Virus record (IMG/VR): IMGVR_UViG_3300043409_001318 | Location: 1-64,000 of that record | Direction: 5' to 3' (one strand) | Origin: a virus | Length of the DNA: 64,000 nucleotides | Part shown: positions 1-64,000 of the stretch, piece by piece | Position numbering within the stretch: the stretch's first letter is position 1 | Layout of the letters: each line of letters opens with the position of its first letter | Translations under genes and position numbers: made by a program | Notes under the pieces: generated by a model | What the model saw: only the letters and a program-made list of their open reading frames with translations | Database searches by the model: none | What the model was told of the DNA's origin: nothing

Positions 1-2
1 AA

Positions 3-665
3 TCTCCTTTATATTCTGGTCTTGTTTTAGATTTAAAAAATGAAGATAAAACAAGTGATAGAACAAAACAAGTTAATTATTTAGAAGATCCAAACTTTGA
101 ATTCTTTGTTAAGAGAGTAGGGGAATATGGTTTTAAAGTAGACAAGAATATACCTTGGCGTATTGTATTTGATATTGAATCAATTAACGCAAGAAAGTAT
201 TTAGAACCATATGGATTAACAAACGTAAAACAATTTTTTGAAAAGTTCTATCAAAAAACAATTAATTTAGAATTACGATTAATACAAGAAGAAATCATAA
301 GAAGTTATAATGATTTTGTTAAATATAATCCAAAATACATAGAAGTAGTTAATTGCGAAGATATAGTAAAATATAGATTACCTTTAATAATAGAACAAGT
401 AAATATAGATGCTTATGAGTTAAGATGGAATAAATTTCATATGTTCTTAAAATTAAAAGAATTAAATATGATTAATAGTGAAGAAGAATACACTAAACAT
501 ATGAATAATCTTTCTCAAATATATTTTAGTGATAAAACAAGATTAACAGAATATGTTGAGAAAGAAACTAAATTTCTTAAAGCAAATGGATCAAATCCAA
601 AACTTTCTGCTGATTTTGGCTTGACCAGTTCCAAGGTTGATAGTAAACTCTACATCAAGTTCTAA
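3..665 (+). CDS. 5'-truncated conserved phage hypothetical protein
   Basis: The frame of ORF 441..665 is open back to position 3 (SPLYSGLVLDL...DPNFEFF...YGFKVDKNIPWRIVFD); the true start lies outside the window. Confidence 0.75.
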   Translation, partial: SPLYSGLVLDLKNEDKTSDRTKQVNYLEDPNFEFFVKRVGEYGFKVDKNIPWRIVFDIESINARKYLEPYGLTNVKQFFEKFYQKTINLELRLIQEEIIRSYNDFVKYNPKYIEVVNCEDIVKYRLPLIIEQVNIDAYELRWNKFHMFLKLKELNMINSEEEYTKHMNNLSQIYFSDKTRLTEYVEKETKFLKANGSNPKLSADFGLTSSKVDSKLYIKF

Positions 666-674
666 GGATACTAA

Positions 675-1820
675 ATGCTTGTTGAACCGCTCGATAATAA
701 GAATGAGTGCGTTGGCTTTTATTGCGAAGGACAAATTGTAAAAGAACCACCAAGTTTTACTGAGACTTGGAGTTATCACCCAGCATTTGAAAGTGATAGT
801 GAATATGCTTATTTGTATTGTAAAGACGACATTAATAAGTTTTGTCCCGAACTATACAAAAAAGATTGGAAGTATGTAAACGAACATATGAAGGCTTATT
901 TCAAGTCATTCATCGCTGCTAAAATTAATCTCGATCATAATTGTATTTTTGATATGATCCCTCATGAATTTCTAATTGAATATTATGAAGTAAAAACACA
1001 AATTGTAAGTCATATTCTTTCTAACTTTCCAAAACCAAAAGATTATGATTATCTTGTTGCTTTGTCCGAAGTTCTTTGGGATATTAAGTCTCGTCCTTTG
1101 AATGTAGATACAACTTCTTTAACAGAGAAGAAACACATTCAAAAGTATAATGATTTAAACCCTTATGTAAAATATGATATCTTTGGAACTAAAACAGGTA
1201 GACTATCAACTCAACCAAAGTCATTCCCTATTCTTCAGCTTGATAAAACACATCGTTCTATACTTCATCCTACAAATGATTGGTTTGTTGAACTTGATTA
1301 CAACGGAGCAGAAGTAAGAACTTTCTTGGCTCTTGCTGGTGTTGAGCAACCAGAAATAGATATTCACCAATGGAACGCAGATCACATTTATAATGGATCA
1401 AAAGATCGTGAAGAAGCCAAACTTTCTTTTCTTGCTTGGTTATATGGAGAAACTAAAAATGAAAAAGCTGAAGTCATTTACAATAAGCAGAAAGTTATTC
1501 AAGAATATTGGGACGGACAGAAAATTACTACATTCTACGGCATGGAAATACCTGCTGATAGTAAGCACGCTGTTAATTATCTTATCCAATCTACTTTCGC
1601 TCAGTTATCTCTTCGCCAAATGATTAAAGTGTTTGACTTTCTAAGAAGTCGTAAGTCTTATATTGCTTTTACGGTTCACGATAATATTGTAATTGATTTG
1701 GCCCAAGAAGATAAAAAAGATCTAAAGCAAATAATTGATATTTATTCTAATACTGATCTTGGGAAGTTCAAAGTAAACCTAAAAGCAGGGACAAATTACG
1801 GAGAATTAAAGAAGTTTTAA
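675..1820 (+). CDS. Minimal family A DNA polymerase (polymerase domain)
   Basis: TGRLS, motif A DYNGAEVR, motif B REEAKLSFLAWLYG, NYLIQST, motif C VHD. Confidence 0.8.
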   Translation: MLVEPLDNKNECVGFYCEGQIVKEPPSFTETWSYHPAFESDSEYAYLYCKDDINKFCPELYKKDWKYVNEHMKAYFKSFIAAKINLDHNCIFDMIPHEFLIEYYEVKTQIVSHILSNFPKPKDYDYLVALSEVLWDIKSRPLNVDTTSLTEKKHIQKYNDLNPYVKYDIFGTKTGRLSTQPKSFPILQLDKTHRSILHPTNDWFVELDYNGAEVRTFLALAGVEQPEIDIHQWNADHIYNGSKDREEAKLSFLAWLYGETKNEKAEVIYNKQKVIQEYWDGQKITTFYGMEIPADSKHAVNYLIQSTFAQLSLRQMIKVFDFLRSRKSYIAFTVHDNIVIDLAQEDKKDLKQIIDIYSNTDLGKFKVNLKAGTNYGELKKF

Positions 1821-1827
1821 CTATTTA
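1820..1827 (+). promoter_or_regulatory. ACTATTTA motif (candidate late promoter)
   Basis: Same octamer found upstream of about 11 genes; followed here by RBS AGGAG and ATG 1847. Confidence 0.55.
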
Positions 1828-1846
1828 AGTATGACAGGAGTTAAAA

Positions 1847-2203
1847 ATGGATCAAATTGTAATGCAGCTTATCCAGATGGAACAACAAATGCGTATATTC
1901 CACTGGCAAACAAAATCACATGCTCGTCATAAAGCGTTTGGTAAAGTATACTCAAACCTTGGAGATCTTATAGATACATTTGCAGAAGCTTGGATGGGAA
2001 GAAATGGAAGAGTACGAGTTACTGGACCAATTGAACTTCAAGATATTGGTGGAGACGTAGAAGGTATTGTAGATGGGTATATAGATACTCTTGTTGGCTT
2101 TACCGATATACTTGATCCACAAAAAGATACAGACCTTTTAAACATTCGTGATGAAATTTTAGGAGAGTTCAATAAACTTAAATACCTTCTAACCCTCAAA
2201 TAA
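1847..2203 (+). CDS. Ferritin/Dps-like four-helix phage protein (DUF5856-like)
   Basis: HWQTKSHARHKAF...Y..L.DLID.FAE..MG pattern. Confidence 0.55.
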   Translation: MDQIVMQLIQMEQQMRIFHWQTKSHARHKAFGKVYSNLGDLIDTFAEAWMGRNGRVRVTGPIELQDIGGDVEGIVDGYIDTLVGFTDILDPQKDTDLLNIRDEILGEFNKLKYLLTLK

Positions 2204-2217
2204 TGGATAACAAATAA

Positions 2218-3585
2218 ATGAAAAATACTATACTTCTTAAAGAAGGCAAAAATTATGCAGAGCTTACACTTCATTTTCCAGAAATGAAGGAACTTCAAAA
2301 ATTAATTGATCCACAAGATTTAGCTCCAAATGGTTTTGAAACTGAACCACATATAACTTTATTATATGGCTTTGATGATAGTGTAGTACCAGAAGATGTA
2401 CAGAAAATATTAGATAAAGTAAAGATATCATCGCTTAAAACAGATAAAATATCTTATTTTCCAGATTTTGGATCTGGAGAACCTTTAAAATTTGATATAA
2501 CTGATCCAGAAATAATGAATTTAAATAAACTATTACAAGCATTACCCCACCCAAGTACAACACACGAATATCGCCCTCATGTTACTATTGCTTACCTTAA
2601 AGCGGGTAGTGCTAAAAAATATGTTGAAGATCCAAGATTTAATTCATTAACGTTTGATTTAAAACCAAAAGAAGCAAAATACTCAAAAAATAAAGTAAAA
2701 ACTAAATTAAATTTAAATGAACAAAATAATACCCTAGTAATGGATAAAATACTTCAAAATTGGGATAAGTTCCTAAATGAGCAAACAGAGCCTTATCAAA
2801 GAAAGATGAAGGCAGGGCATAGTCGTAAAAAGAAAAGAGTTATAGGTCACGGAGGTCAAAAAGCTGGTCCTCCATATACCAAAAAACCTTCTATGGAACG
2901 TTCTAAATCTGCTCCTCCTATGGGAGAGGGTATATTAGATTTCTTTAAAAAAAAAGAAGAACCAATCACTATTCCTCCTTACACAGATTATAATGAAATA
3001 GGAAACACAGGAATATATGTTGGTAGATTTCCTATGGCTAAAGATAGTAAAGAAAATAGAGTATTCCAACCAGATGTATTAAAATTTGATAAAGTATATT
3101 TGGTTGCTGGTGAAGAAGTAGATTTCTTAAATGTAAGACAACCAAATGTTTTGAAAGAAAATGAAGGTAAAATAATTACTGGTAATTTTGATGATACTGC
3201 TACGCCAAAGTTAAACCAACTCCAAGAGATGGAAACTATGGCACAAGATATAGAAAAAGCAGAAGGACAAAAGATATTAGTTGCTTGTAGTGCTGGTAAA
3301 AATCGTTCATCAGCGGTAGCAGCAAGAGCAATAGTATTAAGAGAAGGTGGAATTAAAAGCGATCAAGACTTAGATCATATTGTTAATATGATAAGAAGCG
3401 CAAGAGGTCCAAGTGCCTTAGCTTATACTCACATGCATAAAACAGGTGCTGCAATTGATAAAAACAAACCACCTCAGCATGATGCCTTTATAAACTTTAT
3501 TAAGAATGGTCCATCTGCTCCCCTTGAAGAAGCCCTAAGAAGAGTTATAAGAAGATTGATTAGAGAGCAACATGGAAGAAAATGA
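2218..3585 (+). CDS. Fusion of a 2H phosphoesterase (gp57B/Acb1-like) and a dual-specificity/PTP-like phosphatase
   Basis: Two HxT motifs (PHITLLYG, PHVTIAYL); C-terminal CX5R motif ACSAGKNRS. Confidence 0.75.
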   Translation: MKNTILLKEGKNYAELTLHFPEMKELQKLIDPQDLAPNGFETEPHITLLYGFDDSVVPEDVQKILDKVKISSLKTDKISYFPDFGSGEPLKFDITDPEIMNLNKLLQALPHPSTTHEYRPHVTIAYLKAGSAKKYVEDPRFNSLTFDLKPKEAKYSKNKVKTKLNLNEQNNTLVMDKILQNWDKFLNEQTEPYQRKMKAGHSRKKKRVIGHGGQKAGPPYTKKPSMERSKSAPPMGEGILDFFKKKEEPITIPPYTDYNEIGNTGIYVGRFPMAKDSKENRVFQPDVLKFDKVYLVAGEEVDFLNVRQPNVLKENEGKIITGNFDDTATPKLNQLQEMETMAQDIEKAEGQKILVACSAGKNRSSAVAARAIVLREGGIKSDQDLDHIVNMIRSARGPSALAYTHMHKTGAAIDKNKPPQHDAFINFIKNGPSAPLEEALRRVIRRLIREQHGRK

Positions 3586-3976
3586 TACACCTAATTCAGT
3601 ATTGGTTATAGTTCAAAAAGGCAAAAAAATTCTTGTAGTAGAAAGATCCAAAACAGATGCTTGGATGCCTCTTCATTGGTCTTATCCGGGTGGTCATATT
3701 CAAAAGAATGAAACGCCTTATTATGCTGCGAAAAGAGAACTTGAAGAAGAAACTGGTATTAAAGCAAAGCATGTTGTATATACTGGAATTCGTAATACAG
3801 CTAACGGCAAAATGTATATCTATCTTTGTGATGAATTTGATAATGAAGTAAAATTAAACTTTGAACATTCAGATCACAAATGGATTACTTATGATGAAAT
3901 TGAAGACTTAAACAAGAAAACACCATTTATGAAACAAATTGCTGCTACTGCTCTTGAAATTCCTATGGGATACTAA
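3572..3976 (+). CDS. Nudix hydrolase
   Basis: Nudix box GGHIQKNETPYYAAKRELEEETGI. Confidence 0.9.
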   Translation: MEENDTPNSVLVIVQKGKKILVVERSKTDAWMPLHWSYPGGHIQKNETPYYAAKRELEEETGIKAKHVVYTGIRNTANGKMYIYLCDEFDNEVKLNFEHSDHKWITYDEIEDLNKKTPFMKQIAATALEIPMGY

Positions 3977-4782
3977 TGAATATAATTGGACTTGGTAAAA
4001 CAGGTTGTGTGATAGCAGAGAAATTTAGTAAGTATCCACAATATAAAGTATTTAAGTTATCAATAGAAGAGGGAAACATTGAAGAACAAACAACTCCAGA
4101 AGAATATGAGAGTAAAACAAGCCATGCTCCTTTTACTCTGGACGGTCCTATTGATTTTATTTTAAGTGGTGACGAAATTGTAATTGCTTCTTCCTTAAAA
4201 ATATTGGAGGGTTATAAAAATCATGAGATCAGAATTATATATATTAGACCTTCTCAACGCTTCACTACTGGATCTCAAAGAGCAACAGATAAGATTGTAT
4301 TTAATGTATTACAAGAGTATACACGTTCTAACAAGTTTGTCTCTTTCTATGTAATCAGTTATGAGATGGTAGCAAAAATGGTTGGTAAGATCCCGATTAT
4401 TGGATATTATGATAAACTAAATACGGTTATAGCAGATACAATCCATATGCTTAATTATCTCGATCATATTGAAGGTTCTATGGATACCTTTATGGATATG
4501 CCTACAACTTATTGTATGAAAACGATTGGTTTAATGGATATTGATACAGGAGTAGAAAACTTATTTTATGATCTTGACGAAGTAAGAGACAAGAGATACT
4601 ATTACTCCATCAACGAAGAGCAGTTAAACAATGATGGTGATTTGTTTGATAGTATAAACCAACAAGTAGAAGAAAGCATAACAGACCTTACCAAAGCGAT
4701 GTTCGGTGTTTATCCTTCTCAATACAAAGAAAATTATTGTTATGTTGTTTACTCTTCTCCACATATTCAAGGAATAAAATGA
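3976..4782 (+). CDS. Divergent tubulin/FtsZ-like protein
   Basis: N-terminal IIGLGKTGCVIA resembles the FtsZ/tubulin T1 loop; the GGGTGSG signature is absent. Confidence 0.5.
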   Translation: MNIIGLGKTGCVIAEKFSKYPQYKVFKLSIEEGNIEEQTTPEEYESKTSHAPFTLDGPIDFILSGDEIVIASSLKILEGYKNHEIRIIYIRPSQRFTTGSQRATDKIVFNVLQEYTRSNKFVSFYVISYEMVAKMVGKIPIIGYYDKLNTVIADTIHMLNYLDHIEGSMDTFMDMPTTYCMKTIGLMDIDTGVENLFYDLDEVRDKRYYYSINEEQLNNDGDLFDSINQQVEESITDLTKAMFGVYPSQYKENYCYVVYSSPHIQGIK

Positions 4783-5030
4783 AAGCGTATACAGGTATAT
4801 TTATGAAGAAAGATGGAAGTTCAAGGTCTATGAGTTTTGTTAAGGTAAAGGACTTGCCAGAAGCTTTCTTTGATGGTAAGATTAAAGGGACAGGGAAGCC
4901 AAGAACTCTGGCGGAAGGGTCCGAAATGGTTTATGATTTAGATGCTAAAGATTTTCGTGTCTTTAATCATAATACGGTCGTTGGCAACATTCTTGAAATA
5001 GAGCTTGACGATGATTTGCTAGTAGGATAG
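4779..5030 (+). CDS. WYL_2/DUF2693-like Sm/SH3 barrel protein
   Basis: FMKKDGSSRSM...YDLDAKDFRVF; ATG 4779 follows GGA. Confidence 0.55.
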   Translation: MKAYTGIFMKKDGSSRSMSFVKVKDLPEAFFDGKIKGTGKPRTLAEGSEMVYDLDAKDFRVFNHNTVVGNILEIELDDDLLVG

Positions 5031-5033
5031 AAT
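5005..5033 (+). promoter_or_regulatory. sigma70-like promoter for ssb
   Basis: TTGACG-N17-TAGAAT. Confidence 0.6.
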
Positions 5034-5097
5034 AACAATACGGCAGTTGAAGAGATTTGTTCAACTGATCTTAAAACAAACAACAAGGGGTATTAAA

Positions 5098-5889
5098 ATG
5101 GCACTAGATATGAGCAAGATGAAGAACAAGCTTGATAAGCTTGCTAACAATGGTAAAGAGGCTTCTACATCAGTAAGGTGGAAGCTGGAAGAGGGTCAAC
5201 ACTCTGTTCGTATTATTCCTACTGAAGATGGTGATCCATTCAAGGAACTTTACTTCCACTACAAGGTTGGTGGTAAGACCGTTCTTTGTCCCAAGAAGAA
5301 CTTTAATGATGAATGTCCTGTGTGTAATTTTGCTACACAGCTTTGGAAGGAAGGAACCGCTAGTGAAGATAAGTCAAGCCAGAAAATGGCTAAGGAACTA
5401 TTCCCCAAACAACGTTTTATGTCTCCTGTTCTAGTTCGTGGGGAAGAGGCTAAGGGTGTTCAAGTATGGGAATATGGCAAGCGTGCTTATGAAACTATGG
5501 TTGGACTTGTTCTCAATCCAGAGTATGGTGATATTACTGATCCACAAGATGGTCTTGACCTTGTAATTGATTATTCCAAACCTCCAATTGGAGCCAAAGA
5601 TCAATTCCCAGAGACAAAGATTACTCCTCGTCGTAAGTCTTCAGCACTTTGTTCACCAGAATATGGTGGTCCAGCTAAGTGTAAAGAACTTCTGGATACT
5701 ATCCCAGATTTCAGTAAGCTCTATCCTCGTCAAACCACACAAGAAGTCCAGAAGATTCTTGATGCTGCTTTAGCAACTGACGATAGCGCGGAAGATAGTA
5801 GCCGTGAAGTAATTCGCGAAGGTAAGTCAAAAAAGACAACTACAGGTGCAGAGTCAGTTGATTCTGCCTTTCAAGAATTCGCCAGCTAA
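5098..5889 (+). CDS. T4 gp32-like single-stranded DNA-binding protein
   Basis: VRIIP...FHY...VLCPK...CPVC, EYGDITDP, acidic tail; adjacent to recA. Confidence 0.75.
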   Translation: MALDMSKMKNKLDKLANNGKEASTSVRWKLEEGQHSVRIIPTEDGDPFKELYFHYKVGGKTVLCPKKNFNDECPVCNFATQLWKEGTASEDKSSQKMAKELFPKQRFMSPVLVRGEEAKGVQVWEYGKRAYETMVGLVLNPEYGDITDPQDGLDLVIDYSKPPIGAKDQFPETKITPRRKSSALCSPEYGGPAKCKELLDTIPDFSKLYPRQTTQEVQKILDAALATDDSAEDSSREVIREGKSKKTTTGAESVDSAFQEFAS

Positions 5890-5901
5890 TATACACTAAC
5901 T

Positions 5902-5938
5902 AAGCGGGTATATCTTTCGGGGTATGCCCGCTTTTTTC
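5902..5938 (+). terminator. Rho-independent terminator
   Basis: AAGCGGGTATATC/GGTATGCCCGCTT stem followed by a T-run. Confidence 0.8.
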
Positions 5939-5955
5939 ATAAACAAAGGAACAAA

Positions 5956-7086
5956 ATGGCTAGAAAATCTACAACTCAAACAACGACAAATGGTAAGCTA
6001 TCAATAGCTCAGTTAAGAGAGGCAATTAATAAGAAAGCGGGAATTGAAGTATCTTTTGATCTTTTAGAACAAAACCCCTCGGAAGTAGTTGAATGGATAC
6101 CAACAGGATCAGATGTTCTAGACTCAATTATTTGTAGAGGTAAAAAAGCTGGTATACCTGTTGGACGTATTACAGAATTGGCTGGTATTGAATCATCTGG
6201 TAAATCTTATTTTGCCGCACAAATAGCAGCTAATGCACAAAAAATGGGAATGACGGTAGTATATTTTGATTCGGAGTCAGCATTAGATCCTGCCTTTCTT
6301 TCAAAAGCAGGTTGTAATGTTGGAGAAATCATTTACACTCAAGCGATGAACATAGAGTTTGTTCTTGAAACTATCGAACAACTTCTTGGAGAAGGAGAAC
6401 ATTTCTTATTTATTCTTGACTCATTTGCTTTTACTCCTTCTCTTGCCGATCTTGAAGGAGATTTTAATCCACAATCTTCTATGGCTGTAAAACCAAGAAT
6501 TATGGCTAAGGGTCTTGCTAAACTTATTCAACCAATCGCAAATAAGAAAAGTTCGTTTCTTGTTCTTAATCAATTAAAACAAAACATTGTAATGGGACCA
6601 ACCGCTCATGTAGAAATGATGATAAACCCATACATTACTCCGGGTGGAAAAGCATTATCTTATTCATATTCTCTTAGAATTTGGCTTACACCTAAGAAAA
6701 GCAAAGCAAGTTTTGTTGTATCGCCAACTGGTTTTAGAATTGGATCAGAAACAAAATGTGTGTTAAAGAAATCAAGGTTTGGTACAGAAGGAAGAGAATG
6801 TTCGCTTAAACTTTTGTGGGGTGGAGAAAAGATTGAAGTATCCGATCATGAAGCTTGGCTTGATGTTCTTTCTAAATCCGATAGAGCCACAAGTGGAGCA
6901 TGGTGGAAACTTACTCTTCTTGATGGAACTACCAAGCAATTTAGATCAGCAGACTTTTCTAATGAACTTCAAAACCAAGATTTTAGAAATGCTGTTTTAA
7001 GTATTGTAGAAGAAGAACTTATTACTAAATTTGATAAACAAACGGGTAATGCTTCTAACTATTATAATATAGAAACAGAAGATTAA
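5956..7086 (+). CDS. recA: RecA/UvsX recombinase
   Basis: IPTGS, Walker A GIESSGKS, FDSE, LNQL, TPGGKAL, KKSRFG. Confidence 0.95.
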   Translation: MARKSTTQTTTNGKLSIAQLREAINKKAGIEVSFDLLEQNPSEVVEWIPTGSDVLDSIICRGKKAGIPVGRITELAGIESSGKSYFAAQIAANAQKMGMTVVYFDSESALDPAFLSKAGCNVGEIIYTQAMNIEFVLETIEQLLGEGEHFLFILDSFAFTPSLADLEGDFNPQSSMAVKPRIMAKGLAKLIQPIANKKSSFLVLNQLKQNIVMGPTAHVEMMINPYITPGGKALSYSYSLRIWLTPKKSKASFVVSPTGFRIGSETKCVLKKSRFGTEGRECSLKLLWGGEKIEVSDHEAWLDVLSKSDRATSGAWWKLTLLDGTTKQFRSADFSNELQNQDFRNAVLSIVEEELITKFDKQTGNASNYYNIETED

Positions 7087-7090
7087 AACA

Positions 7091-7134
7091 AAGGCTCTCT
7101 AAGGGTTGACTCTCTTAGGGAGCCTTGTTATTAT
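7091..7134 (+). promoter_or_regulatory. 15-bp hairpin whose loop is the -35 box of a sigma70-like promoter
   Basis: AAGGCTCTCTAAGGG-TTGACT-CTCTTAGGGAGCCTT; TTGACT-N17-TATTAT. Confidence 0.6.
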
Positions 7135-7158
7135 CTTGGTGTTGGAGAGAAGAACATC

Positions 7159-7575
7159 ATGGAGCCAGACCCGAAGCTGTCTAAGAAGAAGCAGCGTTAT
7201 ATTGAACTTGCAGCGCGTATTGCCCAGCAAACTGAATTCAAGGAGTATAAGCATGGTGCTATCCTTGTTCGTGCTGGTGCCGTAATCAATACTTCCTGTA
7301 ATAAGAATAAGTATAAGGCTTGGGCTAATCAGTTTCGTAAGAAGCAACATGGTCACGCTACTATTCATGCTGAGATTGGAGCTATTCTTGGTCTTGATCG
7401 TTCTCTAACAGAGGGCTCGACCATTTATGTTGTTCGCGTTGGTAAGTGTGGTGATTTGAAGAACTCTAAGCCTTGTCCTATGTGCGAAGCTGCTATGCAG
7501 TATGTGGGTATCAAGAAGGTTGTTTATTCCTCCGAAGATGGTAAGATTGAAACTATGAGGATTTACAATGAATAA
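7159..7575 (+). CDS. CMP/dCMP deaminase-family zinc protein
   Basis: HGAILV, HAEIGAI, PCPMC. Confidence 0.85.
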   Translation: MEPDPKLSKKKQRYIELAARIAQQTEFKEYKHGAILVRAGAVINTSCNKNKYKAWANQFRKKQHGHATIHAEIGAILGLDRSLTEGSTIYVVRVGKCGDLKNSKPCPMCEAAMQYVGIKKVVYSSEDGKIETMRIYNE

Positions 7576-7885
7576 GTATACTCCAAGCAAGTATGACCCT
7601 CACTCTTATCGTAATCCTTGGGAAACAGCCAAAGAGGGTTGCTGGGTTGTTAGAAAGAAAGATAATATAACTTCTACTCGCTACCTTAAAGATGAAGAAA
7701 TGATAGACGGCATGGAACAAATCCATTATGCTATGGCTGTTAGTAGTGATATAATGATGAACAAGATGTTAGATCTTCAAAATAGTGGTCGCTCTTTGTC
7801 TATTAGTGATATAGTGCTTGAAACTATCAATGAGATTGGAAAAGAAATCAACAGGAGGAAAAATGAGTTCAACGTGGGAAACTGA
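7568..7885 (+). CDS. Hypothetical protein
   Basis: ORF overlapping neighbours in operon fashion. Confidence 0.6.
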   Translation: MNKYTPSKYDPHSYRNPWETAKEGCWVVRKKDNITSTRYLKDEEMIDGMEQIHYAMAVSSDIMMNKMLDLQNSGRSLSISDIVLETINEIGKEINRRKNEFNVGN

Positions 7886-8234
7886 AATTACCGACAAGTA
7901 TCCAAAGACATTTGCCCGACTTAGGTATTTTGAATGTTCTGGTGGTTGGAAAGATCTTATTGCTGAAATCGCAGAAGTAAGCGAGAGACATAATAATACC
8001 CAGCAAAATAGTGATTATCATATTACAGCAGCACAAGTTAAGGAAAAGTTCGGAGGTCTTAGGTTTTATATTGATAGTGGAGAAGTATGCCCGGAAGAAG
8101 TTTATCTGGAAATCTCTAATGTTATTACCGAAGTAGAAGGTAGGTCTTATAAAACTTGTGAGGTTTGTGGAGAGCCAGCTATTAAAAGGAGAGAAAGGTC
8201 TTGGGTAAAAACACTTTGCGATAAGCATGTTTGA
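7863..8234 (+). CDS. Conserved phage protein (QVKEKFGGLRFY...CEVCG type)
   Basis: Motif recognised; RBS AGGAGG before ATG 7863. Confidence 0.7.
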   Translation: MSSTWETEITDKYPKTFARLRYFECSGGWKDLIAEIAEVSERHNNTQQNSDYHITAAQVKEKFGGLRFYIDSGEVCPEEVYLEISNVITEVEGRSYKTCEVCGEPAIKRRERSWVKTLCDKHV

Positions 8235-8448
8235 AAAAGGTAATTTAGTATGGATTAATAAATATAGTCCATCATTTACTTCACATCTATTAGCGGATAC
8301 TCCAATAGGGCAACAAACCTTATTTAAGGAGTATTCGCTTTTAGGTGTTATTATGGAAGTATACCCAGATATGTGTTATGTTTATACTACCGAAACTCAA
8401 AAATATAAATATATATATAAGGAGGATATTATTAAATGCCAAGACTAA
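8227..8448 (+). CDS. SH3/KOW-like microprotein
   Basis: MFEKGNLVWI...LGVIMEV. Confidence 0.5.
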   Translation: MFEKGNLVWINKYSPSFTSHLLADTPIGQQTLFKEYSLLGVIMEVYPDMCYVYTTETQKYKYIYKEDIIKCQD

Positions 8449-9398
8449 TGATCGTAGATGGATTAAATATGTTTATACGGGCTTATATAACAAATCCTTC
8501 ATTATCTCCAAACGGACAACCAGTTGGAGGAGTTATTGGAACAATTAATATTATCCAAAAACTTATTAAGCAAACTCAACCAGATCAAATTGTTATTTGT
8601 TGGGATGGTGAGAATGGTTCACAAAAACGTAAAAGTATGAATAAAGATTATAAAGAAGGTCGTAATCCTATTCGTCTTAATCGTGATGTAAGAAACTTAG
8701 ACGAAAACCAAGAAATTGAAAATAGGATTTGGCAGCAAACAAGAATAGCGCAATACTTTAATAATTTTCCTATTATTCAGTTTATGTATCCCAACATTGA
8801 AGCAGATGATTTAATTTCTTATGTTGCTACTCATTCTCATTATAGAGATTGGCAGAAAGTAATTGTATCCTCAGACAAAGATTTTATACAACTTGTTAAT
8901 GATAAAACTATTTTGTTTAGACCAATTCAAGAGCAAATTTTAACTACTAAGAAGATATTAACAGAATTTGGTGTTCATCCAAATAACTTTGCTTTGGCTA
9001 GGGCTGTTTCTGGTGATGCCTCCGACAATCTTAAAGGAGTTGGAGGGGTAGGAATGAAAACTCTTGCCAAGCGTGTTCCAATTCTTCAATCAAGTGAATT
9101 CTGCACGATAGATAAACTTGTTGAGTATTGTGCTAACCAAGATCAAAAGATTAAATGCTTTACCTCAATCGCATCAAACCGTGAGGCGATTAGCGACAAC
9201 TATCGCATCATGCAGTTAGCTTCTCCTCAAGTTTCATATCAAGTTAAAAGTCATATGAATGAAACGTTAGATACTTTTGAACCATTATTAAATCAATTAG
9301 AATATAAAAAAATGTCTATTCAAGATGGATTTGGAACGGTAGATCATACATTACTTATTACAACTATGAAGAGATTTGTGGCAAATGGAACTATATAA
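8436..9398 (+). CDS. 5'-3' exonuclease / flap endonuclease (PolA N-terminal or T4 RNase H-like)
   Basis: IVDGLN, WDG, EADD, SSDKDF, GDASDNLKGVGGVG. Confidence 0.9.
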   Translation: MPRLMIVDGLNMFIRAYITNPSLSPNGQPVGGVIGTINIIQKLIKQTQPDQIVICWDGENGSQKRKSMNKDYKEGRNPIRLNRDVRNLDENQEIENRIWQQTRIAQYFNNFPIIQFMYPNIEADDLISYVATHSHYRDWQKVIVSSDKDFIQLVNDKTILFRPIQEQILTTKKILTEFGVHPNNFALARAVSGDASDNLKGVGGVGMKTLAKRVPILQSSEFCTIDKLVEYCANQDQKIKCFTSIASNREAISDNYRIMQLASPQVSYQVKSHMNETLDTFEPLLNQLEYKKMSIQDGFGTVDHTLLITTMKRFVANGTI

Positions 9399-9401
9399 TG
9401 T

Positions 9402-10694
9402 ATGAACCAAAAATTAATATTAGAGAACTGGCGTAAATTTCTTAAAGAAGAATTAACCACAACACAACCAAGCGTATCAACAGCAAATGTTATTGATAAC
9501 AGTCAACAACAAGAAGAAGAAAAAATAGTAAGTGTCACGGCTGCAATAAATTCTAGTATAGAAACTGCTTTAAAATCACAAGAAGAAGTGATAAAAACAA
9601 TACCTAATAAACAAGCTGTAAAAGATTCTATTAAAAATTTAATAGATAAAATTCAACTAAGAGAAGAAAAGAATAAGAAAAATGCTGATGCCCAGCAACT
9701 TGATGTAAGAAATCCTAATTCAATACTTCCATTAATGAAAAAGTATTCTAAAATGCCTTCTGGTAGTCCCGGCCCAGATCAGATAACAAAGCAAAATTTA
9801 GCAAAAGACGAAACAAAAAAATTAATAGCTTCTTTACCTAGTACAAAAACAAATCCAACGCAAGCATTTATATCTTTGTTTAATATTTTTAATTCAGTTT
9901 TGTCTGAGGAAGATAAAGCTGAGGTTGCACAAGCATTAGAAAGATTACAACAAGCAGCATCCGAAACAACATCACAAGTTAAAGAAAATCTTGGAGTAAA
10001 AGCTTATCTTACGTTCCAAGATACTTTAAGTAAAATTGGAGGTGGTAGCGAAGCAAAAGGTATTGCTAAATTTGGTAACGGAGCTTTGATAATGGCTATA
10101 ACTGCTGGTATATTTTGTTTTATGAACGGTGATGCAGGCACAGCGGGCGGGATAGTAGCAGCAATACCTAAATTAATCTCCTCTTCAAAATCATCTGATA
10201 TACTTGGAATTATAGGTGCTGGTGCTGAAGCAGTTCAAGAAGCAAAGAAATCTAAATCTGGTGACCGCTGCACAAGAATAGCAAAACGTAAATATGATGT
10301 TTGGCCCTCTGCTTATGCTTCTGGAGCCGTTGTAAGGTGTCGTCAAGGAAAGATTTGGAAAGGCGTAAGCGAAAATGCCTCCAATCAAGAAATTGACGAC
10401 GCTTTATTATTAGAAGAAATAGAAGTAATAGAAGAAGCAAAAAAAAAAGCTTATAAACCAAACTTCTCAAAAGAAAAAGAACAAGGTCTTCACGGATGGT
10501 TTGCGAGAAATGATGGAAAAGGTTGGGTAAATTGTAGAACTGGTGGTCCTTGTGGAAGAGATAATGCTGATAAAGGTGGCAAATATCCAGCTTGCAGACC
10601 AACAAAAGCACAATGTAAATCTGCTGGTAAAGGCCCATTAAGAAAAAAGAAATCTTCTTCTCCAATATCGTGGACAAAAAAGAAAAAGGACTAA
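9402..10694 (+). CDS. Multi-module, probably virion-associated protein
   Basis: N-terminal ILENWRKFLKEE; C-terminal basic Cys modules YDVWPSAYASGAVVRCR and GLHGWF...GPCGR...YPACRP; ACTATATA variant at 9390. Confidence 0.65.
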   Translation: MNQKLILENWRKFLKEELTTTQPSVSTANVIDNSQQQEEEKIVSVTAAINSSIETALKSQEEVIKTIPNKQAVKDSIKNLIDKIQLREEKNKKNADAQQLDVRNPNSILPLMKKYSKMPSGSPGPDQITKQNLAKDETKKLIASLPSTKTNPTQAFISLFNIFNSVLSEEDKAEVAQALERLQQAASETTSQVKENLGVKAYLTFQDTLSKIGGGSEAKGIAKFGNGALIMAITAGIFCFMNGDAGTAGGIVAAIPKLISSSKSSDILGIIGAGAEAVQEAKKSKSGDRCTRIAKRKYDVWPSAYASGAVVRCRQGKIWKGVSENASNQEIDDALLLEEIEVIEEAKKKAYKPNFSKEKEQGLHGWFARNDGKGWVNCRTGGPCGRDNADKGGKYPACRPTKAQCKSAGKGPLRKKKSSSPISWTKKKKD

Positions 10695-10697
10695 TTA
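10690..10697 (+). promoter_or_regulatory. ACTAATTA motif (candidate late promoter)
   Basis: Recurrent motif directly before ATG 10702. Confidence 0.5.
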
Positions 10698-10701
10698 TAA
10701 T

Positions 10702-11454
10702 ATGACTAAATTTTCATCATTCAAAGAACAACAATTATTAACAGAAAGTTGGAGAAGATACAATAATATATTGGAAGAACAGGGCGAACCAGTTAAACCA
10801 AGCACTTATAACTCTAATAATAACGAAGATGAAGAAGAAGAAATATCTAAACCAGCGCAAAAAGATTTAAAAGCTTTCCAAGATAGACAACCTCAAATAA
10901 GCAATTTTACTCCACAAATAATATCCCAAAAAATAATTGAATTTTTAAAAACATTAAAAGGATTTGATTTACAAAAAAATAATGCTGTTGTTTTGAACTC
11001 ATTAAGAATACTAACAAATGAATTCACAAATGTATCTTCAAATCAAACAAAAAAACCAGTAGACAAACAAGCAATAAAACAACAATACTCACTACAACCA
11101 GCAAAACCAGCATTAGAAGAATCAATTTATGACAATGCTACATTAGAAGATGGAACTCTTGCTTGCCCTGCTTGCTTGGAGGAGTTACTTGAAAGTGATA
11201 GAACCCTTATTCAAGAAGCTAAATATCAAGGTAAAACCGTTACGCTTAATAAACCAATGAAAGGTGATGTTAAGAAATCAAAAGTTTATGTAAAGAACGG
11301 AAAAGGTAATGTTGTAAAAGTAAACTTTGGCGACAAGAATATGACAATTAAAAAGAATATACCAGCAAGACGTAAATCTTTTAGAGCCAGACATAAGTGT
11401 GATCAAAAGAAAGATAAAACTTCCGCTGGTTACTGGTCTTGTAAAGCTTGGTAG
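10702..11454 (+). CDS. Probably virion-associated protein with C-terminal RRKSFRARHKC...YWSC module
   Basis: Starts MTKFSSFKEQQLLTESWRRY; C-terminal basic Cys module of a type seen in large T4-like phages. Confidence 0.65.
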   Translation: MTKFSSFKEQQLLTESWRRYNNILEEQGEPVKPSTYNSNNNEDEEEEISKPAQKDLKAFQDRQPQISNFTPQIISQKIIEFLKTLKGFDLQKNNAVVLNSLRILTNEFTNVSSNQTKKPVDKQAIKQQYSLQPAKPALEESIYDNATLEDGTLACPACLEELLESDRTLIQEAKYQGKTVTLNKPMKGDVKKSKVYVKNGKGNVVKVNFGDKNMTIKKNIPARRKSFRARHKCDQKKDKTSAGYWSCKAW

Positions 11455-11483
11455 TTGACTTTCTTCCTTAGCCGTATTACTCT
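11455..11483 (+). promoter_or_regulatory. sigma70-like promoter for helicase-RNR
   Basis: TTGACT-N17-TACTCT. Confidence 0.5.
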
Positions 11484-11505
11484 CTAATTCCCAATAAGGT
11501 GTCTT

Positions 11506-12897
11506 ATGACAACAACAATCGAAAGAAACGATTTCAGTCGTTTTGGCCGCGCTTTTCAAGAAAATCTGGTTCAACTGATTTTGCTTGATCGTCCTTTTAG
11601 CGATCAAATTCGTGAAGTATTCTCAACAGAATTTCTTGAACTTAAATATCTACAATCTTTTGTAAATATTATCTTTAGTTATAAAGATAAATACAAGATC
11701 CATCCTACGTTTGATATTATGACTACGCTTGTTCGTACAGGTCTTGAAGATCAAAACGAAACAGTCCAAAAGCAAGTTCGTGACTTCTTTGCTCGTATTC
11801 ACGATAAGGAACCAGAGGGTGCCCAATTTATCAAAGAAACTTCACTTGATTTCTGTAAAAAACAGAAGTTGAAGGAAGCTATGTTGAAATCTGTTAAACT
11901 TCTTCAAACTGCTTCTTTTGATGAAATCTCAAAGACAATTAACGAAGCTCTAAAACTTGGCACTACCTCCGATTTTGGTTACGATTATCTTGTTGACTTT
12001 GAGAAAAGATTTCAACTTAAATCTCGTAATCCTCTATCAATGGGTTGGGCTGAGATTGATGAAATTTGTAAGGGTGGTCTTGGTTCTGGTGAGCTTGGAG
12101 TTGTAATTGCTCCTACAGGTGCTGGTAAATCAATGGTTCTTGTTCATCTTGGAACAGAAGCTATTAAAGCTGGTAAAACCGTTATTCATTATACCTTAGA
12201 ACTTGCTGACTCTGTTGTGGCTTCTCGCTATGATAGTTGCCTTACAGGTATTGAATTGAAAGATCTATTTTCATTCAAGGAACAAATTTTTCAATCAGTT
12301 CAAAATCTTGAAGGTAAATTGATTGTTAAGGAATATCCTACAAAATCAGCTTCTACCAATACTATCAAAATTCATCTTGAAAAGTTAAAGATGAAGGGCA
12401 TTAAGCCCGATATGATTATTGTTGACTACGGAGATCTTCTTCGTCCAATTTCAAACCAAAAAGAAAAAAGACAAGAACTTGAATCTATTTATGAAGAGTT
12501 GAGAGGATTAGCACAAGAAAATAGTTGCCCTGTTTGGACCGCATCACAAACAAATCGTTCTGGTCTAAACGCAGAAGTTATTACTATGGAAAGCATTAGC
12601 GAAGCATTTAATAAGTGCTTTGTAGCAGACTTTATTTGTTCTGTATCTCGCACAATAGAAGATAAGGCATCTAATACCGGTCGTATCTTTATTGCTAAAA
12701 ATCGTAATGGACCAGATGGAATTGTTTATCCAATCTTCATGGATACTTCTAATGTTAAGATTAAGATTTTACCATCGACAGGTGAGACACCATCGAGTAT
12801 ATTGGTAAAGAATTCAAAAGAACAAGAAGACAACTTGAAGAAGAAGTATTCAAAGTATAAGAAAAAATCTAAAACAGAAGGAGTAGAAGATGTTTAA
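11506..12897 (+). CDS. dnaB: Replicative DNA helicase, DnaB/gp41 family
   Basis: Walker A APTGAGKS, YTLEL, IIVDYGDLL, TASQTNR, IAKNRNG. Confidence 0.92.
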   Translation: MTTTIERNDFSRFGRAFQENLVQLILLDRPFSDQIREVFSTEFLELKYLQSFVNIIFSYKDKYKIHPTFDIMTTLVRTGLEDQNETVQKQVRDFFARIHDKEPEGAQFIKETSLDFCKKQKLKEAMLKSVKLLQTASFDEISKTINEALKLGTTSDFGYDYLVDFEKRFQLKSRNPLSMGWAEIDEICKGGLGSGELGVVIAPTGAGKSMVLVHLGTEAIKAGKTVIHYTLELADSVVASRYDSCLTGIELKDLFSFKEQIFQSVQNLEGKLIVKEYPTKSASTNTIKIHLEKLKMKGIKPDMIIVDYGDLLRPISNQKEKRQELESIYEELRGLAQENSCPVWTASQTNRSGLNAEVITMESISEAFNKCFVADFICSVSRTIEDKASNTGRIFIAKNRNGPDGIVYPIFMDTSNVKIKILPSTGETPSSILVKNSKEQEDNLKKKYSKYKKKSKTEGVEDV

Positions 12898-15295
12898 CAG
12901 AGAACAAGTAAACGCAGATAGCTTGTCATATTTTAATGGTGACGAACTTGCTGCTAATGTATTTACCACCAAATATGCTTTAAAAGCAAAAAATGGTAAG
13001 TATTTAGAATCAAATCCAAATCAAATGCACCAACGTATAGCCAAAGAATTTGCTCGTATTGAAGAAAAGTTTGGTGGCGATACTCAACTTGATTATGATA
13101 CAATTTACAATGATATTAAAAACTTTGGTTTTATCGTTCCACAAGGTTCGCCTATGTATGGAATTGGTAATAATGAGACGGTAGCATCACTATCAAATTG
13201 TGTTGTAGTTGCTTCACCAGAAGATAATGTTTCATCAATTATGGATTCTGGTAAGTATCTTGCTAATTTGTTTAAACGTCGTTGTGGAGTAGGTGTTGAT
13301 ATTTCAAACCTACGCCCAGAAGGAATGATTGTAAATAATTCAGCAGGCACCACAACAGGTGCTTGGTCTTTTGCTGACTTCTATTCTTATGTTTGTAGAA
13401 TGATCGGACAAAATGGTCGTCGTGGTGCTCTTATGATTTCTATTGATGTAAGACACCCAGATGTATTTAAATTCGTTAAGATGAAACAAGACTTAACAAA
13501 GGTAACAGGCGCAAATGTTTCAATTAAAATCTCAGACGACTTTATGGAAGCGGTGGAGCAAGATCAAGATTTTACTTTGCGATTTCCTGTTGATTCCATT
13601 ACTCCTACTTATTCTACGACTATTAGAGCCAGAGAGTTATGGAAGGATATTGTTGATTCCGCGACAAAAACAGCAGAACCCGGACTCTTAATGTGGGGAA
13701 ATATTGAGAAATATCTTCCAGCAGAAAGTTATAAAGATCATGGATTTAAAACACTTACAACTAATCCTTGTGGTGAAATCCCTCTTTCTGCTTATGACTC
13801 TTGCCGACTTATCTCAATAAATCTTAAATCATTTGTAGTAAATTCGTTCGATGATAATGCTTATTTTGATTTTGCTAAATTTGAAGTAGTTTCTAAACGT
13901 GCTATGCGCCTTTCGGACGATCTTATTGAACTTGAAATTGAAAAACTTACAAAGATTTTAAATGCTTGCGATACACCAGACGAAAAAGAACTTTGGACTA
14001 ACTTACTTAAAGCTTGTGTTAATGGACGTAGAACAGGTCTTGGAACACACGGATTAGCTGATGCCTTGGCTTGTATGAATATGCCTTATGATTCAGCAGA
14101 AGCACTTGTAATGATTGATAATATTTATCGCACTCTTAAAGAAACTGCTTATGAAGAGTCAGCTTCACTTGCTAAAGAACGTGGTTCCTTCCCTGTATTT
14201 GATTGGGAGCTTGAAAAAGATAATGCTTTTATTAAATCTCTCCCAATTCATATTCAAAATGGAATTAAGACATTTGGACGTAGAAATATCAGCATCCTAA
14301 CAAATGCTCCAACTGGTTCTGTTTCAATTATGTCTCAAACTTCTTCTGGACTTGAACCAGTATTCCGTAATTTCTATATTCGTCGTCGTAAACTTTCTCA
14401 TAACGAGCAAGATCAAATGGCAGCGTTTGTAGATGCTATGGGAGATAAATGGACTGAATATAAAGTTTATCATCATAACGTCCAACAATACTTAAAGAAC
14501 TTTGATACACAAAATATACCAGCATTTTTTACGGAGTCCGATGGTATTGATTGGAAACGTCGTGTTGAAATTCAAAGTGTAATTCAAAAACATATCGATC
14601 ACTCAATTTCTTCTACAATCAATCTTCCAAAAGGAACAAGTCCAGATGTAGTGTCGGAACTTTATCGTCTTGGATGGAAACTTGGACTTAAAGGGGTTAC
14701 CGTATATGTTGATGGTTCACGCGATGGTGTATTGATTACAGAAACAAAGAAAGAAGATTTCCCACAGCACAATGCTCCAAAACGTCCTCAAACACTTGAA
14801 ACTGATATTCACAATGTCACGGTAAAAGGCGAGAAGTGGACTATTCTTGTTGGTTTAATGAACGACAAGCCTTATGAAGTTCTTGGAGGATCAAATAAAA
14901 TTGTAGACCTTCCAAAGAACGCAAAGAAAGGAGAACTTGTAAAAGTATCTACTGGTAAAAATCAAGCTCGTTATGATTTGGTAGTTGATGATTTAACTAT
15001 TAAAGATGTATCCAAAGTCTTTGATAATCCAAATCATTCAGCCTTTACACGTTTGCTTTCTCTTTCACTTCGTCATGGTGCTCCAATCAATTATGTTGTA
15101 GAACAAATGCAGAAAGAGCAAGATGCTGATATGTTCTCATTTGCTCGTTCAATCGCAAGAGTTCTAAAACACTATGTTCCAGACGGTACAAAAGCCACAG
15201 GAAGCAAAACTTGTGGAGAATGTAATTCAACCAATTTAATTTATCAAGATGGTTGTGTTTCATGCTCGGATTGTGGAAATAGTAAATGCGGATAG
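12890..15295 (+). CDS. nrdJ: Class II (B12-dependent) ribonucleotide reductase
   Basis: SNC, RRGALM, NPCGEI, RRTGLG, APTGSVS, ISSTINLP; C-terminal Zn ribbon; no beta subunit nearby. Confidence 0.9.
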   Translation: MFNREQVNADSLSYFNGDELAANVFTTKYALKAKNGKYLESNPNQMHQRIAKEFARIEEKFGGDTQLDYDTIYNDIKNFGFIVPQGSPMYGIGNNETVASLSNCVVVASPEDNVSSIMDSGKYLANLFKRRCGVGVDISNLRPEGMIVNNSAGTTTGAWSFADFYSYVCRMIGQNGRRGALMISIDVRHPDVFKFVKMKQDLTKVTGANVSIKISDDFMEAVEQDQDFTLRFPVDSITPTYSTTIRARELWKDIVDSATKTAEPGLLMWGNIEKYLPAESYKDHGFKTLTTNPCGEIPLSAYDSCRLISINLKSFVVNSFDDNAYFDFAKFEVVSKRAMRLSDDLIELEIEKLTKILNACDTPDEKELWTNLLKACVNGRRTGLGTHGLADALACMNMPYDSAEALVMIDNIYRTLKETAYEESASLAKERGSFPVFDWELEKDNAFIKSLPIHIQNGIKTFGRRNISILTNAPTGSVSIMSQTSSGLEPVFRNFYIRRRKLSHNEQDQMAAFVDAMGDKWTEYKVYHHNVQQYLKNFDTQNIPAFFTESDGIDWKRRVEIQSVIQKHIDHSISSTINLPKGTSPDVVSELYRLGWKLGLKGVTVYVDGSRDGVLITETKKEDFPQHNAPKRPQTLETDIHNVTVKGEKWTILVGLMNDKPYEVLGGSNKIVDLPKNAKKGELVKVSTGKNQARYDLVVDDLTIKDVSKVFDNPNHSAFTRLLSLSLRHGAPINYVVEQMQKEQDADMFSFARSIARVLKHYVPDGTKATGSKTCGECNSTNLIYQDGCVSCSDCGNSKCG

Positions 15296-15310
15296 TTTAA
15301 AAACTTGACG

Positions 15311-15360
15311 ATAGCCTCCATGTTGGTTATTTTAATAGTAATCAATATGGAGGTTATTTT
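15311..15360 (+). terminator. About 20-bp hairpin: RNR terminator that also masks the next RBS
   Basis: ATAGCCTCCATGTTGGTTAT/GTAATCAATATGGAGGTTAT followed by a T-run; TTGACG at 15305. Confidence 0.7.
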
Positions 15361-15361
15361 T

Positions 15362-15589
15362 ATGTCTATCAAATGCAATCATTTAGTTCCAAATGGAGAA
15401 CAATATGAAAAATGTAATGTTGGAGAACCAAATAGTAAAACACATTACTGGATACCAACAGGAAATATAGAAGCTAAATTTAATAACACAATTAAAATTG
15501 ATTTTATTTGTAAATATTGTGATAAAAGAACTACAAGTTTTTTAAATAAAGAAGAATATGAATTAAACAAAAGAATAATAGGTGCATAA
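15362..15589 (+). CDS. Small Cys/His hypothetical protein
   Basis: GGAGG RBS, ATG 15362; CNH...C...HYW...CKYC. Confidence 0.6.
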   Translation: MSIKCNHLVPNGEQYEKCNVGEPNSKTHYWIPTGNIEAKFNNTIKIDFICKYCDKRTTSFLNKEEYELNKRIIGA

Positions 15590-15864
15590 TGTATTATCTA
15601 TCCCCACGAAACAACTACTTGCTAATAGAACCCTTAGAGGTTATAGAAGAGAAACCCCAGCAAGCTTTCCTTCTTCCAACTGATTACAAGCAAAAGGAAA
15701 GCCCATATAAAGTAATGCGGGTTATTGAAGATGCTAATGATAAATACGGACCAGAAAGTTTAATTTTGGTTCCTTCGCATATGATTGAGGAAGTTGAAAT
15801 AGAAAGCCAAAAGCACTACCTCATCCCACAGAATTATGTTATTGCTACCGTCACCAAGGAGTAG
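15589..15864 (+). CDS. groES: GroES-like co-chaperonin
   Basis: LSPRNNYLLIEP...FLLP...IIATV-like ending (YVIATV); 91 aa; GroEL also present. Confidence 0.6.
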   Translation: MYYLSPRNNYLLIEPLEVIEEKPQQAFLLPTDYKQKESPYKVMRVIEDANDKYGPESLILVPSHMIEEVEIESQKHYLIPQNYVIATVTKE

Positions 15865-15866
15865 GA

Positions 15867-16130
15867 ATGTCACAACAAGTCGTAATGTCAAAAGAAGATA
15901 ATATTGGAAGTTATATCCGTCAGCTTGCTGCTATTGAAGAGTGTATCACCCCATTTAAGGAACAAGCAAAAGACCTTCGTAAAGATTATGTAGAAAAGGG
16001 TTGGCTTACCAAAGACGATATTAAATCAGCAGTTCGCGCTTTTAGACTTTCCAAAGCAAAGATCAATATGGATCAACTTGTAGAAAGTCATAATACACTT
16101 GTAAGTAAGAACCTTATTAGCGAGGAATAA
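15867..16130 (+). CDS. DsbA/GapR-like small dsDNA-binding protein
   Basis: IRQLAAIEE...KEQAKDLRK...G...IKSAVRAFRL. Confidence 0.45.
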   Translation: MSQQVVMSKEDNIGSYIRQLAAIEECITPFKEQAKDLRKDYVEKGWLTKDDIKSAVRAFRLSKAKINMDQLVESHNTLVSKNLISEE

Positions 16131-16844
16131 ATGAAATCGATTGATATTTATGGTGATGGAATTGGTAAAGTTGAACTTGTAGAAAGTATGGGTTCAGATC
16201 TTACCATTGTTAATTCAGCGCGTGTAAGTTTTGGAAAGCACAAAGAAGAGTTAGATGATAAGGATGAAAAACTTATTGATTATCTTATTCGCCATAAACA
16301 TACTTCTGTATTGGAACATTGTCTTGTAACTTTTAGATTTAAGGTTCCTTTATTTATTCGTTCTCAACATCACAGGCATCGCACTTGGTCTTACAATGAG
16401 ATTTCCAGACGATATACTGAAGAAAACTTACAATTCTATGAGCCAAAAGAATTTAGAACACAGCATAAATCAAATCGACAAGCAAGCAATACTGAACTAA
16501 TTAATCCTTGGGTAGAAGAACCAGATCAATGGATACAAGGTCGTAGAGTTGATGATGCTGTTAAAGACCACCATCAAGAAAGTGTTAACCTTTATAACAA
16601 GTTGATGGAACTTGGTGTTTGTCGTGAACAAGCAAGAGGTGTTCTTCCTCAAAATCTTTATACGGAATACTACGGAACAGCAAATTTAGGTAATCTACTT
16701 AAATTTATTGACCTTAGAACGCATGAAGGAGCACAATGGGAAATTCAAGTTGTAGCACAGGCTTGTTTAGAGATTATAAGTGATCTCTATCCAAAAACCG
16801 TAGCAGCTTATCGTCGCGTTCTTGATGAAAAAAGAAACACTTAA
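16131..16844 (+). CDS. thyX: Flavin-dependent thymidylate synthase
   Basis: NSARVS, HTSVLEH, RHRTWSYNEISRRY, QARGVLP, LRTHEGAQWEI. Confidence 0.97.
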   Translation: MKSIDIYGDGIGKVELVESMGSDLTIVNSARVSFGKHKEELDDKDEKLIDYLIRHKHTSVLEHCLVTFRFKVPLFIRSQHHRHRTWSYNEISRRYTEENLQFYEPKEFRTQHKSNRQASNTELINPWVEEPDQWIQGRRVDDAVKDHHQESVNLYNKLMELGVCREQARGVLPQNLYTEYYGTANLGNLLKFIDLRTHEGAQWEIQVVAQACLEIISDLYPKTVAAYRRVLDEKRNT

Positions 16845-17754
16845 ATACGATAAAATAGTAATAGGTTCAACCCTTGAAGGTTTGCTTTATGCTTATCTTC
16901 ATGGGTTGCCTTTATTTTATGCGGTTGCTAAAACTCCTACTGATTTTGAGACTTTGGATATTGATGATAATTTTTGGGGTTCCTTAAACCATGAAAATAT
17001 ATCAACAACAATTAAAACCAATAAAGGTGAGATTACAATAGGTTCCAGCAAGTTAGAAGTATGGAATAAATTATTCTTTTCTTTATCTATGGCTGGTTTA
17101 ATTCCATGCACAAACGTTCAATCTTTAAGAATAGATGATGAATTAGTAAAAATAACTACAAAAAATAATAGATTAATTAAAATACAACCAAAAAACATTT
17201 TGTTATTTGATGATGAAGGTGTAGAAGGTTTAACAAGAGCTTATAAAACGAATAAAAGGCTTATTGTTTATGATTGGATAATATTTCACCATTTTATGCT
17301 TAACTTTGATTTTACTATGGTTCAAACAGAATGGGATTATTGTAATAAACTTTGGTTTCTAAATCCATTAGACGCACATAGACCTTGTGATGCTTGTTTA
17401 GTATCTTATGTAAGCGGTCAAACAGAATTACAAAATGACTTGACCGATTACATATTACGGTTTACATTAAAAAATATCTTTAAAGAACACAATATGAAAG
17501 GTTCTCTTAATGGTTTTCGTCCAAATGGAGCACAAAATTATAGACCCGTAAGTTATGAATTTGTAGCAAGACAAGTTGTAAAAGAAAAACCACACTTATA
17601 TTATGATTGGGATAACGTTAAGTCTATGACCCATCTAACTATCGAAGATATACTTAAAGATAAAAATAATACCAACTATGTGATGTATAAAACATGCTCG
17701 AAATTGACACAGAAAACAGGACAAATAAAGGAAGTTTTCATCTCGCAGGTATAG
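16822..17754 (+). CDS. Hypothetical protein with degenerate FAD-binding-like N-terminus
   Basis: YDKIVIGSTLEGLLYAY resembles a Rossmann beta-alpha start without GxGxxG. Confidence 0.45.
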   Translation: MMKKETLKYDKIVIGSTLEGLLYAYLHGLPLFYAVAKTPTDFETLDIDDNFWGSLNHENISTTIKTNKGEITIGSSKLEVWNKLFFSLSMAGLIPCTNVQSLRIDDELVKITTKNNRLIKIQPKNILLFDDEGVEGLTRAYKTNKRLIVYDWIIFHHFMLNFDFTMVQTEWDYCNKLWFLNPLDAHRPCDACLVSYVSGQTELQNDLTDYILRFTLKNIFKEHNMKGSLNGFRPNGAQNYRPVSYEFVARQVVKEKPHLYYDWDNVKSMTHLTIEDILKDKNNTNYVMYKTCSKLTQKTGQIKEVFISQV

Positions 17755-18569
17755 TTCCTGTATCTGGTGAAGCCTTAGATTTTAAAATGCCTTGGCACGA
17801 TAGTATGATGCCTATTGGACCAGATTATACGATGGTTGAAAGAGCAATATTAGAATGTGCTTGGGCTGGTTGTGAAACAATATGGGTTGTTTGTTATCCA
17901 GATGTTATGCCTCTTTTAAAACATAAAATAGGCAACTTTGTATATGAACCAGTAAATTCTTTTTATACAGGATATAACCCAGCAATAGGAGTTGTTAGAT
18001 CGGTTGAAAGGGTGCCTATCTTCTATGTGTCGGTTATGTCTAAGCATATCGGTAGAAGAGATAGTTTAGGCTTCTCAGCCTTACAGGGAGCTTACCACGC
18101 CTTTTATATTGGTTGGGTAATGTCTCGTTGGTATATCCCTCATATGTATTATGTTGCTTTCCCCTACGGTGTTTATCATCCAAAGCAATTAAAATATCAC
18201 AGAAAAGATCTTTCTGTAATTGATAAAAACTATTTAGTCACTTCCCCAGAAGGTAAAACCGTAATGGATGGAGAATATTTAGGATTTACATTTTCCAGAA
18301 GTCAATTTAAATTATTTAGAGATAGAATAAAACGTAAAATACCGGGACCAGATCCAAGAACTTATACCCTTGACGATATTTTTGTAAGTGATATCATTAC
18401 TGAACACGAACCAATACCCATCAAGAGTTACCACAATGTAGGAAGTTGGAAAACATATTGTGAGTATATGGGATCGGACCAAAGTAAATTCTATACTGCT
18501 GACGTTATAAAAAAGTATTTTAAAGATTTTAAACACACTATAATTGGAGAAACTGATGGGAATGTATGA
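17694..18569 (+). CDS. Sugar-nucleotidyltransferase-like (GT-A fold) protein
   Basis: LAGIVPVSG...MMPIG...MVERAILECAWAGCETIWVV. Confidence 0.55.
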   Translation: MLEIDTENRTNKGSFHLAGIVPVSGEALDFKMPWHDSMMPIGPDYTMVERAILECAWAGCETIWVVCYPDVMPLLKHKIGNFVYEPVNSFYTGYNPAIGVVRSVERVPIFYVSVMSKHIGRRDSLGFSALQGAYHAFYIGWVMSRWYIPHMYYVAFPYGVYHPKQLKYHRKDLSVIDKNYLVTSPEGKTVMDGEYLGFTFSRSQFKLFRDRIKRKIPGPDPRTYTLDDIFVSDIITEHEPIPIKSYHNVGSWKTYCEYMGSDQSKFYTADVIKKYFKDFKHTIIGETDGNV

Positions 18570-18999
18570 TACCGTTGAGATTGTTGAAAATATTGAAAAT
18601 GGGCCTCTTGTTGGAGAATATCAAACTAAATCTCTTGAAAATTCCCTATATACCTATTATATCAAGGATAATAGGCTTATCCTAAAAATGTATAAGTATG
18701 AAACCGTACCAGAGGAAGAACGAACACATCCTATTTTTGGTATACTTCGTAGTGTATATATTGGTGATAAAGACACAAATTATCATGGATGGATTGATAT
18801 TTATGGTGTTGATGAAACTTGGAAACTTAAATTTACTGATGGAGAATTAATGAAAAGCGAATTTGTAGAAGCACATACCAGAGATCCAGATAATTCAACT
18901 ATCGGATCTTTAGGAGAGAATAGTCAAGATCAAGAAGTTGAATACTGGACGGGTGAAGGTTATGTAGTGGAAGACGATAACGACAACTACGAGGGTTAA
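18556..18999 (+). CDS. Conserved phage hypothetical protein
   Basis: MGMYDTV...YQTKSLEN; GGAG RBS before ATG 18556. Confidence 0.6.
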   Translation: MGMYDTVEIVENIENGPLVGEYQTKSLENSLYTYYIKDNRLILKMYKYETVPEEERTHPIFGILRSVYIGDKDTNYHGWIDIYGVDETWKLKFTDGELMKSEFVEAHTRDPDNSTIGSLGENSQDQEVEYWTGEGYVVEDDNDNYEG

Positions 19000-19004
19000 A
19001 ATGC

Positions 19005-19051
19005 TTTTGATGCCTTTGCTTACTATTTATATATAAGTGGAGGCATCGAAA
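19005..19051 (+). promoter_or_regulatory. RBS-sequestering hairpin carrying the ACTATTTA motif (19022-19029) at its loop
   Basis: 18 contiguous pairs (4 G-U) from 19005-19022 with 19034-19051; covers GGAGG and the A of ATG. Confidence 0.7.
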
Positions 19052-19692
19052 TGAAAAAATTTAGTATTGATAATCAAATTGTAGACAAAGTTGGAGAATT
19101 TAAACTTACTAAAAGGTTTAATGATAAAACTGGATTTACTAATGGTTATTTGGTTGTTAAAGAATTAGCAGGTAGGAACAAACATTCGCAAGTAATTTGG
19201 AAATGTATGTGTAATGCTTGCGGCAGAGAAGATGTTTATGTTGTGAGTGGTGATTTAAAAAGAAATATTAGTTGTGGATGTTCAAGAAACAATACTAATA
19301 AACTTTCTACTAATCCACATCATCAATCAAACCAACAAAGTCCATATTGGAAAGGATATGGAGAGATTTCTGGTTATAAATTTTCTAAAATTATTCATAC
19401 AGCATCAAGAAGAAACATAGAATTCAATATAACAATTGAAGAAATATGGGAACTTTTCTTAAAGCAAAACAGAACTTGCACCCTATCTGGCGTTAAGTTA
19501 TACTTTGGAGCGAAAGGAAACGAGCTTGGCACGGCTTCCCTAGACAGAATAGATAGTAATAAAGGTTATCTATCTGGTAATATTCAGTGGGTTCATAAAC
19601 ATATTAACTCTATGAAGTTAGATCTCCAACAAGATCACTTCATAGAGTTATGTTGTATGGTAGCAAATACTAAAAGGAGTTTATTGGAATGA
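19051..19692 (+). mobile_element. Free-standing HNH-type homing endonuclease
   Basis: WKCMCNACG, SCGC, SLDRIDSNKGY...NIQWVHKHINSMK; overlaps the dnaE start. Confidence 0.75.
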
Positions 19693-22600
19693 CGACTAGC
19701 ACTATCCCGTTTGTAGGTCTACACGCTCATACTGGAATTGGAAGCATTTTTGATGGACTAGGAAAGCCAGAAGAGCATTTTGATTTTGCTTATTCTAACG
19801 GTGCAGATGCTATGGCTATCACAGAGCATGGTAATTGTAATTCCTTACCTTATGCTGTTGCTCACGTTAAGAAAATGCGTAAAGAAGGCAAAAACTTCAA
19901 ATACATTATGGGTGTTGAAGCTTACTTTATTCCTTCTATTACCGATTGGCGGGTAGAATATGAAAAGAACAAGCTTGAAAAGAAAGCAGTAAAAGATGAT
20001 GAAGCAGTTTCTGGTGCTACCGTTGAAGATGAAAATGCTTCCAAGAAAGAAATTAAATCACTTCTAAATCGCCGTCGTCACCTTGTTCTTTTGGCTCAAA
20101 ATCAAAAGGGTCTTAATAATATCTTCAAGCTTATTTCGGAGAGTTATAAGACTGAAAACTATTATCGTTATCCTCGTATGGATTTCGATATGTTGGAGAA
20201 GTATAACGAAGGTGTAATTGCGCTTTCTGCTTGCCTTGGTGGCGTTTATGCTGGTTGTTATTGGGAGAATAAGGACAAGGGTGAAGAAGCTATCCTTGAT
20301 GCTTTCCGTAATACAACTAAGCGTATGAATTCGATCTTTGGTGATCGTTGGTATGGTGAACTACAATGGAATAATGTTCCAGAACAACATATTCTAAATA
20401 AGTATATTATAAAAATGCAGGAAGAGTTTGGTATTGGGCTTGTTTCTACTTGTGATAGCCATTACCCAAATCCTAATGCTTGGAAGGACCGTGAGCTTTA
20501 TAAACGTCTTGGTTGGTTAGGAAAAGGTAAACCAGAGTGGGCCGAGGGTAATTCCGAGCTTCCTGCTGGTGTTGATGAAATTGGTTACGAGCTTTATCCA
20601 AAGAACGGCGATCAAATGTTTCAATCTTACCAAAAGTATTCTAAGGAATGTAATACAAATTATCAGCAAAGTTTAGTTCTTGAAAGTATTACAAATACTT
20701 ATAAGATCGCACACGAACGTATTGAAAACTTCATGCCAGATACAACGGTTCGTCTTCCAGAATTTGTTGTTCCTGCTGGTTTTACTGCTGGTGAAGCACT
20801 TAAAGAATATTCCCTTGAAGGTCTTCGTAAACTAAATCTTATGAAGCCAGATTATATTAAGCAATTAGAACAAGAACTTGAAGTTATTGAAGGTCGTGGT
20901 TTTAGTAAGTATTTCCTTACTATGAAAGCGATTAGTGATAAAGCACAAGGAATTCAATTAGTTGGTCCCGGTCGTGGTTCTGCTGCTGGTTCACTTGTTT
21001 CTTATGCTCTTGGAATTACACAAGTAGATCCAATTAAGCATGGGCTTCTATTTGAGCGATTTATGACGAAGAACCAAGAAGGTTTCCCAGATATCGATTA
21101 TGACGTAAGTGATCCTATGATACTTAAAGATCTTCTAATTAAGGAATGGGGTGATACTACCGTAGTTCCAATTTCTAACTGGAATACACTTCAACTAAAA
21201 TCTCTTGTTAAGGATATTAGTAAGTTCTATAATATTGAGTTCAAGGAAGTAAACGAAGTTACATCTAAAATGATGATTGAAGCAACACCTCTTGCCAAGA
21301 AAGAACATGGTATTAAGTCTGGTGTTTATACGCCTACATTTGAGGAAGTAAAGAAATATTCAGCAACTCTACAAACATTCTTGAAGAAGTATCCAAATAT
21401 CGCAGAACACGTTAATGCTCTTTACGGACAAGTTCGTTCTTGTTCTCGTCATGCTGGTGGTGTTGTAGTTGGTGAAAACTTAGACAAATACATGCCACTC
21501 ATTAACTCCGATGGTGTACGTCAAACTCCTTGGTCCGAAGGTCAAAACGTTCGTCATTTAGAGCCTATGGGTTTTATTAAATTCGATATTCTTGGTATTG
21601 CTTCTTTGCGAATGATTGAAGGTTCTATTCGTCATATTCTAAAACGTCATAAGGGTATTAAAAACCCAACTTTTGATGATGTAAAGACTTTCTATAATGA
21701 AAACCTCCATCCAGACGTTATTGATATGAACGACGCAAAGGTTTACAAGAATGTATTTGATGATGGTAATTTTGCTGGAGTATTTCAATTTACAGAGCGT
21801 CCCGTTCAAGAATTTGCGAGAAAGGTAAAGCCACGCAATATTATCGATTTATCAGCAATTACTTCTATTTATCGTCCCGGTCCTCTTGGAGCAGACGTAG
21901 ATAAAGATTATATTAAAGCAGTTGAAGAACCAGAAAGCATTAAATATATTCATCCAATCGCAAAAGAAGTTACAAAGCAAACTCATGGCTTTTTGATCTT
22001 CCAAGAGCAAATTGCTATTTTGGCTCACAAACTTGGTAAAGATGTTGATCTTGATGAAGGAAATAAACTTCGCAAACTTCTAACCAAGAAAGGAACAGGT
22101 AAAGGATTTGAAGAAAAGGACAAAATTCATGCTAAGTTTATCGAAGGTTGTACTGAAAAAGGTGTTGCCAAGCTTGAGGCACAGAGAATGTGGGAAACCT
22201 TTGAATATTTTTCGGGCTACGGTTTCAATAAATCTCATGCCGTTTGTTATTCGATCCTTTCATATCAATGTGCTTGGCTACTGACTTATTATAAAGCAGA
22301 ATGGTTTGCTGCTTTCTTGGATAAAGAAGATGCGAAGAACAAAGAATATGCTATCAATCTTGCTAAATCTATGGGTTTCAAAATTGAAAAACTAAACGTC
22401 AATACTTCTGGTTTGGTATGGGAAATTGGTGATGATGGAGAAACCCTAATTCAACCACTTTCTTCTATTAAAGGACTTGGTGATGTAGCAGTTCAGCAAA
22501 TCTTTAATAATCGTCCATTTAAAACAATTGAGGAGTTTTTGTTTAACGAGAATATTACATACAGCAAACTAAACAAGAAATCTATTGATGTTCTTGTTCG

Positions 22601-23108
22601 TTCTGGGGCTATGGATACATTAGTCGATAATCGATTTACAGGTGTTAAACATTTCTGGTCAGCGGTAGCAGTAGATCGCCCTCGTAAACTTAAAAACTTA
22701 ATTGATAATATTGAACTTTACAAACCAGAGGGAGATTTTAGCCAAGAAGAGAAGATCCAGTATTTAACAGAACTTACAGGTGTTTATCCAGTAAATCTTG
22801 TAGTTCCTGTTGAAATTATGATTAGGCTTGAAGAAAAGTTTGTTCCACCTCTTTCGGAGTACGATCATGAACTTGGACTTGCTTGGTTTATTGTTCGCGA
22901 GATTGTAAAGAAGAAAACTGCTAATGGTAAAGATTATTGGGTATTAAATGGTATTGATAGCACAAATACAGAAACCCAAGTTAAATGTTGGGGTATTAGA
23001 GAAAAAGATGTTGTGTTTCTAAATCGTCCTTACATGATTAAACCAAATCACGATGAATGGGGATTTAGTATTAACAATATAGCAAAGCAACTTAAATTGT
23101 TAGCATAA
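19689..23108 (+). CDS. dnaE: DNA polymerase III alpha subunit
   Basis: PHP domain (LHAHT, ITEHG, CDSHY), GRGSAAGSLV, PDIDYD, HAGGVV, KFDILG, YGFNKSHA. Confidence 0.97.
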   Translation: MTTSTIPFVGLHAHTGIGSIFDGLGKPEEHFDFAYSNGADAMAITEHGNCNSLPYAVAHVKKMRKEGKNFKYIMGVEAYFIPSITDWRVEYEKNKLEKKAVKDDEAVSGATVEDENASKKEIKSLLNRRRHLVLLAQNQKGLNNIFKLISESYKTENYYRYPRMDFDMLEKYNEGVIALSACLGGVYAGCYWENKDKGEEAILDAFRNTTKRMNSIFGDRWYGELQWNNVPEQHILNKYIIKMQEEFGIGLVSTCDSHYPNPNAWKDRELYKRLGWLGKGKPEWAEGNSELPAGVDEIGYELYPKNGDQMFQSYQKYSKECNTNYQQSLVLESITNTYKIAHERIENFMPDTTVRLPEFVVPAGFTAGEALKEYSLEGLRKLNLMKPDYIKQLEQELEVIEGRGFSKYFLTMKAISDKAQGIQLVGPGRGSAAGSLVSYALGITQVDPIKHGLLFERFMTKNQEGFPDIDYDVSDPMILKDLLIKEWGDTTVVPISNWNTLQLKSLVKDISKFYNIEFKEVNEVTSKMMIEATPLAKKEHGIKSGVYTPTFEEVKKYSATLQTFLKKYPNIAEHVNALYGQVRSCSRHAGGVVVGENLDKYMPLINSDGVRQTPWSEGQNVRHLEPMGFIKFDILGIASLRMIEGSIRHILKRHKGIKNPTFDDVKTFYNENLHPDVIDMNDAKVYKNVFDDGNFAGVFQFTERPVQEFARKVKPRNIIDLSAITSIYRPGPLGADVDKDYIKAVEEPESIKYIHPIAKEVTKQTHGFLIFQEQIAILAHKLGKDVDLDEGNKLRKLLTKKGTGKGFEEKDKIHAKFIEGCTEKGVAKLEAQRMWETFEYFSGYGFNKSHAVCYSILSYQCAWLLTYYKAEWFAAFLDKEDAKNKEYAINLAKSMGFKIEKLNVNTSGLVWEIGDDGETLIQPLSSIKGLGDVAVQQIFNNRPFKTIEEFLFNENITYSKLNKKSIDVLVRSGAMDTLVDNRFTGVKHFWSAVAVDRPRKLKNLIDNIELYKPEGDFSQEEKIQYLTELTGVYPVNLVVPVEIMIRLEEKFVPPLSEYDHELGLAWFIVREIVKKKTANGKDYWVLNGIDSTNTETQVKCWGIREKDVVFLNRPYMIKPNHDEWGFSINNIAKQLKLLA

Positions 23109-23113
23109 AGAAA

Positions 23114-23149
23114 GGTTCCTTACTATTTATTTGGTAAGGAACCATTTTT
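23114..23149 (+). terminator. dnaE terminator hairpin overlapping the ACTATTTA motif (23122-23129)
   Basis: GGTTCCTTAC/GTAAGGAACC stem, then ATTTTT. Confidence 0.7.
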
Positions 23150-23152
23150 ATT

Positions 23153-23704
23153 ATGAGAATAACAGAAGCACAATTAAGAAAAATCATTAGACAAAAAATA
23201 CAAGAAGTTATAAAACCCTATAGTAATGATCCTAATCCACCAAAAACATTTTCAGGTTCAGGAAGACAAGAAGCACAACCATTAGCTACATTTAAACTTG
23301 GAGAAATTTTAAAAGCTGTTATTCCAACTAACGATAAACATAAAGAAGAATTATCATCTTTTATAGCTTCATTAACTCAAGAACTTCAAAGATTAGGTGC
23401 AAAAAGTGCCCAAGAAGCTGTTAACATAATAAAAACAAATAAAGATACTGATGCAACTATAATAGAAAAAGGAGGCAAATATTATGTTAAAGCTCCAAAA
23501 TTTAATAATATTTTTATTGGGGATAAAAAACAAATTGTAGATTTTGCCAGAGTAACTGGTATTCAAGTTAAAAATTTACCAAAAGAAACTAAAGTTTATT
23601 CTGGATTACCACCAAAATCAAATGAGATGGGAGCACTTACAAATAAAATTCAAGGTGGAACCTACGGATTAGGAAAAGGGGTTAGAGAAAACAAAAGAAA
23701 GTAA
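23153..23704 (+). CDS. Late-type hypothetical protein
   Basis: MRITEAQLRKIIRQKIQE N-terminus; follows ACTATTTA. Confidence 0.65.
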   Translation: MRITEAQLRKIIRQKIQEVIKPYSNDPNPPKTFSGSGRQEAQPLATFKLGEILKAVIPTNDKHKEELSSFIASLTQELQRLGAKSAQEAVNIIKTNKDTDATIIEKGGKYYVKAPKFNNIFIGDKKQIVDFARVTGIQVKNLPKETKVYSGLPPKSNEMGALTNKIQGGTYGLGKGVRENKRK

Positions 23705-23713
23705 GATATCCAG

Positions 23714-23754
23714 TTGACTTCTCAGCCCTCCTTGGATAATCTGTCCTTGGAGGG
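23714..23754 (+). promoter_or_regulatory. sigma70-like promoter with the -10 in the loop of an RBS-masking hairpin
   Basis: TTGACT-N17-TAATCT; CCCTCC..GGA/TCC..GGAGGG. Confidence 0.6.
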
Positions 23755-23760
23755 TTTCTC

Positions 23761-24681
23761 TTGTCTACTAACCTTGGTTACGCCTGCATCAACATGCGTC
23801 TTTCTGAGCGTCCTGCTAAGCTTCGTGTGACTACCAATCGCACCATGATCCGCAAGACCTTTGACGAGCGTGGTATCAATTATGCCGCTCAGCTTGCTTA
23901 CCAGAATATTTGTGACCTTTATACCATCCTTGTTTGGAATACTGCTAACAATATCAAGTTTTATCGTATGTCGTCCGATATGATCCCTTGGGCTTCCGAA
24001 TATGGTGTTCGCAATCTTCCTAATATCGAACAAGTTGCTGCTATGCTTCGCAAGTGTGGTGATTATGCTACGTCTGTTGGTCAGCGTCTTACTTTTCATC
24101 CCGGTCCTTTCAACAAGCTTACTTCCTCCAATCCTTCTGTGACTTCTAATACTATTAGGGATCTTACTATTCACGCAGATATTCTTGATCTTATGGGTCT
24201 TTCTAATACTCATTACAACAAGATCAATATTCATGTTGGTGCGACCTACAAGGATAAGCCTATGGCTATTGCTCAATTCCTTAATAATTGGGATCTTGTT
24301 CCCGACAATGTTAAGTCCCGCTTTACTTTGGAGAACGATGATAAGCCCTCTCTCTACACTACTGAAGAGCTTTATAATCTCATTCACAAGCACACCAACA
24401 TTCCAATTGTATTTGATCACCATCATCATTCACTTCACAATGATGGTATGTCTTCTGCTGATGCACTTGCTATTGCCGTTTCTACTTGGGGTAATGTAAA
24501 GCCTGTTGTTCACTATTCACAATCGCGAGCAGTAGAACAAAATATCAAGTGCCCAGCACAAGCTCACTCCGATAGTTATTGGGAAACTATGGATATTCAC
24601 GGGCATGATGTAGATATTATGCTTGAGGCTAAGTTCAAGGAAATCGCACTATTTAAGTATCGCGATCTTCTTACTATTTAG
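23761..24681 (+). CDS. uvsE: UV damage endonuclease
   Basis: LGYACIN, FYRMSSD, RLTFHPG, INIHVG, LENDD, FDHHH, VHYSQS, HSD, MLEAK. Confidence 0.95.
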   Translation: MSTNLGYACINMRLSERPAKLRVTTNRTMIRKTFDERGINYAAQLAYQNICDLYTILVWNTANNIKFYRMSSDMIPWASEYGVRNLPNIEQVAAMLRKCGDYATSVGQRLTFHPGPFNKLTSSNPSVTSNTIRDLTIHADILDLMGLSNTHYNKINIHVGATYKDKPMAIAQFLNNWDLVPDNVKSRFTLENDDKPSLYTTEELYNLIHKHTNIPIVFDHHHHSLHNDGMSSADALAIAVSTWGNVKPVVHYSQSRAVEQNIKCPAQAHSDSYWETMDIHGHDVDIMLEAKFKEIALFKYRDLLTI

Positions 24682-24684
24682 TAT

Positions 24685-25080
24685 ATGGAAATAATACCTC
24701 TTATAATACTTGCTGCTGTGCCTATAATCATGTTAATATATATTGCTAGAAACGAAACAATAAGGAGCGATATGAGCACCAAAGTAAGTTTAAACTATGG
24801 TAAGCAACATCATCTTTACCAAGAAGTATTTGATGAGAAGCATGTATATTTAAAAGTTTATGGATGCGACTTTGAAGTATCCAAAGATAATGCTATGATC
24901 CAAATTCCTATTGAGTTATGGGAAAAGTTAGTAGCAGAATGGCCCGAATCTAAAAAGCGATGGATAGAAGATAATTCACATGAAGATTTTAGTGATGTAT
25001 CTTGGTTAGAATTTGGGTCTAATGCTAAATCAAGTGACGAAACAACTATTTTTGAGAGGAAAAATGAGCCTAAATCTTAA
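24685..25080 (+). CDS. Hypothetical protein with N-terminal TM segment
   Basis: Hydrophobic N-terminus. Confidence 0.55.
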   Translation: MEIIPLIILAAVPIIMLIYIARNETIRSDMSTKVSLNYGKQHHLYQEVFDEKHVYLKVYGCDFEVSKDNAMIQIPIELWEKLVAEWPESKKRWIEDNSHEDFSDVSWLEFGSNAKSSDETTIFERKNEPKS

Positions 25081-25489
25081 AGTTATTAAAATGAATGGAT
25101 TTGTTAATTTCAAGAACAGAGATAATGGTAATGCTGGATTTGATTTATATGCTACCGAAGAAGGTTCTATTGCGCCAAACGAAAGAATGATGGTTCCTGT
25201 GGGTATTTGTACTTCATTTGATCCAGAGTATTATATGCGTGTTGCTCCTCGTTCTGGATTAGCAGTAAAGAGTGGTATTAATGTTCTTGCTGGTGTTATT
25301 GATGCAAGTTACAGAGGAGAATGGAAGGTCATTCTTCATAATACAAGCACTACTTATTTTCATTTTGAAATTGGAGATAGAATTGCTCAAGCTATTCCAG
25401 AGAAGATTAGTACCGAAGAATTTACATTTGTGGAGAGGTTAAGTGAAACAAAACGTGCAGATGGTGGGTTTGGTTCAACAGGAACTTAA
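25064..25489 (+). CDS. dut: Trimeric dUTPase
   Basis: AGFDL, PRSGLA, GVIDASYRGE, GDRIAQ, RADGGFGSTG. Confidence 0.97.
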   Translation: MSLNLKVIKMNGFVNFKNRDNGNAGFDLYATEEGSIAPNERMMVPVGICTSFDPEYYMRVAPRSGLAVKSGINVLAGVIDASYRGEWKVILHNTSTTYFHFEIGDRIAQAIPEKISTEEFTFVERLSETKRADGGFGSTGT

Positions 25490-25694
25490 ATGCGGTGATC
25501 TGGTTCAATATCGTTTTTACGACCACCAGCCTTATATAGAAAATGGTATTTTTCTTCGTAAATTTTATGACACCAGAAGAGTAGGCGAAGAATTTGAAGA
25601 AGAACCAGTAGAAATGCATGAAGTTTATCTTTTTAATAGTGCTACATGCGAGAATGTTTTTTCCTTTGAATTGGAAGGGGTACTTAATGAATAA
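25443..25694 (+). CDS. SH3/KOW-like microprotein (start uncertain)
   Basis: LKCGDLVQYRF...GIFL. Confidence 0.45.
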   Translation: MKQNVQMVGLVQQELKCGDLVQYRFYDHQPYIENGIFLRKFYDTRRVGEEFEEEPVEMHEVYLFNSATCENVFSFELEGVLNE

Positions 25695-26160
25695 AATTGT
25701 ATGGTCTGCTGATAAAGATGAGTGGGCTACAAGTCAAGATTTTTATGATGGACTAAATGCTAAATATAATTTTACATTAGATCCATGTGCCGATATTATA
25801 AATGCGAAATGTCCCAAGTTTTACAATACGAATGATGATGGACTTTCTAAGGATTGGGGAGGAGAAATTGTATTTTGTAATCCTCCTTACTCAAAAGTTA
25901 AAGAATGGACGCATAAAGCACTTGAAGAAAGTAAAAAACCAAATACAAAAGTTGTTTTGTTAGTAGCAGCAAGAACAGATACTAAATTCTTTCATGATTA
26001 TTGCATGAAAGCCAATGAAATCCTTTTTGTTAAAGGAAGACTTAAATTTGGTGGCTCTACTAATTCAGCACCATTTCCATCTATGATTGTTGTTTTTGAC
26101 TCTTCACGATTTGGTCTTATGTTTGGACAGATGGATACCAAAGGAAAGGTAATTAGATGA
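25687..26160 (+). CDS. Phage DNA N6-adenine methyltransferase (Dam-like, orphan)
   Basis: DEWATSQ, FTLDPCA, VFCNPPY, ARTDT, GRLKFG, APFPS. Confidence 0.9.
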   Translation: MNKIVWSADKDEWATSQDFYDGLNAKYNFTLDPCADIINAKCPKFYNTNDDGLSKDWGGEIVFCNPPYSKVKEWTHKALEESKKPNTKVVLLVAARTDTKFFHDYCMKANEILFVKGRLKFGGSTNSAPFPSMIVVFDSSRFGLMFGQMDTKGKVIR

Positions 26161-27194
26161 AATCAGTTAAAAATGTTGATATTGTTTATGGTGCTTCTTG
26201 GGGCGATGAAGGCAAGGGTAAGATTACTCATGTTTTAGCATCAAAGAAAACTCATACGAGAAAAAACTATTATAATTTTGTTTGTAGGTTTCAAGGTGGT
26301 TCAAACGCGGGCCACACAATTTATCACGATGGTAAAAAGTATTCTACTCACATTGTTCCTGCTGGTGTATTTTACGGTATTACATCAGTTATCGGTCCTA
26401 ATTGCGTTGTAAATATTGATGCTTTTTATAAAGAAGTTGAAGAGTTAAAAACTGGTGGAATTGATACTTCACTTATTAAAATTCATCCTTTAGCACATAT
26501 CGTAACAAACGATCATATTGCTGAAGATAAAGCTACATTAGGGCACCTTGGCACAACTTCACAAGGTATTGCACCAGCATATCGAGACAAAGCCGCCAGA
26601 AAGGGTTTACTTGCCAAAGACAGCACAATAGATAAAAGTTATATCTTAACCGAAAAACTATATGGTAATATCTTATGCGAAGGGGCACAAGGATACCATC
26701 TTGACATAAATTATGGAAATTATCCATTTGTAACTTCAAGTGAATGTTTACCATACGGAGCTTGTTCATTAGGATTTGCACCACAGAGGATCAAAAGTAT
26801 ATATGCTTGTGCTAAGATTTATGACACAAGATCCGGTGAAGATCCTTTATTTCCAGCAACTTTACTTGAAGATCAAACCTTAAAATTTATTGGTGATTTA
26901 GGACAAGAATATGGAGTTACCACAGGACGTAGACGTAAAGTAAATTGGCTTAATCTTGATAAGTTAATTGAAGCAGTTGAAGTAGGTGGTGCTACTGATC
27001 TAATCGTTAATAAATGTGATATTTTACAGAAAGTTGGGGTATATCGCTTATTCCACAACTCTAATCTTGTAGAATTTGAGAGCCTTGAACAAATGAAAGA
27101 ATATATACAAATTTACTTATTTAAATCAAGCACTTTACTTAAAAGAGTGTTATTTAGTGGTAATCCAGAACTAATAGAAGGATTTGACCCATGA
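26157..27194 (+). CDS. purA: Adenylosuccinate synthetase (short form)
   Basis: WGDEGKGK, GGSNAGHT, EGAQG, PFVTSS, GVTTGRRR. Confidence 0.92.
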   Translation: MKSVKNVDIVYGASWGDEGKGKITHVLASKKTHTRKNYYNFVCRFQGGSNAGHTIYHDGKKYSTHIVPAGVFYGITSVIGPNCVVNIDAFYKEVEELKTGGIDTSLIKIHPLAHIVTNDHIAEDKATLGHLGTTSQGIAPAYRDKAARKGLLAKDSTIDKSYILTEKLYGNILCEGAQGYHLDINYGNYPFVTSSECLPYGACSLGFAPQRIKSIYACAKIYDTRSGEDPLFPATLLEDQTLKFIGDLGQEYGVTTGRRRKVNWLNLDKLIEAVEVGGATDLIVNKCDILQKVGVYRLFHNSNLVEFESLEQMKEYIQIYLFKSSTLLKRVLFSGNPELIEGFDP

Positions 27195-27442
27195 GTTCAC
27201 CAGCAAAAAAGATTAAAAAACAAAATCAACTTATCCAAGATAAAGTTATGTTATTTGATGCCCTACCAAATAAGTGTAATGGTTGTCAAGAAGACTATAA
27301 TAAACTTAATAAAGAGCAAGCCACAAATTGGTCTGTAATGGTGTTTAATGAAAGCAAGACCGTTAGATTATACTGCCCAACATGCTATAAAAATGTTCAA
27401 GCTTGGGCAGAGGATTTTGTTAAGGAGACGGAAAATGAGTAA
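27191..27442 (+). CDS. Hypothetical protein with two CxxC motifs
   Basis: CNGC...CPTC. Confidence 0.6.
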   Translation: MSSPAKKIKKQNQLIQDKVMLFDALPNKCNGCQEDYNKLNKEQATNWSVMVFNESKTVRLYCPTCYKNVQAWAEDFVKETENE

Positions 27443-27671
27443 CTATGATTACAGAGTTCCACCAGAAATGGTAGATCATCCAAAGCATTATAACGCTGGC
27501 ACTATTGAAGCTATTGCTCTAATCGAAGATCAAGGCTTAGGTGAAGCTTTTTGTGCTGGTAATGTTATGAAATATATTATGCGGTATAAACTTAAAGGAA
27601 CTCCACTTGAAGACCTTAAAAAAGTTAAATGGTATACAGAAAGGTTAATTAGTTATTATGAAAACAAATAA
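27435..27671 (+). CDS. DUF3310 / T7 gp1.7-like putative nucleotide kinase
   Basis: VDHPKHYN...FCAGNVMKYIMRY..K...EDLKKVKWY. Confidence 0.85.
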   Translation: MSNYDYRVPPEMVDHPKHYNAGTIEAIALIEDQGLGEAFCAGNVMKYIMRYKLKGTPLEDLKKVKWYTERLISYYENK

Positions 27672-28023
27672 ATCAGTTAAAGAGCTTAGTTATGAAGATT
27701 TTAATGAGATTACAAAATCAGACAAACCATATGTAATTAAATTTACAAATCCAACTTGTCACCTTTGTAAAGCTTTAGATCCAATCTTCAATGATATAGC
27801 AGAAGAATATAATGATAAATTTAAATTTGGGAACATTAATTCAAAAGCACAAAGAAAACTATTTCAACTATTTGGGATTGATGGTGTCCCAGAAATCTTC
27901 ATTATTGATGGTGATGATTTATACCATGTTGAATACCCAGACGATAATCCAGATCCAAAGTCGGGATATTCAAGAGATTATATTACTGAACACTTGGAAG
28001 GATATTTAAATGAACAATCTTGA
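27658..28023 (+). CDS. Thioredoxin-like protein
   Basis: CHLC, FGIDGVP. Confidence 0.8.
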   Translation: MKTNKSVKELSYEDFNEITKSDKPYVIKFTNPTCHLCKALDPIFNDIAEEYNDKFKFGNINSKAQRKLFQLFGIDGVPEIFIIDGDDLYHVEYPDDNPDPKSGYSRDYITEHLEGYLNEQS

Positions 28024-28201
28024 TAGAGCAGATATAAGAGAAGAAATCCTTTATTTCTTGGAGAAGGCATGGGTTAAAAATCCACATTTAAGGATTATGC
28101 AACTTCTTGGTAATGGTTTTACAGAAGGAGATAATTACTACGTTGACGATCAAGCAGTATTAGATTATCTTGTAAAGGTTGCTAACGAAGTGGAGGATTA
28201 A
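28010..28201 (+). CDS. Hypothetical protein
   Basis: W...P.LR..QL pattern; operon overlap. Confidence 0.55.
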   Translation: MNNLDRADIREEILYFLEKAWVKNPHLRIMQLLGNGFTEGDNYYVDDQAVLDYLVKVANEVED

Positions 28202-29235
28202 TGTTTCGTGAAGCCGTAACTTATGATGATGTATTAATGGTTCCTCAATTCAGTGATATTCAAAGTCGTAAAGAAGTAAACATCGGTAATTGGTTAGATG
28301 AAGAAAGAGGTTTATGGTTTAGCCTTCCTATTATATCTTCTCCTATGGATACGGTCACAGAAGACCAAATGGCTATTTTACTTAGTGGAATGGGTGGTCT
28401 TGGAATTATCCATCGGTATAATACTATCCAAAGACAATGCGAAATAGTAAAAATAGTTTCTAATGAAATTGTTGCTAATCAATTTGGTTGTGCTATTGGA
28501 ATTACAGGAGATTATATTGAAAGAGCAGAAGCATTATATAAAGAAGGTGTTAAAATTCTTTGCTTAGATGTTGCTCATGGTGACCATATTTTAATGAAAA
28601 AAGCCCTAATTACTCTTAGGGAGAGATTAGGCGATGGACCGCACCTTATGGCAGGAAATGTTGCGACGATTGATGGATTTAACAATCTCGCTTCTTGGGG
28701 TGCTAATTCAATTCGTGTCGGTATTGGTGGTGGTAGCATTTGTTCTACTCGTATTCAAACTGGTCACGGGGTTCCTTCTTTGGATTCTGTTATAGATTGT
28801 GCGAGGACGCCTTATAATGTTACGATTATTGCAGACGGTGGTATTAGAAATTCTGGTGATATGGTTAAAGCTCTTGGTGTGGGTGCTGATTTTTGTATGT
28901 TGGGTTCAGTTCTCGCTGGAAGCTCTAAAACTCCGGGTGAAATATATAATAACTCAATAACAGGAGAAGCTACTAAAATTTATCGTGGTATGGCTTCAAA
29001 AGACGCACAAATGGATTGGAGAGGTAAAACATCTTCACTTGAAGGGATCTCTACAATTATTAAATATAAAGGTGAGACAAATGCTATTATTAAACAAGTT
29101 GAAAATGGTATTCGCTCTGGCTTTTCTTATAGCGGAGCAAGAACTATTAACGAACTATGGGCTAAAGCTCGTTTTGTTAGACAAACCTCCTCTGGCGCGA
29201 GAGAAAGTGACACTCATATTTTAGCGAGAGCTTAA
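28201..29235 (+). CDS. guaB: IMP dehydrogenase / GMP reductase family, no CBS domains
   Basis: TYDDVL, SPMDTVT, DVAHG, AGNV, GIGGGSICSTR, IADGGI, YRGMAS; GuaB and GuaC cannot be separated by eye. Confidence 0.8.
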   Translation: MFREAVTYDDVLMVPQFSDIQSRKEVNIGNWLDEERGLWFSLPIISSPMDTVTEDQMAILLSGMGGLGIIHRYNTIQRQCEIVKIVSNEIVANQFGCAIGITGDYIERAEALYKEGVKILCLDVAHGDHILMKKALITLRERLGDGPHLMAGNVATIDGFNNLASWGANSIRVGIGGGSICSTRIQTGHGVPSLDSVIDCARTPYNVTIIADGGIRNSGDMVKALGVGADFCMLGSVLAGSSKTPGEIYNNSITGEATKIYRGMASKDAQMDWRGKTSSLEGISTIIKYKGETNAIIKQVENGIRSGFSYSGARTINELWAKARFVRQTSSGARESDTHILARA

Positions 29236-29579
29236 TGGAAGTAGTTAAACGACCAAGAACAGAAGTAGATAAATCTATTTTCAAAATAATTGCTTTTTAT
29301 GAGAGAATAGAAAATTCTGTTGAATTACTTGTTCGTCTTAAAAATGATGGCTTCAATGGTGCTCAATTTTTTCGTAGTATTATTGAAGCTTATTTATCAC
29401 ATGACCCTAAATTTATGGAATGGTTTAACACAAAACGTAAAACTCCTAAAAATAGAATTAAAAAAGTTCAAAAATTAGCAGAAGAAGGTAAAAGATTAGA
29501 AAGTGAATACTACTTATCTATTGAAGAAGTTGAAAATATTTTTGATATTATAGAAAATATTGAAGATATTGAATACTAA
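29235..29579 (+). CDS. Hypothetical protein
   Basis: TAATG-coupled ORF. Confidence 0.6.
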   Translation: MEVVKRPRTEVDKSIFKIIAFYERIENSVELLVRLKNDGFNGAQFFRSIIEAYLSHDPKFMEWFNTKRKTPKNRIKKVQKLAEEGKRLESEYYLSIEEVENIFDIIENIEDIEY

Positions 29580-29602
29580 AATAGGATTTTTGTAATTTAG
29601 AT

Positions 29603-29610
29603 ACTATTTA
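29603..29610 (+). promoter_or_regulatory. ACTATTTA motif (candidate late promoter)
   Basis: Recurrent motif; AGGAG RBS; ATG 29633. Confidence 0.55.
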
Positions 29611-29632
29611 ATTTTGTTAGGAGCAAAACAAC

Positions 29633-30229
29633 ATGAGCAGAAAGCCTTTATTATCCGAGAGTCAAGTAGCAAAGTGGATGAAACTTGCTAATATTGATAA
29701 GAATGCAACAAAGAATTTTCTTAATGAATCTAAATCAAATAAAAAAGTATTGAAAGAAAACTATGGTTCAATGGGTGCCCGTGAAGACGACGGTATGGGC
29801 ATGGAAGATGGAATGGGCGAAGAAGAAGAAGGTGGAATGGATATTGGCGACGGATCTATGGATGAAGATCCCTCCGTTGTCGGTGACGAAGAAATGGATA
29901 TGGATATGGAAGCCGGAGGAGACGAAGGCGAAGTAGAATTTGATTCAGTTGATGATCTTAAAACAGTCATTAAAGATGCCGTTAAATCAGCCCTAGAAGA
30001 ATTAGGTCTTGCCGATGATATGGGTGGCGACGAAGAGCCCGAAATGGATATGGAACAACCAGCAGAAGAAGAGGACAGCATGGAGGGAGGCGATGAAGGG
30101 GGTGATGAACCTGCCGAACCCGCTGAAGACGAGGAACAACTCGCAGAAGGTCTAGAAAACCTTGAAATCCTCACGGATAATGAAATAATTAACGAAGTAT
30201 TGAAAAGAGTTATACGCAGATTAGTTTGA
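29633..30229 (+). CDS. Highly acidic low-complexity protein (scaffold/internal-head candidate)
   Basis: Long D/E/M/G-rich core flanked by LLSE...FLNE...LKE and INEVLKRVIRRLV. Confidence 0.65.
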   Translation: MSRKPLLSESQVAKWMKLANIDKNATKNFLNESKSNKKVLKENYGSMGAREDDGMGMEDGMGEEEEGGMDIGDGSMDEDPSVVGDEEMDMDMEAGGDEGEVEFDSVDDLKTVIKDAVKSALEELGLADDMGGDEEPEMDMEQPAEEEDSMEGGDEGGDEPAEPAEDEEQLAEGLENLEILTDNEIINEVLKRVIRRLV

Positions 30230-30258
30230 TAATTGTCTCCTAGATAAAAAAATAAAGG

Positions 30259-30306
30259 TTGCTCTTTTGGCTACGCAGGATTATAATGATCCTGCGTAGT
30301 TTTTTT
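30259..30306 (+). terminator. Terminator hairpin with TATAAT in its loop
   Basis: CTACGCAGGAT-TATAATG-ATCCTGCGTAG-TTTTTTT; TTGCTC 17 nt upstream of TATAAT. Confidence 0.75.
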
Positions 30307-30319
30307 ATTTGGAGTATTA

Positions 30320-30700
30320 ATGTATCTCTCATGGATTTTATTTTTCGTAGCAGGTATTCTATTCTCAAAGATATTTTCTGGTTTTTTAGATATTGGAATT
30401 ACAACTCAATTTTCAAGATTAATGTTAGATCGTATTTTAATTCCCTTGATTATGATAGCACAGGAGTTAGAATACCTACGAGAGCTTAAGAAAGAAGTTC
30501 TCAAAGAAAAAGGTCTTGATGAACAACAGATACAATTTCAATTATCTTTGTTTGATAAGTGGTTTACAAACTGGAAGGAATCGATTATAGTATCATTCAT
30601 CATCGAAGCCCCACAACCAATCAAGGAGGATTTACCTTTTCATGATTGGGCTTCCACAACGAAGTATGTAGAAAAATTAATTAAACAAAAACGCATCTAG
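30320..30700 (+). CDS. Membrane-anchored hypothetical protein
   Basis: N-terminal hydrophobic helix. Confidence 0.6.
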   Translation: MYLSWILFFVAGILFSKIFSGFLDIGITTQFSRLMLDRILIPLIMIAQELEYLRELKKEVLKEKGLDEQQIQFQLSLFDKWFTNWKESIIVSFIIEAPQPIKEDLPFHDWASTTKYVEKLIKQKRI

Positions 30701-30708
30701 GAGACAAC

Positions 30709-31404
30709 ATGCTATTCAATAAAGGCAAGAAAGTTAACGACGACCACGAGCACGAAGATGAAGCAGAAGACGCAGAAGAAGAAAAGGGTAAGAAGCAATC
30801 TGCTTTCTCCCTTATTATGCCTTCGTCTGCTGGGGATAAACCAGATAGTCGCACAATTGGATTATTTGGAGAAGTAGAAGAAGGTAAAATTGCTCTTATT
30901 ATTAGTGCTATGATTGGATTGGCAGAAGACGCAGAAGTAGAAAATCCAATTAATCCAGATGATCCAGAAAGTGAAGTAGAAGTAATTAATCAACCAATTG
31001 AACTTCTACTAAATACTCCCGGTGGATCAGCCGACGATATGTTTGCTCTGTATGATATTATGCGAGTAATTAAGAATAAATGTGATATTGAAACCTTTGG
31101 TATTGGTAAAGTAATGTCTGCTGGAGTTCTTATTTTGGCAGCAGGAACAAAGGGTAAACGTAAGATTGGAAAGAATTGTCGTGTAATGATCCATTCTGTT
31201 ATTGGTGGAAATGTTGGACCTCTTCACAATCTTGAAAACGAAATGAACGAGATTAGATATGTTCAAACTGCTTATCTTAAAGCCTTAGCAGACGAAACCA
31301 ATATGACTTATCAGCAACTACGCAGAATGATTAATCGTAAAGTAAATGTTTATCTTTCAGCAGAAGAAGCAGTTAAGCTTGGTATTGCTGATATTGTCAT
31401 TTAA
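30709..31404 (+). CDS. clpP: ClpP-like protease subunit
   Basis: LNTPGG, IGKVMSAG (catalytic Ser), MIH, YLSAEEAVKLGIAD. Confidence 0.9.
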   Translation: MLFNKGKKVNDDHEHEDEAEDAEEEKGKKQSAFSLIMPSSAGDKPDSRTIGLFGEVEEGKIALIISAMIGLAEDAEVENPINPDDPESEVEVINQPIELLLNTPGGSADDMFALYDIMRVIKNKCDIETFGIGKVMSAGVLILAAGTKGKRKIGKNCRVMIHSVIGGNVGPLHNLENEMNEIRYVQTAYLKALADETNMTYQQLRRMINRKVNVYLSAEEAVKLGIADIVI

Positions 31405-31405
31405 T

Positions 31406-31413
31406 ACTATTTA
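31406..31413 (+). promoter_or_regulatory. ACTATTTA motif (candidate late promoter)
   Basis: Immediately before ATG 31419. Confidence 0.5.
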
Positions 31414-31418
31414 TTATC

Positions 31419-32708
31419 ATGAATAATCATAATGAATTAGACCAAATTGTAGAAAGCTTTTTAAGCCCTGCTCCTGTAAAAAAGAGTATGGGTCTTAAAG
31501 AGCTTTTTGCTCTATTTGAAGAAGTTGAAAGATTAAATGAAATACAAATAGGTGGTATGTTCCCAACCACTCCCGCAGACGAAAAACAATACGAAAAAGA
31601 GCCTCAAGCCATAACAGATTTTTATGAAATATTACAAAAAGTTCTTGGAGATGTAATAAACGTATCGTCCGCAGAAAGAGCTGAGACTAAAATAATTAAA
31701 TTAATTGATTATGTTAAACAGTTAAAAACTAAACGTATTAGTGGTGAAGAATTTTCTAAATCATTTGCTACAATTTTATTCGTTACTTCATTACACAAAA
31801 TGATTGAAAATATGTTCCCAGATACTCCATCAGTAGCTGGCTTTTCTTATGAAAAATTTATTTCCTTTGTTTTATCTGGTAATACTTCTATTTCTAACAA
31901 AGAGGATAGACACCCAATTTTTGATGTTTATCTACCCTCAACAAATGAATATTTATCTTTAAAGTTAAAAGCTAGAATAGAATTAGAAGGTTCTATTTCT
32001 AATCTATATAAATTTTTTACAGATACAAAATCTTATACTGTTATAAATCTTAACTCAAATAACGAAATCATTGATAGTGATGGAAAAATTTTAAGTTCTT
32101 CTAAAAAAATTACTTATATTGTTAGTATAAAACAACCAAATGAAGTTCTATATTATTCATATACTTTTGGTTTAAAAGAATTTATAAATATGTTAGGTAA
32201 AGAAAAAATAGAAGATTATAATTATCAAATTGAAAGACCCCAGCTTATTAAAAGGCTCAAAAATGAATATGACAACGCAACAAGAAAAATAATTTCACTT
32301 GAGGCAACAACCCCAATAGATCAAGAAAAAATAAATACGCAAAAAGATTTACAACTTCAAATATTAGGACAAATGAATAGAGTTTCAAAAGAAGGAGCAT
32401 TACAATTTAGATTTGGTTCAACCGTATTAAACAATACCGAAGGTATTGAGAAAATATTAAAAGGTAATATTTTATCAATATCAGCCGAAGATAAAGATAA
32501 AATTGTTGAAAATAATCAAAATATTTTCAATATAAACATTAAAAATATTATCGAACAATCAAATTTAGTATATTATAAAGTAAATAATTTCTTACTTACT
32601 CAAGGTGCAGAAACAGAAGCTAAGGATGCTTATAGTTCTGTTAAAATTTTAGAAACCAGCTTATTGAATTATTTACCTAAGAGAAAAGAAAATATTAAAC
32701 CTTCTTGA
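31419..32708 (+). CDS. Late-type hypothetical protein
   Basis: AT-rich codons; RLNE after an N-terminal leader; follows ACTATTTA. Confidence 0.65.
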   Translation: MNNHNELDQIVESFLSPAPVKKSMGLKELFALFEEVERLNEIQIGGMFPTTPADEKQYEKEPQAITDFYEILQKVLGDVINVSSAERAETKIIKLIDYVKQLKTKRISGEEFSKSFATILFVTSLHKMIENMFPDTPSVAGFSYEKFISFVLSGNTSISNKEDRHPIFDVYLPSTNEYLSLKLKARIELEGSISNLYKFFTDTKSYTVINLNSNNEIIDSDGKILSSSKKITYIVSIKQPNEVLYYSYTFGLKEFINMLGKEKIEDYNYQIERPQLIKRLKNEYDNATRKIISLEATTPIDQEKINTQKDLQLQILGQMNRVSKEGALQFRFGSTVLNNTEGIEKILKGNILSISAEDKDKIVENNQNIFNINIKNIIEQSNLVYYKVNNFLLTQGAETEAKDAYSSVKILETSLLNYLPKRKENIKPS

Positions 32709-32732
32709 CTTTTCCTAAAACAATATTATAAT
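32705..32732 (+). promoter_or_regulatory. sigma70-like promoter for groEL
   Basis: TTGACT-N16-TATAAT. Confidence 0.6.
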
Positions 32733-32751
32733 ACCCATATACGGAGTTTTT

Positions 32752-34320
32752 ATGAGTAAGCAATACTGCGATGGTCGCTCTTTAAGTGAAGCAATCCTAA
32801 AAGGCGCAAATATATTAGCAGATAACGTTTCTTCTACATTAGGACCAAGAGGAAGAACGGTTATTCTACATGAAAAAGGAAAAACACCAATCATTACGAA
32901 AGATGGTGTCACGGTAAGCAATTATGTTGAACTTTCAGATCCATTTGAGAATTTGGGAGCACAAGTAATTAAACAAGCTTCTCAACAAACTGCTACTCTT
33001 GCTGGTGATGGAACAACAACATCAGTCGTTCTTTCACGCGCAATTCTTCGTGAAGCACAGAAATATCTAATTGCTGGTGTTTCTCCTACCGAATTAAAAA
33101 GAGGAATAGATTTAGCCGTTGACGCTTTGGTAATTAGAATTGGAGAAATAGCACAACCAATTTCGTCCGAAGAAGAAATCGAACATATTGCTTCTATCTC
33201 TGCTAATAACGATAGAACAATTGGTAAATTAATTGCTACTGCGGTAGATAAGGTAGGTAAGGATGGTTCTATCACTATTGAAGAAGCACGGTCAGTCGAT
33301 ACTTCTCTTGATATTGTTGAAGGCTTTCGTTTCGATGCGGGATACCTTGCAGGAGCGTTCATCAACGACGAGAGACGAGGGGTAGTAAAATATGAAGACC
33401 CTTATATTCTTGTAACAGATCATAAATTTGACTCCGTTCAAGATATGTTGCCTGTTCTTGAATTAATCGCAAGAGAAGGAAAACCATTTGTAATTGTAGC
33501 AGATGAAATTGAAGGTCAAGCTCTTGCTGCTCTTATTATGAACGCTATGAGAGGCACAATGAAAGTTGCAGCCGTTAAAGCTCCTCGTTATGGTGAAGAG
33601 CGTAAAAACATTCTTAAAGACCTTGCTATTTCAGTAGGAGCAACTTTTGTTTCTCTTGAAAATAGTATGAAGATTGGCGATGTAAAACTCAAAGATTTTG
33701 GTCGTTCAAAGAAAATTGAAATTGCTAAAAACCTTACCACTATCGTAGGTGGAAAAGGTGATATGGAACAAGTTGACCAAAGAATTGAAACAATTAAAGC
33801 TGAACTTCAACAAACTGAATCAATTTACGAGTGTGAACGTCTACAAGAAAGAATTACTCGTCTTGCTTCTGGTATTGCGATTATTCGTGTAGGTGCTCCA
33901 ACTGAAATTGAAATGATTGAGAAGAAGCACCGTATTGAAGATGCCTTAGAAGCCGTCCGTAGTGCCCAACAGGAAGGTATAGTTGCTGGGGGTGGCGTAG
34001 CCCTCCTTAGAGCAGCAGAAGGGATTGTAGACCCAACAGGGAACGAAGAACAAGCACTTGGTTTCAAGATCATAATGAAGGCTATTGAAGAGCCTGTAAG
34101 ACAAATGGCCCTAAATTCTGGTGAGTCGCCAGACATTATTATTAGTATGATTAAAACAGAACATTCTAATTTTGGTTATGATTTCTTGGGTCGTTCTATG
34201 ATTAATATGGTTGAGAAGGGCATTATTGATCCAGCAAAGGTTACAAGATGTGCTCTTCAAAATGCAGCTTCAGCAGCAGGAACTCTAATCACAACTAACT
34301 ATGCTATTGTCCAAATTTGA
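32752..34320 (+). CDS. groEL: Chaperonin GroEL
   Basis: TLGPRG, ITKDGVTV, AGDGTTT, GGGVALLR, IIDPAKV; no GGM tail. Confidence 0.97.
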   Translation: MSKQYCDGRSLSEAILKGANILADNVSSTLGPRGRTVILHEKGKTPIITKDGVTVSNYVELSDPFENLGAQVIKQASQQTATLAGDGTTTSVVLSRAILREAQKYLIAGVSPTELKRGIDLAVDALVIRIGEIAQPISSEEEIEHIASISANNDRTIGKLIATAVDKVGKDGSITIEEARSVDTSLDIVEGFRFDAGYLAGAFINDERRGVVKYEDPYILVTDHKFDSVQDMLPVLELIAREGKPFVIVADEIEGQALAALIMNAMRGTMKVAAVKAPRYGEERKNILKDLAISVGATFVSLENSMKIGDVKLKDFGRSKKIEIAKNLTTIVGGKGDMEQVDQRIETIKAELQQTESIYECERLQERITRLASGIAIIRVGAPTEIEMIEKKHRIEDALEAVRSAQQEGIVAGGGVALLRAAEGIVDPTGNEEQALGFKIIMKAIEEPVRQMALNSGESPDIIISMIKTEHSNFGYDFLGRSMINMVEKGIIDPAKVTRCALQNAASAAGTLITTNYAIVQI

Positions 34321-34321
34321 T

Positions 34322-34329
34322 ACTAATTA
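34322..34329 (+). promoter_or_regulatory. ACTAATTA motif (candidate late promoter)
   Basis: Recurrent motif; GGAGGG RBS; ATG 34368. Confidence 0.45.
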
Positions 34330-34367
34330 AAGTATACAAATTTACTTTGTGATGGAGGGTCTTATCT

Positions 34368-34655
34368 ATGGCTACAGGTTCCGAACTTAACGAGCTAAAA
34401 GAAGCCATAACGGCACTTGATAAAAAAGTAGATAGAATGATGAGTTCTATTGAAAATCTTAAAGAAAAGCAAGATGATGTAGCCAAAGACATAAGCAAAA
34501 TAAAAGAAGCGGTATACCATCCAGATGAAGGTTTATACGCAAGAATAAAGATATTAGAAACGTGGAAAGAAACCCAATCAAAGGTTAGTTGGATTGCTAT
34601 AACTACCGTATTTGGTTTAGCAGTTAAGCAATTATGGGATATACTAACAAATTAA
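34368..34655 (+). CDS. Coiled-coil protein with C-terminal TM helix (XhlA/holin-like candidate)
   Basis: Heptad region, then WIAITTVFGLAV. Confidence 0.4.
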   Translation: MATGSELNELKEAITALDKKVDRMMSSIENLKEKQDDVAKDISKIKEAVYHPDEGLYARIKILETWKETQSKVSWIAITTVFGLAVKQLWDILTN

Positions 34656-34667
34656 TAGAGGTGTTAA

Positions 34668-34958
34668 TTGAAAGTAAAAATTTCTTATACAGTAGAACTT
34701 GATGAAGTCCCCAATCAAGTTTATAAGTATTTGTTTAACCAAAGTGATATGTCTTTGGATAAAACGTTAGAAGGTGTATTAAAATTAATCCGTGAAGGTA
34801 ATGTTGAAAGTGCCTTGGAAGATATAGATCTTTTTAGAAAAGATCTTGCTAAATTAGATCTTAAGTTAGACGACGCACAATCGATCCTTGACGGCTACAT
34901 GAAGACGCGCTATGGTAATAACGTAGCAGAGAGCCCCGATGAACAACACAAAGTATGA
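34668..34958 (+). CDS. Hypothetical coiled-coil protein
   Basis: AGAGG RBS, TTG start. Confidence 0.55.
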   Translation: MKVKISYTVELDEVPNQVYKYLFNQSDMSLDKTLEGVLKLIREGNVESALEDIDLFRKDLAKLDLKLDDAQSILDGYMKTRYGNNVAESPDEQHKV

Positions 34959-35166
34959 AATAGGACAGCCAATAACTGTTCTGGCTTCATGCGATCTGTT
35001 TTACCCAACCATTAAAAACCCCAATAATTATAAAAAGTCCGAAGCTCCTTTGCTTGGATGGTTTGTTGAGGGTAATGATACAACCGTGACTATTATGACG
35101 GTTGATGATGGACGATATTGGCAAACTCAGTTAGATAGTATTAGAAACTACATGGAGACAAAATGA
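34939..35166 (+). CDS. SH3/KOW-like microprotein
   Basis: YEIGQPITV. Confidence 0.45.
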   Translation: MNNTKYEIGQPITVLASCDLFYPTIKNPNNYKKSEAPLLGWFVEGNDTTVTIMTVDDGRYWQTQLDSIRNYMETK

Positions 35167-35438
35167 TTCAACTTACAGAAGTAATTGAGAACACAGCAGG
35201 TAAGTATATGGTTAGATCAGTTTATATTAATCCTACCCAAGTTGTTATGGTTCGTGAAGACGTTAGATTGGGATCTATTATGGCCGAAGGTAAACTTGAT
35301 CTTGGGTTTACTCCAAATATGCGTTTTTCTCGCATTACGGTAAGAGGCGGAACAAGTAATTATGATGTTGTTGTTGCTGGTGACCCTACAATAGTATATG
35401 AGAAGGTAAATACTTCTAAAACTCTGCTAAAGGGTTAA
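35163..35438 (+). CDS. Conserved phage hypothetical protein
   Basis: MIQLTEV...VYINPTQVVMVRE. Confidence 0.6.
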   Translation: MIQLTEVIENTAGKYMVRSVYINPTQVVMVREDVRLGSIMAEGKLDLGFTPNMRFSRITVRGGTSNYDVVVAGDPTIVYEKVNTSKTLLKG

Positions 35439-35441
35439 ACC

Positions 35442-35705
35442 ATGCACATAGCTTATTATCATATTCATGCTCTTGGAGATTGTGAATATTGCCTTGATGC
35501 ACTTAAACTTCTTCAAGATAATGGTTATCAATATGTTTTAACTCTTTATGATAAATCACCAGAAGCTTTGAATTTCATTAAATATACTATGGATCATCCA
35601 ACGGTTCCAATTATTTATGAGTATCGAAAAGATAAAAGTATTAGGAAAATTGGTGGTTATACAGAGTTGAAGAAGGAGCTTGACAGCCTCCACGAACAGG
35701 AATAG
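35442..35705 (+). CDS. Glutaredoxin-like protein
   Basis: CEYC, TVPII, IGGYTEL. Confidence 0.8.
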   Translation: MHIAYYHIHALGDCEYCLDALKLLQDNGYQYVLTLYDKSPEALNFIKYTMDHPTVPIIYEYRKDKSIRKIGGYTELKKELDSLHEQE

Positions 35706-35708
35706 AAT
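35680..35708 (+). promoter_or_regulatory. sigma70-like promoter
   Basis: TTGACA-N17-TAGAAT. Confidence 0.65.
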
Positions 35709-35731
35709 ACTAAACAAAGGTAGGAGATAGC

Positions 35732-36340
35732 ATGGGTCGCCCAAAGGGTTCTAAGAACAAGCCTAAGAATGTTGAAGTTGAGGTTGAAACTAAGCAAGAA
35801 GAGGTTAAGGTAGTGGCAAGCGAAGAGCCAAAGAAGGAACGCAAGCCAAGGATCACCAAGAGGGTTAAGAATGAAGAAGAAGACGATGGTAATACTATCG
35901 TTGATGAAGGGGCCGCTCAAGCTCGTAAGAACCTTGATGATAGAACACTTGATCCTTTTGCGATGCTTACACTTGAAAAGTTTGAATGTGAATTTGTTGC
36001 CCTCACAGAGCGTCTAACTCCTGTTGAGGAAAATAGTGAGATTAAGAATGGCCGCTATTCAAGTTCTTATTACCCTATTAAGAATTGTAATTACACCGTT
36101 TGGCCTGTTTTGGCTTATATCAATGTTGACGTTGACGCGCTAAGAACAAAGGGTTATGTTGATAAGGTAATCTACGCTGGTTGTATTAATCACCTTTCTT
36201 CCCAAATGAATGGTAAGAAGCGCAAGTATGGTAATCTTTTCCCATTTAGTTTTGCTTTTAAGGAAGATAAGATTATTGCTACTTTCATTACAGACGACCG
36301 AAAGAATAAGAACTTTTGGGGAGAAGGCGTAGGTTCTTAG
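35732..36340 (+). CDS. AT-hook-containing hypothetical protein
   Basis: MGRPKGSKNK. Confidence 0.6.
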   Translation: MGRPKGSKNKPKNVEVEVETKQEEVKVVASEEPKKERKPRITKRVKNEEEDDGNTIVDEGAAQARKNLDDRTLDPFAMLTLEKFECEFVALTERLTPVEENSEIKNGRYSSSYYPIKNCNYTVWPVLAYINVDVDALRTKGYVDKVIYAGCINHLSSQMNGKKRKYGNLFPFSFAFKEDKIIATFITDDRKNKNFWGEGVGS

Positions 36341-36383
36341 ATTATAGAAAGTAAAGATAAAATCATTTTATAAGGAGAAATAA

Positions 36384-36770
36384 ATGAAATGCGTTAAAGA
36401 GCACATAGTAGCCCCTTGGGGTTGGCAAGAAATCATCCAAAAGAATGATAAATATGTTATGAAGCAAATTCATATTAATCCGGGTAAGCGTTTGTCTCTC
36501 CAATACCATGAGAACAAAACAGAAACGATTTTCTGTATGTCCGACGAAGCAATCGTGTGGACGAAACGCTCAGCAGAGGATACAGAAACAAAGAAGATAA
36601 CGCTTAAGTATGGCGAAGCCTTCCACGTTCAAGCCGGACAAATTCATCGCTTTACGGCAGGATTTAAAGCAGTTGATTTGATTGAAGTATCTACACCAGA
36701 ACTTGATGATATAGTTCGTCTTGAAGATGATTATAACCGTATTTCTACAACCACCACAACACAGGAGTAA
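36384..36770 (+). CDS. Cupin, mannose-6-phosphate isomerase C-terminal type
   Basis: PWG, GKRLSLQYH, IHRF, EVSTPELDDIVRLEDDY. Confidence 0.85.
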   Translation: MKCVKEHIVAPWGWQEIIQKNDKYVMKQIHINPGKRLSLQYHENKTETIFCMSDEAIVWTKRSAEDTETKKITLKYGEAFHVQAGQIHRFTAGFKAVDLIEVSTPELDDIVRLEDDYNRISTTTTTQE

Positions 36771-36773
36771 TTA

Positions 36774-37061
36774 ATGACTTTCGCACACACCGCTATCCAG
36801 ACCACCGATATTGAGAATAATATTGATGTAGACGTTAATCGTTCTTATTCTACATTTGACGTTCGCATTGTTCGTAATTCAGTTAGTAAGCGTAAGTTCT
36901 CTAATCGCCTTAGTGTGACTATTCCCGATGGACGTAGTGAAAGCACTTTCCATCTTACTATTCGTGAGGCAAATGCTCTTCGTAAGTTTTTGAATGAAAA
37001 TCTTGATGAAGGTGTTAATGGTTCTGCTATGGTTTCCATGAGTATGCGTGAGGCAAGCTGA
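36774..37061 (+). CDS. Hypothetical protein
   Basis: AGGAG RBS; beta-rich, then a helix. Confidence 0.6.
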   Translation: MTFAHTAIQTTDIENNIDVDVNRSYSTFDVRIVRNSVSKRKFSNRLSVTIPDGRSESTFHLTIREANALRKFLNENLDEGVNGSAMVSMSMREAS

Positions 37062-37062
37062 A

Positions 37063-37458
37063 ATGACAACACCACAAGGAGAAACCTATATGAATATCGC
37101 ACAAGCAATTGATCGTCTTTATGCTGATACTTTCCCTCTTGCTTCTTATCCTCCACCAAGGGCTACACTTAGTAATGTAGACTTTGTATATAACGAAAAG
37201 AGCAGGGTTTATACAGCCACTATTGATGCAGCGGGAGCAGATAAGACAAAGTTTAATGTAAGTATTTCTAATAGAACACTTACCGTTTCTTATCGTGCTA
37301 CCGAAGGGTTCCGTTGTCGTTCCTTTAACTATTCCTTCAGCCTTGGACGAGATATCAACGTCTCGGAGTCAGTTGGAGAGTATAAGGATGGGGTTTTGAG
37401 AGTTGACGTTCATACAACCACAGAACGTAATGATACAGTCAACGTCACCATTCATTAA
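37063..37458 (+). CDS. Hsp20 small heat-shock protein
   Basis: AGADKTKFNVSI...LTV...FNYSFSL...GEYKDGVLRV. Confidence 0.8.
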   Translation: MTTPQGETYMNIAQAIDRLYADTFPLASYPPPRATLSNVDFVYNEKSRVYTATIDAAGADKTKFNVSISNRTLTVSYRATEGFRCRSFNYSFSLGRDINVSESVGEYKDGVLRVDVHTTTERNDTVNVTIH

Positions 37459-37472
37459 GTAATTATATAATT

Positions 37473-37505
37473 AAGCCGTCAAAGGGTTCGCCTTTTGGCG
37501 GTTTT
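37473..37505 (+). terminator. Rho-independent terminator, UUCG loop
   Basis: GCCGTCAAAGGG-TTCG-CCTTTTGGCGGT-TTT. Confidence 0.8.
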
Positions 37506-37517
37506 CTTGTATTTAAA

Positions 37518-37525
37518 ACTAATTA
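37518..37525 (+). promoter_or_regulatory. ACTAATTA motif (candidate late promoter)
   Basis: Lies after the terminator and before the 37546-46950 operon. Confidence 0.55.
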
Positions 37526-37545
37526 ATTGGTAAGGAAAAGTATAA

Positions 37546-40500
37546 ATGTCAAACTTTAATAATCTTTGGAATAACTGGTATAGTACAAAAGTTTTAACTG
37601 AGATGAAGAAGAGAACAAGAGATAGAGTTGTAGCAATATCTAAAAAAATAAAAGAAGAAGCTGGATTAGAAGGACTTAATGATAGTTATACAAGAATGGC
37701 AGCTTTTCCAGAGATATTTGGTGATAAATTAAGAATAGTTGTTGAATCTCAAGATAGTGAACTTGTAATTATGTCTAAATATCTTGGCAGTCTTCAACAA
37801 TTAGTTGCCGCCAGTTTAAAAGATAAAAAAGAAAAGGGTTTTTTAAAACCACCTTACTTTGGAAGTTCTTTTATTACCGATCAAACAATTGCTAAAGAAA
37901 CTAAAAGAAGATTACAAGAAGATGGTGGTGGAACATACGAAATTGACGTTGTATATTACCAACCAACTTTAATAATTCAATATGTTAACATGCAAGAACA
38001 ACAAAAGAAAGAAATTTTTTCTCTTCTTAAAGCGTTTAACAAATTTAAAATGAAAGAAGCAGCAGATTATTGGGGTAAAATTCAATCTAAATATACAAAA
38101 GATAAAGATTTTATAAATAATTTAACAACACAATGGTTTGCAATTAATAAAAGCGATCAAGAACGAAAAATGAAATACGGAGGTGAAAGAAAAGCTATTG
38201 TTTATTCCCGTGCTCCTATTGACGTTTTAAGAATGTCTGACCATCCCATGATTTCTTCTTGTCACTCCCAAGGTGGAGGTTACTTTCAATGCGCTGTTCA
38301 AGAAGCGATTAGAGGAGGTGCTATTGCTTATTCAGTTAATCAAGAAGACATACAAAAAATTATTGATGAAGATAGATTACAAGACATAGAAATATTTGAA
38401 GATAATGAAAGAGGGGTAAAAGGTATTAATCCAGATGGTAGAATTAGAATTAGAAGAATGTTTGATACTGATACCAAACAAGAGTATGCCTTACCAGAGA
38501 TAAGAATATACGGTACTCCACCTGCTTCTTTCCAAAATAGTGTTTTAAGTTGGTCAGCAGAAAATCAAAAATCTAAATTTACAAATTTAGAAACTGGTGA
38601 ATTTCAATTACCAGAGATTAAAAATGCTATAAGAGTTGGTGGTTCTTATGAAGATAATTACGCACCAGATCTTTATAATAGATTAGCTAAGAAAGTTGCT
38701 AATTCTTTTGGAATTAAAGATGAAGATGTTCCAAATTCCAATGTTTATATTCAAAGTGTCACCGTTGATGAAGGCTTGGATTTAATGAGTAATTGCGAAA
38801 GAATTTCAAGAAATATACGAAACGAAATGGTAACTTTTGATATGACAAGACTAGCAGATTATAAAATTATATGTAAAAATAATGGTAAGACAGGTATCGC
38901 ATTTACAAGAGAAGGTCGTACAGAAGAATTTAATGATGAATTCAATGATGAATTTGTTGCGATAGAATTTAATTTCAAATATGAAATACATCAAAATAAT
39001 ATTAAAGGAAAACTTAAAACTGAATTAAACAACGATATAATAAAACAAATAATTAATAAAGGTGGTGAGATATCACCGGATTTTTATTTCTATAAATTAT
39101 ATAAATTACTAAATTTAGAAGGAACAGAATTCAAACCACGCAGAAACGGTCCACACTTGGTTTTTGAAGCAGATGCAAATTTAACCTTTAAAACCGTAGA
39201 AGAATTACGAACATTAAAAAATGAAATATTTAATTACGATAATGATGATAATAATTATCGTAATTTTGAAAGAACTGGTATAGCATTAGATTTTATAGAA
39301 ATGCAGCCATTTGACACAGCATACGCTAAACGTTTATTTAGAGATGTAAAAAATAGTGATTATATGTTCTATTATGAGAGTTCTTATGGTTCTTATAATG
39401 GTTCTACGGTATTATTGGCTCCACCAAGCGAATCTTCACGATCTGAAAGAACAAAAGCATATGATCGTGGTAATCTTAAACAAACAGATATGTTCCCTAC
39501 AATATATAATGGTTTTCTTGAAGGTATAGTGGAATATTTTTATGTTTATTCAATTCCAAAAGAAGCTTTAAGAGCTTCTTTAAAATATCCTACAAAAGAA
39601 AGACACCCAGATGGAGTAGTTTATCGCGCTTTGAAAATAGAGGCTAATCGAAAGAAAGAAGAAATAATGAGAGATATTCAAAAAGTTGTTTATGATATGC
39701 CAGACAAAATTATTAATAGTTTTGGTAGATTAGCACAATCAATTATAGAATTTGGCCCAACGGTAAGAAACCCAGAAGTTATAATCAACAATGAAACTGG
39801 TGAAGCTGATATTGAGAGAGATATTCAAATTGCCTTTACCCTTAAAATAAATCTTTCCACAAGCCTTAGTTCTGATCAACAAGAACAAGCTTTAAAACTT
39901 GTTGAATATTTTTACAATAACTTTTATAAATTTAGAGACAATTTAGAAGAACAATTAATTAATGATCTAAAACAAAAGGGTAGTCAGTTAGTAAAAAGTC
40001 TTATGTCCGATGCTTATCTCAAAGGTATAAAGGGTGAAAAACCTTTAGCAGACCCAATAGCAGAGATAAGACAATTAGACATACCAAACATAATGAAACA
40101 ATTAGAACAACCAGTTATCCAACAAGCAAGAGAAAGTTGGGAAAATTCAAATGGGATAACTACTGATTTAAAAGTTCCTTTTTTTGCTACGACTACAGAC
40201 GAACAAATGATAAGAGTTTATTATTCTTCTACCACTAACTACAAAAAAGTAAATCCATTAGAAGAAAACCTTTTTTATCTGGATTTTAAAATAGAGTATT
40301 TTAAATCAGGTACTAGCACTTATTTAATGATTAAATGTCCTATGATATTTCAACATACTTCTATAAGTGATATGAATGTTCAAGCTCTAACTATGGAAGA
40401 AATAATAGCTGATTTAGCATCGTCTATAGTGACTACTAATTATCGTGCTAAGGCTTCTAAAACAACTTACCAAGAACAAGAAAAGTATTTAGCTGGTAAA

Positions 40501-40704
40501 GAAAGCCAGATGGTATTTGATATAAGTAAGGAAACAAAAGAATTAATACAAACAAGACAAAAAGCAAAGGCAACAAAGGCAGATAAAGATGCGGCTATTG
40601 CTGCAACCACAGAAGACGAAAAACAAATGAAAATGTTTGAACGTAAGATGAATAAGAAACTAATTAAGGAAAGACTTATTAAGTGGTATAAAAGGAATTC
40701 ATAA
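37546..40704 (+). CDS. Large uncharacterised protein, paralogue 1 (SRAPIDVLRMSD-SCHS-YFxCA core)
   Basis: 1052 aa; core shared with the next two ORFs. Confidence 0.8.
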   Translation: MSNFNNLWNNWYSTKVLTEMKKRTRDRVVAISKKIKEEAGLEGLNDSYTRMAAFPEIFGDKLRIVVESQDSELVIMSKYLGSLQQLVAASLKDKKEKGFLKPPYFGSSFITDQTIAKETKRRLQEDGGGTYEIDVVYYQPTLIIQYVNMQEQQKKEIFSLLKAFNKFKMKEAADYWGKIQSKYTKDKDFINNLTTQWFAINKSDQERKMKYGGERKAIVYSRAPIDVLRMSDHPMISSCHSQGGGYFQCAVQEAIRGGAIAYSVNQEDIQKIIDEDRLQDIEIFEDNERGVKGINPDGRIRIRRMFDTDTKQEYALPEIRIYGTPPASFQNSVLSWSAENQKSKFTNLETGEFQLPEIKNAIRVGGSYEDNYAPDLYNRLAKKVANSFGIKDEDVPNSNVYIQSVTVDEGLDLMSNCERISRNIRNEMVTFDMTRLADYKIICKNNGKTGIAFTREGRTEEFNDEFNDEFVAIEFNFKYEIHQNNIKGKLKTELNNDIIKQIINKGGEISPDFYFYKLYKLLNLEGTEFKPRRNGPHLVFEADANLTFKTVEELRTLKNEIFNYDNDDNNYRNFERTGIALDFIEMQPFDTAYAKRLFRDVKNSDYMFYYESSYGSYNGSTVLLAPPSESSRSERTKAYDRGNLKQTDMFPTIYNGFLEGIVEYFYVYSIPKEALRASLKYPTKERHPDGVVYRALKIEANRKKEEIMRDIQKVVYDMPDKIINSFGRLAQSIIEFGPTVRNPEVIINNETGEADIERDIQIAFTLKINLSTSLSSDQQEQALKLVEYFYNNFYKFRDNLEEQLINDLKQKGSQLVKSLMSDAYLKGIKGEKPLADPIAEIRQLDIPNIMKQLEQPVIQQARESWENSNGITTDLKVPFFATTTDEQMIRVYYSSTTNYKKVNPLEENLFYLDFKIEYFKSGTSTYLMIKCPMIFQHTSISDMNVQALTMEEIIADLASSIVTTNYRAKASKTTYQEQEKYLAGKESQMVFDISKETKELIQTRQKAKATKADKDAAIAATTEDEKQMKMFERKMNKKLIKERLIKWYKRNS

Positions 40705-43283
40705 TGAACGATAAAAAAGATTACCAAGTATTATGGGAAGGCTTTATTTCCAATAAAAAAATGTTATTGAATGAAATGGAAGGGCAGTATATGAATTTAA
40801 TTTCTAATGCTACTGCCTATGCCGAAAGCCACCCAGAATTACTACCATTCAAAGAAGTGTTTGGTAATGATTTAAGAAAAGTTATTCCATTCCAACAAAA
40901 GAATGTAGATAAAATTGCTTATCTTTTAAGTATATTTAAATTATTTTCAAGAACAACAGAAGGGAAGCAATATTTAGTACCACAAGTTCAACCAACCACC
41001 GTAAAAGTTAAAAGACAACGCCAAGGTGGTGGTGAAACTTACGAACAAGAACAAACCTTAAATCAACTTGTAGCGGTACATACCTTTATAGATCAAATGG
41101 GTAATTCAAAAACAAGAAATTTGACGATTGTTAATAGTCTAAAATTATTAAATGGTGCTTATAAAAAGTATTTAGAAAAGTCAAATCAAGATCCAAATTC
41201 TGTAAATGTCTCCCAATTTACTATATTAAAAGTATTAGATACTATACCAAGAATGATAGATTGGTGGCAGAAAAATCAATCAAAAATTAATCAAGATCCA
41301 GAAATAGCACAATTATCAAAAGATCTTTCTGACGATATGAGCCAAGAAGCTTGGAAAATGTTTGATACGATTGATGAAAATGAAGGTGCTGGCGAGATAA
41401 CTTCTAAATATTCTATTGTTCTTTCAAGAGTTCCTGTTGATGTGTTAAGAATGTCGGACCATGAAGGGATTAGTTCATGCCATTCTCAACCAAAGAACTA
41501 TGGATCAAATGGATACTTTTATTGTGCTATAGCAGAAGCACAAAATCAAGGTGCTATTGCTTATGTTGTTAATACAGAAGATTTGGAGAATATAGATTTA
41601 AAATCAAAGGAAATCTTTGTAGACCGTGAAAGATCAATAGGAGGAATTAGACCATTATCTCGTATTCGTCTTAGAACTTTAAAAGATACTTCCACAGATC
41701 AAACTATTGCTGTTCCAGAACAAAAGATATATGGTTTATTAATTAATGGTTTTCAAGAATTTATAGATAAATATACGGCTCAATCTCAAAAAGAAATGTT
41801 TGTAGAGCAAGACGAAGATGGAACAAAACAATTAAAACTTCCAATACAAAGAAATCTTACTTATGTTGGTGGTTCTTGGCAAGATAGTCAAATAGGTAGA
41901 AACTTTAAAAGAATGTTAGATTATATAACTGGTTTAGGTGAAGTTAAACCAACCGAAGAACAAAAATTATTGATTAATGATTTTGCTGCGATAAGTGTTA
42001 GATACTCTGGAAATGATACTCAATACGAAGATGATGATGAAGATTATGATGAAGACAATAATGATGAAGACGATCAAAGAGAAGCAGCAGAACAAGAATA
42101 TTACGATCAAATAAGACGAGGAGCTTTTAATACAGATAATTCTTTTATATTTAGAAGTTCTAATTTTAATTGGGTTTGGGGTGAGGGAGTTGAACTAAAA
42201 CTTGTAGCATATACAAAAATTCCAATAGAAACATCTTCATTAAGTAAGAAATATTTTGTTAACGGAGAAGTAGATACAGAAACATTATGTAGTGATATTT
42301 TATCCGCAATAGTAGATAAAGCAGATAAATCTGAAGTAAAAGTTCAACTTGATTACCCAGACGTTGCTATTGATGAAAGTGAAACATATATACAAGGCGA
42401 TAAAGATGATAAATATTTAACACTTAATTTATTTTATATTGAAGATGATATATCAGATATAGGAACATTTGGTTCTCACATATCGGACTTTATCCAATTT
42501 TATAATTCAATAGATAGTTTAGAAGATATATTAAAAGTCTATTTAATAGATAATGGTATTATTAGTGATGGAACATTTAGTATAAGTCAAAGAATAGCAA
42601 ACTTAAAAAATTCTTTTGATCGTGATAAACAAAGAAACTTTACTTATATTGGTGGTGATAAATTTGAGTTTCGTCCTATAACTAATACACAACTTGTTGA
42701 TAGTTCTAAAACTGGAGTATTGTTAACAAAAATTAATGTAGAAGATTATAGAGATATTCGTCATAATTTTGATAGTAGTTTTAATGAAGATATAGTAAGA
42801 TCTTTTGTTAGGGAACAAGAGAAAACACTATCAAGTGCCTATAATAGTTTACAACGAAATTTATTCGATAATATACCAGCTAATTATTTATCTGAATTTA
42901 CAGAACAGGAAAAATTTTCTTTCCTTGGTATTACTGGTGCTTTTAGTGTTGAACTTAAATTTGTTTATATGACCGAAGATATGAAAACAGCAATAGTAAT
43001 GAAAGATAGCGAAGAAGCTAAAATAGTTGGTATTTATGCGGTTCCTGTTATAACAATTGATAGTAAGAAATCACCAGAAGCATTATTGGGACTTATAAAT
43101 TATATGTATATGGTTGATGAAGACCCAGAACAATTTATAGATTTATTATACCTCTCATTTAAGATAGCAGCAAGTCAATATTCTGATCTTAATAATGCTA
43201 TTTCTAAATTGACTGAAAGAAGAAAAAGAGTTATTAAAGAAAGGCTGAAGAATTGGTATAGAAAGAATAAAGGAATTATTTAA
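40704..43283 (+). CDS. Large uncharacterised protein, paralogue 2
   Basis: 859 aa; SRVPVDVLRMSDHEGISSCHS...YFYCA. Confidence 0.8.
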   Translation: MNDKKDYQVLWEGFISNKKMLLNEMEGQYMNLISNATAYAESHPELLPFKEVFGNDLRKVIPFQQKNVDKIAYLLSIFKLFSRTTEGKQYLVPQVQPTTVKVKRQRQGGGETYEQEQTLNQLVAVHTFIDQMGNSKTRNLTIVNSLKLLNGAYKKYLEKSNQDPNSVNVSQFTILKVLDTIPRMIDWWQKNQSKINQDPEIAQLSKDLSDDMSQEAWKMFDTIDENEGAGEITSKYSIVLSRVPVDVLRMSDHEGISSCHSQPKNYGSNGYFYCAIAEAQNQGAIAYVVNTEDLENIDLKSKEIFVDRERSIGGIRPLSRIRLRTLKDTSTDQTIAVPEQKIYGLLINGFQEFIDKYTAQSQKEMFVEQDEDGTKQLKLPIQRNLTYVGGSWQDSQIGRNFKRMLDYITGLGEVKPTEEQKLLINDFAAISVRYSGNDTQYEDDDEDYDEDNNDEDDQREAAEQEYYDQIRRGAFNTDNSFIFRSSNFNWVWGEGVELKLVAYTKIPIETSSLSKKYFVNGEVDTETLCSDILSAIVDKADKSEVKVQLDYPDVAIDESETYIQGDKDDKYLTLNLFYIEDDISDIGTFGSHISDFIQFYNSIDSLEDILKVYLIDNGIISDGTFSISQRIANLKNSFDRDKQRNFTYIGGDKFEFRPITNTQLVDSSKTGVLLTKINVEDYRDIRHNFDSSFNEDIVRSFVREQEKTLSSAYNSLQRNLFDNIPANYLSEFTEQEKFSFLGITGAFSVELKFVYMTEDMKTAIVMKDSEEAKIVGIYAVPVITIDSKKSPEALLGLINYMYMVDEDPEQFIDLLYLSFKIAASQYSDLNNAISKLTERRKRVIKERLKNWYRKNKGII

Positions 43284-46108
43284 TGTCGAAGAACACTCAT
43301 CATTATAACTGGAATTTGTGGTCAAGCAAGAACAAAAAGTTAACAGAAAGAAAGAAAGTTTTGTTAAAAGAGATGGACGAGCAGTTTATTGATATGATAG
43401 AACCAGCTATTATTGCTGCTGGTTCGGGAGCAAATAAAAACTTTGCTCCTTATTTTAATAACAAGAATAGACTTGTAATTAATTATGATGAATCAAAAGT
43501 TAATTATATTGCTACATTAGGCGCATTATGTAGTAATTACATTAAAGAAACAATAGCAAGACAATCCAAATCTTATCAAGCTACTGATGTTTATAAACAA
43601 GATAGACAACAAGTAGATGATATATTAGCAAAAGTAAGAGAGGATGATCCCCACTCTCATTACAGAGAAGAAAGGTTATTTGGTTATGTGAGATATCCAG
43701 TATTAGATTCTATTAACTTTAATATATCACAAAAAGAAACTATACAAACTGGTGTGGGCGTTGGTGGTGTTGGAACAATAGAGAAAAAAATAACTATATA
43801 TGAACCTGTTCTTGAATATAAAGTCACTAAACCAATATTAATTGGAAGTGAAAAGTATTCAGATCTAAATAGACAAAGCACTACTACTTTTGTTTCTACT
43901 TTTGGAGAAATTCTTAACAGGAATAAAGAAAAAGAATTGTTTAATGAATGGAATGGAGCAAAAGGTATAAGTTCACTTAGAGAAAGTATTTGTCAAGATG
44001 GTGAGGTTGTTAAACAAGCTAAAAAAGAATTTCTTAAAATAAATGAAAGTACAGAAACTTTAAAATTATCATTAAGTAAAAGTTTAGAAGCAAAAGCAAG
44101 TGAATATTCTATTGTTATTTCAAGAGCACCTATCGATGTTTTAAGAATGTCCGACTTTGTTGGTATGGAGTCATGCCATTCTACTGGTCGTGAATATTTT
44201 TATTGTGCTCTTGCTGAATCAAGAAATCAAGGGGCTGTTGCTTATCTTGTAAAGACAGAAGATCTTAAAAAAGTAAATCTAAATGATGAAGAAATATTTA
44301 ATGACCGTCAAAGAAGGGTAGGAGGTATAAATCCAATATCAAGAGTTAGACTTAGAAGAATTTATGATGAAGCATTGAAAAGCGATTATATGGTTGTAGA
44401 AGACGCAATTTATGGTTCCAGAAAAGCTTTCTTTGTTGATACAATAAAAAAATGGGCTTCAAATATTCAAAAAGATGTGTTTGCTTTGGGAAACACACCA
44501 GAAGATATTTATATTCCAGATCCAGATGATATAACTTTAAAGGGTGGAAGTTATACTGACTTGGACCAAAGTGGTTTAGCAAAAGAAATAAGAGATATTA
44601 TTTCTAATTCTATTAAATTAAAATTTGGAAATGAGGTATTAGAACAATATAAAACACAAATTGAATCAATTCGATATATTCAATATACAGGTCAAGAAAA
44701 TGAAAATGAATTAAGTACAGATTGTAGTGATGCTGAAAACCTTAAAGATAGTTGGGAAGACACGGTAAGTAGAGTAGGATATGTTAGTAGTGTTGCGTTT
44801 GATGTAATTTGTAATGGTAGTGGTTTAGATCGTATAGAAATGAATATTGAATTAGAAAGTATTGTAATTGGTAATGGTGAAGAATATAATAATAAGAAAC
44901 GTCGTTTTAATATGACGAAAGTAAAAGAATTATTACAAGGTGGTCATTACCATACTTCATATAGAACCGATGCGATGTTAACAGAAAAGTTGGAAAAATA
45001 CTTTAATAAAATTCCTCACTTTAAAGATCTGGTAGGATATGATGTTGAAGGAAATGTTGTTATAAGTGATGATAGAATAGAGTATACAATAAAATTTATA
45101 GGTAATTATCCAACCTCAAGTGAAGCAGAATATTTATCCGGTAGATTTTATAATGTATTAAAGAAATATGATCTTTATGAATTTGAAGAAGTTTGTTTAG
45201 AATTTGCTGAAGAAATGGGATTGCTTGAAGACCAACCATTTGATATAGCAAACGAATATTCCTTAGAAAAATTTGCTGAAGATCTTTTTAAATCAAGAAA
45301 TCATTTTAGATATAATGAAGGAGAAAGTGAAGAAGGTACAAAAGACGTATATTCTTTAATGGGAAATCCAGAAGGACAAGGACCATCTACAAACAATTCT
45401 CCAATAATAGGAATTATTCCATTTGAATATGAACTTAGAGAGAAGTTTATGGAACTATTCCAATATGGCTCTACTAACTTTCAAGTTTCTTTTAGAAATA
45501 AATTTAGTAATAAAATGTATAAATTAAATTCTTCTGTTGATGAACTTGCTTTACCAAGAGAATATAGTAGTAGACAATATCAAATTCCTATGGGTAAACA
45601 AGGAGACTACGGAAAAGCACTAAGAGCCGTAGCACCATCAGCAAGGATGCCGGATGATGAAAGCTTAAGCATTGTTTTAACTGCTGGAGAAGAAAATACA
45701 TTCCAACAAGCACGAAATACAAAACAAATTGAAGTTAAATTATTGTTAGACATACACATAAATGAAGAAATGCAGTCCGAAAACGAAATTATGAGTACCA
45801 TGAACTTTATGGATATATATGGTGGCGAGAAGTATGATGAACTTATAGGCTTAGCCACAGAAGCATTTAAAGAAGCTTGGAAACAATTTGGATTTGAGAT
45901 GGATAGACTTATTTCTAAATTAAGTGAACCAAAACAAAAGAAACCAGATGATTTTTCTTCATTAGAAGCTGGTGTTCAAACAGGTAATCTTCCGCTTTAT
46001 ACTATGAAGTCTGTTGAACAACCAGAAGATAAGAACGAAGCAAAGAAGAATAAGAAACTACTTATTAATGAAAGATTTAAGCGTTTGCTAAGGAACATGA
46101 AAAAATGA
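43283..46108 (+). CDS. Large uncharacterised protein, paralogue 3
   Basis: 941 aa; SRAPIDVLRMSDFVGMESCHS...YFYCA. Confidence 0.8.
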   Translation: MSKNTHHYNWNLWSSKNKKLTERKKVLLKEMDEQFIDMIEPAIIAAGSGANKNFAPYFNNKNRLVINYDESKVNYIATLGALCSNYIKETIARQSKSYQATDVYKQDRQQVDDILAKVREDDPHSHYREERLFGYVRYPVLDSINFNISQKETIQTGVGVGGVGTIEKKITIYEPVLEYKVTKPILIGSEKYSDLNRQSTTTFVSTFGEILNRNKEKELFNEWNGAKGISSLRESICQDGEVVKQAKKEFLKINESTETLKLSLSKSLEAKASEYSIVISRAPIDVLRMSDFVGMESCHSTGREYFYCALAESRNQGAVAYLVKTEDLKKVNLNDEEIFNDRQRRVGGINPISRVRLRRIYDEALKSDYMVVEDAIYGSRKAFFVDTIKKWASNIQKDVFALGNTPEDIYIPDPDDITLKGGSYTDLDQSGLAKEIRDIISNSIKLKFGNEVLEQYKTQIESIRYIQYTGQENENELSTDCSDAENLKDSWEDTVSRVGYVSSVAFDVICNGSGLDRIEMNIELESIVIGNGEEYNNKKRRFNMTKVKELLQGGHYHTSYRTDAMLTEKLEKYFNKIPHFKDLVGYDVEGNVVISDDRIEYTIKFIGNYPTSSEAEYLSGRFYNVLKKYDLYEFEEVCLEFAEEMGLLEDQPFDIANEYSLEKFAEDLFKSRNHFRYNEGESEEGTKDVYSLMGNPEGQGPSTNNSPIIGIIPFEYELREKFMELFQYGSTNFQVSFRNKFSNKMYKLNSSVDELALPREYSSRQYQIPMGKQGDYGKALRAVAPSARMPDDESLSIVLTAGEENTFQQARNTKQIEVKLLLDIHINEEMQSENEIMSTMNFMDIYGGEKYDELIGLATEAFKEAWKQFGFEMDRLISKLSEPKQKKPDDFSSLEAGVQTGNLPLYTMKSVEQPEDKNEAKKNKKLLINERFKRLLRNMKK

Positions 46109-46950
46109 TAATGGAAAGCATATTAAATAATTGGAAAGGCTTTCTCAAAGAAGGCTTTACAGAAGAAGGAACCCCAGACCTTAAATACTATGCTTTCGAT
46201 TGGGATGATAATATAGCCTTTATGCCTACCAAAATTATTCTTCTTGATACAGAGGGTAATGAAGTAGGGATGGCTACCGATCATTTTGCGGAGTATAGAA
46301 CAGAGATAGGTAAGAAAGAGTTTGAATATGAGGGGCACACAATAAAAGACTTTGCTCCATTCCCATTTAGAAATTTTAGAGTTGAAGGTGATACTCAATT
46401 CTTACAAGACGTTATGACTGCTAAATTAGGACCATCATTTCCAGACTTTAAAGAATGTGTTGAAGGTGCTTCTATATTTGCTATAATTACAGCAAGAGGT
46501 CATAATCCAGAAACTCTTAAAGAAGCTTGTAAAAAGTATATTCTTTCTGGTTATGGTGGAATTAATACAGAACAAGTTATATCAAATATTAAAAAATATA
46601 ATGAATTGTATAAATCTTCTGGCTCAACAGATAATTCTAAATTAGTAGATGATTATTTACAAATTTGTAAATTTCATCCTGTAACGTTTGGAGAAGGAAG
46701 CGCAGCAAACCCAGAGCAATTAAAAGTAGTTGCTTTAAATAACTTTATTCAATATGTTAATACAGAAGTAAAGAAAGTTAAAAAACACGCTCAAAAAGGT
46801 TCTAAAATTAAAATAGGTTTCTCCGACGATGATTTCAAGAATATTGAAGCGATGATATCTCACTTTGGGTCAAGAGACGAAAAAGGTAAATTTAAAGCTG
46901 GACGACCACAATCATTAAAGATAAAGTATACAGGCAAACCCCGTGGATAA
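46105..46950 (+). CDS. HAD-superfamily phosphatase-like protein
   Basis: Motif I FDWDD, motif II ITARG, motif IV GFSDDD. Confidence 0.75.
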   Translation: MIMESILNNWKGFLKEGFTEEGTPDLKYYAFDWDDNIAFMPTKIILLDTEGNEVGMATDHFAEYRTEIGKKEFEYEGHTIKDFAPFPFRNFRVEGDTQFLQDVMTAKLGPSFPDFKECVEGASIFAIITARGHNPETLKEACKKYILSGYGGINTEQVISNIKKYNELYKSSGSTDNSKLVDDYLQICKFHPVTFGEGSAANPEQLKVVALNNFIQYVNTEVKKVKKHAQKGSKIKIGFSDDDFKNIEAMISHFGSRDEKGKFKAGRPQSLKIKYTGKPRG

Positions 46951-47146
46951 GGATAAGCAAATCCAATTACTTCAAAATAAAATAAAGTTGTTAGAGGATT
47001 TGCTTACTGAGTCAAATGAAGAATGTAAATTACTTTGGGATTATTTGGATGAAGTAAGGGAAAATGAAAAAGCCCTTATGAAAGAAATACAAATTGCCGT
47101 AGATCACTATATTGTGACTAAAATGAAACCTGTTGGTGACGCTTAA
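46943..47146 (+). CDS. Small coiled-coil hypothetical protein
   Basis: GTG start, operon overlap. Confidence 0.55.
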   Translation: MDKDKQIQLLQNKIKLLEDLLTESNEECKLLWDYLDEVRENEKALMKEIQIAVDHYIVTKMKPVGDA

Positions 47147-47190
47147 ATAACTTTGTCTAACTTTGTCTATGCTTTTACCCTCTTATCAAA

Positions 47191-47198
47191 ACTAATTA
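47191..47198 (+). promoter_or_regulatory. ACTAATTA motif (candidate late promoter)
   Basis: Recurrent motif before ORF 47222. Confidence 0.4.
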
Positions 47199-47221
47199 CT
47201 TTCCTATGGGGGTAATATGAA

Positions 47222-47551
47222 TTGTCTAAACATAAGAAAAGAGGTATACAGGTAGGTGACCCTGTAAAACTAAAAATAAGCAGATCATCAAGACCACCAA
47301 GAAGAGTGGAAACCCCAGAAGAATTAGGGATAGGAACCGTTGTTGAAAAACTAACAGGACTTTTTCTATATCCTCACGAAAAAAATATTATATTTGAATA
47401 TGATAGCGAATTAGATCCTAATTATATTAGTTATAAAAGTTCCAAAGAAAAAGAAGTAGAACAAACTTCAATATGTAAAGTTTATTGGTTTGGAATAGAT
47501 AAAGACAAATGGGAATATGAAAAAGATTTAGAAGTCTTGACGGATAACTGA
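47222..47551 (+). CDS. SH3/KOW-like protein
   Basis: IQVGDPVKLK...GIGTVVE...KVYWF. Confidence 0.55.
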   Translation: MSKHKKRGIQVGDPVKLKISRSSRPPRRVETPEELGIGTVVEKLTGLFLYPHEKNIIFEYDSELDPNYISYKSSKEKEVEQTSICKVYWFGIDKDKWEYEKDLEVLTDN

Positions 47552-47570
47552 AAGGGGTTAAAGTGTGGCT

Positions 47571-47744
47571 ATGGAAAAGACTACAAGAAGCACTCAAAAG
47601 GGCTCTGCTCGTCGGGAACACTTTAAGAGGGGCAATACCCCATCTATGTGGAGAGGTTCAGCCAAGACCTTTACAGATAGGCGCAAGCAGGATAATAGAA
47701 ACAAGTGTCGTCGCAGAGGCCAAGAAAGAAATGAAGATATTTAG
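47571..47744 (+). CDS. Small basic protein (not in ORF track)
   Basis: MEKTTRSTQKGSARREHFKRGNTPSMWRGSAKTFTDRRKQDNRNKCRRRGQERNEDI; TTGACG promoter at 47537. Confidence 0.55.
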   Translation: MEKTTRSTQKGSARREHFKRGNTPSMWRGSAKTFTDRRKQDNRNKCRRRGQERNEDI

Positions 47745-47979
47745 AACAGGTGATCTTGTAAGAACAATAGGTCATTGGGATGGTTGGGTTACCCTTGGAA
47801 TTGCTTATAGTTATGAAGATTGGTTAGAAGCTTCAAAAGAACAAGACAGCGAACACAATAGGCGTTATGTGTATATACAAACCATTTCGGGCAAGCAAGT
47901 AGAAAAACACCCAGAGTCCGGTTATGAATTAGGTGGGTTTTACCCAGATAATCTTGAAAGAATTTCCACAACGGAGTAA
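47731..47979 (+). CDS. SH3/KOW-like microprotein
   Basis: MKIFRTGDLVRT; likely true start of track ORF 47563. Confidence 0.55.
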   Translation: MKIFRTGDLVRTIGHWDGWVTLGIAYSYEDWLEASKEQDSEHNRRYVYIQTISGKQVEKHPESGYELGGFYPDNLERISTTE

Positions 47980-48116
47980 AAATGGAAAAGAAGATGCGCG
48001 GATCTTATGTAGATGGTTCTTATGTTCCAGCACAAGAGGAGCAGGTAGTTGTTAAGGTTATTAGTCTTAAAAATCCAAAGACGCTTGACAATAAAGATAA
48101 GAAGTAATAAGAGGGA

Positions 48117-48575
48117 TTGATGGAAAGAGAAGAATGGAAAAGTAATTTCACAGAAGAAATGAGAGAATATTTTTATCGTGCTCTCTTTTTCCATAAGAAG
48201 GACCATAGAAATAAGAAGAATTCACTTAACAGAATTGTATATAAATATATAATTCCTAAACATGAATTAGAAAACATAGAATATTATAGTATAATCCCAA
48301 CTGAAGGCGAATATAAAAGAGTAATAACAAATCGTAATTTTGTTAAATACTGCGAAAGAAGAAACAAAAGATTTAATGTTGGCGATTTGGTTTGGTATAT
48401 GTTACACTATGGTCCAAGTAAAGAACGTGTCGCTATCGTTACAAATATACGAGATTATTCAAGTGGTTGGATATACACCATTAAATATATTGCTAATGGT
48501 GATGAAGTATCAGTATCCTCCGATGGAGTTATAGGTGTTGAAGCCAGAAATCTTGATAAAGAAAATGACTATTAG
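48117..48575 (+). CDS. Hypothetical protein with C-terminal SH3/KOW-like domain
   Basis: RFNVGDLVWY...AIVTNI...YTIKY; TTGACA promoter at 48085. Confidence 0.6.
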   Translation: MMEREEWKSNFTEEMREYFYRALFFHKKDHRNKKNSLNRIVYKYIIPKHELENIEYYSIIPTEGEYKRVITNRNFVKYCERRNKRFNVGDLVWYMLHYGPSKERVAIVTNIRDYSSGWIYTIKYIANGDEVSVSSDGVIGVEARNLDKENDY

Positions 48576-48652
48576 AAACTCCTTGACTTTGTTAATAAAA
48601 GTGTTATATATAATTGTTGGCTATTTGATAGGTTTGGCTTATAGAGGTTTTG

Positions 48653-48880
48653 TGGGTTAGGGATTAGATAGACTTTAAATATATATTTGTTTAGGTTGTA
48701 GGCTACTATCAACCTTGTTACCTCCAAACACTAGGTTTAAATCTAAGGGATTACCTATTAATTCCTGTTTGACGATTTAAACTGAAGTTGGGTTTGTGTG
48801 GAAGGGCAGTAACGTAAATTAGAATGTAGCTAGTCCGAGAGTAACAAAGATACTCTTACTTTTATCTAATCCCTAATCCA
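48653..48880 (+). ncRNA. Candidate structured non-coding RNA (about 230 nt)
   Basis: 20-bp closing helix 48653-48672/48861-48880 plus three internal hairpins; ORF-free; TTGACT promoter at 48583. Confidence 0.6.
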
Positions 48881-48900
48881 TTTTACTACATGAGGTTTAA

Positions 48901-49425
48901 ATGCTGGAAGTTATTTGTGGTGGAATGTTTGCCGGTAAATCCGAACTTCTTATCCAAAGACTAAATCGAGCTGGATATGCGAAGAAGAATATTATTGCTT
49001 TTAAGCCAGCAATAGATAATCGATATTCAATAACCGAAATTGCTTCTCATTCGGGACATACCTATAAATCAGTAGCAGTTAAATCGGCTACTGATATTAC
49101 CGATTACATTACAAATGATATTGATGTAATTGGAATTGATGAAGCACAATTCTTTGATGATTATATTATTGAACTTGTTGAGATATTATCCAGCAAAGTT
49201 GATATTTATGTAGCAGGATTAGATTTAGATAGTGCTGGTAAGCCGTTTGGTAGTATGCCTTACTTGCTTGCTATCGCTGATAAGGTTACTAAGGTATCTG
49301 CCGTCTGTATGAAGTGTGGTGCTGATGCTACACGTTCTCAAAGACTTGTTGATAGTAAAGAACAGGTTATGGTAGGAGCAAATGGAACCTATGAAGCAAG
49401 ATGCCGAAAGTGTTGGACCCCCTAA
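48901..49425 (+). CDS. tdk: Thymidine kinase
   Basis: GGMFAGKS, FKPAIDNRY, IDEAQF, AGLDLD, CMKCG, YEARCRKC. Confidence 0.97.
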   Translation: MLEVICGGMFAGKSELLIQRLNRAGYAKKNIIAFKPAIDNRYSITEIASHSGHTYKSVAVKSATDITDYITNDIDVIGIDEAQFFDDYIIELVEILSSKVDIYVAGLDLDSAGKPFGSMPYLLAIADKVTKVSAVCMKCGADATRSQRLVDSKEQVMVGANGTYEARCRKCWTP

Positions 49426-49639
49426 ATATTCTCTTGGTCAAATAGTTGTAGCAGATCTTTCACTTGATAAGGTTATTGGTTATGTTATTGAAGTCCAAGA
49501 AGATAACTTTGGAAACTTTAATGGATGGTATAAAATATATGATCTTTATGCTGGAACATTTCCTCCACAATTTGAAGCAAAAGAGGATTGGATAGAAACC
49601 TATGAAGAATTTTCAGATCGGAGACATTCTAAAATATAA
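49382..49639 (+). CDS. SH3/KOW-like microprotein
   Basis: KYSLGQIV...IGYVIEV. Confidence 0.5.
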   Translation: MEPMKQDAESVGPPKYSLGQIVVADLSLDKVIGYVIEVQEDNFGNFNGWYKIYDLYAGTFPPQFEAKEDWIETYEEFSDRRHSKI

Positions 49640-49817
49640 TAAGGGAGAGTATATTATTAATTACTTTCTTGTTGTTAATAGAACAGAAATCAAATCTAAT
49701 CTTCATCATGCTGGATATCTTGTCGAGTATAAGATAAAGAACATGGAAACAGATGGAATTAATATTATATTTAGTGATGATAAAGTTATAAGCAGATTTG
49801 TGAGGCAAAATGAATAA
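49602..49817 (+). CDS. SH3/KOW-like microprotein
   Basis: MKNFQIGDILKY. Confidence 0.6.
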   Translation: MKNFQIGDILKYNKGEYIINYFLVVNRTEIKSNLHHAGYLVEYKIKNMETDGINIIFSDDKVISRFVRQNE

Positions 49818-50013
49818 TCAAATTAAACTTGGTGATATCGTTCATGTTGCGATGAACCCGGATATTATGGCTTACGTCACAGATATTCGTAGTCAAAAAG
49901 ATACACAAGAAGCATTTAAAAATCTATACTATGTTGAGTTTTTTAGTGGTCCCCTTACAGAAGGAAAGCATGTAACTTATTATTATGCTCACGAAATTAG
50001 AAAGGTTACTTAA
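49810..50013 (+). CDS. SH3/KOW-like microprotein
   Basis: IKLGDIVHV...YYVEFF...RKVT. Confidence 0.6.
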   Translation: MNNQIKLGDIVHVAMNPDIMAYVTDIRSQKDTQEAFKNLYYVEFFSGPLTEGKHVTYYYAHEIRKVT

Positions 50014-50303
50014 TGCGCTGGAGATATGGAATAATTAAAGATACAAAAAAGCATAAATCAAAAGAATACACAGAATATTTTATTGGTGAAGTATATTATA
50101 CTGATGATCCAAATAAAGCAACAATGTGTTCCGGTGAAGGATATTTCCCCAGCATTGAAGAAGAAGCAATACCTCAAACAGAAGAACAAATTATTGAAGG
50201 ATTTAAGAAAGAAATCCAAAAGATTTTAAATGATATTGAAGGCAACAAAATAATTGATGCTGATGGTCCATTTGATAGATTGAAGAAGAAAGAAAGACCT
50301 TGA
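50013..50303 (+). CDS. Hypothetical protein
   Basis: TAATG-coupled; WRYGII...IGEVYY. Confidence 0.6.
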   Translation: MRWRYGIIKDTKKHKSKEYTEYFIGEVYYTDDPNKATMCSGEGYFPSIEEEAIPQTEEQIIEGFKKEIQKILNDIEGNKIIDADGPFDRLKKKERP

Positions 50304-50347
50304 CGATCTCTCTAAACTGATTAAGTAGAAGAAGAAGGAGAAAGAAA

Positions 50348-50650
50348 ATGACCATTGACCTTGAGGATATCGAGTCACGCATCAAGCACACTTCCGAGAA
50401 CGACTATGCGTGGTTGCTGGGCACGCACGGGGGGGCTGCGCTCGTCGCGGAGGTGGAGCGTCTACGTCTTGACCTTGCTGATATTGAGCACGCCTATAAA
50501 TTTGCTTGCGATAAGGCAAAGTTGCTGGAGCGTCAAGCCGTGGTGGCGTGGCTGCGGGAGGAAGGTTCGATCAACAGTATACTATCACCGCTGAAAGGTG
50601 CAGCCGACGAGATCGAACGCGGCGACCACCTTAGAGAGAATGAAAAATGA
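50348..50650 (+). CDS. GC-rich hypothetical protein
   Basis: AEVERLR; ERQAVVAWLR...IERGDH; own promoter and RBS. Confidence 0.65.
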   Translation: MTIDLEDIESRIKHTSENDYAWLLGTHGGAALVAEVERLRLDLADIEHAYKFACDKAKLLERQAVVAWLREEGSINSILSPLKGAADEIERGDHLRENEK

Positions 50651-50811
50651 ACATCGACAACACCGAACAGATTGGGGCTGATCGTGAACGTCAAGCAATT
50701 GTAATATTTCTGCGAGCAAGTGCGAAAAGCCGTGCAACAGGATCAGAAATAAGATTACTTCAAGATCAAGCAACGCGAATTGAACGAGGAGAACACCAAA
50801 ATGAAAGTTAA
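50647..50811 (+). CDS. Small paralogue of the preceding ORF's C-terminus (not in track)
   Basis: RERQAIVIFLR...IERGEH; ATGA overlap. Confidence 0.55.
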   Translation: MNIDNTEQIGADRERQAIVIFLRASAKSRATGSEIRLLQDQATRIERGEHQNES

Positions 50812-51016
50812 AGCAACTCTATATATTCAAAAGATAATTTGGATTGAACATCAAGTAGAAGTAGAAGCATATAATAAAGATGAAATCAATAATGTAATTG
50901 AAGATGCTTTTGGTGATTGGTCCGATAAACAAGAAGATAATAATGATCCAGCAGTATCTTATGAACTTGATGATTATGGTTGGGAAGACCTTGACGAGAA
51001 CTTCAGCAAGGGATAA
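50801..51016 (+). CDS. Acidic hypothetical protein
   Basis: GAGGAG RBS before ATG 50801. Confidence 0.55.
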   Translation: MKVKATLYIQKIIWIEHQVEVEAYNKDEINNVIEDAFGDWSDKQEDNNDPAVSYELDDYGWEDLDENFSKG

Positions 51017-51039
51017 GATAGAAACATGAAGGAGAGAAG

Positions 51040-51129
51040 ATGCTGATCCTAATGATGTTTGCTTGTCTTATCCAAGATCGTTATATAAATCACGATACAA
51101 CAGAATTTGAGGATACCGCGACTGAATAA
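51040..51129 (+). CDS. 29-aa lipoprotein-like microprotein (not in track)
   Basis: MLILMMFAC...; TTGACG-N17-TAAGAT at 50991-51019; AAGGAG RBS. Confidence 0.45.
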   Translation: MLILMMFACLIQDRYINHDTTEFEDTATE

Positions 51130-51195
51130 AGAAAGTTAAAGAAACCCTTGACGAGAGACAACGAAGAGGGTACATTGAAAGGGTGAGGAGAAGAA

Positions 51196-51408
51196 ATGAC
51201 CGCTATCCAAATCGCAGACCTAATTGACCTTGTTGTTGAAACTTCTGTTGATGGTGCTAAATGGACTGATACTGAAATTCAACGATTTTCAAATCTTAAT
51301 CGTGCTCTATGGGATTTAGCGCATAAAAATAATATTAAGAAAGAGGTTGATTTTATTTTATATGAACGCTCTGTGCTTAAAGTGATAAAATCTCTTGACG
51401 CTCCTTGA
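51196..51408 (+). CDS. Hypothetical protein
   Basis: TTGACG-N17-TACATT at 51148; GAGGAG RBS. Confidence 0.6.
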   Translation: MTAIQIADLIDLVVETSVDGAKWTDTEIQRFSNLNRALWDLAHKNNIKKEVDFILYERSVLKVIKSLDAP

Positions 51409-51431
51409 TAGAGTGGTTAAGATAGAGAAGG

Positions 51432-51455
51432 AAGCAGAGAGGTTCAAGTCCTCTC
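51432..51455 (+). repeat. T-arm-like 24-bp repeat, copy 1
   Basis: AAGCAGAGAGGTTCAAGTCCTCTC, just downstream of TTGACG-N17-TAAGAT. Confidence 0.8.
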
Positions 51456-51800
51456 AACTGAATAATGCCTGTGCCTATGACAGTTAGAACAGAGAAGAAC
51501 ACACTTATCAAGTTCTGCTATCATAGTTTCAAGCTTAACAATTCTCATTTTGCTCCAATCAATATCTTTTGAAGCAGGATCTAAATGATGAAAATCGTAA
51601 ACATATGGAGGATAAACTTGGTTACAATCCAAACATTTTCCTCCTTTGTAATTAATAGCCCATTCGCGTCTTTGTTTCCACTTATCGTTTGAAACTTTGT
51701 CTTTACAAACTTTACAGTGACTATAAACACCTTTTTTTCTATCTTTTTGTTTATAGAATTCGTTAATATCTTTTTCTTGATTACATTTAGTGCATAGCAT
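51444..51800 (-). mobile_element. HNH endonuclease, the only convincing minus-strand gene
   Basis: CTKC, CKVC, CLDC, DFHH, LCSNCH; GGAGG RBS and ACTATTTA (51818-51825, minus strand) upstream of ATG 51800. Confidence 0.8.
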
Positions 51801-51907
51801 TTTATTGCCTCCACTAATAAATAGTAGGATAGAAAGAAAACTTCTCTCCAAGAAAAGAAAAAAAGACACTTGACAAGCGAAACGAGACACAATAGATTAG
51901 ATAGTGA

Positions 51908-51931
51908 AAGCAGAGAGGTTCAAGCCCTCTC
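51908..51931 (+). repeat. T-arm-like 24-bp repeat, copy 2
   Basis: AAGCAGAGAGGTTCAAGCCCTCTC, just downstream of TTGACA-N17-TAGATT. Confidence 0.8.
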
Positions 51932-51937
51932 GTTAAT

Positions 51938-52014
51938 GTGGGGATAGCTCAAATGGATAGAGCAAAAGTTTTCTACACTTTAGGTTGAAGGTTCAAGTCC
52001 TTCTCTCCACGCCA
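51938..52014 (+). tRNA. tRNA-Arg(UCU)
   Basis: Cloverleaf folded by hand; loop TTTCTAC; encoded CCA. Confidence 0.92.
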
Positions 52015-52081
52015 CTTTAACAATATGCTATACCGATTATGATGCTTTTAAAAGCTCGTTTAAACCAACTGTAAACATTAT

Positions 52082-52158
52082 CCACCTTTAGCTCAGTTGG
52101 TCAGAGCAATAAGCTTATATCTTATCGGTCCCCCGTTCAAATCGGGGAAGGTGGACCA
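52082..52158 (+). tRNA. tRNA with UAU anticodon (Ile)
   Basis: Stem ATAAG/CTTAT, loop CTTATAT; CCA. Confidence 0.9.
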
Positions 52159-52221
52159 ATCAGCTTGAAACTACTTGACACCTTTGCGAAGCGTGTTAAA
52201 GTATAGGCAAGCAAACAGTAC

Positions 52222-52307
52222 GGCTCCTTGGTGGAATGGTATACACAGCAGACTTAAAATCTGTCGCCCTCACGGGCTTGCGAGTTCAAGTCTCGCAGGA
52301 GCCACCA
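52222..52307 (+). tRNA. tRNA-Leu(UAA)
   Basis: Loop CTTAAAA, long variable arm, CCA. Confidence 0.93.
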
Positions 52308-52313
52308 CTTTTT

Positions 52314-52400
52314 GGGAAGATGGTGTAATGGTAGCCACGACAGACTCAAAATCTGTTGCTTAACGTAAGCGTAAGGGTTCAAGTCCCTTTCTTCCCACCA
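52314..52400 (+). tRNA. tRNA-Leu(CAA)
   Basis: Loop CTCAAAA, long variable arm, CCA. Confidence 0.93.
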
Positions 52401-52406
52401 CATTAC

Positions 52407-52492
52407 GGAGAATTAGTCTAATTGGTAAGGCAACGGATTTGAAATCCGTCGAGGTAAAACTCTTACACGTTCAAGTCGTGTATTCTCCGCCA
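52407..52492 (+). tRNA. tRNA-Ser(UGA)
   Basis: Loop TTTGAAA, long variable arm, G73, CCA. Confidence 0.93.
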
Positions 52493-52497
52493 TTTTA

Positions 52498-52573
52498 GGG
52501 ACGGTAGCTCAGTTGGTAGAGCAAGGGCCTTTTAAGCCCAAGGTCGTGGGATCGTGCCCCACCCGTCCCACCA
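52498..52573 (+). tRNA. tRNA-Lys(UUU), atypical T-loop
   Basis: Loop CTTTTAA; T-loop ATCGTGC; CCA. Confidence 0.88.
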
Positions 52574-52579
52574 CTTTTT

Positions 52580-52655
52580 GCCTGTATAGCTCAGTTGGTA
52601 GAGCACTATCTTTGTAAGCTAGTGGTCACCCGTTCAAATCGGGTTACAGGCTCCA
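52580..52655 (+). tRNA. tRNA-Thr(UGU)
   Basis: Loop TTTGTAA; one anticodon-stem mismatch; CCA. Confidence 0.9.
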
Positions 52656-52660
52656 CATAC

Positions 52661-52735
52661 GGTCCCATCGTCTAGTGGTTAAGACTCCAGCTTTTCACGC
52701 TGGCAATCGGAGTTCAATTCTCCGTGGGACTACCA
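52661..52735 (+). tRNA. tRNA-Glu(UUC)
   Basis: Loop TTTTCAC; CCA. Confidence 0.93.
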
Positions 52736-52739
52736 TTTT

Positions 52740-52815
52740 GGCACTATAGCTCAGTTGGTAGAGCAAGCGTTTCATACACGTTCGGTCACTTGTTCAAATC
52801 AAGTTAGTGCCACCA
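52740..52815 (+). tRNA. tRNA-CAU (probably elongator Met)
   Basis: Loop TTCATAC; paired G1-C72, so not initiator; CCA. Confidence 0.85.
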
Positions 52816-52828
52816 TAAAGTTAATTAG

Positions 52829-52913
52829 GGGAGCATCGCATAGCGGCAATTGCAAGGGACTGTAAATCCTTTCTCATACGAGTTCGTTGGTTCGAGTCCA
52901 ACTGTTCCCACCA
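52829..52913 (+). tRNA. tRNA-Tyr(GUA)
   Basis: Loop CTGTAAA, long variable arm, CCA. Confidence 0.93.
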
Positions 52914-52919
52914 TTTTAT

Positions 52920-52996
52920 TCCCGATTAGCTCAGTTGGTTAGAGCAACGGACTGTTAATCCGTGGGTCGTGTGTTCAAATCACACATCGGGAGCCA
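52920..52996 (+). tRNA. tRNA-Asn(GUU)
   Basis: Loop CTGTTAA; U1-A72, G73; CCA. Confidence 0.93.
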
Positions 52997-53016
52997 TTTA
53001 GAAAAAGAGAAATAAA

Positions 53017-53652
53017 ATGTATGAATTTCTTAAAGAAGTTAGGGAACTTAAATATACTTCTAATTCATATTCGGACGCAAAGCATGAAAATGAAGTAAAA
53101 AACTTGTTAATTAAGCATGGATTTTCTGAAAAAATCATAGATACTAAAAAGCTACCTGTTATGGCTATTCGTGACTCTTTACTTGAAGAAGAACAAACAT
53201 ATATTGATATTATACAAAATAATGAATTTGTATATCAATTTTGTGGTAAGAATGATTCACCAGATTTTATTTTAAAGTTAAATGATAAATTTTATTTTAT
53301 AGAATGTAAAACTAATAAAAGTGCTTCGTTCCCTGTATACAATAGCGGAAAACCAAAGCAAAAATATATATATATTTTTAGTAGTGGTAAATATAATCAA
53401 ACAACTTTCTTTTGGGGTAGAGATATAATAACAAAAGAAAAAGATCGTCTGTTTTCAAACCTAATAGAAAAAATAAATAAAACGATCAAAGAGACTGAGT
53501 TAGATCCTGCTTGGGAAGATGATGTTGGACTTGGTTTCTATTGTAGAGCGATGTATCATCATATTGGTAAATCTGATAAAACTGATTATATTAAACATAA
53601 GTATAGAACAACCCGTGAGGAAAACGTACTAAATGAATTCTTACAAAATTGA
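53017..53652 (+). CDS. PD-(D/E)xK nuclease, probable type II restriction endonuclease
   Basis: SPDF...FIECKT...YNSG; overlaps the MTase gene. Confidence 0.65.
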   Translation: MYEFLKEVRELKYTSNSYSDAKHENEVKNLLIKHGFSEKIIDTKKLPVMAIRDSLLEEEQTYIDIIQNNEFVYQFCGKNDSPDFILKLNDKFYFIECKTNKSASFPVYNSGKPKQKYIYIFSSGKYNQTTFFWGRDIITKEKDRLFSNLIEKINKTIKETELDPAWEDDVGLGFYCRAMYHHIGKSDKTDYIKHKYRTTREENVLNEFLQN

Positions 53653-54481
53653 AAATGGTAACTGTTTGGAAGTTATTAAAAATCATCAAGATGAAAGTTT
53701 TGATGCCTGTATAACTGATCCGCCATATGGTATGGGAATGGAATTTTGGGATCATTCAGTACCATCTGTAGATATTTGGAAAGAAATTTATAGGGTATTA
53801 AAACCCGGTTCTTTTTGTCTAGCTTTTTGTAGCCCTCAATTATACCATAGACTAGCTCTTAACATAGAAGATGCTGGTTTCAAAATTCAAGATCAAATTA
53901 TGTGGATGAGCACTACCAAAATGCCAAAAGTAAATAAGCTAAAACCAGCTCATGAACCTATTGTTGTAGCTCAAAAACTTTTTAGTGGAACTATAGAAAG
54001 CAACTTTAATAAATATGGAGTTGGTAAAATAGATATTGAAAGTGTTAGAATACCTTGGGATAAAGAACCTCCTAAAAATTGGGTAGCACAAGGTTCTAAA
54101 CGTAGAACTTTTGGGAAGCAAGGTAATACAAAAGGTGGTGCTGATATCTATGGAAAGGTGGATGCTAATATTAACGGAAGATACCCTTCTAATATTGTTG
54201 GCGAAACTCTGTCTGAACATCAAAAATATTTTTATGCTCCAAGAGTAACATCAAAAGAAAGACTAGAGTTTAACGATCATCCAACTCCAAAACCAATTAG
54301 CTTAATGGAATATCTAATAAAGATTTATTGTCCAAAAGATAAACTAGTATTAGATCCTTTCTGTGGTAGTGGCTCCACAGGTATTGCCGCTCTCTTAAAT
54401 GAAAGAAATTTTCATGGTATTGAAATGGAACAGAAATATTGTGAAATAGCAGAAAAGAGAATAGAAAACTATCTAAATTAA
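53633..54481 (+). CDS. beta-class N4C/N6A DNA methyltransferase
   Basis: ITDPPY, HPTPKP, VLDPFCGSGST. Confidence 0.93.
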   Translation: MNSYKIENGNCLEVIKNHQDESFDACITDPPYGMGMEFWDHSVPSVDIWKEIYRVLKPGSFCLAFCSPQLYHRLALNIEDAGFKIQDQIMWMSTTKMPKVNKLKPAHEPIVVAQKLFSGTIESNFNKYGVGKIDIESVRIPWDKEPPKNWVAQGSKRRTFGKQGNTKGGADIYGKVDANINGRYPSNIVGETLSEHQKYFYAPRVTSKERLEFNDHPTPKPISLMEYLIKIYCPKDKLVLDPFCGSGSTGIAALLNERNFHGIEMEQKYCEIAEKRIENYLN

Positions 54482-54542
54482 AAGAAGATTTAATTAAAAC
54501 ACCCCATTTAAAATCTGTTTAATATAAATTTAAATTAATAAT

Positions 54543-54580
54543 AAAACCCCTTAATCACAAAATGGTTAAGGGGTTTTTCT
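54543..54580 (+). terminator. Rho-independent terminator (possibly bidirectional)
   Basis: AAAACCCCTTAATCA/TGGTTAAGGGGTTTT. Confidence 0.8.
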
Positions 54581-54591
54581 TTTTATCCCCC

Positions 54592-54619
54592 TTGACTTCT
54601 TCTTCAGCCACGATAAGAT
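54592..54619 (+). promoter_or_regulatory. sigma70-like early promoter
   Basis: TTGACT-N16-TAAGAT. Confidence 0.6.
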
Positions 54620-54625
54620 TGAAGC

Positions 54626-54826
54626 ATGATGAAAAGAAAGAACAGGTTTGATGTTGGAGACATTATCAAATTTAATTCTACACATGATTTGTCTAGTTAT
54701 TATTATCTAATTGTAGGAGAAGAAACAGAGAATTATTCAGACAATTATTTAGTTCTTTGCTTTGGTGATGGTTATGAATATCCTCTTGAAAAAAGCAACT
54801 CTCACTTCTATGATAAGGTGTCCTAA
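54626..54826 (+). CDS. SH3/KOW-like microprotein
   Basis: RFDVGDIIKF...KVS*. Confidence 0.65.
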   Translation: MMKRKNRFDVGDIIKFNSTHDLSSYYYLIVGEETENYSDNYLVLCFGDGYEYPLEKSNSHFYDKVS

Positions 54827-55050
54827 TGCTTCAAATTGGTGATTTGGTTGAATTAGTAAAACATATTGCTCTAAAAAATCAAGACCGCTATAAGGCTGAC
54901 CAACTCTATAAACCTTCTAATGTTTATGGACTTATTACTAAAATCTCCAGCGGTTATTATGATAACAAAGTAAACTATTATACCGTTATGTGGCTTACAA
55001 CGGGCGATAGTTATAAGTATGAAGCAGAAGAATTAGTAAAGGTATCATAA
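54826..55050 (+). CDS. SH3/KOW-like microprotein
   Basis: MLQIGDLVELV...YGLIT...YTVMW...KVS*. Confidence 0.7.
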   Translation: MLQIGDLVELVKHIALKNQDRYKADQLYKPSNVYGLITKISSGYYDNKVNYYTVMWLTTGDSYKYEAEELVKVS

Positions 55051-55253
55051 TGAAGTATAAAATTGGTGATATTCTTTGTTATGAAGATAAATTTGAAAAT
55101 ACTATTGTTGGTTCAGTACATTTTCTTATTACTGATGTGGATGTGGACGAAGTGCTATATTATTTTATGTGTCTTGATGAAGAAGTTGATCCAAATGCGT
55201 CATATAGTATAACTTTTGTTGATAGTTCCCCAAAATGGAGGAAGGTATCATAA
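55050..55253 (+). CDS. SH3/KOW-like microprotein
   Basis: MKYKIGDIL...KVS*. Confidence 0.7.
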   Translation: MKYKIGDILCYEDKFENTIVGSVHFLITDVDVDEVLYYFMCLDEEVDPNASYSITFVDSSPKWRKVS

Positions 55254-55459
55254 TGAAGTATAAAATCGGAGATATCTGCTATTATCGTGGATATCTCGCA
55301 AAAATTCCAAAATATGTTTTAATTGTTGATGAAGTAAGAGAGGGTCTTAAAGAAATGATATTTTTGGAAGATGGTTATAGATTTGTCGGCAAAGAACTTT
55401 ATTTATTGCCCCTTGACTTCCTTCGAAAGATTGATAAGGTAGAAGAAGAGGAAGCCTAA
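55253..55459 (+). CDS. SH3/KOW-like microprotein
   Basis: MKYKIGDICY...PLDFLRKID. Confidence 0.7.
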   Translation: MKYKIGDICYYRGYLAKIPKYVLIVDEVREGLKEMIFLEDGYRFVGKELYLLPLDFLRKIDKVEEEEA

Positions 55460-55683
55460 TGTTCCAAATTGGTGACCTTGTTCAAGTGAAAACACGCCTC
55501 AAAAACGATGCAGATAATCGACAATTAGTAGGAATTGTTGAAAGTGTTGTAGACGGTAAAGTTGGCGTTCGTTATTTAAATACTAATGACTTTGGATTTC
55601 ATATTTATAGTGGTATTACAGTTTACACAAATCCCCTTGACTATCTTCGAAAGATTGATAGTATTGTTGAAAAGGTAAAGTAA
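55459..55683 (+). CDS. SH3/KOW-like microprotein
   Basis: MFQIGDLVQV...VGIV...PLDYLRKID. Confidence 0.7.
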   Translation: MFQIGDLVQVKTRLKNDADNRQLVGIVESVVDGKVGVRYLNTNDFGFHIYSGITVYTNPLDYLRKIDSIVEKVK

Positions 55684-55684
55684 A

Positions 55685-56011
55685 ATGGAAATCCCCCTTA
55701 CTTATTCTTCGCAAGCAGTTAAGGCCCGTGGAAATAATATTAATGAGAAACTACAATATCTTATTAATTGGTATACAAAAACAGGTAAGGATATTGAACC
55801 TTCTTGGGAATTTCAACGAGAACTTATGGAGTTTACAAAGCATTGGACTTTTGGACTTATCCAGCTTATGCGCGAAACTCCCGAAGAAACAAAGGAAGAA
55901 ATTATTAATCATCTACCGGATATTGAATATGTAATAATGAATTCTAAAAAGTCAGCTAATACGGTAGGTGCTATGTATCTTTATTGTGAACTACAAAATA
56001 TTGTGAGGTAA
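55685..56011 (+). CDS. Hypothetical protein
   Basis: AAGGT RBS. Confidence 0.6.
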   Translation: MEIPLTYSSQAVKARGNNINEKLQYLINWYTKTGKDIEPSWEFQRELMEFTKHWTFGLIQLMRETPEETKEEIINHLPDIEYVIMNSKKSANTVGAMYLYCELQNIVR

Positions 56012-56012
56012 T

Positions 56013-56210
56013 ATGATTTTTTCTCTTTTAATTATGTCTATTGGTTTTACCGCTTTTTGTATTCTCCATGAGGAAATCCCACCAAAAAAGCAAATTGTTC
56101 TTAAAATTCCAATCATTCCTGTTGTTGTCGATTTGATAGAAGATGATTATGTTTCAGATCCCGAAGAGATTGATCCTCCAACAATGATAATGCCAAGGAA
56201 GCAAAAATGA
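56013..56210 (+). CDS. Small membrane protein
   Basis: GAGGT RBS; N-terminal hydrophobic helix. Confidence 0.5.
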   Translation: MIFSLLIMSIGFTAFCILHEEIPPKKQIVLKIPIIPVVVDLIEDDYVSDPEEIDPPTMIMPRKQK

Positions 56211-56434
56211 AGTTGACTGAATATCTAAATAATTCTATCACCGATGAAACTTCTGTAATTTTTGGAAAGTTTGGAGCAATTGAAAGTTTTAATTTAAATC
56301 CTAATGAAAAAGTAAAAGTTCTTACTCAAAAGATTATGAGGGACAAAAAGTATTTCTCAATCGATACCTTGACGGTCAACAAGAGTGGAGATATCTTGTT
56401 GATTGAAAGCGGAGATAAGAAGTGGGTGCCGTAA
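56207..56434 (+). CDS. Hypothetical protein
   Basis: ATGA overlap. Confidence 0.5.
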   Translation: MKLTEYLNNSITDETSVIFGKFGAIESFNLNPNEKVKVLTQKIMRDKKYFSIDTLTVNKSGDILLIESGDKKWVP

Positions 56435-56634
56435 AGTTTAATTATGGGGATCTTGTCACCATTCAAGTAAATTATAGTAAATCTAATACTAATTTTGCGC
56501 GTCAAGGCTCCATAGGAATTATTATTGAACCAACAAAAGATTATACTCGCGGTTCTAATGTTGTGAAGGTATTTGGTAGTGATGATGAATGGTATCTTAG
56601 AAATAATGAAATGGATCTTCTTCATCGTGCTTGA
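56422..56634 (+). CDS. SH3/KOW-like microprotein
   Basis: KFNYGDLVTI...IGII. Confidence 0.6.
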   Translation: MGAVKFNYGDLVTIQVNYSKSNTNFARQGSIGIIIEPTKDYTRGSNVVKVFGSDDEWYLRNNEMDLLHRA

Positions 56635-56684
56635 CGGCTAAACGATAATGGTGATATACTTTTGGTTGAGAGTGGAGAACAAAG

Positions 56685-56909
56685 ATGAGTTCCCTAAAAT
56701 ATGCTGCTGGTGATATTGTTGTAAACTTTAATATTGGTGATATTGTTATTGTTAACTCCGAAGCATATGAAGAAGCTTTTGTAGGTGAAATAGGATATGT
56801 AGCATCAATGCCTTATCTATCTTTTTCATATATTACGTTTTTTAGTGATCCAGAACAAGAGATATTGTTTAAGAACTCCGAAATCTTTCTTAAACCTCTT
56901 GACGGCTAA
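56685..56909 (+). CDS. SH3/KOW-like microprotein
   Basis: FNIGDIVIV...GEIGYV. Confidence 0.6.
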   Translation: MSSLKYAAGDIVVNFNIGDIVIVNSEAYEEAFVGEIGYVASMPYLSFSYITFFSDPEQEILFKNSEIFLKPLDG

Positions 56910-56944
56910 ACAACAACAGGCTAAGGTATAAGCATCGGAGGAAA
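56899..56944 (+). promoter_or_regulatory. Promoter-RBS cassette, copy 1
   Basis: TTGACG-N17-TAAGGTATAAGCATCGGAGGAAA; last 23 bp identical at 61502-61524. Confidence 0.7.
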
Positions 56945-57258
56945 TGATGATGAATAACCGTCCCGAAATTGGCGATATGATTATGCTTCTTCGTCCCGAA
57001 ATCCGCGAACTTCCTCCCAAGGTTCGTCGTGGTCGTCCTCCCAAGGTTCCGCGTATTGAAACGGAAACTACTTGGCACGACGACGTTGAAGCAATCATTC
57101 TTAGTGGTCCTACGCAGGGAATTTCGTCCGATGGTGAAGATTATTGGCTGGAGTGGTTGACCCAGCGACTTGACAACGGAAAGAAGTGTGTTATTAGTAG
57201 TGGCGGCAGAGGATACATGAGTAATACCTTCCGTATTGTGCGAAGGGCAAATGAGTGA
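56944..57258 (+). CDS. SH3/KOW-like protein with inserted AT-hook-like motif
   Basis: RPEIGDMIML...RRGRPPK. Confidence 0.6.
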   Translation: MMMNNRPEIGDMIMLLRPEIRELPPKVRRGRPPKVPRIETETTWHDDVEAIILSGPTQGISSDGEDYWLEWLTQRLDNGKKCVISSGGRGYMSNTFRIVRRANE

Positions 57259-57455
57259 AGAAATTTGTAAAGAATAGTGTATGGTTTGCTTCACCAACCA
57301 ACGAAACCAAACCATTTTATTTTATTGTAATTCGTCCTCGCCCTATGGATATGAAGATTTCTATTTACAATTTTGATAGTGGCGAAATCAAAGAAAACTA
57401 TTATTTTAAATATGAAGAGATGGACCTAAATTATATCTTGACGAGGATTGACTAA
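57255..57455 (+). CDS. Hypothetical microprotein
   Basis: GTGA overlap. Confidence 0.5.
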   Translation: MKKFVKNSVWFASPTNETKPFYFIVIRPRPMDMKISIYNFDSGEIKENYYFKYEEMDLNYILTRID

Positions 57456-57655
57456 TGCGAAAGTTCTTTAAGGATGTTGTGCTTGGCGATATTCTAATTT
57501 CAAAGCAGAGTATCAGCGGTATTAACTTTGTTGGAGTTGTTGAAACTATCGAACATGCACCAAAGCAATCTGTATCGATTAGAACTTTTCGCGAAGGCAA
57601 GACTTATATTATTCATGGTTCTTCAATTGGAGATACATGGGAAATTGTGACGTAA
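57455..57655 (+). CDS. SH3/KOW-like microprotein
   Basis: VVLGDILIS...VGVV. Confidence 0.55.
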   Translation: MRKFFKDVVLGDILISKQSISGINFVGVVETIEHAPKQSVSIRTFREGKTYIIHGSSIGDTWEIVT

Positions 57656-57673
57656 ACAATAAAGGAAATTAAC

Positions 57674-57880
57674 ATGAAACTAATGCATGGTGATATACTT
57701 GTATACAAAAGTAATTTGTTCTTCGTTCTAAACCCTTCTCGTTTAGTATATGATGATGGTTCTTTTTTAGTGCTCGTCCAAAATTTAGAAGATAGTGGAG
57801 ATTTTAGAAACATTAATTCTACATACCATCTTGACAGCGGTATGTGGACCCGATACAATAACCAAACAAAGGAGAACTAA
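57674..57880 (+). CDS. SH3/KOW-like microprotein
   Basis: MKLMHGDILVY. Confidence 0.55.
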   Translation: MKLMHGDILVYKSNLFFVLNPSRLVYDDGSFLVLVQNLEDSGDFRNINSTYHLDSGMWTRYNNQTKEN

Positions 57881-57881
57881 A

Positions 57882-58088
57882 TTGACTTTCCGTGGCTTTT
57901 TCAATGATGATGCGAAGAGTGATAATGATAGTGATGTGATTATTTGTTCCGTTCATGGAGAATACCCAGCTTCTATGAAGGCTTTTGGGTGTCCCGAATG
58001 TGTTAAGGAAGCAGAAGACGAAGAGCAAGAAGAAGAAATGCTTAATAAGTCTAAAATTGCTCGCTTTAATACTCCAAGGAAGCGATAA
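57882..58088 (+). CDS. Small Zn-ribbon-like protein
   Basis: GGAG RBS, TTG 57882; CSVHG...CPEC. Confidence 0.5.
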   Translation: MTFRGFFNDDAKSDNDSDVIICSVHGEYPASMKAFGCPECVKEAEDEEQEEEMLNKSKIARFNTPRKR

Positions 58089-58252
58089 TGCCTATTTACA
58101 ATGATTTAACTGAAAAAGAAATAATCCAAAATCTTGTTGAAGATAAGATTTTACTTGAAGCAAAAGTAAAGCAGTTAGAAGCAGAAGTAAAAGGTCTTAA
58201 ACAAACAGACAGAAAATCTAAAATTATTCCTATCTACAATTTGGGAGATTAA
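58088..58252 (+). CDS. Small coiled-coil protein (not in track)
   Basis: MPIYNDL...LEAKVKQLEAEVKGL; TAATG overlap. Confidence 0.5.
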   Translation: MPIYNDLTEKEIIQNLVEDKILLEAKVKQLEAEVKGLKQTDRKSKIIPIYNLGD

Positions 58253-58292
58253 TCAAAAGCATCAAATATTTAATTGATTTTGATGCTTTTGA
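58253..58292. repeat. Perfect 14-bp inverted repeat
   Basis: TCAAAAGCATCAAA/TTTGATGCTTTTGA, upstream of ACTATTTA at 58304. Confidence 0.8.
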
Positions 58293-58330
58293 CGTAGTTT
58301 AAAACTATTTATTTCATAGGAGAAAATTCT

Positions 58331-59035
58331 ATGGAAGAAAATATAAAACTAAAAGAACAAAAAAAAAGATGGTATCAAGCCAATAAAGAACGGCTCAATC
58401 AAAAACAAAAAGAGCGTAACGAAGTCAATAAAGAACTAATAAGAGAAAGAAAAAAAAGATACGGGCAAGAAAATAAAGAAAAGATTTCAAATTTTAAAAA
58501 AGAGTGGTATCTTAAAAACAAAGAGAGAATTTTAGAAAATAGAAAAGAATATTATGAAAGTAATAAAGAACAAATAACTAAATATAAAAAAGAGTGGCAT
58601 CTAAAAAATAGACCAAAACGCTTGTTAGAGTTTAAAAGATATAATGAAGAAAACCAAGATAAAATTAAACAACAAAAAGCAATTTACAAAAGTAAATATC
58701 CAAACAAAAACAAAGAAAGTTCTTCTGCGTACAGACGTAAATATTTTGATAAGTTTAAAAGATATAGTATTACAAAATATGGGATTACGATTAAACAATA
58801 TCAAGATTTATTAGATAAACAATTACATAAATGCTATATATGTAAAATTGAAACCAAGAAGAACGGAAGAAGGTTATGTATAGACCACGATCATATTAAT
58901 GGTAAAGTTAGGGGTTTGTTGTGTAATCTTTGTAATTCCATATTAGGCTACGCAAAAGATAATATTGAAATATTACAAAACGCAATAAAATATTTACAAG
59001 AACCTCCATTCCAATCGGTTGACGAGGTAAAGTAA
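58331..59035 (+). mobile_element. EndoVII-type HNH homing endonuclease with N-terminal repeats
   Basis: CYIC...CIDHDH..GKVRGLLCNLCN; about 15-aa K.WY..NKE repeats. Confidence 0.85.
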
Positions 59036-59053
59036 ACAGATTAAGAGGTTTCT

Positions 59054-59254
59054 ATGAACGACCGAACCCTTTATGAATTCCAAATTGGGGATATTGTAGC
59101 CCATCGCATGAATGAGAATTTGACGGGGATCGTTCTTGAAACCAAATTTCTAAATCATAAAGATAGAGAAATTCTTTATATTTGTTGGTTTGCCGAAGGT
59201 CCAGCATCTAAAAAGCGTTATCCAGCCGCACATATCGTAAAGGTATCGTCGTGA
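59054..59254 (+). CDS. SH3/KOW-like microprotein
   Basis: FQIGDIVAH...TGIV...ICWF...KVSS*. Confidence 0.7.
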   Translation: MNDRTLYEFQIGDIVAHRMNENLTGIVLETKFLNHKDREILYICWFAEGPASKKRYPAAHIVKVSS

Positions 59255-59448
59255 AATATGAAATTGGGGATATTGTAAGATTGAAAGATACTAAGTTAAT
59301 TGGTATTGTTTTAGATTTTCACTTAGAACCAAATTCATCTTCAATTTTTGACGCTCAATCTTATCTTGAAATTCTTTTATTTCATAATAATATTTCCATG
59401 AAATATACATATTTTCCCCATTATGATAATTTTGAGAAGATATCATAA
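59251..59448 (+). CDS. SH3/KOW-like microprotein
   Basis: MKYEIGDIVRL...IGIV...KIS*. Confidence 0.7.
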   Translation: MKYEIGDIVRLKDTKLIGIVLDFHLEPNSSSIFDAQSYLEILLFHNNISMKYTYFPHYDNFEKIS

Positions 59449-59469
59449 ATTTTTATAGGAGAAACTAAA

Positions 59470-59550
59470 ATGTCTGTTGATCCTTTTTTGATTGTAGTTT
59501 TTTTAGGTTTTTTCTTCGCTATCTATTCTGCTGCGAAACTTCGTCTTTAA
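59470..59550 (+). CDS. 26-aa single-TM microprotein (not in track)
   Basis: AGGAG RBS; MSVDPFLIVVFLGFFFAIYSAAKLRL. Confidence 0.45.
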   Translation: MSVDPFLIVVFLGFFFAIYSAAKLRL

Positions 59551-59602
59551 CCCTTGCGCTCTTCCTACAACCCGTTAAGATTAGTTTGAAGAGAGGAAGA
59601 AA

Positions 59603-60223
59603 ATGAAAGGCTATCGTCGTCAGTCTAAATGCTCTTTCTGCTCCACCGTGGGTCATAATCGACGGGGCTGCGAATTATTTAAAAGTTCCAGAAACCAAAT
59701 TGTAGAGAAATATAAGATTTTCCGTGCAAAATGGTGGGAAGCTTACAAAGATCTTCCTTATGGCTATGGAACTATTTACGAACACGCGCTTGGAAGTTAT
59801 TGCCACAACGAAAAAGGACAATGGACCCGTTGCGAAGTTAATAATCTACTTACCGATACCATTGTGGGTATTATGCTTCCAAGCCTTATTAATGAAAGCG
59901 GAAATCTTATTGTTTCGGCTTTTTCTAATATTGAAGATAAAAGTAAGCACAATTATATTGAACTTCCTTTTGTTAAGGGATACATTACGGAATACTCCCG
60001 CAGAATAAACTCTCATGGATTTACTTATTGCGCTTTTCAAGAACCTTTTGAGAAGAATATTCTTTCTTTTGGAGCGACCCTTGCGGAAAGTGTAGACCGG
60101 GATAAGCTGAAGGAGTGGTTGGAAGCCGAAGATCTTCACAAGTCTTATAGGTTTATGGACCCTTCAACTTCTTACGATAATCTTATGGAAGGTTATGGAA
60201 TGAATACTGAAATCGTCGGGTAA
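59603..60223 (+). CDS. CCHC zinc-knuckle protein
   Basis: CSFCSTVGHNRRGC. Confidence 0.7.
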   Translation: MKGYRRQSKCSFCSTVGHNRRGCELFKSSRNQIVEKYKIFRAKWWEAYKDLPYGYGTIYEHALGSYCHNEKGQWTRCEVNNLLTDTIVGIMLPSLINESGNLIVSAFSNIEDKSKHNYIELPFVKGYITEYSRRINSHGFTYCAFQEPFEKNILSFGATLAESVDRDKLKEWLEAEDLHKSYRFMDPSTSYDNLMEGYGMNTEIVG

Positions 60224-60288
60224 AAGAAACTTGAAATCGTCCTTGACGGTGGACTTCAACGGGTTAATAGTAGAAGACAAGGGAGGAA

Positions 60289-61023
60289 ATGATGGGATCG
60301 TGCCGTTTCTGTGGAAGCAAAGGACATAATCGTAATGGTTGCCCCGATGTTGCGGCTCACGCTGCCAGCGGCAAGGCAAAGATCGTAGAAGGACAGGATC
60401 GCTATTCTCTTGATTGGAGGGAGCGTTTCGCGGTTTCTATCCAAGAGAACAAGGCTACCCGTTCTGCTCGTGTATCTACTTCTCCTCGCAAGTGTTCCTA
60501 TTGCTCCGTAGCGGGTCATACGCGCGCAACCTGCACTACTCTTGTTGAGGATCGGCAAGCAGCTTTCAATCACGAAAAGACGTTCCGCACTAATTTTGTG
60601 AATTGGGTTGCTAATAGCGGAATTGGTATTGGAACAATTCTAACTCGTCAAATGTGGGATAATACAGAGTTTTCGCTGCTTGTGCTTGGTGTGGATTACA
60701 AAACAATCAATATTTTGAATACTCATGGAAGTAATGTTATTCGCGCGCAGTATCTTAATCGTGTTGGTTGGGAAAATGAGGTAGGAAATTACAATATTGC
60801 TCCAATTAAATCTTTTGGGTTTGAAATTTCCGCTCCTGCTTCTTCCGTTCCTGTTCCCGAAAGTTTCCTAAATGAAGAAGTAATTAAGAATTTGGTTGAT
60901 GGTTGGTTTGATGGAAAAAGCACGCGCTCTTCTCGTTGGGATAATTATAACGCTGGTTGTTTCCGCGTAGGTCGGCCCGATCTTACGGATTTGAGCGAGA
61001 AGGCAAAGATTTACGCAGTTTAG
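60289..61023 (+). CDS. Protein with two CCHC zinc knuckles
   Basis: CRFCGSKGHNRNGC and CSYCSVAGHTRATC. Confidence 0.75.
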   Translation: MMGSCRFCGSKGHNRNGCPDVAAHAASGKAKIVEGQDRYSLDWRERFAVSIQENKATRSARVSTSPRKCSYCSVAGHTRATCTTLVEDRQAAFNHEKTFRTNFVNWVANSGIGIGTILTRQMWDNTEFSLLVLGVDYKTINILNTHGSNVIRAQYLNRVGWENEVGNYNIAPIKSFGFEISAPASSVPVPESFLNEEVIKNLVDGWFDGKSTRSSRWDNYNAGCFRVGRPDLTDLSEKAKIYAV

Positions 61024-61032
61024 AAATTATTT

Positions 61033-61069
61033 AGCCCTCCTTGACTTCCGGGTCTTGGAGGGCTAATCA
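61033..61069 (+). promoter_or_regulatory. sigma70-like promoter with the -35 enclosed in a hairpin
   Basis: AGCCCTCC-TTGACT...-GGAGGGCT; TTGACT-N17-TAATCA. Confidence 0.55.
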
Positions 61070-61086
61070 TTAGTGGGAGACGAAAA

Positions 61087-61299
61087 ATGAAGTTCGATGT
61101 TGAAGAAGCAATTGAAGAAATCCTTGTCGAAGGTTTTAGCGAGGGAGATCTTTTGCGAGCGGTCCTTGCAGTTCTTCCAAAAAGTGATATTGCTGAAATT
61201 CTAAATTCAGCCGAAGAACACCTTTTTGCTGGTAAGGAAGAAGAGGAAGAAGATTGGGATAGCGACGAAGATCAAATTGACGAGGAAGAAGAATTCTAA
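61087..61299 (+). CDS. Very acidic microprotein
   Basis: E/D-rich; GGGAG RBS. Confidence 0.6.
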   Translation: MKFDVEEAIEEILVEGFSEGDLLRAVLAVLPKSDIAEILNSAEEHLFAGKEEEEEDWDSDEDQIDEEEEF

Positions 61300-61490
61300 T
61301 GCTTAACGTCGGAGATCTTGTTGAAGTAATTTACAGGCAAAATAAACCTGCGATCATAATCTCCATTTTTAAGGAAAGAGACAATAAAGATAAATTTAAA
61401 GAACTGAAAACTTATTATGTCGTTAAACATTTTGAGGATGAAGGAACAGGAGAATGGTTGGAAACTTCGCTCCGACGCTTGACGGCTTGA
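61299..61490 (+). CDS. SH3/KOW-like microprotein
   Basis: MLNVGDLVEV...YYVV. Confidence 0.65.
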   Translation: MLNVGDLVEVIYRQNKPAIIISIFKERDNKDKFKELKTYYVVKHFEDEGTGEWLETSLRRLTA

Positions 61491-61524
61491 AAGCACAAGG
61501 ATAAGGTATAAGCATCGGAGGAAA
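61479..61524 (+). promoter_or_regulatory. Promoter-RBS cassette, copy 2
   Basis: TTGACG-N17-TAAGGTATAAGCATCGGAGGAAA. Confidence 0.7.
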
Positions 61525-61527
61525 GAA

Positions 61528-61824
61528 ATGGCTGGTGAAAGACTTTGCGGGAATTGTGGTGAGCCTAACCATAACCGGCGCACTTGTAAAAACCTCGCAA
61601 AAGCTCCAGCCGTAAGGGAGGTCGCCCCTTTTCCCCAAATCCCTGCTATTCCTTTTAAGCAGGTTGAACGGGTAGAATATGAGGGTGACCTCCCGATAGT
61701 CGATATGACGCCTTGCCTTCTTCGACTAAAAGGTTATACCCAAATCTGTTCGGGGTCGTTCCGTATGACCGTTCCCGATGATACCACCTTCGATCAAATC
61801 TCTAACTATGTCTTTTGGAGATAA
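61528..61824 (+). CDS. CCHC zinc-knuckle protein
   Basis: CGNCGEPNHNRRTC. Confidence 0.7.
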   Translation: MAGERLCGNCGEPNHNRRTCKNLAKAPAVREVAPFPQIPAIPFKQVERVEYEGDLPIVDMTPCLLRLKGYTQICSGSFRMTVPDDTTFDQISNYVFWR

Positions 61825-61825
61825 T

Positions 61826-62044
61826 ATGCGAGAATACCAGCGGTTCAACCTTGGAGATATTGTCAAGCATAAGTATCAAAATAATCATGGTTATATTTTT
61901 AAGGTTCATAGTCCATATTATGCCGTGCTTAACCCTCACAACGAAGCTTATACGGTTATATGGTTTAACGAAGACCTTAACGACCGTCTAAGGTATGGAT
62001 ACGATCAAATCGAACTTGGCGATATTATCGTAAAGGTGTCCTAA
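61826..62044 (+). CDS. SH3/KOW-like microprotein
   Basis: RFNLGDIVKH...YTVIWF...KVS*. Confidence 0.7.
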   Translation: MREYQRFNLGDIVKHKYQNNHGYIFKVHSPYYAVLNPHNEAYTVIWFNEDLNDRLRYGYDQIELGDIIVKVS

Positions 62045-62235
62045 TGTTCCAAATCGGTGATATTGTTGAACTTTATAACTCCGAAGAAGATAAAGTTCAT
62101 ACAGGTATGATATCTTCCAATATTATGGCTTCTACTTGGCATGATGAAGAAGAAGAATATTATAAAGTTGTTTGGTTTGATGAAAAAAATTCCTTGACGG
62201 AAGAACATTATTCTAATCTTGAAAAGGTATCCTAA
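62044..62235 (+). CDS. SH3/KOW-like microprotein
   Basis: MFQIGDIVEL...YKVVWF...KVS*. Confidence 0.7.
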   Translation: MFQIGDIVELYNSEEDKVHTGMISSNIMASTWHDEEEEYYKVVWFDEKNSLTEEHYSNLEKVS

Positions 62236-62393
62236 TGCTCCAAATTGGCGATATCGTAAATTTTAGTTATCTTACGGGTTTTGTAGTAAAACTTGACAAA
62301 GATCATTTTTGGATTAAGTGGTTTGATCTGGAAGAAGAATATGCTTATCATCTTTCCCAAGAAACACTTTTTCTAATCAAAAAGGTATCGTAA
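62235..62393 (+). CDS. 52-aa SH3/KOW-like microprotein (not in track)
   Basis: MLQIGDIVNF...IKWF...KKVS*. Confidence 0.7.
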   Translation: MLQIGDIVNFSYLTGFVVKLDKDHFWIKWFDLEEEYAYHLSQETLFLIKKVS

Positions 62394-62563
62394 TGTTTCA
62401 AATTGGTGATATTGTAATGATGGAGGAAGATAAACAAGAGGGAGAAATTTACGGATATGTGACCGAATTTGAAGAAGAAACCCTTTATCTTTGCGTTTCT
62501 TGGTTTGACGGGCAAAAAAGCATAGAATTCCCTAATCATGTGAAAAAGGTAGAAAATGGCTAA
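62393..62563 (+). CDS. 56-aa SH3/KOW-like microprotein (not in track)
   Basis: MFQIGDIVMM...YGYV...VSWF...KKVENG*. Confidence 0.7.
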   Translation: MFQIGDIVMMEEDKQEGEIYGYVTEFEEETLYLCVSWFDGQKSIEFPNHVKKVENG

Positions 62564-62804
62564 ACTTCCCGATTACATCGACAAAACCGATAAACGTGCT
62601 ATTGCTGAATACTTCATAAAGCAACGAGAACTTCAAGAATATGAGAAATATTATCTTGAAGCAATAAATAATCTTGAAAAGCCATATATCGACCTTTATG
62701 GAGATTTTAACCGGTATACTACCGAAATTGGGGATCATCTTATCTCGCAAGGCTGGAAGGTTGAGAATATAGCCCTTCTTACTTGGAGAATTTGGAAACC
62801 TTGA
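62556..62804 (+). CDS. Hypothetical protein
   Basis: AAGGT RBS. Confidence 0.55.
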   Translation: MAKLPDYIDKTDKRAIAEYFIKQRELQEYEKYYLEAINNLEKPYIDLYGDFNRYTTEIGDHLISQGWKVENIALLTWRIWKP

Positions 62805-62860
62805 AAAGTTCCTTGACGCTTTAGAACAACAGGTTAAGTAGAAAACCCCAAGGAGAACAA

Positions 62861-63016
62861 ATGACCGACCTTTTCATGGAAATCCTCAACCCTACGCTTG
62901 AACCTGTTTCCTCCGATTATCAGTTGACGGACGAAGAAGCAGATGCTATGGTGAATGATGATGATGCCCTGCTAATCTTCGCTGCTTCTGTCTACCCTCA
63001 CATTTTGTGGAATTAA
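62861..63016 (+). CDS. 51-aa acidic microprotein (not in track)
   Basis: TTGACG promoter at about 62813; AAGGAG RBS. Confidence 0.55.
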   Translation: MTDLFMEILNPTLEPVSSDYQLTDEEADAMVNDDDALLIFAASVYPHILWN

Positions 63017-63041
63017 ACTAACAACTTTTTTTGGAGTTAAA

Positions 63042-63176
63042 ATGTCTGCTATCGAACGCTATTATTCTACACTTTCTCCTATGGGACCGTGGTGCGCTGA
63101 AGATGAAGATGATACTACCCCTATGAGCGAGGAAGAAATCGCTATTGCCTATGAAGTAGCGATGCAAGACTTCTAA
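63042..63176 (+). CDS. 44-aa acidic microprotein (not in track)
   Basis: GGAG RBS; EDEDD...SEEE. Confidence 0.5.
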   Translation: MSAIERYYSTLSPMGPWCAEDEDDTTPMSEEEIAIAYEVAMQDF

Positions 63177-63279
63177 ATGAAAAATCCACCTAATTCAACG
63201 GGGCCTCCCTAACTTTCTTGAGTTTAGCCCTTGCACCCTTTCAGCAACCCGTTAAGAGGAAGAAGAGGAGAAAAGAGAA

Positions 63280-63519
63280 ATGTGGACGAGAAAGCAAATT
63301 GAGACTATGCTTCAACAGGACGGAGCGGTCAATCAAGCCGTTATATCCCTTGCGAGGAACGTCGATCTTCTTCCCGAAAAGACCCGTTCTTACGTTATTA
63401 ATTGGGGAAATTGGGTAGCAAGCGGCAAAACCCTTAGCGGGAAGCACCTTGTAAACGCCCGTCGAACTTGCATTTTCAACTCCAAGACCCTTACCGCAAT
63501 CGCAAATAAGGAGGTTTAA
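63280..63519 (+). CDS. Conserved-type phage early protein
   Basis: W...GKTLSGKHL..ARR...L..IAN; GAGGAG RBS. Confidence 0.65.
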   Translation: MWTRKQIETMLQQDGAVNQAVISLARNVDLLPEKTRSYVINWGNWVASGKTLSGKHLVNARRTCIFNSKTLTAIANKEV

Positions 63520-63520
63520 T

Positions 63521-63655
63521 ATGGATAATTGGGAAGAGCAGAAAAAGAAAGATATTGAATTCATGGATAAGCTTACTTTTGTCCTTGCTTCTGCCGCAAG
63601 TTGCTATATAGTCTTTTACTTTATCCCTATGGTTATCCATAAGATTTTCTTCTAA
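63521..63655 (+). CDS. 44-aa TM microprotein (not in track)
   Basis: AAGGAGG RBS; C-terminal hydrophobic helix. Confidence 0.5.
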   Translation: MDNWEEQKKKDIEFMDKLTFVLASAASCYIVFYFIPMVIHKIFF

Positions 63656-63711
63656 AAGTTCCTTGACGCTCTTTGTAGATCGGTTAATCTCTAAAACGAA
63701 GGAGAAAGAAA

Positions 63712-63867
63712 ATGTTCATCGTCGCGGTTCACGATTGGAATACTAACGAGGTCAAATACGCTGGTCCCTTTGACTTCGTAAACGCTGCTATAGTATGGAT
63801 TGACGAGCAAGCAAAAAACGATAACGAAGATATTGATTACGAGATTTGCCCGCTTAAGGCTCCGTAG
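63712..63867 (+). CDS. 51-aa microprotein (not in track)
   Basis: TTGACG promoter at 63663; AAGGAG RBS. Confidence 0.55.
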   Translation: MFIVAVHDWNTNEVKYAGPFDFVNAAIVWIDEQAKNDNEDIDYEICPLKAP

Positions 63868-63937
63868 TTCAAAAATCTTGAAAACTTCCTTGACGGCTCC
63901 CCGAAACGCATTAAGTGGATGAAGAAGGAGAAAGAAA

Positions 63938-64000
63938 ATGGCTGGTAATTCTGCTTGGGTCCGCATGGAACGGCTTCTTGAGATTGGTTTTACTCACGAA
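63938..64000 (+). CDS. 3'-truncated ORF
   Basis: TTGACG promoter at about 63890; AAGGAG RBS; MAGNSAWVRM... Confidence 0.5.
   Translation, partial: MAGNSAWVRMERLLEIGFTHE

What the first reader, a model, noticed from the sequence alone, without database searches (positions are those of the whole stretch)
47222..62563. Expansion of more than 20 SH3/KOW-like microproteins (50-105 aa)
Seen: recurring (F/Y/L)x(I/V/L)GD(I/L)V start, then G.(I/V) and Y.V.WF strands, often ending KVS. They occur in runs at 49.4-50.0, 54.6-55.7, 56.4-57.9, 59.0-59.4 and 61.3-62.6 kb, with outliers at 8227, 25443 and 34939; two are below the ORF-track cutoff. Known: KOW/SH3 barrels mediate RNAP, ribosome and RNA contacts (NusG, RfaH, L24). 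Inference: a diversified library of one small scaffold used as host-takeover or anti-defence binders.
Basis: partly seen in the sequence, partly recalled or inferred. Interest (0 to 1): 0.75.

Follow-up and report, generated by a model that had tools for sequence, protein, structure and literature searches.

The report
Tandem SH3-like small-protein family in phage
A freshwater T4-type phage carries about 27-30 very divergent copies of one tiny SH3/Tudor-like barrel protein, in back-to-back gene arrays whose copies are gained, lost and swapped at short repeated gene junctions; what the proteins do is unknown.

Summary
Iterated HMMs give 16 solid members in the window, 2 probable, and 27 solid in the whole 184-kb genome. 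One candidate the HMM missed (56944) still folds as the same barrel. AlphaFold2 models of 62044 (pLDDT 91) and 56944 (pLDDT 83, own alignment) match only SH3-like small beta-barrels: Tudor, chromo, PWWP, KOW, CarD, UvrD C-terminal domain and R67 DHFR. No family stands out, and Pfam KOW is not matched. The family is absent from Pfam and almost absent from PHROGs.

New points:
- The 'KVS' ending is partly a nucleotide signal. AAGGTnTCnTAATG combines a Shine-Dalgarno, the stop and the next start (Lys codon AAG 10/10 against 25% genome-wide).
- A syntenic relative carries 23 members with heavy turnover.
- Lake metagenomes hold variants lacking exactly one cassette, between a 25-nt or a 14-nt junction repeat.
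- Retained orthologs are under purifying selection (dN/dS 0.19 core, 0.34 variable positions).
- Members are mostly acidic.
- The arrays lie in an early-type, sigma70-promoter-rich region.

The host-takeover or anti-defence binder reading is plausible but untested.

The parts
48117..48575 (+). 152-aa protein: about 80-aa N-terminal extension plus a C-terminal family domain (residues about 79-131)
   Evidence: Iterated HMM 2e-10; 3.8e-7 with a profile built without it; hhalign 75%; no Pfam hit
49602..49817 (+). family member, 71 aa; the match covers the first two thirds
   Evidence: HMM 1.3e-4 at iteration 0 (not in seed), 4e-5 with the wide profile
49810..50013 (+). family member, 67 aa, ends KVT, TAATG overlap with the next gene
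   Evidence: HMM 1.4e-5 at iteration 0 (not in seed), 3e-14 with the wide profile
54543..54619 (+). terminator-like hairpin (54543-54577), then a TTGACT..TAAGAT promoter-like site (54592-54619), immediately upstream of the 54.6-kb array
   Evidence: consensus scan only, function inferred
54626..54826 (+). family member, 66 aa, ends KVS, TAATG overlap
   Evidence: seed member
54826..55050 (+). family member, 74 aa, ends KVS; 93% identical ortholog in G001
   Evidence: dN/dS 0.21
55050..55253 (+). family member, 67 aa, ends KVS; an optional cassette bracketed by the exact 25-nt repeat AAGGTATCATAATGAAGTATAAAAT (55039 and 55242)
   Evidence: Contigs of runs X3 and X4 join 55038 to 55242 (skips 203 nt, 25 nt fit both sides, flanks of at least 195 nt, depth 11-12); repeat verified; no ortholog in G001
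55256..55459 (+). family member (ORF opens at 55235; the likely start is ATG 55256 = MKYKIGDI)
   Evidence: HMM 1.7e-3 at iteration 0, 4e-9 with the wide profile; junction repeat
55459..55683 (+). family member, 74 aa, ends KVK; replaced by 191 other letters in runs X3 and X4
   Evidence: ortholog 50% identical, dN/dS 0.38
56422..56634 (+). probable member, 70 aa
   Evidence: E 1.7e-3 with the wide profile, hhalign 41%; ortholog 60% identical, dN/dS 0.77
56685..56909 (+). family member, 74 aa; an optional cassette between 14-nt repeats CTTGACGGCTAAAC (56630 and 56898), each holding a TTGACG -35-like element
   Evidence: HMM; contig in run X20 skips 56630-56897 with 14 shared nt; repeat verified; absent from G001; promoter-like sites at 56631 and 56899
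56944..57258 (+). 104-aa SH3-like barrel with a 17-residue beta1-beta2 loop carrying an invariant RGRP (AT-hook-like) core; fold-level member, missed by the HMM
   Evidence: Own alignment of 20 homologs with RGRP invariant; AF2 pLDDT 83.2, five strands; top hits CarD, Spt5 KOW, Tudor, UvrD C-terminal domain, Z 5.3-7.0
57455..57655 (+). probable member, 66 aa
   Evidence: E 2.3e-3 (its ortholog was in the profile), hhalign 76% with the ortholog excluded from the family alignment
59054..59254 (+). family member, 66 aa, ends KVSS; its stop overlaps the GTG start of 59251
   Evidence: ortholog 89% identical, dN/dS 0.10; the G001 ortholog uses AAA Lys and has no coupled downstream gene
59251..59448 (+). 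family member, 65 aa, ends KIS; last gene of its run; no ortholog in G001
61299..61490 (+). family member, 63 aa
   Evidence: HMM 8e-4 at iteration 0 (not in seed), 4e-11 with the wide profile; ortholog 72% identical
61778..62044 (+). family member, 88 aa (an internal ATG may be the true start), ends KVS, TAATG overlap
62044..62235 (+). family member, 63 aa, net charge -11; the copy modelled by AlphaFold2
   Evidence: AF2 pLDDT 91.3; VIA best Z 8.8, rmsd 1.8 A over 58 of 63 residues to a Tudor domain, all 50 top rows SH3-like barrels; charge
62235..62393 (+). family member, 52 aa, ends KVS, TAATG overlap
62393..62563 (+). family member, 56 aa; last gene of the run
   Evidence: the only Pfam hit just above a curated cut-off: PF23044 SH3-C_UBE2O, 21.4 bits against 21

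Best explanation
The finding is a lineage-restricted multigene family of free-standing SH3-like small beta-barrel proteins (50-90 aa) in the early-type, hyperplastic part of a freshwater T4-type phage genome. There are 16-19 copies in this window and 27-30 in the 184-kb genome.

Shown here:
- The copies are homologous over their full length.
- Two copies fold as five-stranded SH3/Tudor-type barrels.
- Only the inward-facing core positions are conserved (phi-x-phi-G-D-phi-V, G.V, Y.V.WF, Y, K-V-S). The surface and the loop lengths after beta1 and between beta2 and beta3 vary freely.
- The genes are packed head to tail, often with the stop overlapping the next start (TAATG).
- The last codons carry a Shine-Dalgarno-like AAGG(T) that is constrained at the nucleotide level, so runs of copies look like translationally coupled operons.
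- Copy content differs strongly between two syntenic relatives.
- Natural lake populations hold variants that lack exactly one cassette between short direct repeats at the junctions. The arrays therefore expand, contract and swap cassettes by recombination at conserved junction or promoter sequences.
- Retained orthologs are under purifying selection.

Inferred, not shown: the proteins are made early from host-type promoters and act as small binding modules. Each would use a different surface on a shared scaffold to engage a host or phage macromolecule, in host takeover or counter-defence. Most are acidic and so more likely bind proteins or mimic nucleic acid. At least one (56944) carries a conserved AT-hook and probably binds DNA.
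For: Family and counts.
Fold: AF2 pLDDT 91.3 and 83.2. Structure searches return only SH3-like barrels, and many of the same chains appear for both models (6if4, 4l5g, 4zn3, 7egs, 5dma, 6hq9, 3fc3, 6kco, 1vie, 2f5k).
Core and loop pattern.
Junction: AAGGTnTCnTAATG. Lys at position -3 is AAG in 10 of 10 members against 25% genome-wide, P about 9e-7. TAATG overlap occurs in 8 of 27 family genes against 15 of 158 large ORFs, and the G001 ortholog without a coupled downstream gene uses AAA.
Second genome: G001 is syntenic at 70-90% nt identity and has 23 members. Orthologs are 38-93% identical, and many members have no counterpart on either side.
Cassette indels: contigs from two studies skip 203 nt at a 25-nt repeat, another skips 268 nt at a 14-nt repeat, and one gene is replaced outright.
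Selection: dN/dS 0.10-0.41 in 13 of the 14 ortholog pairs that could be estimated (dS was saturated in 2 further pairs). Pooled values are 0.19 for core and 0.34 for variable positions, against a neighbour median of 0.20. Family dN is about three times the neighbour median.
Early-type context: TTGAC..TAnnnT sites are concentrated at 50-70 kb (20 of 52) and the late motif TATAAATA is absent from the arrays.
Other: acidity, median pI 5.1 with 16 of 27 below 6. The phage recurs in about 19 freshwater studies. T4 gp23-type capsid present. SH3/Tudor-like barrels are the largest phage-only fold clusters (PMC12487901).
Against: No binding partner, target or phenotype is known for any member or homolog; every database relative is an unnamed hypothetical protein. 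No positive selection is seen on variable positions, which weakens an arms-race reading for retained orthologs. Promoter and terminator calls are consensus matches only. RNA-library contigs overlap several members, but such libraries can contain DNA, so expression is not shown. Structural Z-scores of 5-9 are in the range the tool says can reflect a common arrangement, so no closer functional family can be named. Some family counts rest on iterated profiles built from the same genomes.
Confidence: 0.62

Rival explanations
1. The proteins are nucleic-acid or transcription-machinery binders in the manner of KOW, CarD, Mfd-RID or UvrD Tudor domains. Free-standing barrels would dock on host RNA polymerase, the ribosome or DNA/RNA and redirect gene expression.
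For: Weak profile similarity to Spt5 KOW repeats and L21e (E 0.26-0.33). CarD, NusG/Spt5 KOW and the UvrD/PcrA C-terminal Tudor domain are among the structural hits for both models. 56944 has an invariant AT-hook core. CCHC zinc-knuckle proteins lie between the arrays.
Against: Pfam KOW and CarD families are not matched at E<=0.05 in any of 80 members. Most members are acidic, with net charge down to -11 and only 3 of 27 having pI above 8, which is unlike general nucleic-acid binders. Twenty-seven very divergent surfaces are hard to reconcile with a single docking site. Eukaryotic Tudor, chromo and PWWP domains score as well or better.
Confidence: 0.15
2. The genes are largely dispensable passengers. 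The conserved junction makes the genes easy to duplicate and move by recombination, so they persist as cassettes with little individual function.
For: Cassette presence/absence polymorphism at junction repeats in natural populations. Strong turnover between two close relatives. This parallels PeSL-mediated shuffling of non-essential ORFans in T4-type hyperplastic regions (PMC2839356).
Against: Retained orthologs show purifying selection (dN/dS 0.1-0.4, core 0.19). Frames stay intact in both genomes. The core fold signature is kept across copies that share under 40% identity, so selection acts on the folded protein.
Confidence: 0.13
3. The proteins are subunits of homo- or hetero-oligomeric assemblies, as with the R67 DHFR tetramer or Sm-like rings, and translational coupling sets their stoichiometry.
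For: Overlapping stop/start codons with an embedded Shine-Dalgarno. Fused tandem versions exist in metagenomes: P0013 with two domains and P0014 with about five. R67 DHFR is among the structural hits.
Against: Array composition is not conserved between relatives, and single cassettes come and go, which argues against a fixed multi-subunit complex. The R67 catalytic motif and the Pfam DHFR_2 family are not matched by the phage members.
Confidence: 0.08

Closest known systems
SH3/Tudor-like small beta-barrel clusters of phage proteomes (Viral AlphaFold Database, PMC12487901), e.g. B. subtilis SPbeta YorP (PDB 2heq) and DUF2158/YodC-type small proteins
   Same: Free-standing five-stranded SH3-like barrel of about 60 aa encoded by phages, function unknown. 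YorP appears among the Foldseek hits, DUF2158 gives weak Pfam hits, and many unnamed phage proteins match in BFVD.
   Different: No significant sequence membership in those families. Here one genome carries 27-30 divergent copies in coupled tandem arrays, and I found no description of that.
KOW motif domains (NusG, Spt5, ribosomal L24; Pfam PF00467)
   Same: The first strand phi-x-phi-G-D-x-V followed by a Gly-containing hairpin. KOW domains are among the structural hits at Z 6.8-7.6.
   Different: The Pfam KOW model is not matched. The family is mostly acidic, free-standing and has no NGN partner domain. Tudor, chromo and PWWP domains match as well or better.
Bacterial RNAP-interacting Tudor-like domains (CarD/CdnL N-terminal domain, Mfd RID, UvrD/PcrA C-terminal domain)
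   Same: Same barrel and a similar N-terminal F-x-V-G-D-x-V strand. CarD is the top hit for the 56944 model (Z 7.0) and among the hits for 62044 (Z 7.2).
   Different: No sequence-level match, and no evidence of RNAP contact. The host is unknown.
PeSL (promoter-early stem-loop) cassettes that shuffle ORFans in T4-type hyperplastic regions (PMC2839356, PMC4122927)
   Same: Small non-core genes in hyperplastic regions of T4-type phages, gained, lost and replaced by recombination between short conserved regulatory sequences that flank them. The 14-nt repeat bracketing cassette 56685 contains a sigma70-like -35 element.
   Different: The best-documented repeat here (25 nt at 55039 and 55242) is a coding and translation junction: Shine-Dalgarno, stop/start and the conserved first codons of the next paralog. 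It is not a promoter-terminator unit. The shuffled genes also all belong to one protein family.
R67-type (DfrB) plasmid dihydrofolate reductase
   Same: SH3-like barrel of similar size with a similar strand pattern. Z 7.9 over 56 residues, and a viral DHFR_2 cluster is a near neighbour in the ESM Atlas at 0.88.
   Different: Pfam DHFR_2 is not matched by the phage members, and the R67 active-site stretch is not conserved in the alignment (my reading, not a formal test).

Membership tests
SH3-like small beta-barrel fold (Tudor/chromo/KOW/SH3 superfold) | Five antiparallel strands forming a closed small barrel of about 60 residues, with beta5 pairing with beta1 | tested here: met
   AF2 of 62044: pLDDT 91.3; strands 7-12, 17-30 (hairpin), 36-44, 51-55 and 60-61. 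All 50 top VIA rows are SH3-like barrels; best Z 8.8, rmsd 1.8 A, 58 of 63 residues. AF2 of 56944 from an independent alignment: five strands and the same kinds of hits. These are predicted, not solved, structures.
KOW motif family (Pfam PF00467) | Match to the KOW sequence model at or above its curated cut-off | tested here: not met
   PF00467 is not listed for any of 80 members at E<=0.05. Only KOWx_SPT5 and KOW5_SPT5 appear, in 2 members each, at E 0.007-0.018 and below cut-off. The PDB profile search gives Spt5 at E 0.26.
KOW motif family (Pfam PF00467) | Occurrence next to an NGN domain or inside a ribosomal protein, as in NusG, Spt5, RfaH and L24 | tested here: not met
   Members are free-standing ORFs of 52-88 aa. 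The extended forms (48117, G001 q12237) carry unrelated, unnamed extensions.
Tudor 'royal family' methyl-lysine/arginine readers | Aromatic cage of 3-4 exposed aromatic residues that binds the methylated side chain | not tested
   Conserved aromatics (Y36, W40, F41, Y49 of the profile) follow the alternating core pattern. Model coordinates could not be inspected with the tools at hand.
DUF2158 / YodC (Pfam PF09926) | Match to the family model above its curated cut-off (22.3 bits) | tested here: not met
   Best 15.1 bits, E 0.019, for 62044; 2 of 80 members at E>=0.01. One metagenomic multi-repeat hit carries that name from its source.
R67 dihydrofolate reductase (Pfam PF06442) | Match to the DHFR_2 model | tested here: not met
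   Not listed for any of 80 members at E<=0.05. Only the unrelated long hit P0052 matches.
PeSL-type modular shuffling of T4-type hyperplastic regions | Insertion, deletion or replacement of small genes bounded by short conserved repeats, seen between close relatives | tested here: met
   203-nt and 268-nt cassette deletions bounded by 25-nt and 14-nt exact repeats, and a 236-nt replacement, in natural variants. Differential content between G000 and G001. T4-type capsid confirmed.
PeSL-type modular shuffling of T4-type hyperplastic regions | The repeat unit is a strong sigma70-like promoter plus a terminator stem-loop | tested here: inconclusive
   The 14-nt repeat holds a TTGACG -35-like element, and one terminator-plus-promoter unit precedes the 54.6-kb array. 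The 25-nt repeat, however, is a Shine-Dalgarno/stop/start/N-terminal coding junction without a stem-loop.

The most novel reading that the evidence does not exclude
The arrays are a recombination-driven cassette library: one SH3-like scaffold diversified into dozens of binders. Each binder would neutralise or redirect a different host factor or defence protein. Conserved junctions (Shine-Dalgarno, stop/start and first codons) would serve both as translational couplers and as crossover points, letting phage populations reshuffle their repertoire. That would be an integrase-free counterpart of an integron for phage counter-defence.
Probability: 0.25. Interest if true: 0.85.

Novelty: new variant of a known kind. 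Interest (0 to 1): 0.6.

Why it matters
SH3/Tudor-like small barrels are reported as the commonest phage-specific fold, yet almost none has a known function. This phage offers about 30 natural variants of one scaffold with defined conserved and variable positions, orthologs in a second genome and natural presence/absence variants. That makes a ready-made panel for asking what such proteins bind. The junction finding also shows that a conserved protein ending can really be a ribosome-binding signal for the next gene, and that the same short sequence can mediate cassette gain and loss. This bears on how phage accessory gene repertoires evolve.

Tried and rejected
- Megablast of the region and tblastn of 62044 against GenBank phages: no match.
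- The search for related loci with the alignment, 62044, P0117, P0014 and the 244-aa neighbour in viral contigs, and with P0117 in metagenome contigs: nothing usable. Only the junction DNA pattern found a relative.
The genomic context of the distant metagenomic homologs and a self-association test could therefore not be obtained.
- Foldseek against PDB gave no hit at E<=0.001.
- Pfam on long multi-domain database hits showed assorted SH3-fold families and no informative fusion partner.
- ESM Atlas gave only unnamed viral clusters.
- Literature searches found no description of this family.
- Positive selection on loops was looked for and not found.
- Several further joints have flanks under 40 nt and were set aside as possible repeat artefacts: 55672 to 62034, 61826 to 62043, 62070 to 62233 and 62254 back to 62031.
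- RNA-library contigs over parts of the arrays are not counted as proof of transcription.
- Gene conversion as the cause of junction similarity was considered. Apart from the 25-nt repeat, shared exact runs are only 12-15 nt and may reflect codon bias plus protein and Shine-Dalgarno constraint.

Full report
Context. The window is the first 64 kb of a 184,352-bp IMG/VR virus record, G000. It is AT-rich (30-43% GC per 2-kb window) and almost all genes lie on the + strand. The genome encodes a T4 gp23-type major capsid protein (PF07068, 198 bits). Near-identical DNA occurs in about 19 independent freshwater or lake metagenome studies. The region of the finding follows a thymidine kinase-like ORF (48901-49425, named by eye) and contains 11 tRNA genes (51938-52996), a DNA methyltransferase-like ORF (53633-54481, named by eye) and an endonuclease VII-family gene (58331-59035).

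Noticed in passing
window 59603-60223, 60289-61023, 61528-61824: Three proteins between the arrays carry CxxCxxxGHxxxxC zinc-knuckle-like motifs (two in 60289-61023). Pfam gives only sub-threshold hits (zf-C2H2_10 at 1.6e-5, zf-CCHC_2 at 0.021). CCHC knuckles are unusual in phages, and the function is unknown.
   Followed up: partly
window 58331-59035: An endonuclease VII-family gene (PF02945, 1.7e-24) is missing (58251-59011 skipped) from contigs of three runs, X3, X4 and X20. Its closest G001 relative is only 40% identical and sits elsewhere. It behaves like an optional or mobile gene.
   Followed up: partly
window 56944-57258: The loop between strands 1 and 2 carries a K/R-R-G-R-P-P/S-K AT-hook-like motif whose RGRP core is invariant in 20 homologs. 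This suggests DNA minor-groove binding by this one member.
   Followed up: partly
L016:12237-12701 (G001) versus window 63280-63519: In the relative, a family barrel is fused in frame to the homolog (92% identical) of the 79-aa window protein 63280-63519, which stands alone in G000. This is a possible functional link, and neither part has a known family.
   Followed up: no
window 51938-52996: A tight block of 11 tRNA genes (Arg, Ile, Leu x2, Ser, Lys, Thr, Glu, Met, Tyr, Asn) lies between the small-gene arrays.
   Followed up: no
window 51444-51890 (- strand): One of the few minus-strand ORFs. It is Cys/His-rich, with CxxC pairs and an HH..N..H pattern that looks like an HNH nuclease by eye. 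Not tested.
   Followed up: no
window 55235-55459: The ORF opens at 55235 inside the preceding gene's KVS codons. The repeat structure and the family N-terminus indicate that the real start is ATG 55256 (MKYKIGDI).
   Followed up: yes
G000 67340-67981 (L004:3340-3981) and its G001 ortholog: A 213-aa protein outside the window has a partial match to the first half of the family profile near its C-terminus (E 8e-4, and 1.7e-4 in G001). It may be a degenerate or fused copy.
   Followed up: no

Follow-up and report, generated by a model that had tools for sequence, protein, structure and literature searches.

Results

The window analysed here is a 64,000-nt stretch of a virus record of 184,352 bp, and it carries tandem arrays of small genes, referred to below as cassettes, which are located in the early part of the genome of an uncultured freshwater phage of 184 kb (Table 1). 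The promoter-like module preceding array 1 belongs to a family of approximately 25 early-promoter-like modules, all of which are + strand elements lying from 48.5 to 72 kb. The Endonuclease VII-family gene located between the arrays is found at other sites, or is missing, in relatives.

Table 1. Positions of the cassettes, joints and neighbouring features in the window.
Feature	Position	Strand	Remark
Terminator-like hairpin just 5' of array 1	54543..54577	+	15-bp stem, then T-run
Early-promoter-like module CCTTGACT, N16, TAAGAT	54590..54621	+	promoter-family match; would drive array 1
Cassette a1, SH3-like microprotein	54629..54826	+	KVS end
Joint 1, AAGGTGTCCTAATG	54815..54828	+	exact match
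Cassette a2	54826..55050	+	74 aa
Joint 2 and left copy of 25-nt exact direct repeat AAGGTATCATAATGAAGTATAAAAT	55039..55063	+
Cassette a3	55050..55253	+	precisely missing in X2/X4 contigs
Joint 3 and right copy of 25-nt repeat	55242..55266	+
Cassette a4	55253..55459	+	tail PLDFLRKIDKV holds promoter-like module at 55411
Cassette a5	55459..55683	+	replaced in X2/X4
Endonuclease VII-family gene between arrays	58331..59035	+	Pfam E = 1.7e-24
Cassette with KVSS end	59054..59254	+	orthologues are a natural test of the AAG codon
Variant joint AAGGTATCGTCGTG	59240..59253	+	GTGA overlap
Cassette with GTG start	59251..59448	+	missing in L096, L097, L098, L092, L101
Cys/His-knuckle gene	61528..61824	+	conserved left border of array 3
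Cassette 'a' of array 3	61826..62044	+	72 aa, MREYQRFNLGDIV...VKVS
Joint 4	62033..62046	+
Cassette 'b'	62044..62235	+
Joint 5	62224..62237	+
Cassette 'd'	62235..62393	+
Joint 6	62382..62395	+
Cassette 'e'	62393..62563	+	8-nt overlap with next gene
Conserved 82-aa gene	62556..62804	+	right border of array 3

The cassettes are members of a family of approximately 30 paralogues in this genome, which are 52-90 aa in length, start with the pattern M-x-x-IGD-I/L-V and end with h-x-K-V. An AF2 model of a cassette protein (pLDDT 89.6) shows a small beta-barrel, and the PDB structures nearest to it are Tudor, chromo, KOW, R67 DHFR and the PcrA Tudor domain, with TMq values of 0.6-0.8 (up to 0.81) and Foldseek E-values of only 0.05-0.14. 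Judged by this five-stranded model, the cassette proteins are predicted SH3/Tudor-like small barrels. In a search of curated sequence families, one of ten cassettes matched SH3-C_UBE2O (21.4 bits, cut-off 21) and the other nine matched nothing, and four PHROG families of unknown function were each matched by one member only. Relative to the reference cassette, the paralogues show 13-36% identity.

The sequence-only reading had described six copies of a 14-bp junction, AAGGTRTCNTAATG, together with a variant copy, and both were confirmed. All six copies (joints 1 to 6) lie on the + strand, the whole virus record contains the same six and no others, and shuffled sequences yielded a mean of 0.01 matches, with none of 100 shuffles reaching six. 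At every copy, K-V-S codons end one small ORF and are followed by TAA, which overlaps the ATG of the next ORF, so that the proposed make-up of C-terminal KVS, SD-like AAGG, stop and overlapping start was found at all of them; the variant encodes Lys-Val-Ser-Ser, and its GTG start overlaps a TGA stop. The extension YTYCAAATYGGYGAT is present 3' of four joints (54829, 62047, 62238 and 62396), and the remaining two (55053 and 55256) run on as AAGTATAAAATYGGWGAT, which encodes MKYKIGD, and match one another exactly for 25 nt. Altogether, the shared stretch comprises 14-39 nt and is wholly coding, and neighbouring genes share a 1-nt overlap. When IMG/VR was scanned for the joint together with the IGD pattern, one other contig only was identified.

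The extension of the identity to about 29 bp, which had also been reported, does follow several copies, but is accounted for by amino acid conservation plus codon bias. Synonymous identity in the shared N-terminal codons of the paralogues is 0.48, compared with an expected 0.515 (p = 0.83), and a DNA-level repeat at the cassette 5' ends was therefore rejected as a general rule. The N-terminal extension is conserved solely as protein and, as its synonymous sites are no more alike than codon usage predicts, there is no general sign of homogenisation of the joints by recombination. Genome-wide, 24 TAATG-type and 20 ATGA-type overlaps are present. The 14-mer is not a special site, but consists of the C-terminal strand (h-x-K-V) of the protein family and a genome-wide TAATG habit. 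It has no privileged role, since other SD-bearing tails and promoter modules act as joints in the same region.

The codons at the joints are chosen unusually. The Lys codon is AAG in six of six cases, compared with a usage of 0.25 genome-wide and 0.33 in cassette bodies, and GTT is used at none of the six Val positions, compared with a usage of 0.53. As a check of whether the third positions of KVS are constrained beyond the protein sequence, their pairwise identity was compared with expectation, and for Val and Ser it does not exceed it. GC3 is 0.40-0.52 in the last four codons and 0.23-0.25 in gene bodies, and G3 in the last four codons is genome-wide 24.7% before a coupled and 14.2% before an uncoupled gene (p = 0.0013). 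An SD-like 4-mer precedes 72% of the cassettes, compared with 11-13% of random positions. In addition, orthologues of the cassette with the KVSS end read AAA GTA TCG TAG in L096 and L097, where nothing is coupled, and carry AAG where a gene is coupled. The codon choice argues for selection at the nucleotide level, and the raised G3/GC3 and constant AAG fit a Shine-Dalgarno site embedded in the upstream gene. The joints have the geometry of coupled operons, with the stop/start overlap and the SD site inside the upstream ORF, and together with the codon bias this supports the earlier view of the 14-mer as a putative translation-coupling joint.

One might also speculate that the motif is kept for an RNA structure, in which GGUAUC in the Lys-Val-Ser codons would base-pair with GAUAUY in the downstream Gly-Asp-Ile codons and mask the SD site until it is opened by the upstream ribosome. 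Such a 6-bp pairing around UAAUG is present in the folds of four of the six joints, but the folding energies are no better than those of shuffled controls, and neither the GTG-type joints nor the QRA and KRV joints of relatives can form it. We therefore rejected this hairpin and consider a regulatory function of this kind extremely unlikely. No stable stem-loop or inverted repeat was detected at the six joints (fold z-scores -0.05 to -1.5), nor were terminator-like sites, and the only promoter-like sequence is a weak match near one joint (54786-54814, 10 of 12), with none at the other five. The TAAG(T/G/A) ends of the phage promoters resemble AAGGT, but the sequence TAAGGT is present at 54811 only and the joints are not accompanied by a -35 box, which led us to reject the joint as a -10 box. 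With regard to recombination genes, the phage genome contains a RecA/UvsX-like gene, and a search for a tyrosine integrase with PF00589 gave no match in the complete 184-kb record, with control genomes being positive.

Relatives were found with the 82-aa gene as anchor, and these, the lake metagenomes X2 and X4, which come from two studies, and X5 were compared as assembled contigs; X5 covers the stretch in part and its gaps were not counted as absences. No match was obtained in a cultured-phage database by megablast of the 8.1-kb region or tblastn of a 429-aa neighbour, and 80 methyltransferase-anchored loci (L007-L086), in which the neighbouring gene is around 65% identical, contain no joint or KVS*M pattern and are too distant to inform. 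In 13 related contigs, the slot between the orthologues of the Cys/His-knuckle and 82-aa genes has nine architectures with one to five cassettes, and eight cassette types occupy it. The arrays thus vary, and the ends of the cassette indels coincide with joints, in line with the gain and loss of cassettes that had been proposed. Reordering, which formed part of the same proposal, was not borne out, as cassettes of relatives at other positions are only 36-45% identical and are therefore paralogues rather than moved copies.

In array 1, the X2 and X4 contigs lack cassette a3 (55050-55252) exactly, with 203 bp (55039-55241) missing; this deletion is bounded by the 25-nt repeats containing the 14-mer, and at its joint (55038->55242) 25 letters fit both sides. 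Cassette a5 is replaced in the same contigs by 191 letters of different sequence, and the two breaks each fall at AAG|GTA (55436->55673), and cassette a2 is 93% identical to its L097 orthologue, whose termini differ (MINEPQIGD..., ...KVIE). In array 3, cassette 'a' is missing in L090, L093, L091, L096, X2 and X4 (61826->62043, skipping 216). Cassette 'b' is flanked by 5' ends that are identical over 27 nt and is missing in L093 and L091; the 27 nt with which it begins are the same as in cassette 'c' of relatives, which is present as an extra cassette exactly at joint 5 in L090 and L094. Comparison by blastn places the switches in homology at 61826/62043 and 62233/62257. Furthermore, in a 590-nt block compared between the window and L090, three of eight differences cluster within the 24 nt at the start of cassette 'e', and two of these copy the sequence of neighbouring cassettes. 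Other joints of relatives, AGAGGGCATAATG and AGAGGGTATAAATG (QRA and KRV tails), serve with the same result.

The exactness with which cassettes are gained and lost as units, and the eight types occupying one slot, could point to a dedicated system, in which the joint is a specific site and cassettes are excised as circles and re-inserted in the manner of PeSL mini-circles or integrons. The 14-mer is indeed also found 5' of an unrelated 27-aa ORF in L092 and L098. On the other hand, joints of different sequence work equally well, neither an integrase nor a stable folded site was detected, and promoter-like sequence is limited to the single weak match described above. The one candidate for a circle signature, a contig joint that 'goes back 224' (62254->62031), is explained by a b-c-d architecture when aligned to the window. 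We thus consider a dedicated system very unlikely; the process is probably ordinary short-homology recombination and not a dedicated cassette machine.

Discussion

We propose, with a probability of about 0.6, that the 14-mer acts as a translational-coupling joint of a paralogue array, which would also channel homology-assisted cassette indels. As a joint between consecutive genes of a tandem array of paralogous microproteins, it would combine several functions: Lys-Val(-Ser) would close the last beta-strand of the upstream protein, AAGG within these codons would be the Shine-Dalgarno site of the next gene, and TAATG would overlap the stop with the start. With these elements superposed, the cassettes would be translated as coupled members of short operons. 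Overlapping stop and start codons (UAAUG, AUGA) couple translation in bacterial and phage operons, such as the trp operon. The joints resemble these in the 1-nt stop/start overlap and the SD site within the last codons of the upstream gene. Unlike in the usual coupled operons, one joint recurs here and its partners are paralogues, and therefore the SD-bearing codons would double as a conserved structural strand; the coupling itself is read from the sequence.

The lack of spacers, the shared joint and the MFQIGDIV codons would provide 5-39 nt of in-register homology at each boundary. General recombination or slippage between boundaries, in which the RecA/UvsX-like protein of the phage could take part, might then delete, insert or replace whole cassettes start-to-start, within one genome or between co-infecting relatives. 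We see the pattern of indels in the comparison of sequences and infer the enzymology and rates. In line with such shuffling, 23% of 190 breakpoints lie within 5 nt of a start codon, compared with 4% for random positions, in a census that counts some events repeatedly.

Alternatively, descent and selection alone could account for the locus. The joint would then be the C-terminal strand of paralogues followed by a compact stop/start, without a role in recombination, and random illegitimate indels would survive where whole genes are kept. The synonymous sites of the N-termini and the Val and Ser third positions are as expected under this reading. In several boundary events the neighbour is non-paralogous and only AATG or AAATG (4-5 nt) is shared, as in the precise indels at the cassette/anchor and Zn-gene/cassette borders, and here microhomology and selection for intact genes are enough. 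Breakpoints close to starts are also expected from selection alone. Moreover, the general literature prefers to explain most mosaic joints of phages by illegitimate recombination (PMC3029335). However, without intergenic spacing random events would need single-nucleotide exactness, the best-resolved events occurred between perfect repeats of 25 and 27 nt, a typical breakpoint signature (+23..27 on the left, -1..-2 on the right) recurs, and the differences from L090 cluster at the 5' end of cassette 'e' and partly copy its neighbours. We hence regard descent and selection alone as a somewhat unlikely explanation and favour a coupling joint that also assists recombination.

The joint array represents a variant, embedded in coding sequence, of the modular shuffling known from phages. 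PeSLs are conserved intergenic modules of around 100 bp, which combine a sigma-70-like early promoter, with -35 and -10 boxes and an AT-rich upstream region, and a stem-loop terminator; they are found in T4-type phages, and mini-circles arising by exchange between adjacent copies have been physically demonstrated for them (Arbiol et al. 2010, PMC2839356; Comeau et al. 2014, PMC4122927). Similar to PeSLs, the joints are short elements that recur at gene boundaries of a hyperplastic early region, finish with an SD site and start codon, and flank small ORFs that are differentially present in close relatives, for which deletion or insertion by recombination between copies has been proposed. Unlike PeSLs, they are 14-39 nt of coding sequence without promoter or hairpin and are known from contigs; the likeness to PeSLs drawn in the sequence-only reading thus fails by the definition of these elements (PMC2839356). 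The true PeSL-like elements of this phage are the CCTTGAC promoter modules. Short conserved boundary ('linker') sequences have been proposed for homologous recombination at phage mosaic joints, but in most phages no linkers can be found there (PMC3029335). Here, short shared sequences are present exactly at the module borders with the exchange points inside them and, unlike in most phage mosaics, it is the conserved termini of a single gene family that systematically provide this homology. As in integrons (attC, IntI), small promoterless genes form arrays and are gained and lost as units; the phage, however, has neither an integrase nor an attC-like folded site, and a single protein family accounts for all of its cassettes. 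Poxvirus 'genomic accordions' are copy-number expansions of one gene. The tandem array, with a length that changes by recombination between copies, is reminiscent of these, but the phage copies are old and divergent. No near-identical duplicates were seen, which rules against recent tandem duplication, and the variation therefore stems from loss and exchange rather than recent amplification.

A bolder version of our model, which we think quite unlikely, is that the conserved family ends are kept partly as recombination joints, as a coding-embedded counterpart of PeSLs and integrons, and that phages across the lake trade SH3-like early proteins as plug-in cassettes, possibly via circular intermediates. 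If true, the traded proteins may be binders that serve host takeover or counter-defence. The locus offers a clean natural illustration that phage genes, although tightly packed, remain exchangeable as entire units, with one short sequence that may provide the protein end, the ribosome recruitment for the next gene and the in-register homology for recombination. It bears on the old argument over phage mosaicism, in which short boundary homology is set against illegitimate recombination and selection, and as long-repeat and microhomology joints are found side by side in one slot, the two could be compared quantitatively. It also flags a family of 30 or more early microproteins of unknown function with a rapid turnover in presence and absence, a pattern typical of genes engaged with host defences.

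The joint and the microprotein family

The 14-bp sequence AAGGTRTCNTAATG, which forms the joint between successive microprotein genes (cassettes), is present six times in the window, with all six copies on the + strand, where dinucleotide-preserving shuffles gave a mean of 0.01 matches. The window covers the opening 64 kb of a 184,352-bp IMG/VR record that is rated as complete, and across this whole record the 14-mer was found only at these six sites. In each of the six copies, codons for Lys-Val-Ser (KVS) are followed by TAA, and the final A of this stop codon is the first base of the ATG of the next ORF. The sequence-only reading was thus correct on the six positions, on a variant (AAGGTATCGTCGTG, in which a TGA stop is overlapped by a GTG start) and, by ORF reading of all copies, on the proposal that the element encodes a KVS end, a Shine-Dalgarno (SD) site, a stop and an overlapping start. 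The extension that it described past the 14-mer holds in part: YTYCAAATYGGYGAT lies directly 3' of four copies, but in the other two, which match each other perfectly over 25 nt, AAGTATAAAATYGGWGAT takes its place.

Positions of the joints, the arrays and neighbouring features in the phage genome
Feature	Position	Strand	Remark
Joints 1 to 6	54815, 55039, 55242, 62033, 62224, 62382	+	14-mer
Variant joint	59240		TGA/GTG overlap
Paralogue clusters	49.6, 54.6-57.9, 59.0-59.4, 61.3-62.6, 67.7-70.5, 74.5, 76.7 kb		
Recombinase gene	5956-7086		RecA/UvsX-like
Terminator hairpin	54543-54577		precedes array 1
Endonuclease_7-family gene	58331-59035		
Micro-ORF	59470-59550		26-27 aa class
Knuckle protein genes	59603-60223, 60289-61023, 61528-61824		three paralogues
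Array 3	61528-62804		six genes
Promoter-like modules (examples)	48581-63888 and on to 72 kb: 50298, 54590, 56367, 60241, 61039, 62811, 63661, 63888	+	
Modules within codons	55409-55451, 55633-55675		PLDFLRKID extension
Chimeric module	62811-62860		

The ORFs joined by the 14-mer are paralogues of 52-90 aa, which begin with M-x-x-(I/V)-G-D-(I/L)-(V/I) and end with h-x-K-V(-S). A motif scan identified approximately 30 of them genome-wide, and in an alignment of 30 members the G and D are almost invariant, with a central WF and a terminal K-V. The AlphaFold2 model built from this alignment is a confidently predicted small beta-barrel (pLDDT 89.6). Because its closest solved structures are Tudor, chromo, KOW and PWWP domains, R67 DHFR, the C-terminal Tudor domain of PcrA and the N-domain of CdnL (TM-scores 0.6-0.8, but Foldseek E-values of only 0.05-0.14), the predicted fold is SH3-like, an assignment of fold class alone that carries no function. 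The family is scarcely detected by curated libraries; when 1.84 billion representatives were searched with a profile, 360 clusters were obtained at E <= 0.001, a few of which are two-domain fusions and almost all of which are stand-alone proteins with a length of 50-70 aa. Metagenome representatives P0014, P0084, P0032 and P0125 are such fusions, of the form that would result from loss of the stop codon at a joint.

Conservation at the DNA and protein levels

The two halves of the joint, the N-terminal codons around G-D and the codons of the C-terminal tail, were tested separately. When 29 paralogues from the genome were compared at the positions around G-D, two genes with a common amino acid also share its codon in 48.0% of cases, showing no excess over the 51.5% predicted from cassette-body codon usage (simulation p = 0.83); the corresponding values for the eight genes lying 3' of KVS-type joints were 56.7% and 51.4%, respectively (p = 0.22). 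As these synonymous tests were null, the approximately 29-bp identity claimed previously is accounted for by a conserved peptide combined with a strong codon bias.

The tail is biased at the nucleotide level. Its Lys codon is AAG in all six joints (seven of seven when the variant is counted), whereas long genes use AAG for 25% of their Lys codons and cassette bodies for 33%; GTT, with a usage of 53%, is never used for the Val, nor are TCT and AGY for the Ser. The last four codons of cassettes have a GC3 of 0.40-0.52, and the value for gene bodies is 0.23-0.25. The same bias runs through the genome: genes whose downstream neighbour starts at -5 to +3 nt have G at 24.7% of third positions in their last four codons, and those whose neighbour starts at >= 25 nt have it at 14.2% (p = 0.0013; p = 0.012 when the KVS genes are left out). 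SD-like 4-mers precede 72% of cassettes, 61% of all ORFs and 11-13% of random positions, and the TAATG-type overlap is likewise a genome-wide habit, with 24 cases including eight in these arrays. A small natural test of the AAG codon is provided by the orthologues of gene 59054: in the related contigs L096 and L097 no gene is coupled and the tail reads AAA GTA TCG TAG, whereas in our phage and in L093, L092 and L098, in which the overlap holds the start of the next gene, it has AAG; the exception is L101, which kept AAG although it is uncoupled. We conclude that three things coincide in the 14-mer: the K-V(-S) end, which is structural, an AAGG selected for its role as SD site, and a stop/start overlap of a common type. 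Translational coupling would be the natural reading of this arrangement.

Downstream of the 59054 orthologues, in the window and at L092:254-337 and L098:6766-6849, lie micro-ORFs of 26-27 aa whose products resemble membrane peptides; in the latter two contigs one of them is coupled via an identical 14-mer.

Cassette content and breakpoints among relatives

Close relatives were located via the flanking genes, yielding a dozen contigs from freshwater metagenomes and one from IMG/VR (L087 = L088 = L097). The arrays vary among them. In the slot bordered by the 61528 and 62556 orthologues (array 3), eight cassette types are arranged in nine architectures across the 13 contigs (a b d e in our phage; b c d e in L090 and L094; c d e in L093 and L091; b c in L096; f g in L097, L095 and L101; h f c c g in L098; f c g in L099 and L100; f in L092), and similar variation was seen in array 1 and in the 67-70 kb array. 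Gain and loss of cassettes, as suggested earlier, are therefore evident; the suggested reordering is not supported by the matches behind it, which are only 36-45% identical. The paralogues are old (13-36% identity), so the variation reflects loss and exchange of long-established cassettes rather than recent amplification.

Breakpoints do fall at the joints. Between our phage and L090, whose flanks are 97-99% identical, homology extends to 61826 and resumes at 62043, with a second switch at 62257/62233; the two sequences therefore differ by the whole of cassette a, from one start codon exactly to the next, and by cassette c, which is inserted precisely at joint 5. Cassette b is missing from L093 and L091; in relatives of these contigs b and c share their first 27 nt, ATGTTCCAAATCGGTGATATTGTTGAA, and are unlike in the remainder, which places the b deletion between direct repeats. 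Contigs from four independent lake metagenomes were compared over 54400-63100. In X2 and X4, from two studies, the contig joins 55038 to 55242, skipping 203 bp that correspond exactly to cassette a3, and 25 letters match both sides as the repeat AAGGTATCATAATGAAGTATAAAAT, with the 14-mer within it. In the same contigs a5 is replaced between two AAG|GTA sites, and neither cassette a (61826->62043) nor the endonuclease gene is present. In a rough census of seven loci and 190 positions, in which some events recur in several pairs so that the numbers are not independent, 23% of breakpoints lie <=5 nt from a start codon and 60% lie <=30 nt from one, where random positions give 4% and 21%, respectively, with a recurrent signature of a left end at +23 to 27 and a right end at -1 to -2. 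Finally, three of the eight sites that differ between our phage and L090 in the 590-nt block of d, e and the 82-aa anchor gene (98.6% identical) fall in the opening 24 nt of cassette e (62393-62416 vs L090:817-840). All three are synonymous, and two bring e into identity with b and c at the 5' end, which is suggestive of a short gene-conversion tract (roughly p = 0.01 allowing for three candidate windows).

Based on these comparisons, we propose, with a probability of about 0.6, that the element couples translation between neighbouring members of a paralogue array and channels ordinary recombination into whole-cassette indels. The joint sequence and the conserved 5' codons would supply shared homology at the cassette boundaries, and homologous or microhomology-mediated recombination of the ordinary kind would then add or remove whole cassettes. 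The tail bias and the indels that end at joints agree with the earlier proposal of a coupling joint that doubles as a recombination point, but the 14-mer itself is not required: the joints of relatives often differ (...CAGAGGGCATAATG with a QRA tail, ...AAGAGGGTATAAATG with a KRV tail, or TAA-ACC-ATG) and behave alike. That selection alone shaped the boundaries is less likely, although events bordering the non-paralogous flanking genes, where the common sequence is only AATG or AAATG, speak for it. A dedicated cassette system is unlikely; no tyrosine integrase was found anywhere in the genome. The phage does encode a RecA/UvsX-like recombinase (PF00154, E = 3.8e-36).

An Endonuclease_7-family gene (Pfam E = 1.7e-24), the N-terminal half of which is made of 45-nt repeats, occupies four different sites in our phage, L092, L097 and L098 and is missing from L093 and from the contigs of X2 and X4. 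The gene probably encodes a mobile nuclease of the free-standing type, which could seed recombination in the array region.

Comparison with known modular shuffling

The promoter-early stem-loops (PeSLs) of T4-type phages are intergenic elements of ~100 bp. Each comprises an AT-rich upstream stretch, a sigma-70 promoter and a terminator hairpin, and terminates with an SD site and start codon; the ORFans flanked by these elements vary among close relatives, and mini-circles are formed (PMC2839356). The joint resembles them only in its SD/start end and in flanking differential ORFs, and is therefore not a PeSL. PeSL-type shuffling, which the sequence-only reading had invoked, is accordingly matched in these two traits, but the joint is coding rather than intergenic, no stable hairpin was found at the joints, and a single weak promoter-like match ends near one of them. 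That short conserved sequences can guide exchange at mosaic boundaries is an old idea, as is the counter-view that illegitimate recombination and selection are enough (PMC3029335). At the array locus, the best-resolved events fit the former and others the latter, and under the coupling-joint reading the locus would be a new form of known phage modular shuffling.

The early region and neighbouring genes

The arrays lie in what looks like an early region. Approximately 25 promoter-like modules, all on the + strand, occur over 48.5-72 kb (CCTTGAC(G/T)-N16-TAAG(T/A)AGA, then AAGGAG...ATG), and those at 50298 and 64142 are almost identical over ~52 nt. Array 1 is preceded by a terminator hairpin and then a module; array 3 has zero intergenic bases and is flanked by two modules. 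L090, L093 and L091 carry a gene for 167-177 aa between two modules, in place of which our phage has a single chimeric module with a crossover inside CTTGACGCTTT; a PeSL-like joint is therefore present in this phage, and the exchange of promoter modules is PeSL-like shuffling. In two cassettes, a promoter-like module lies within the codons of a C-terminal PLDFLRKID extension, and the peptide may be a translated regulatory element, or vice versa. Three paralogous proteins with C-x2-C-x3-GH-x4-C knuckles, for which Pfam matches are weak only (zf-C2H2_10, below cut-off), are kept in all relatives and form a backbone between the cassette arrays.
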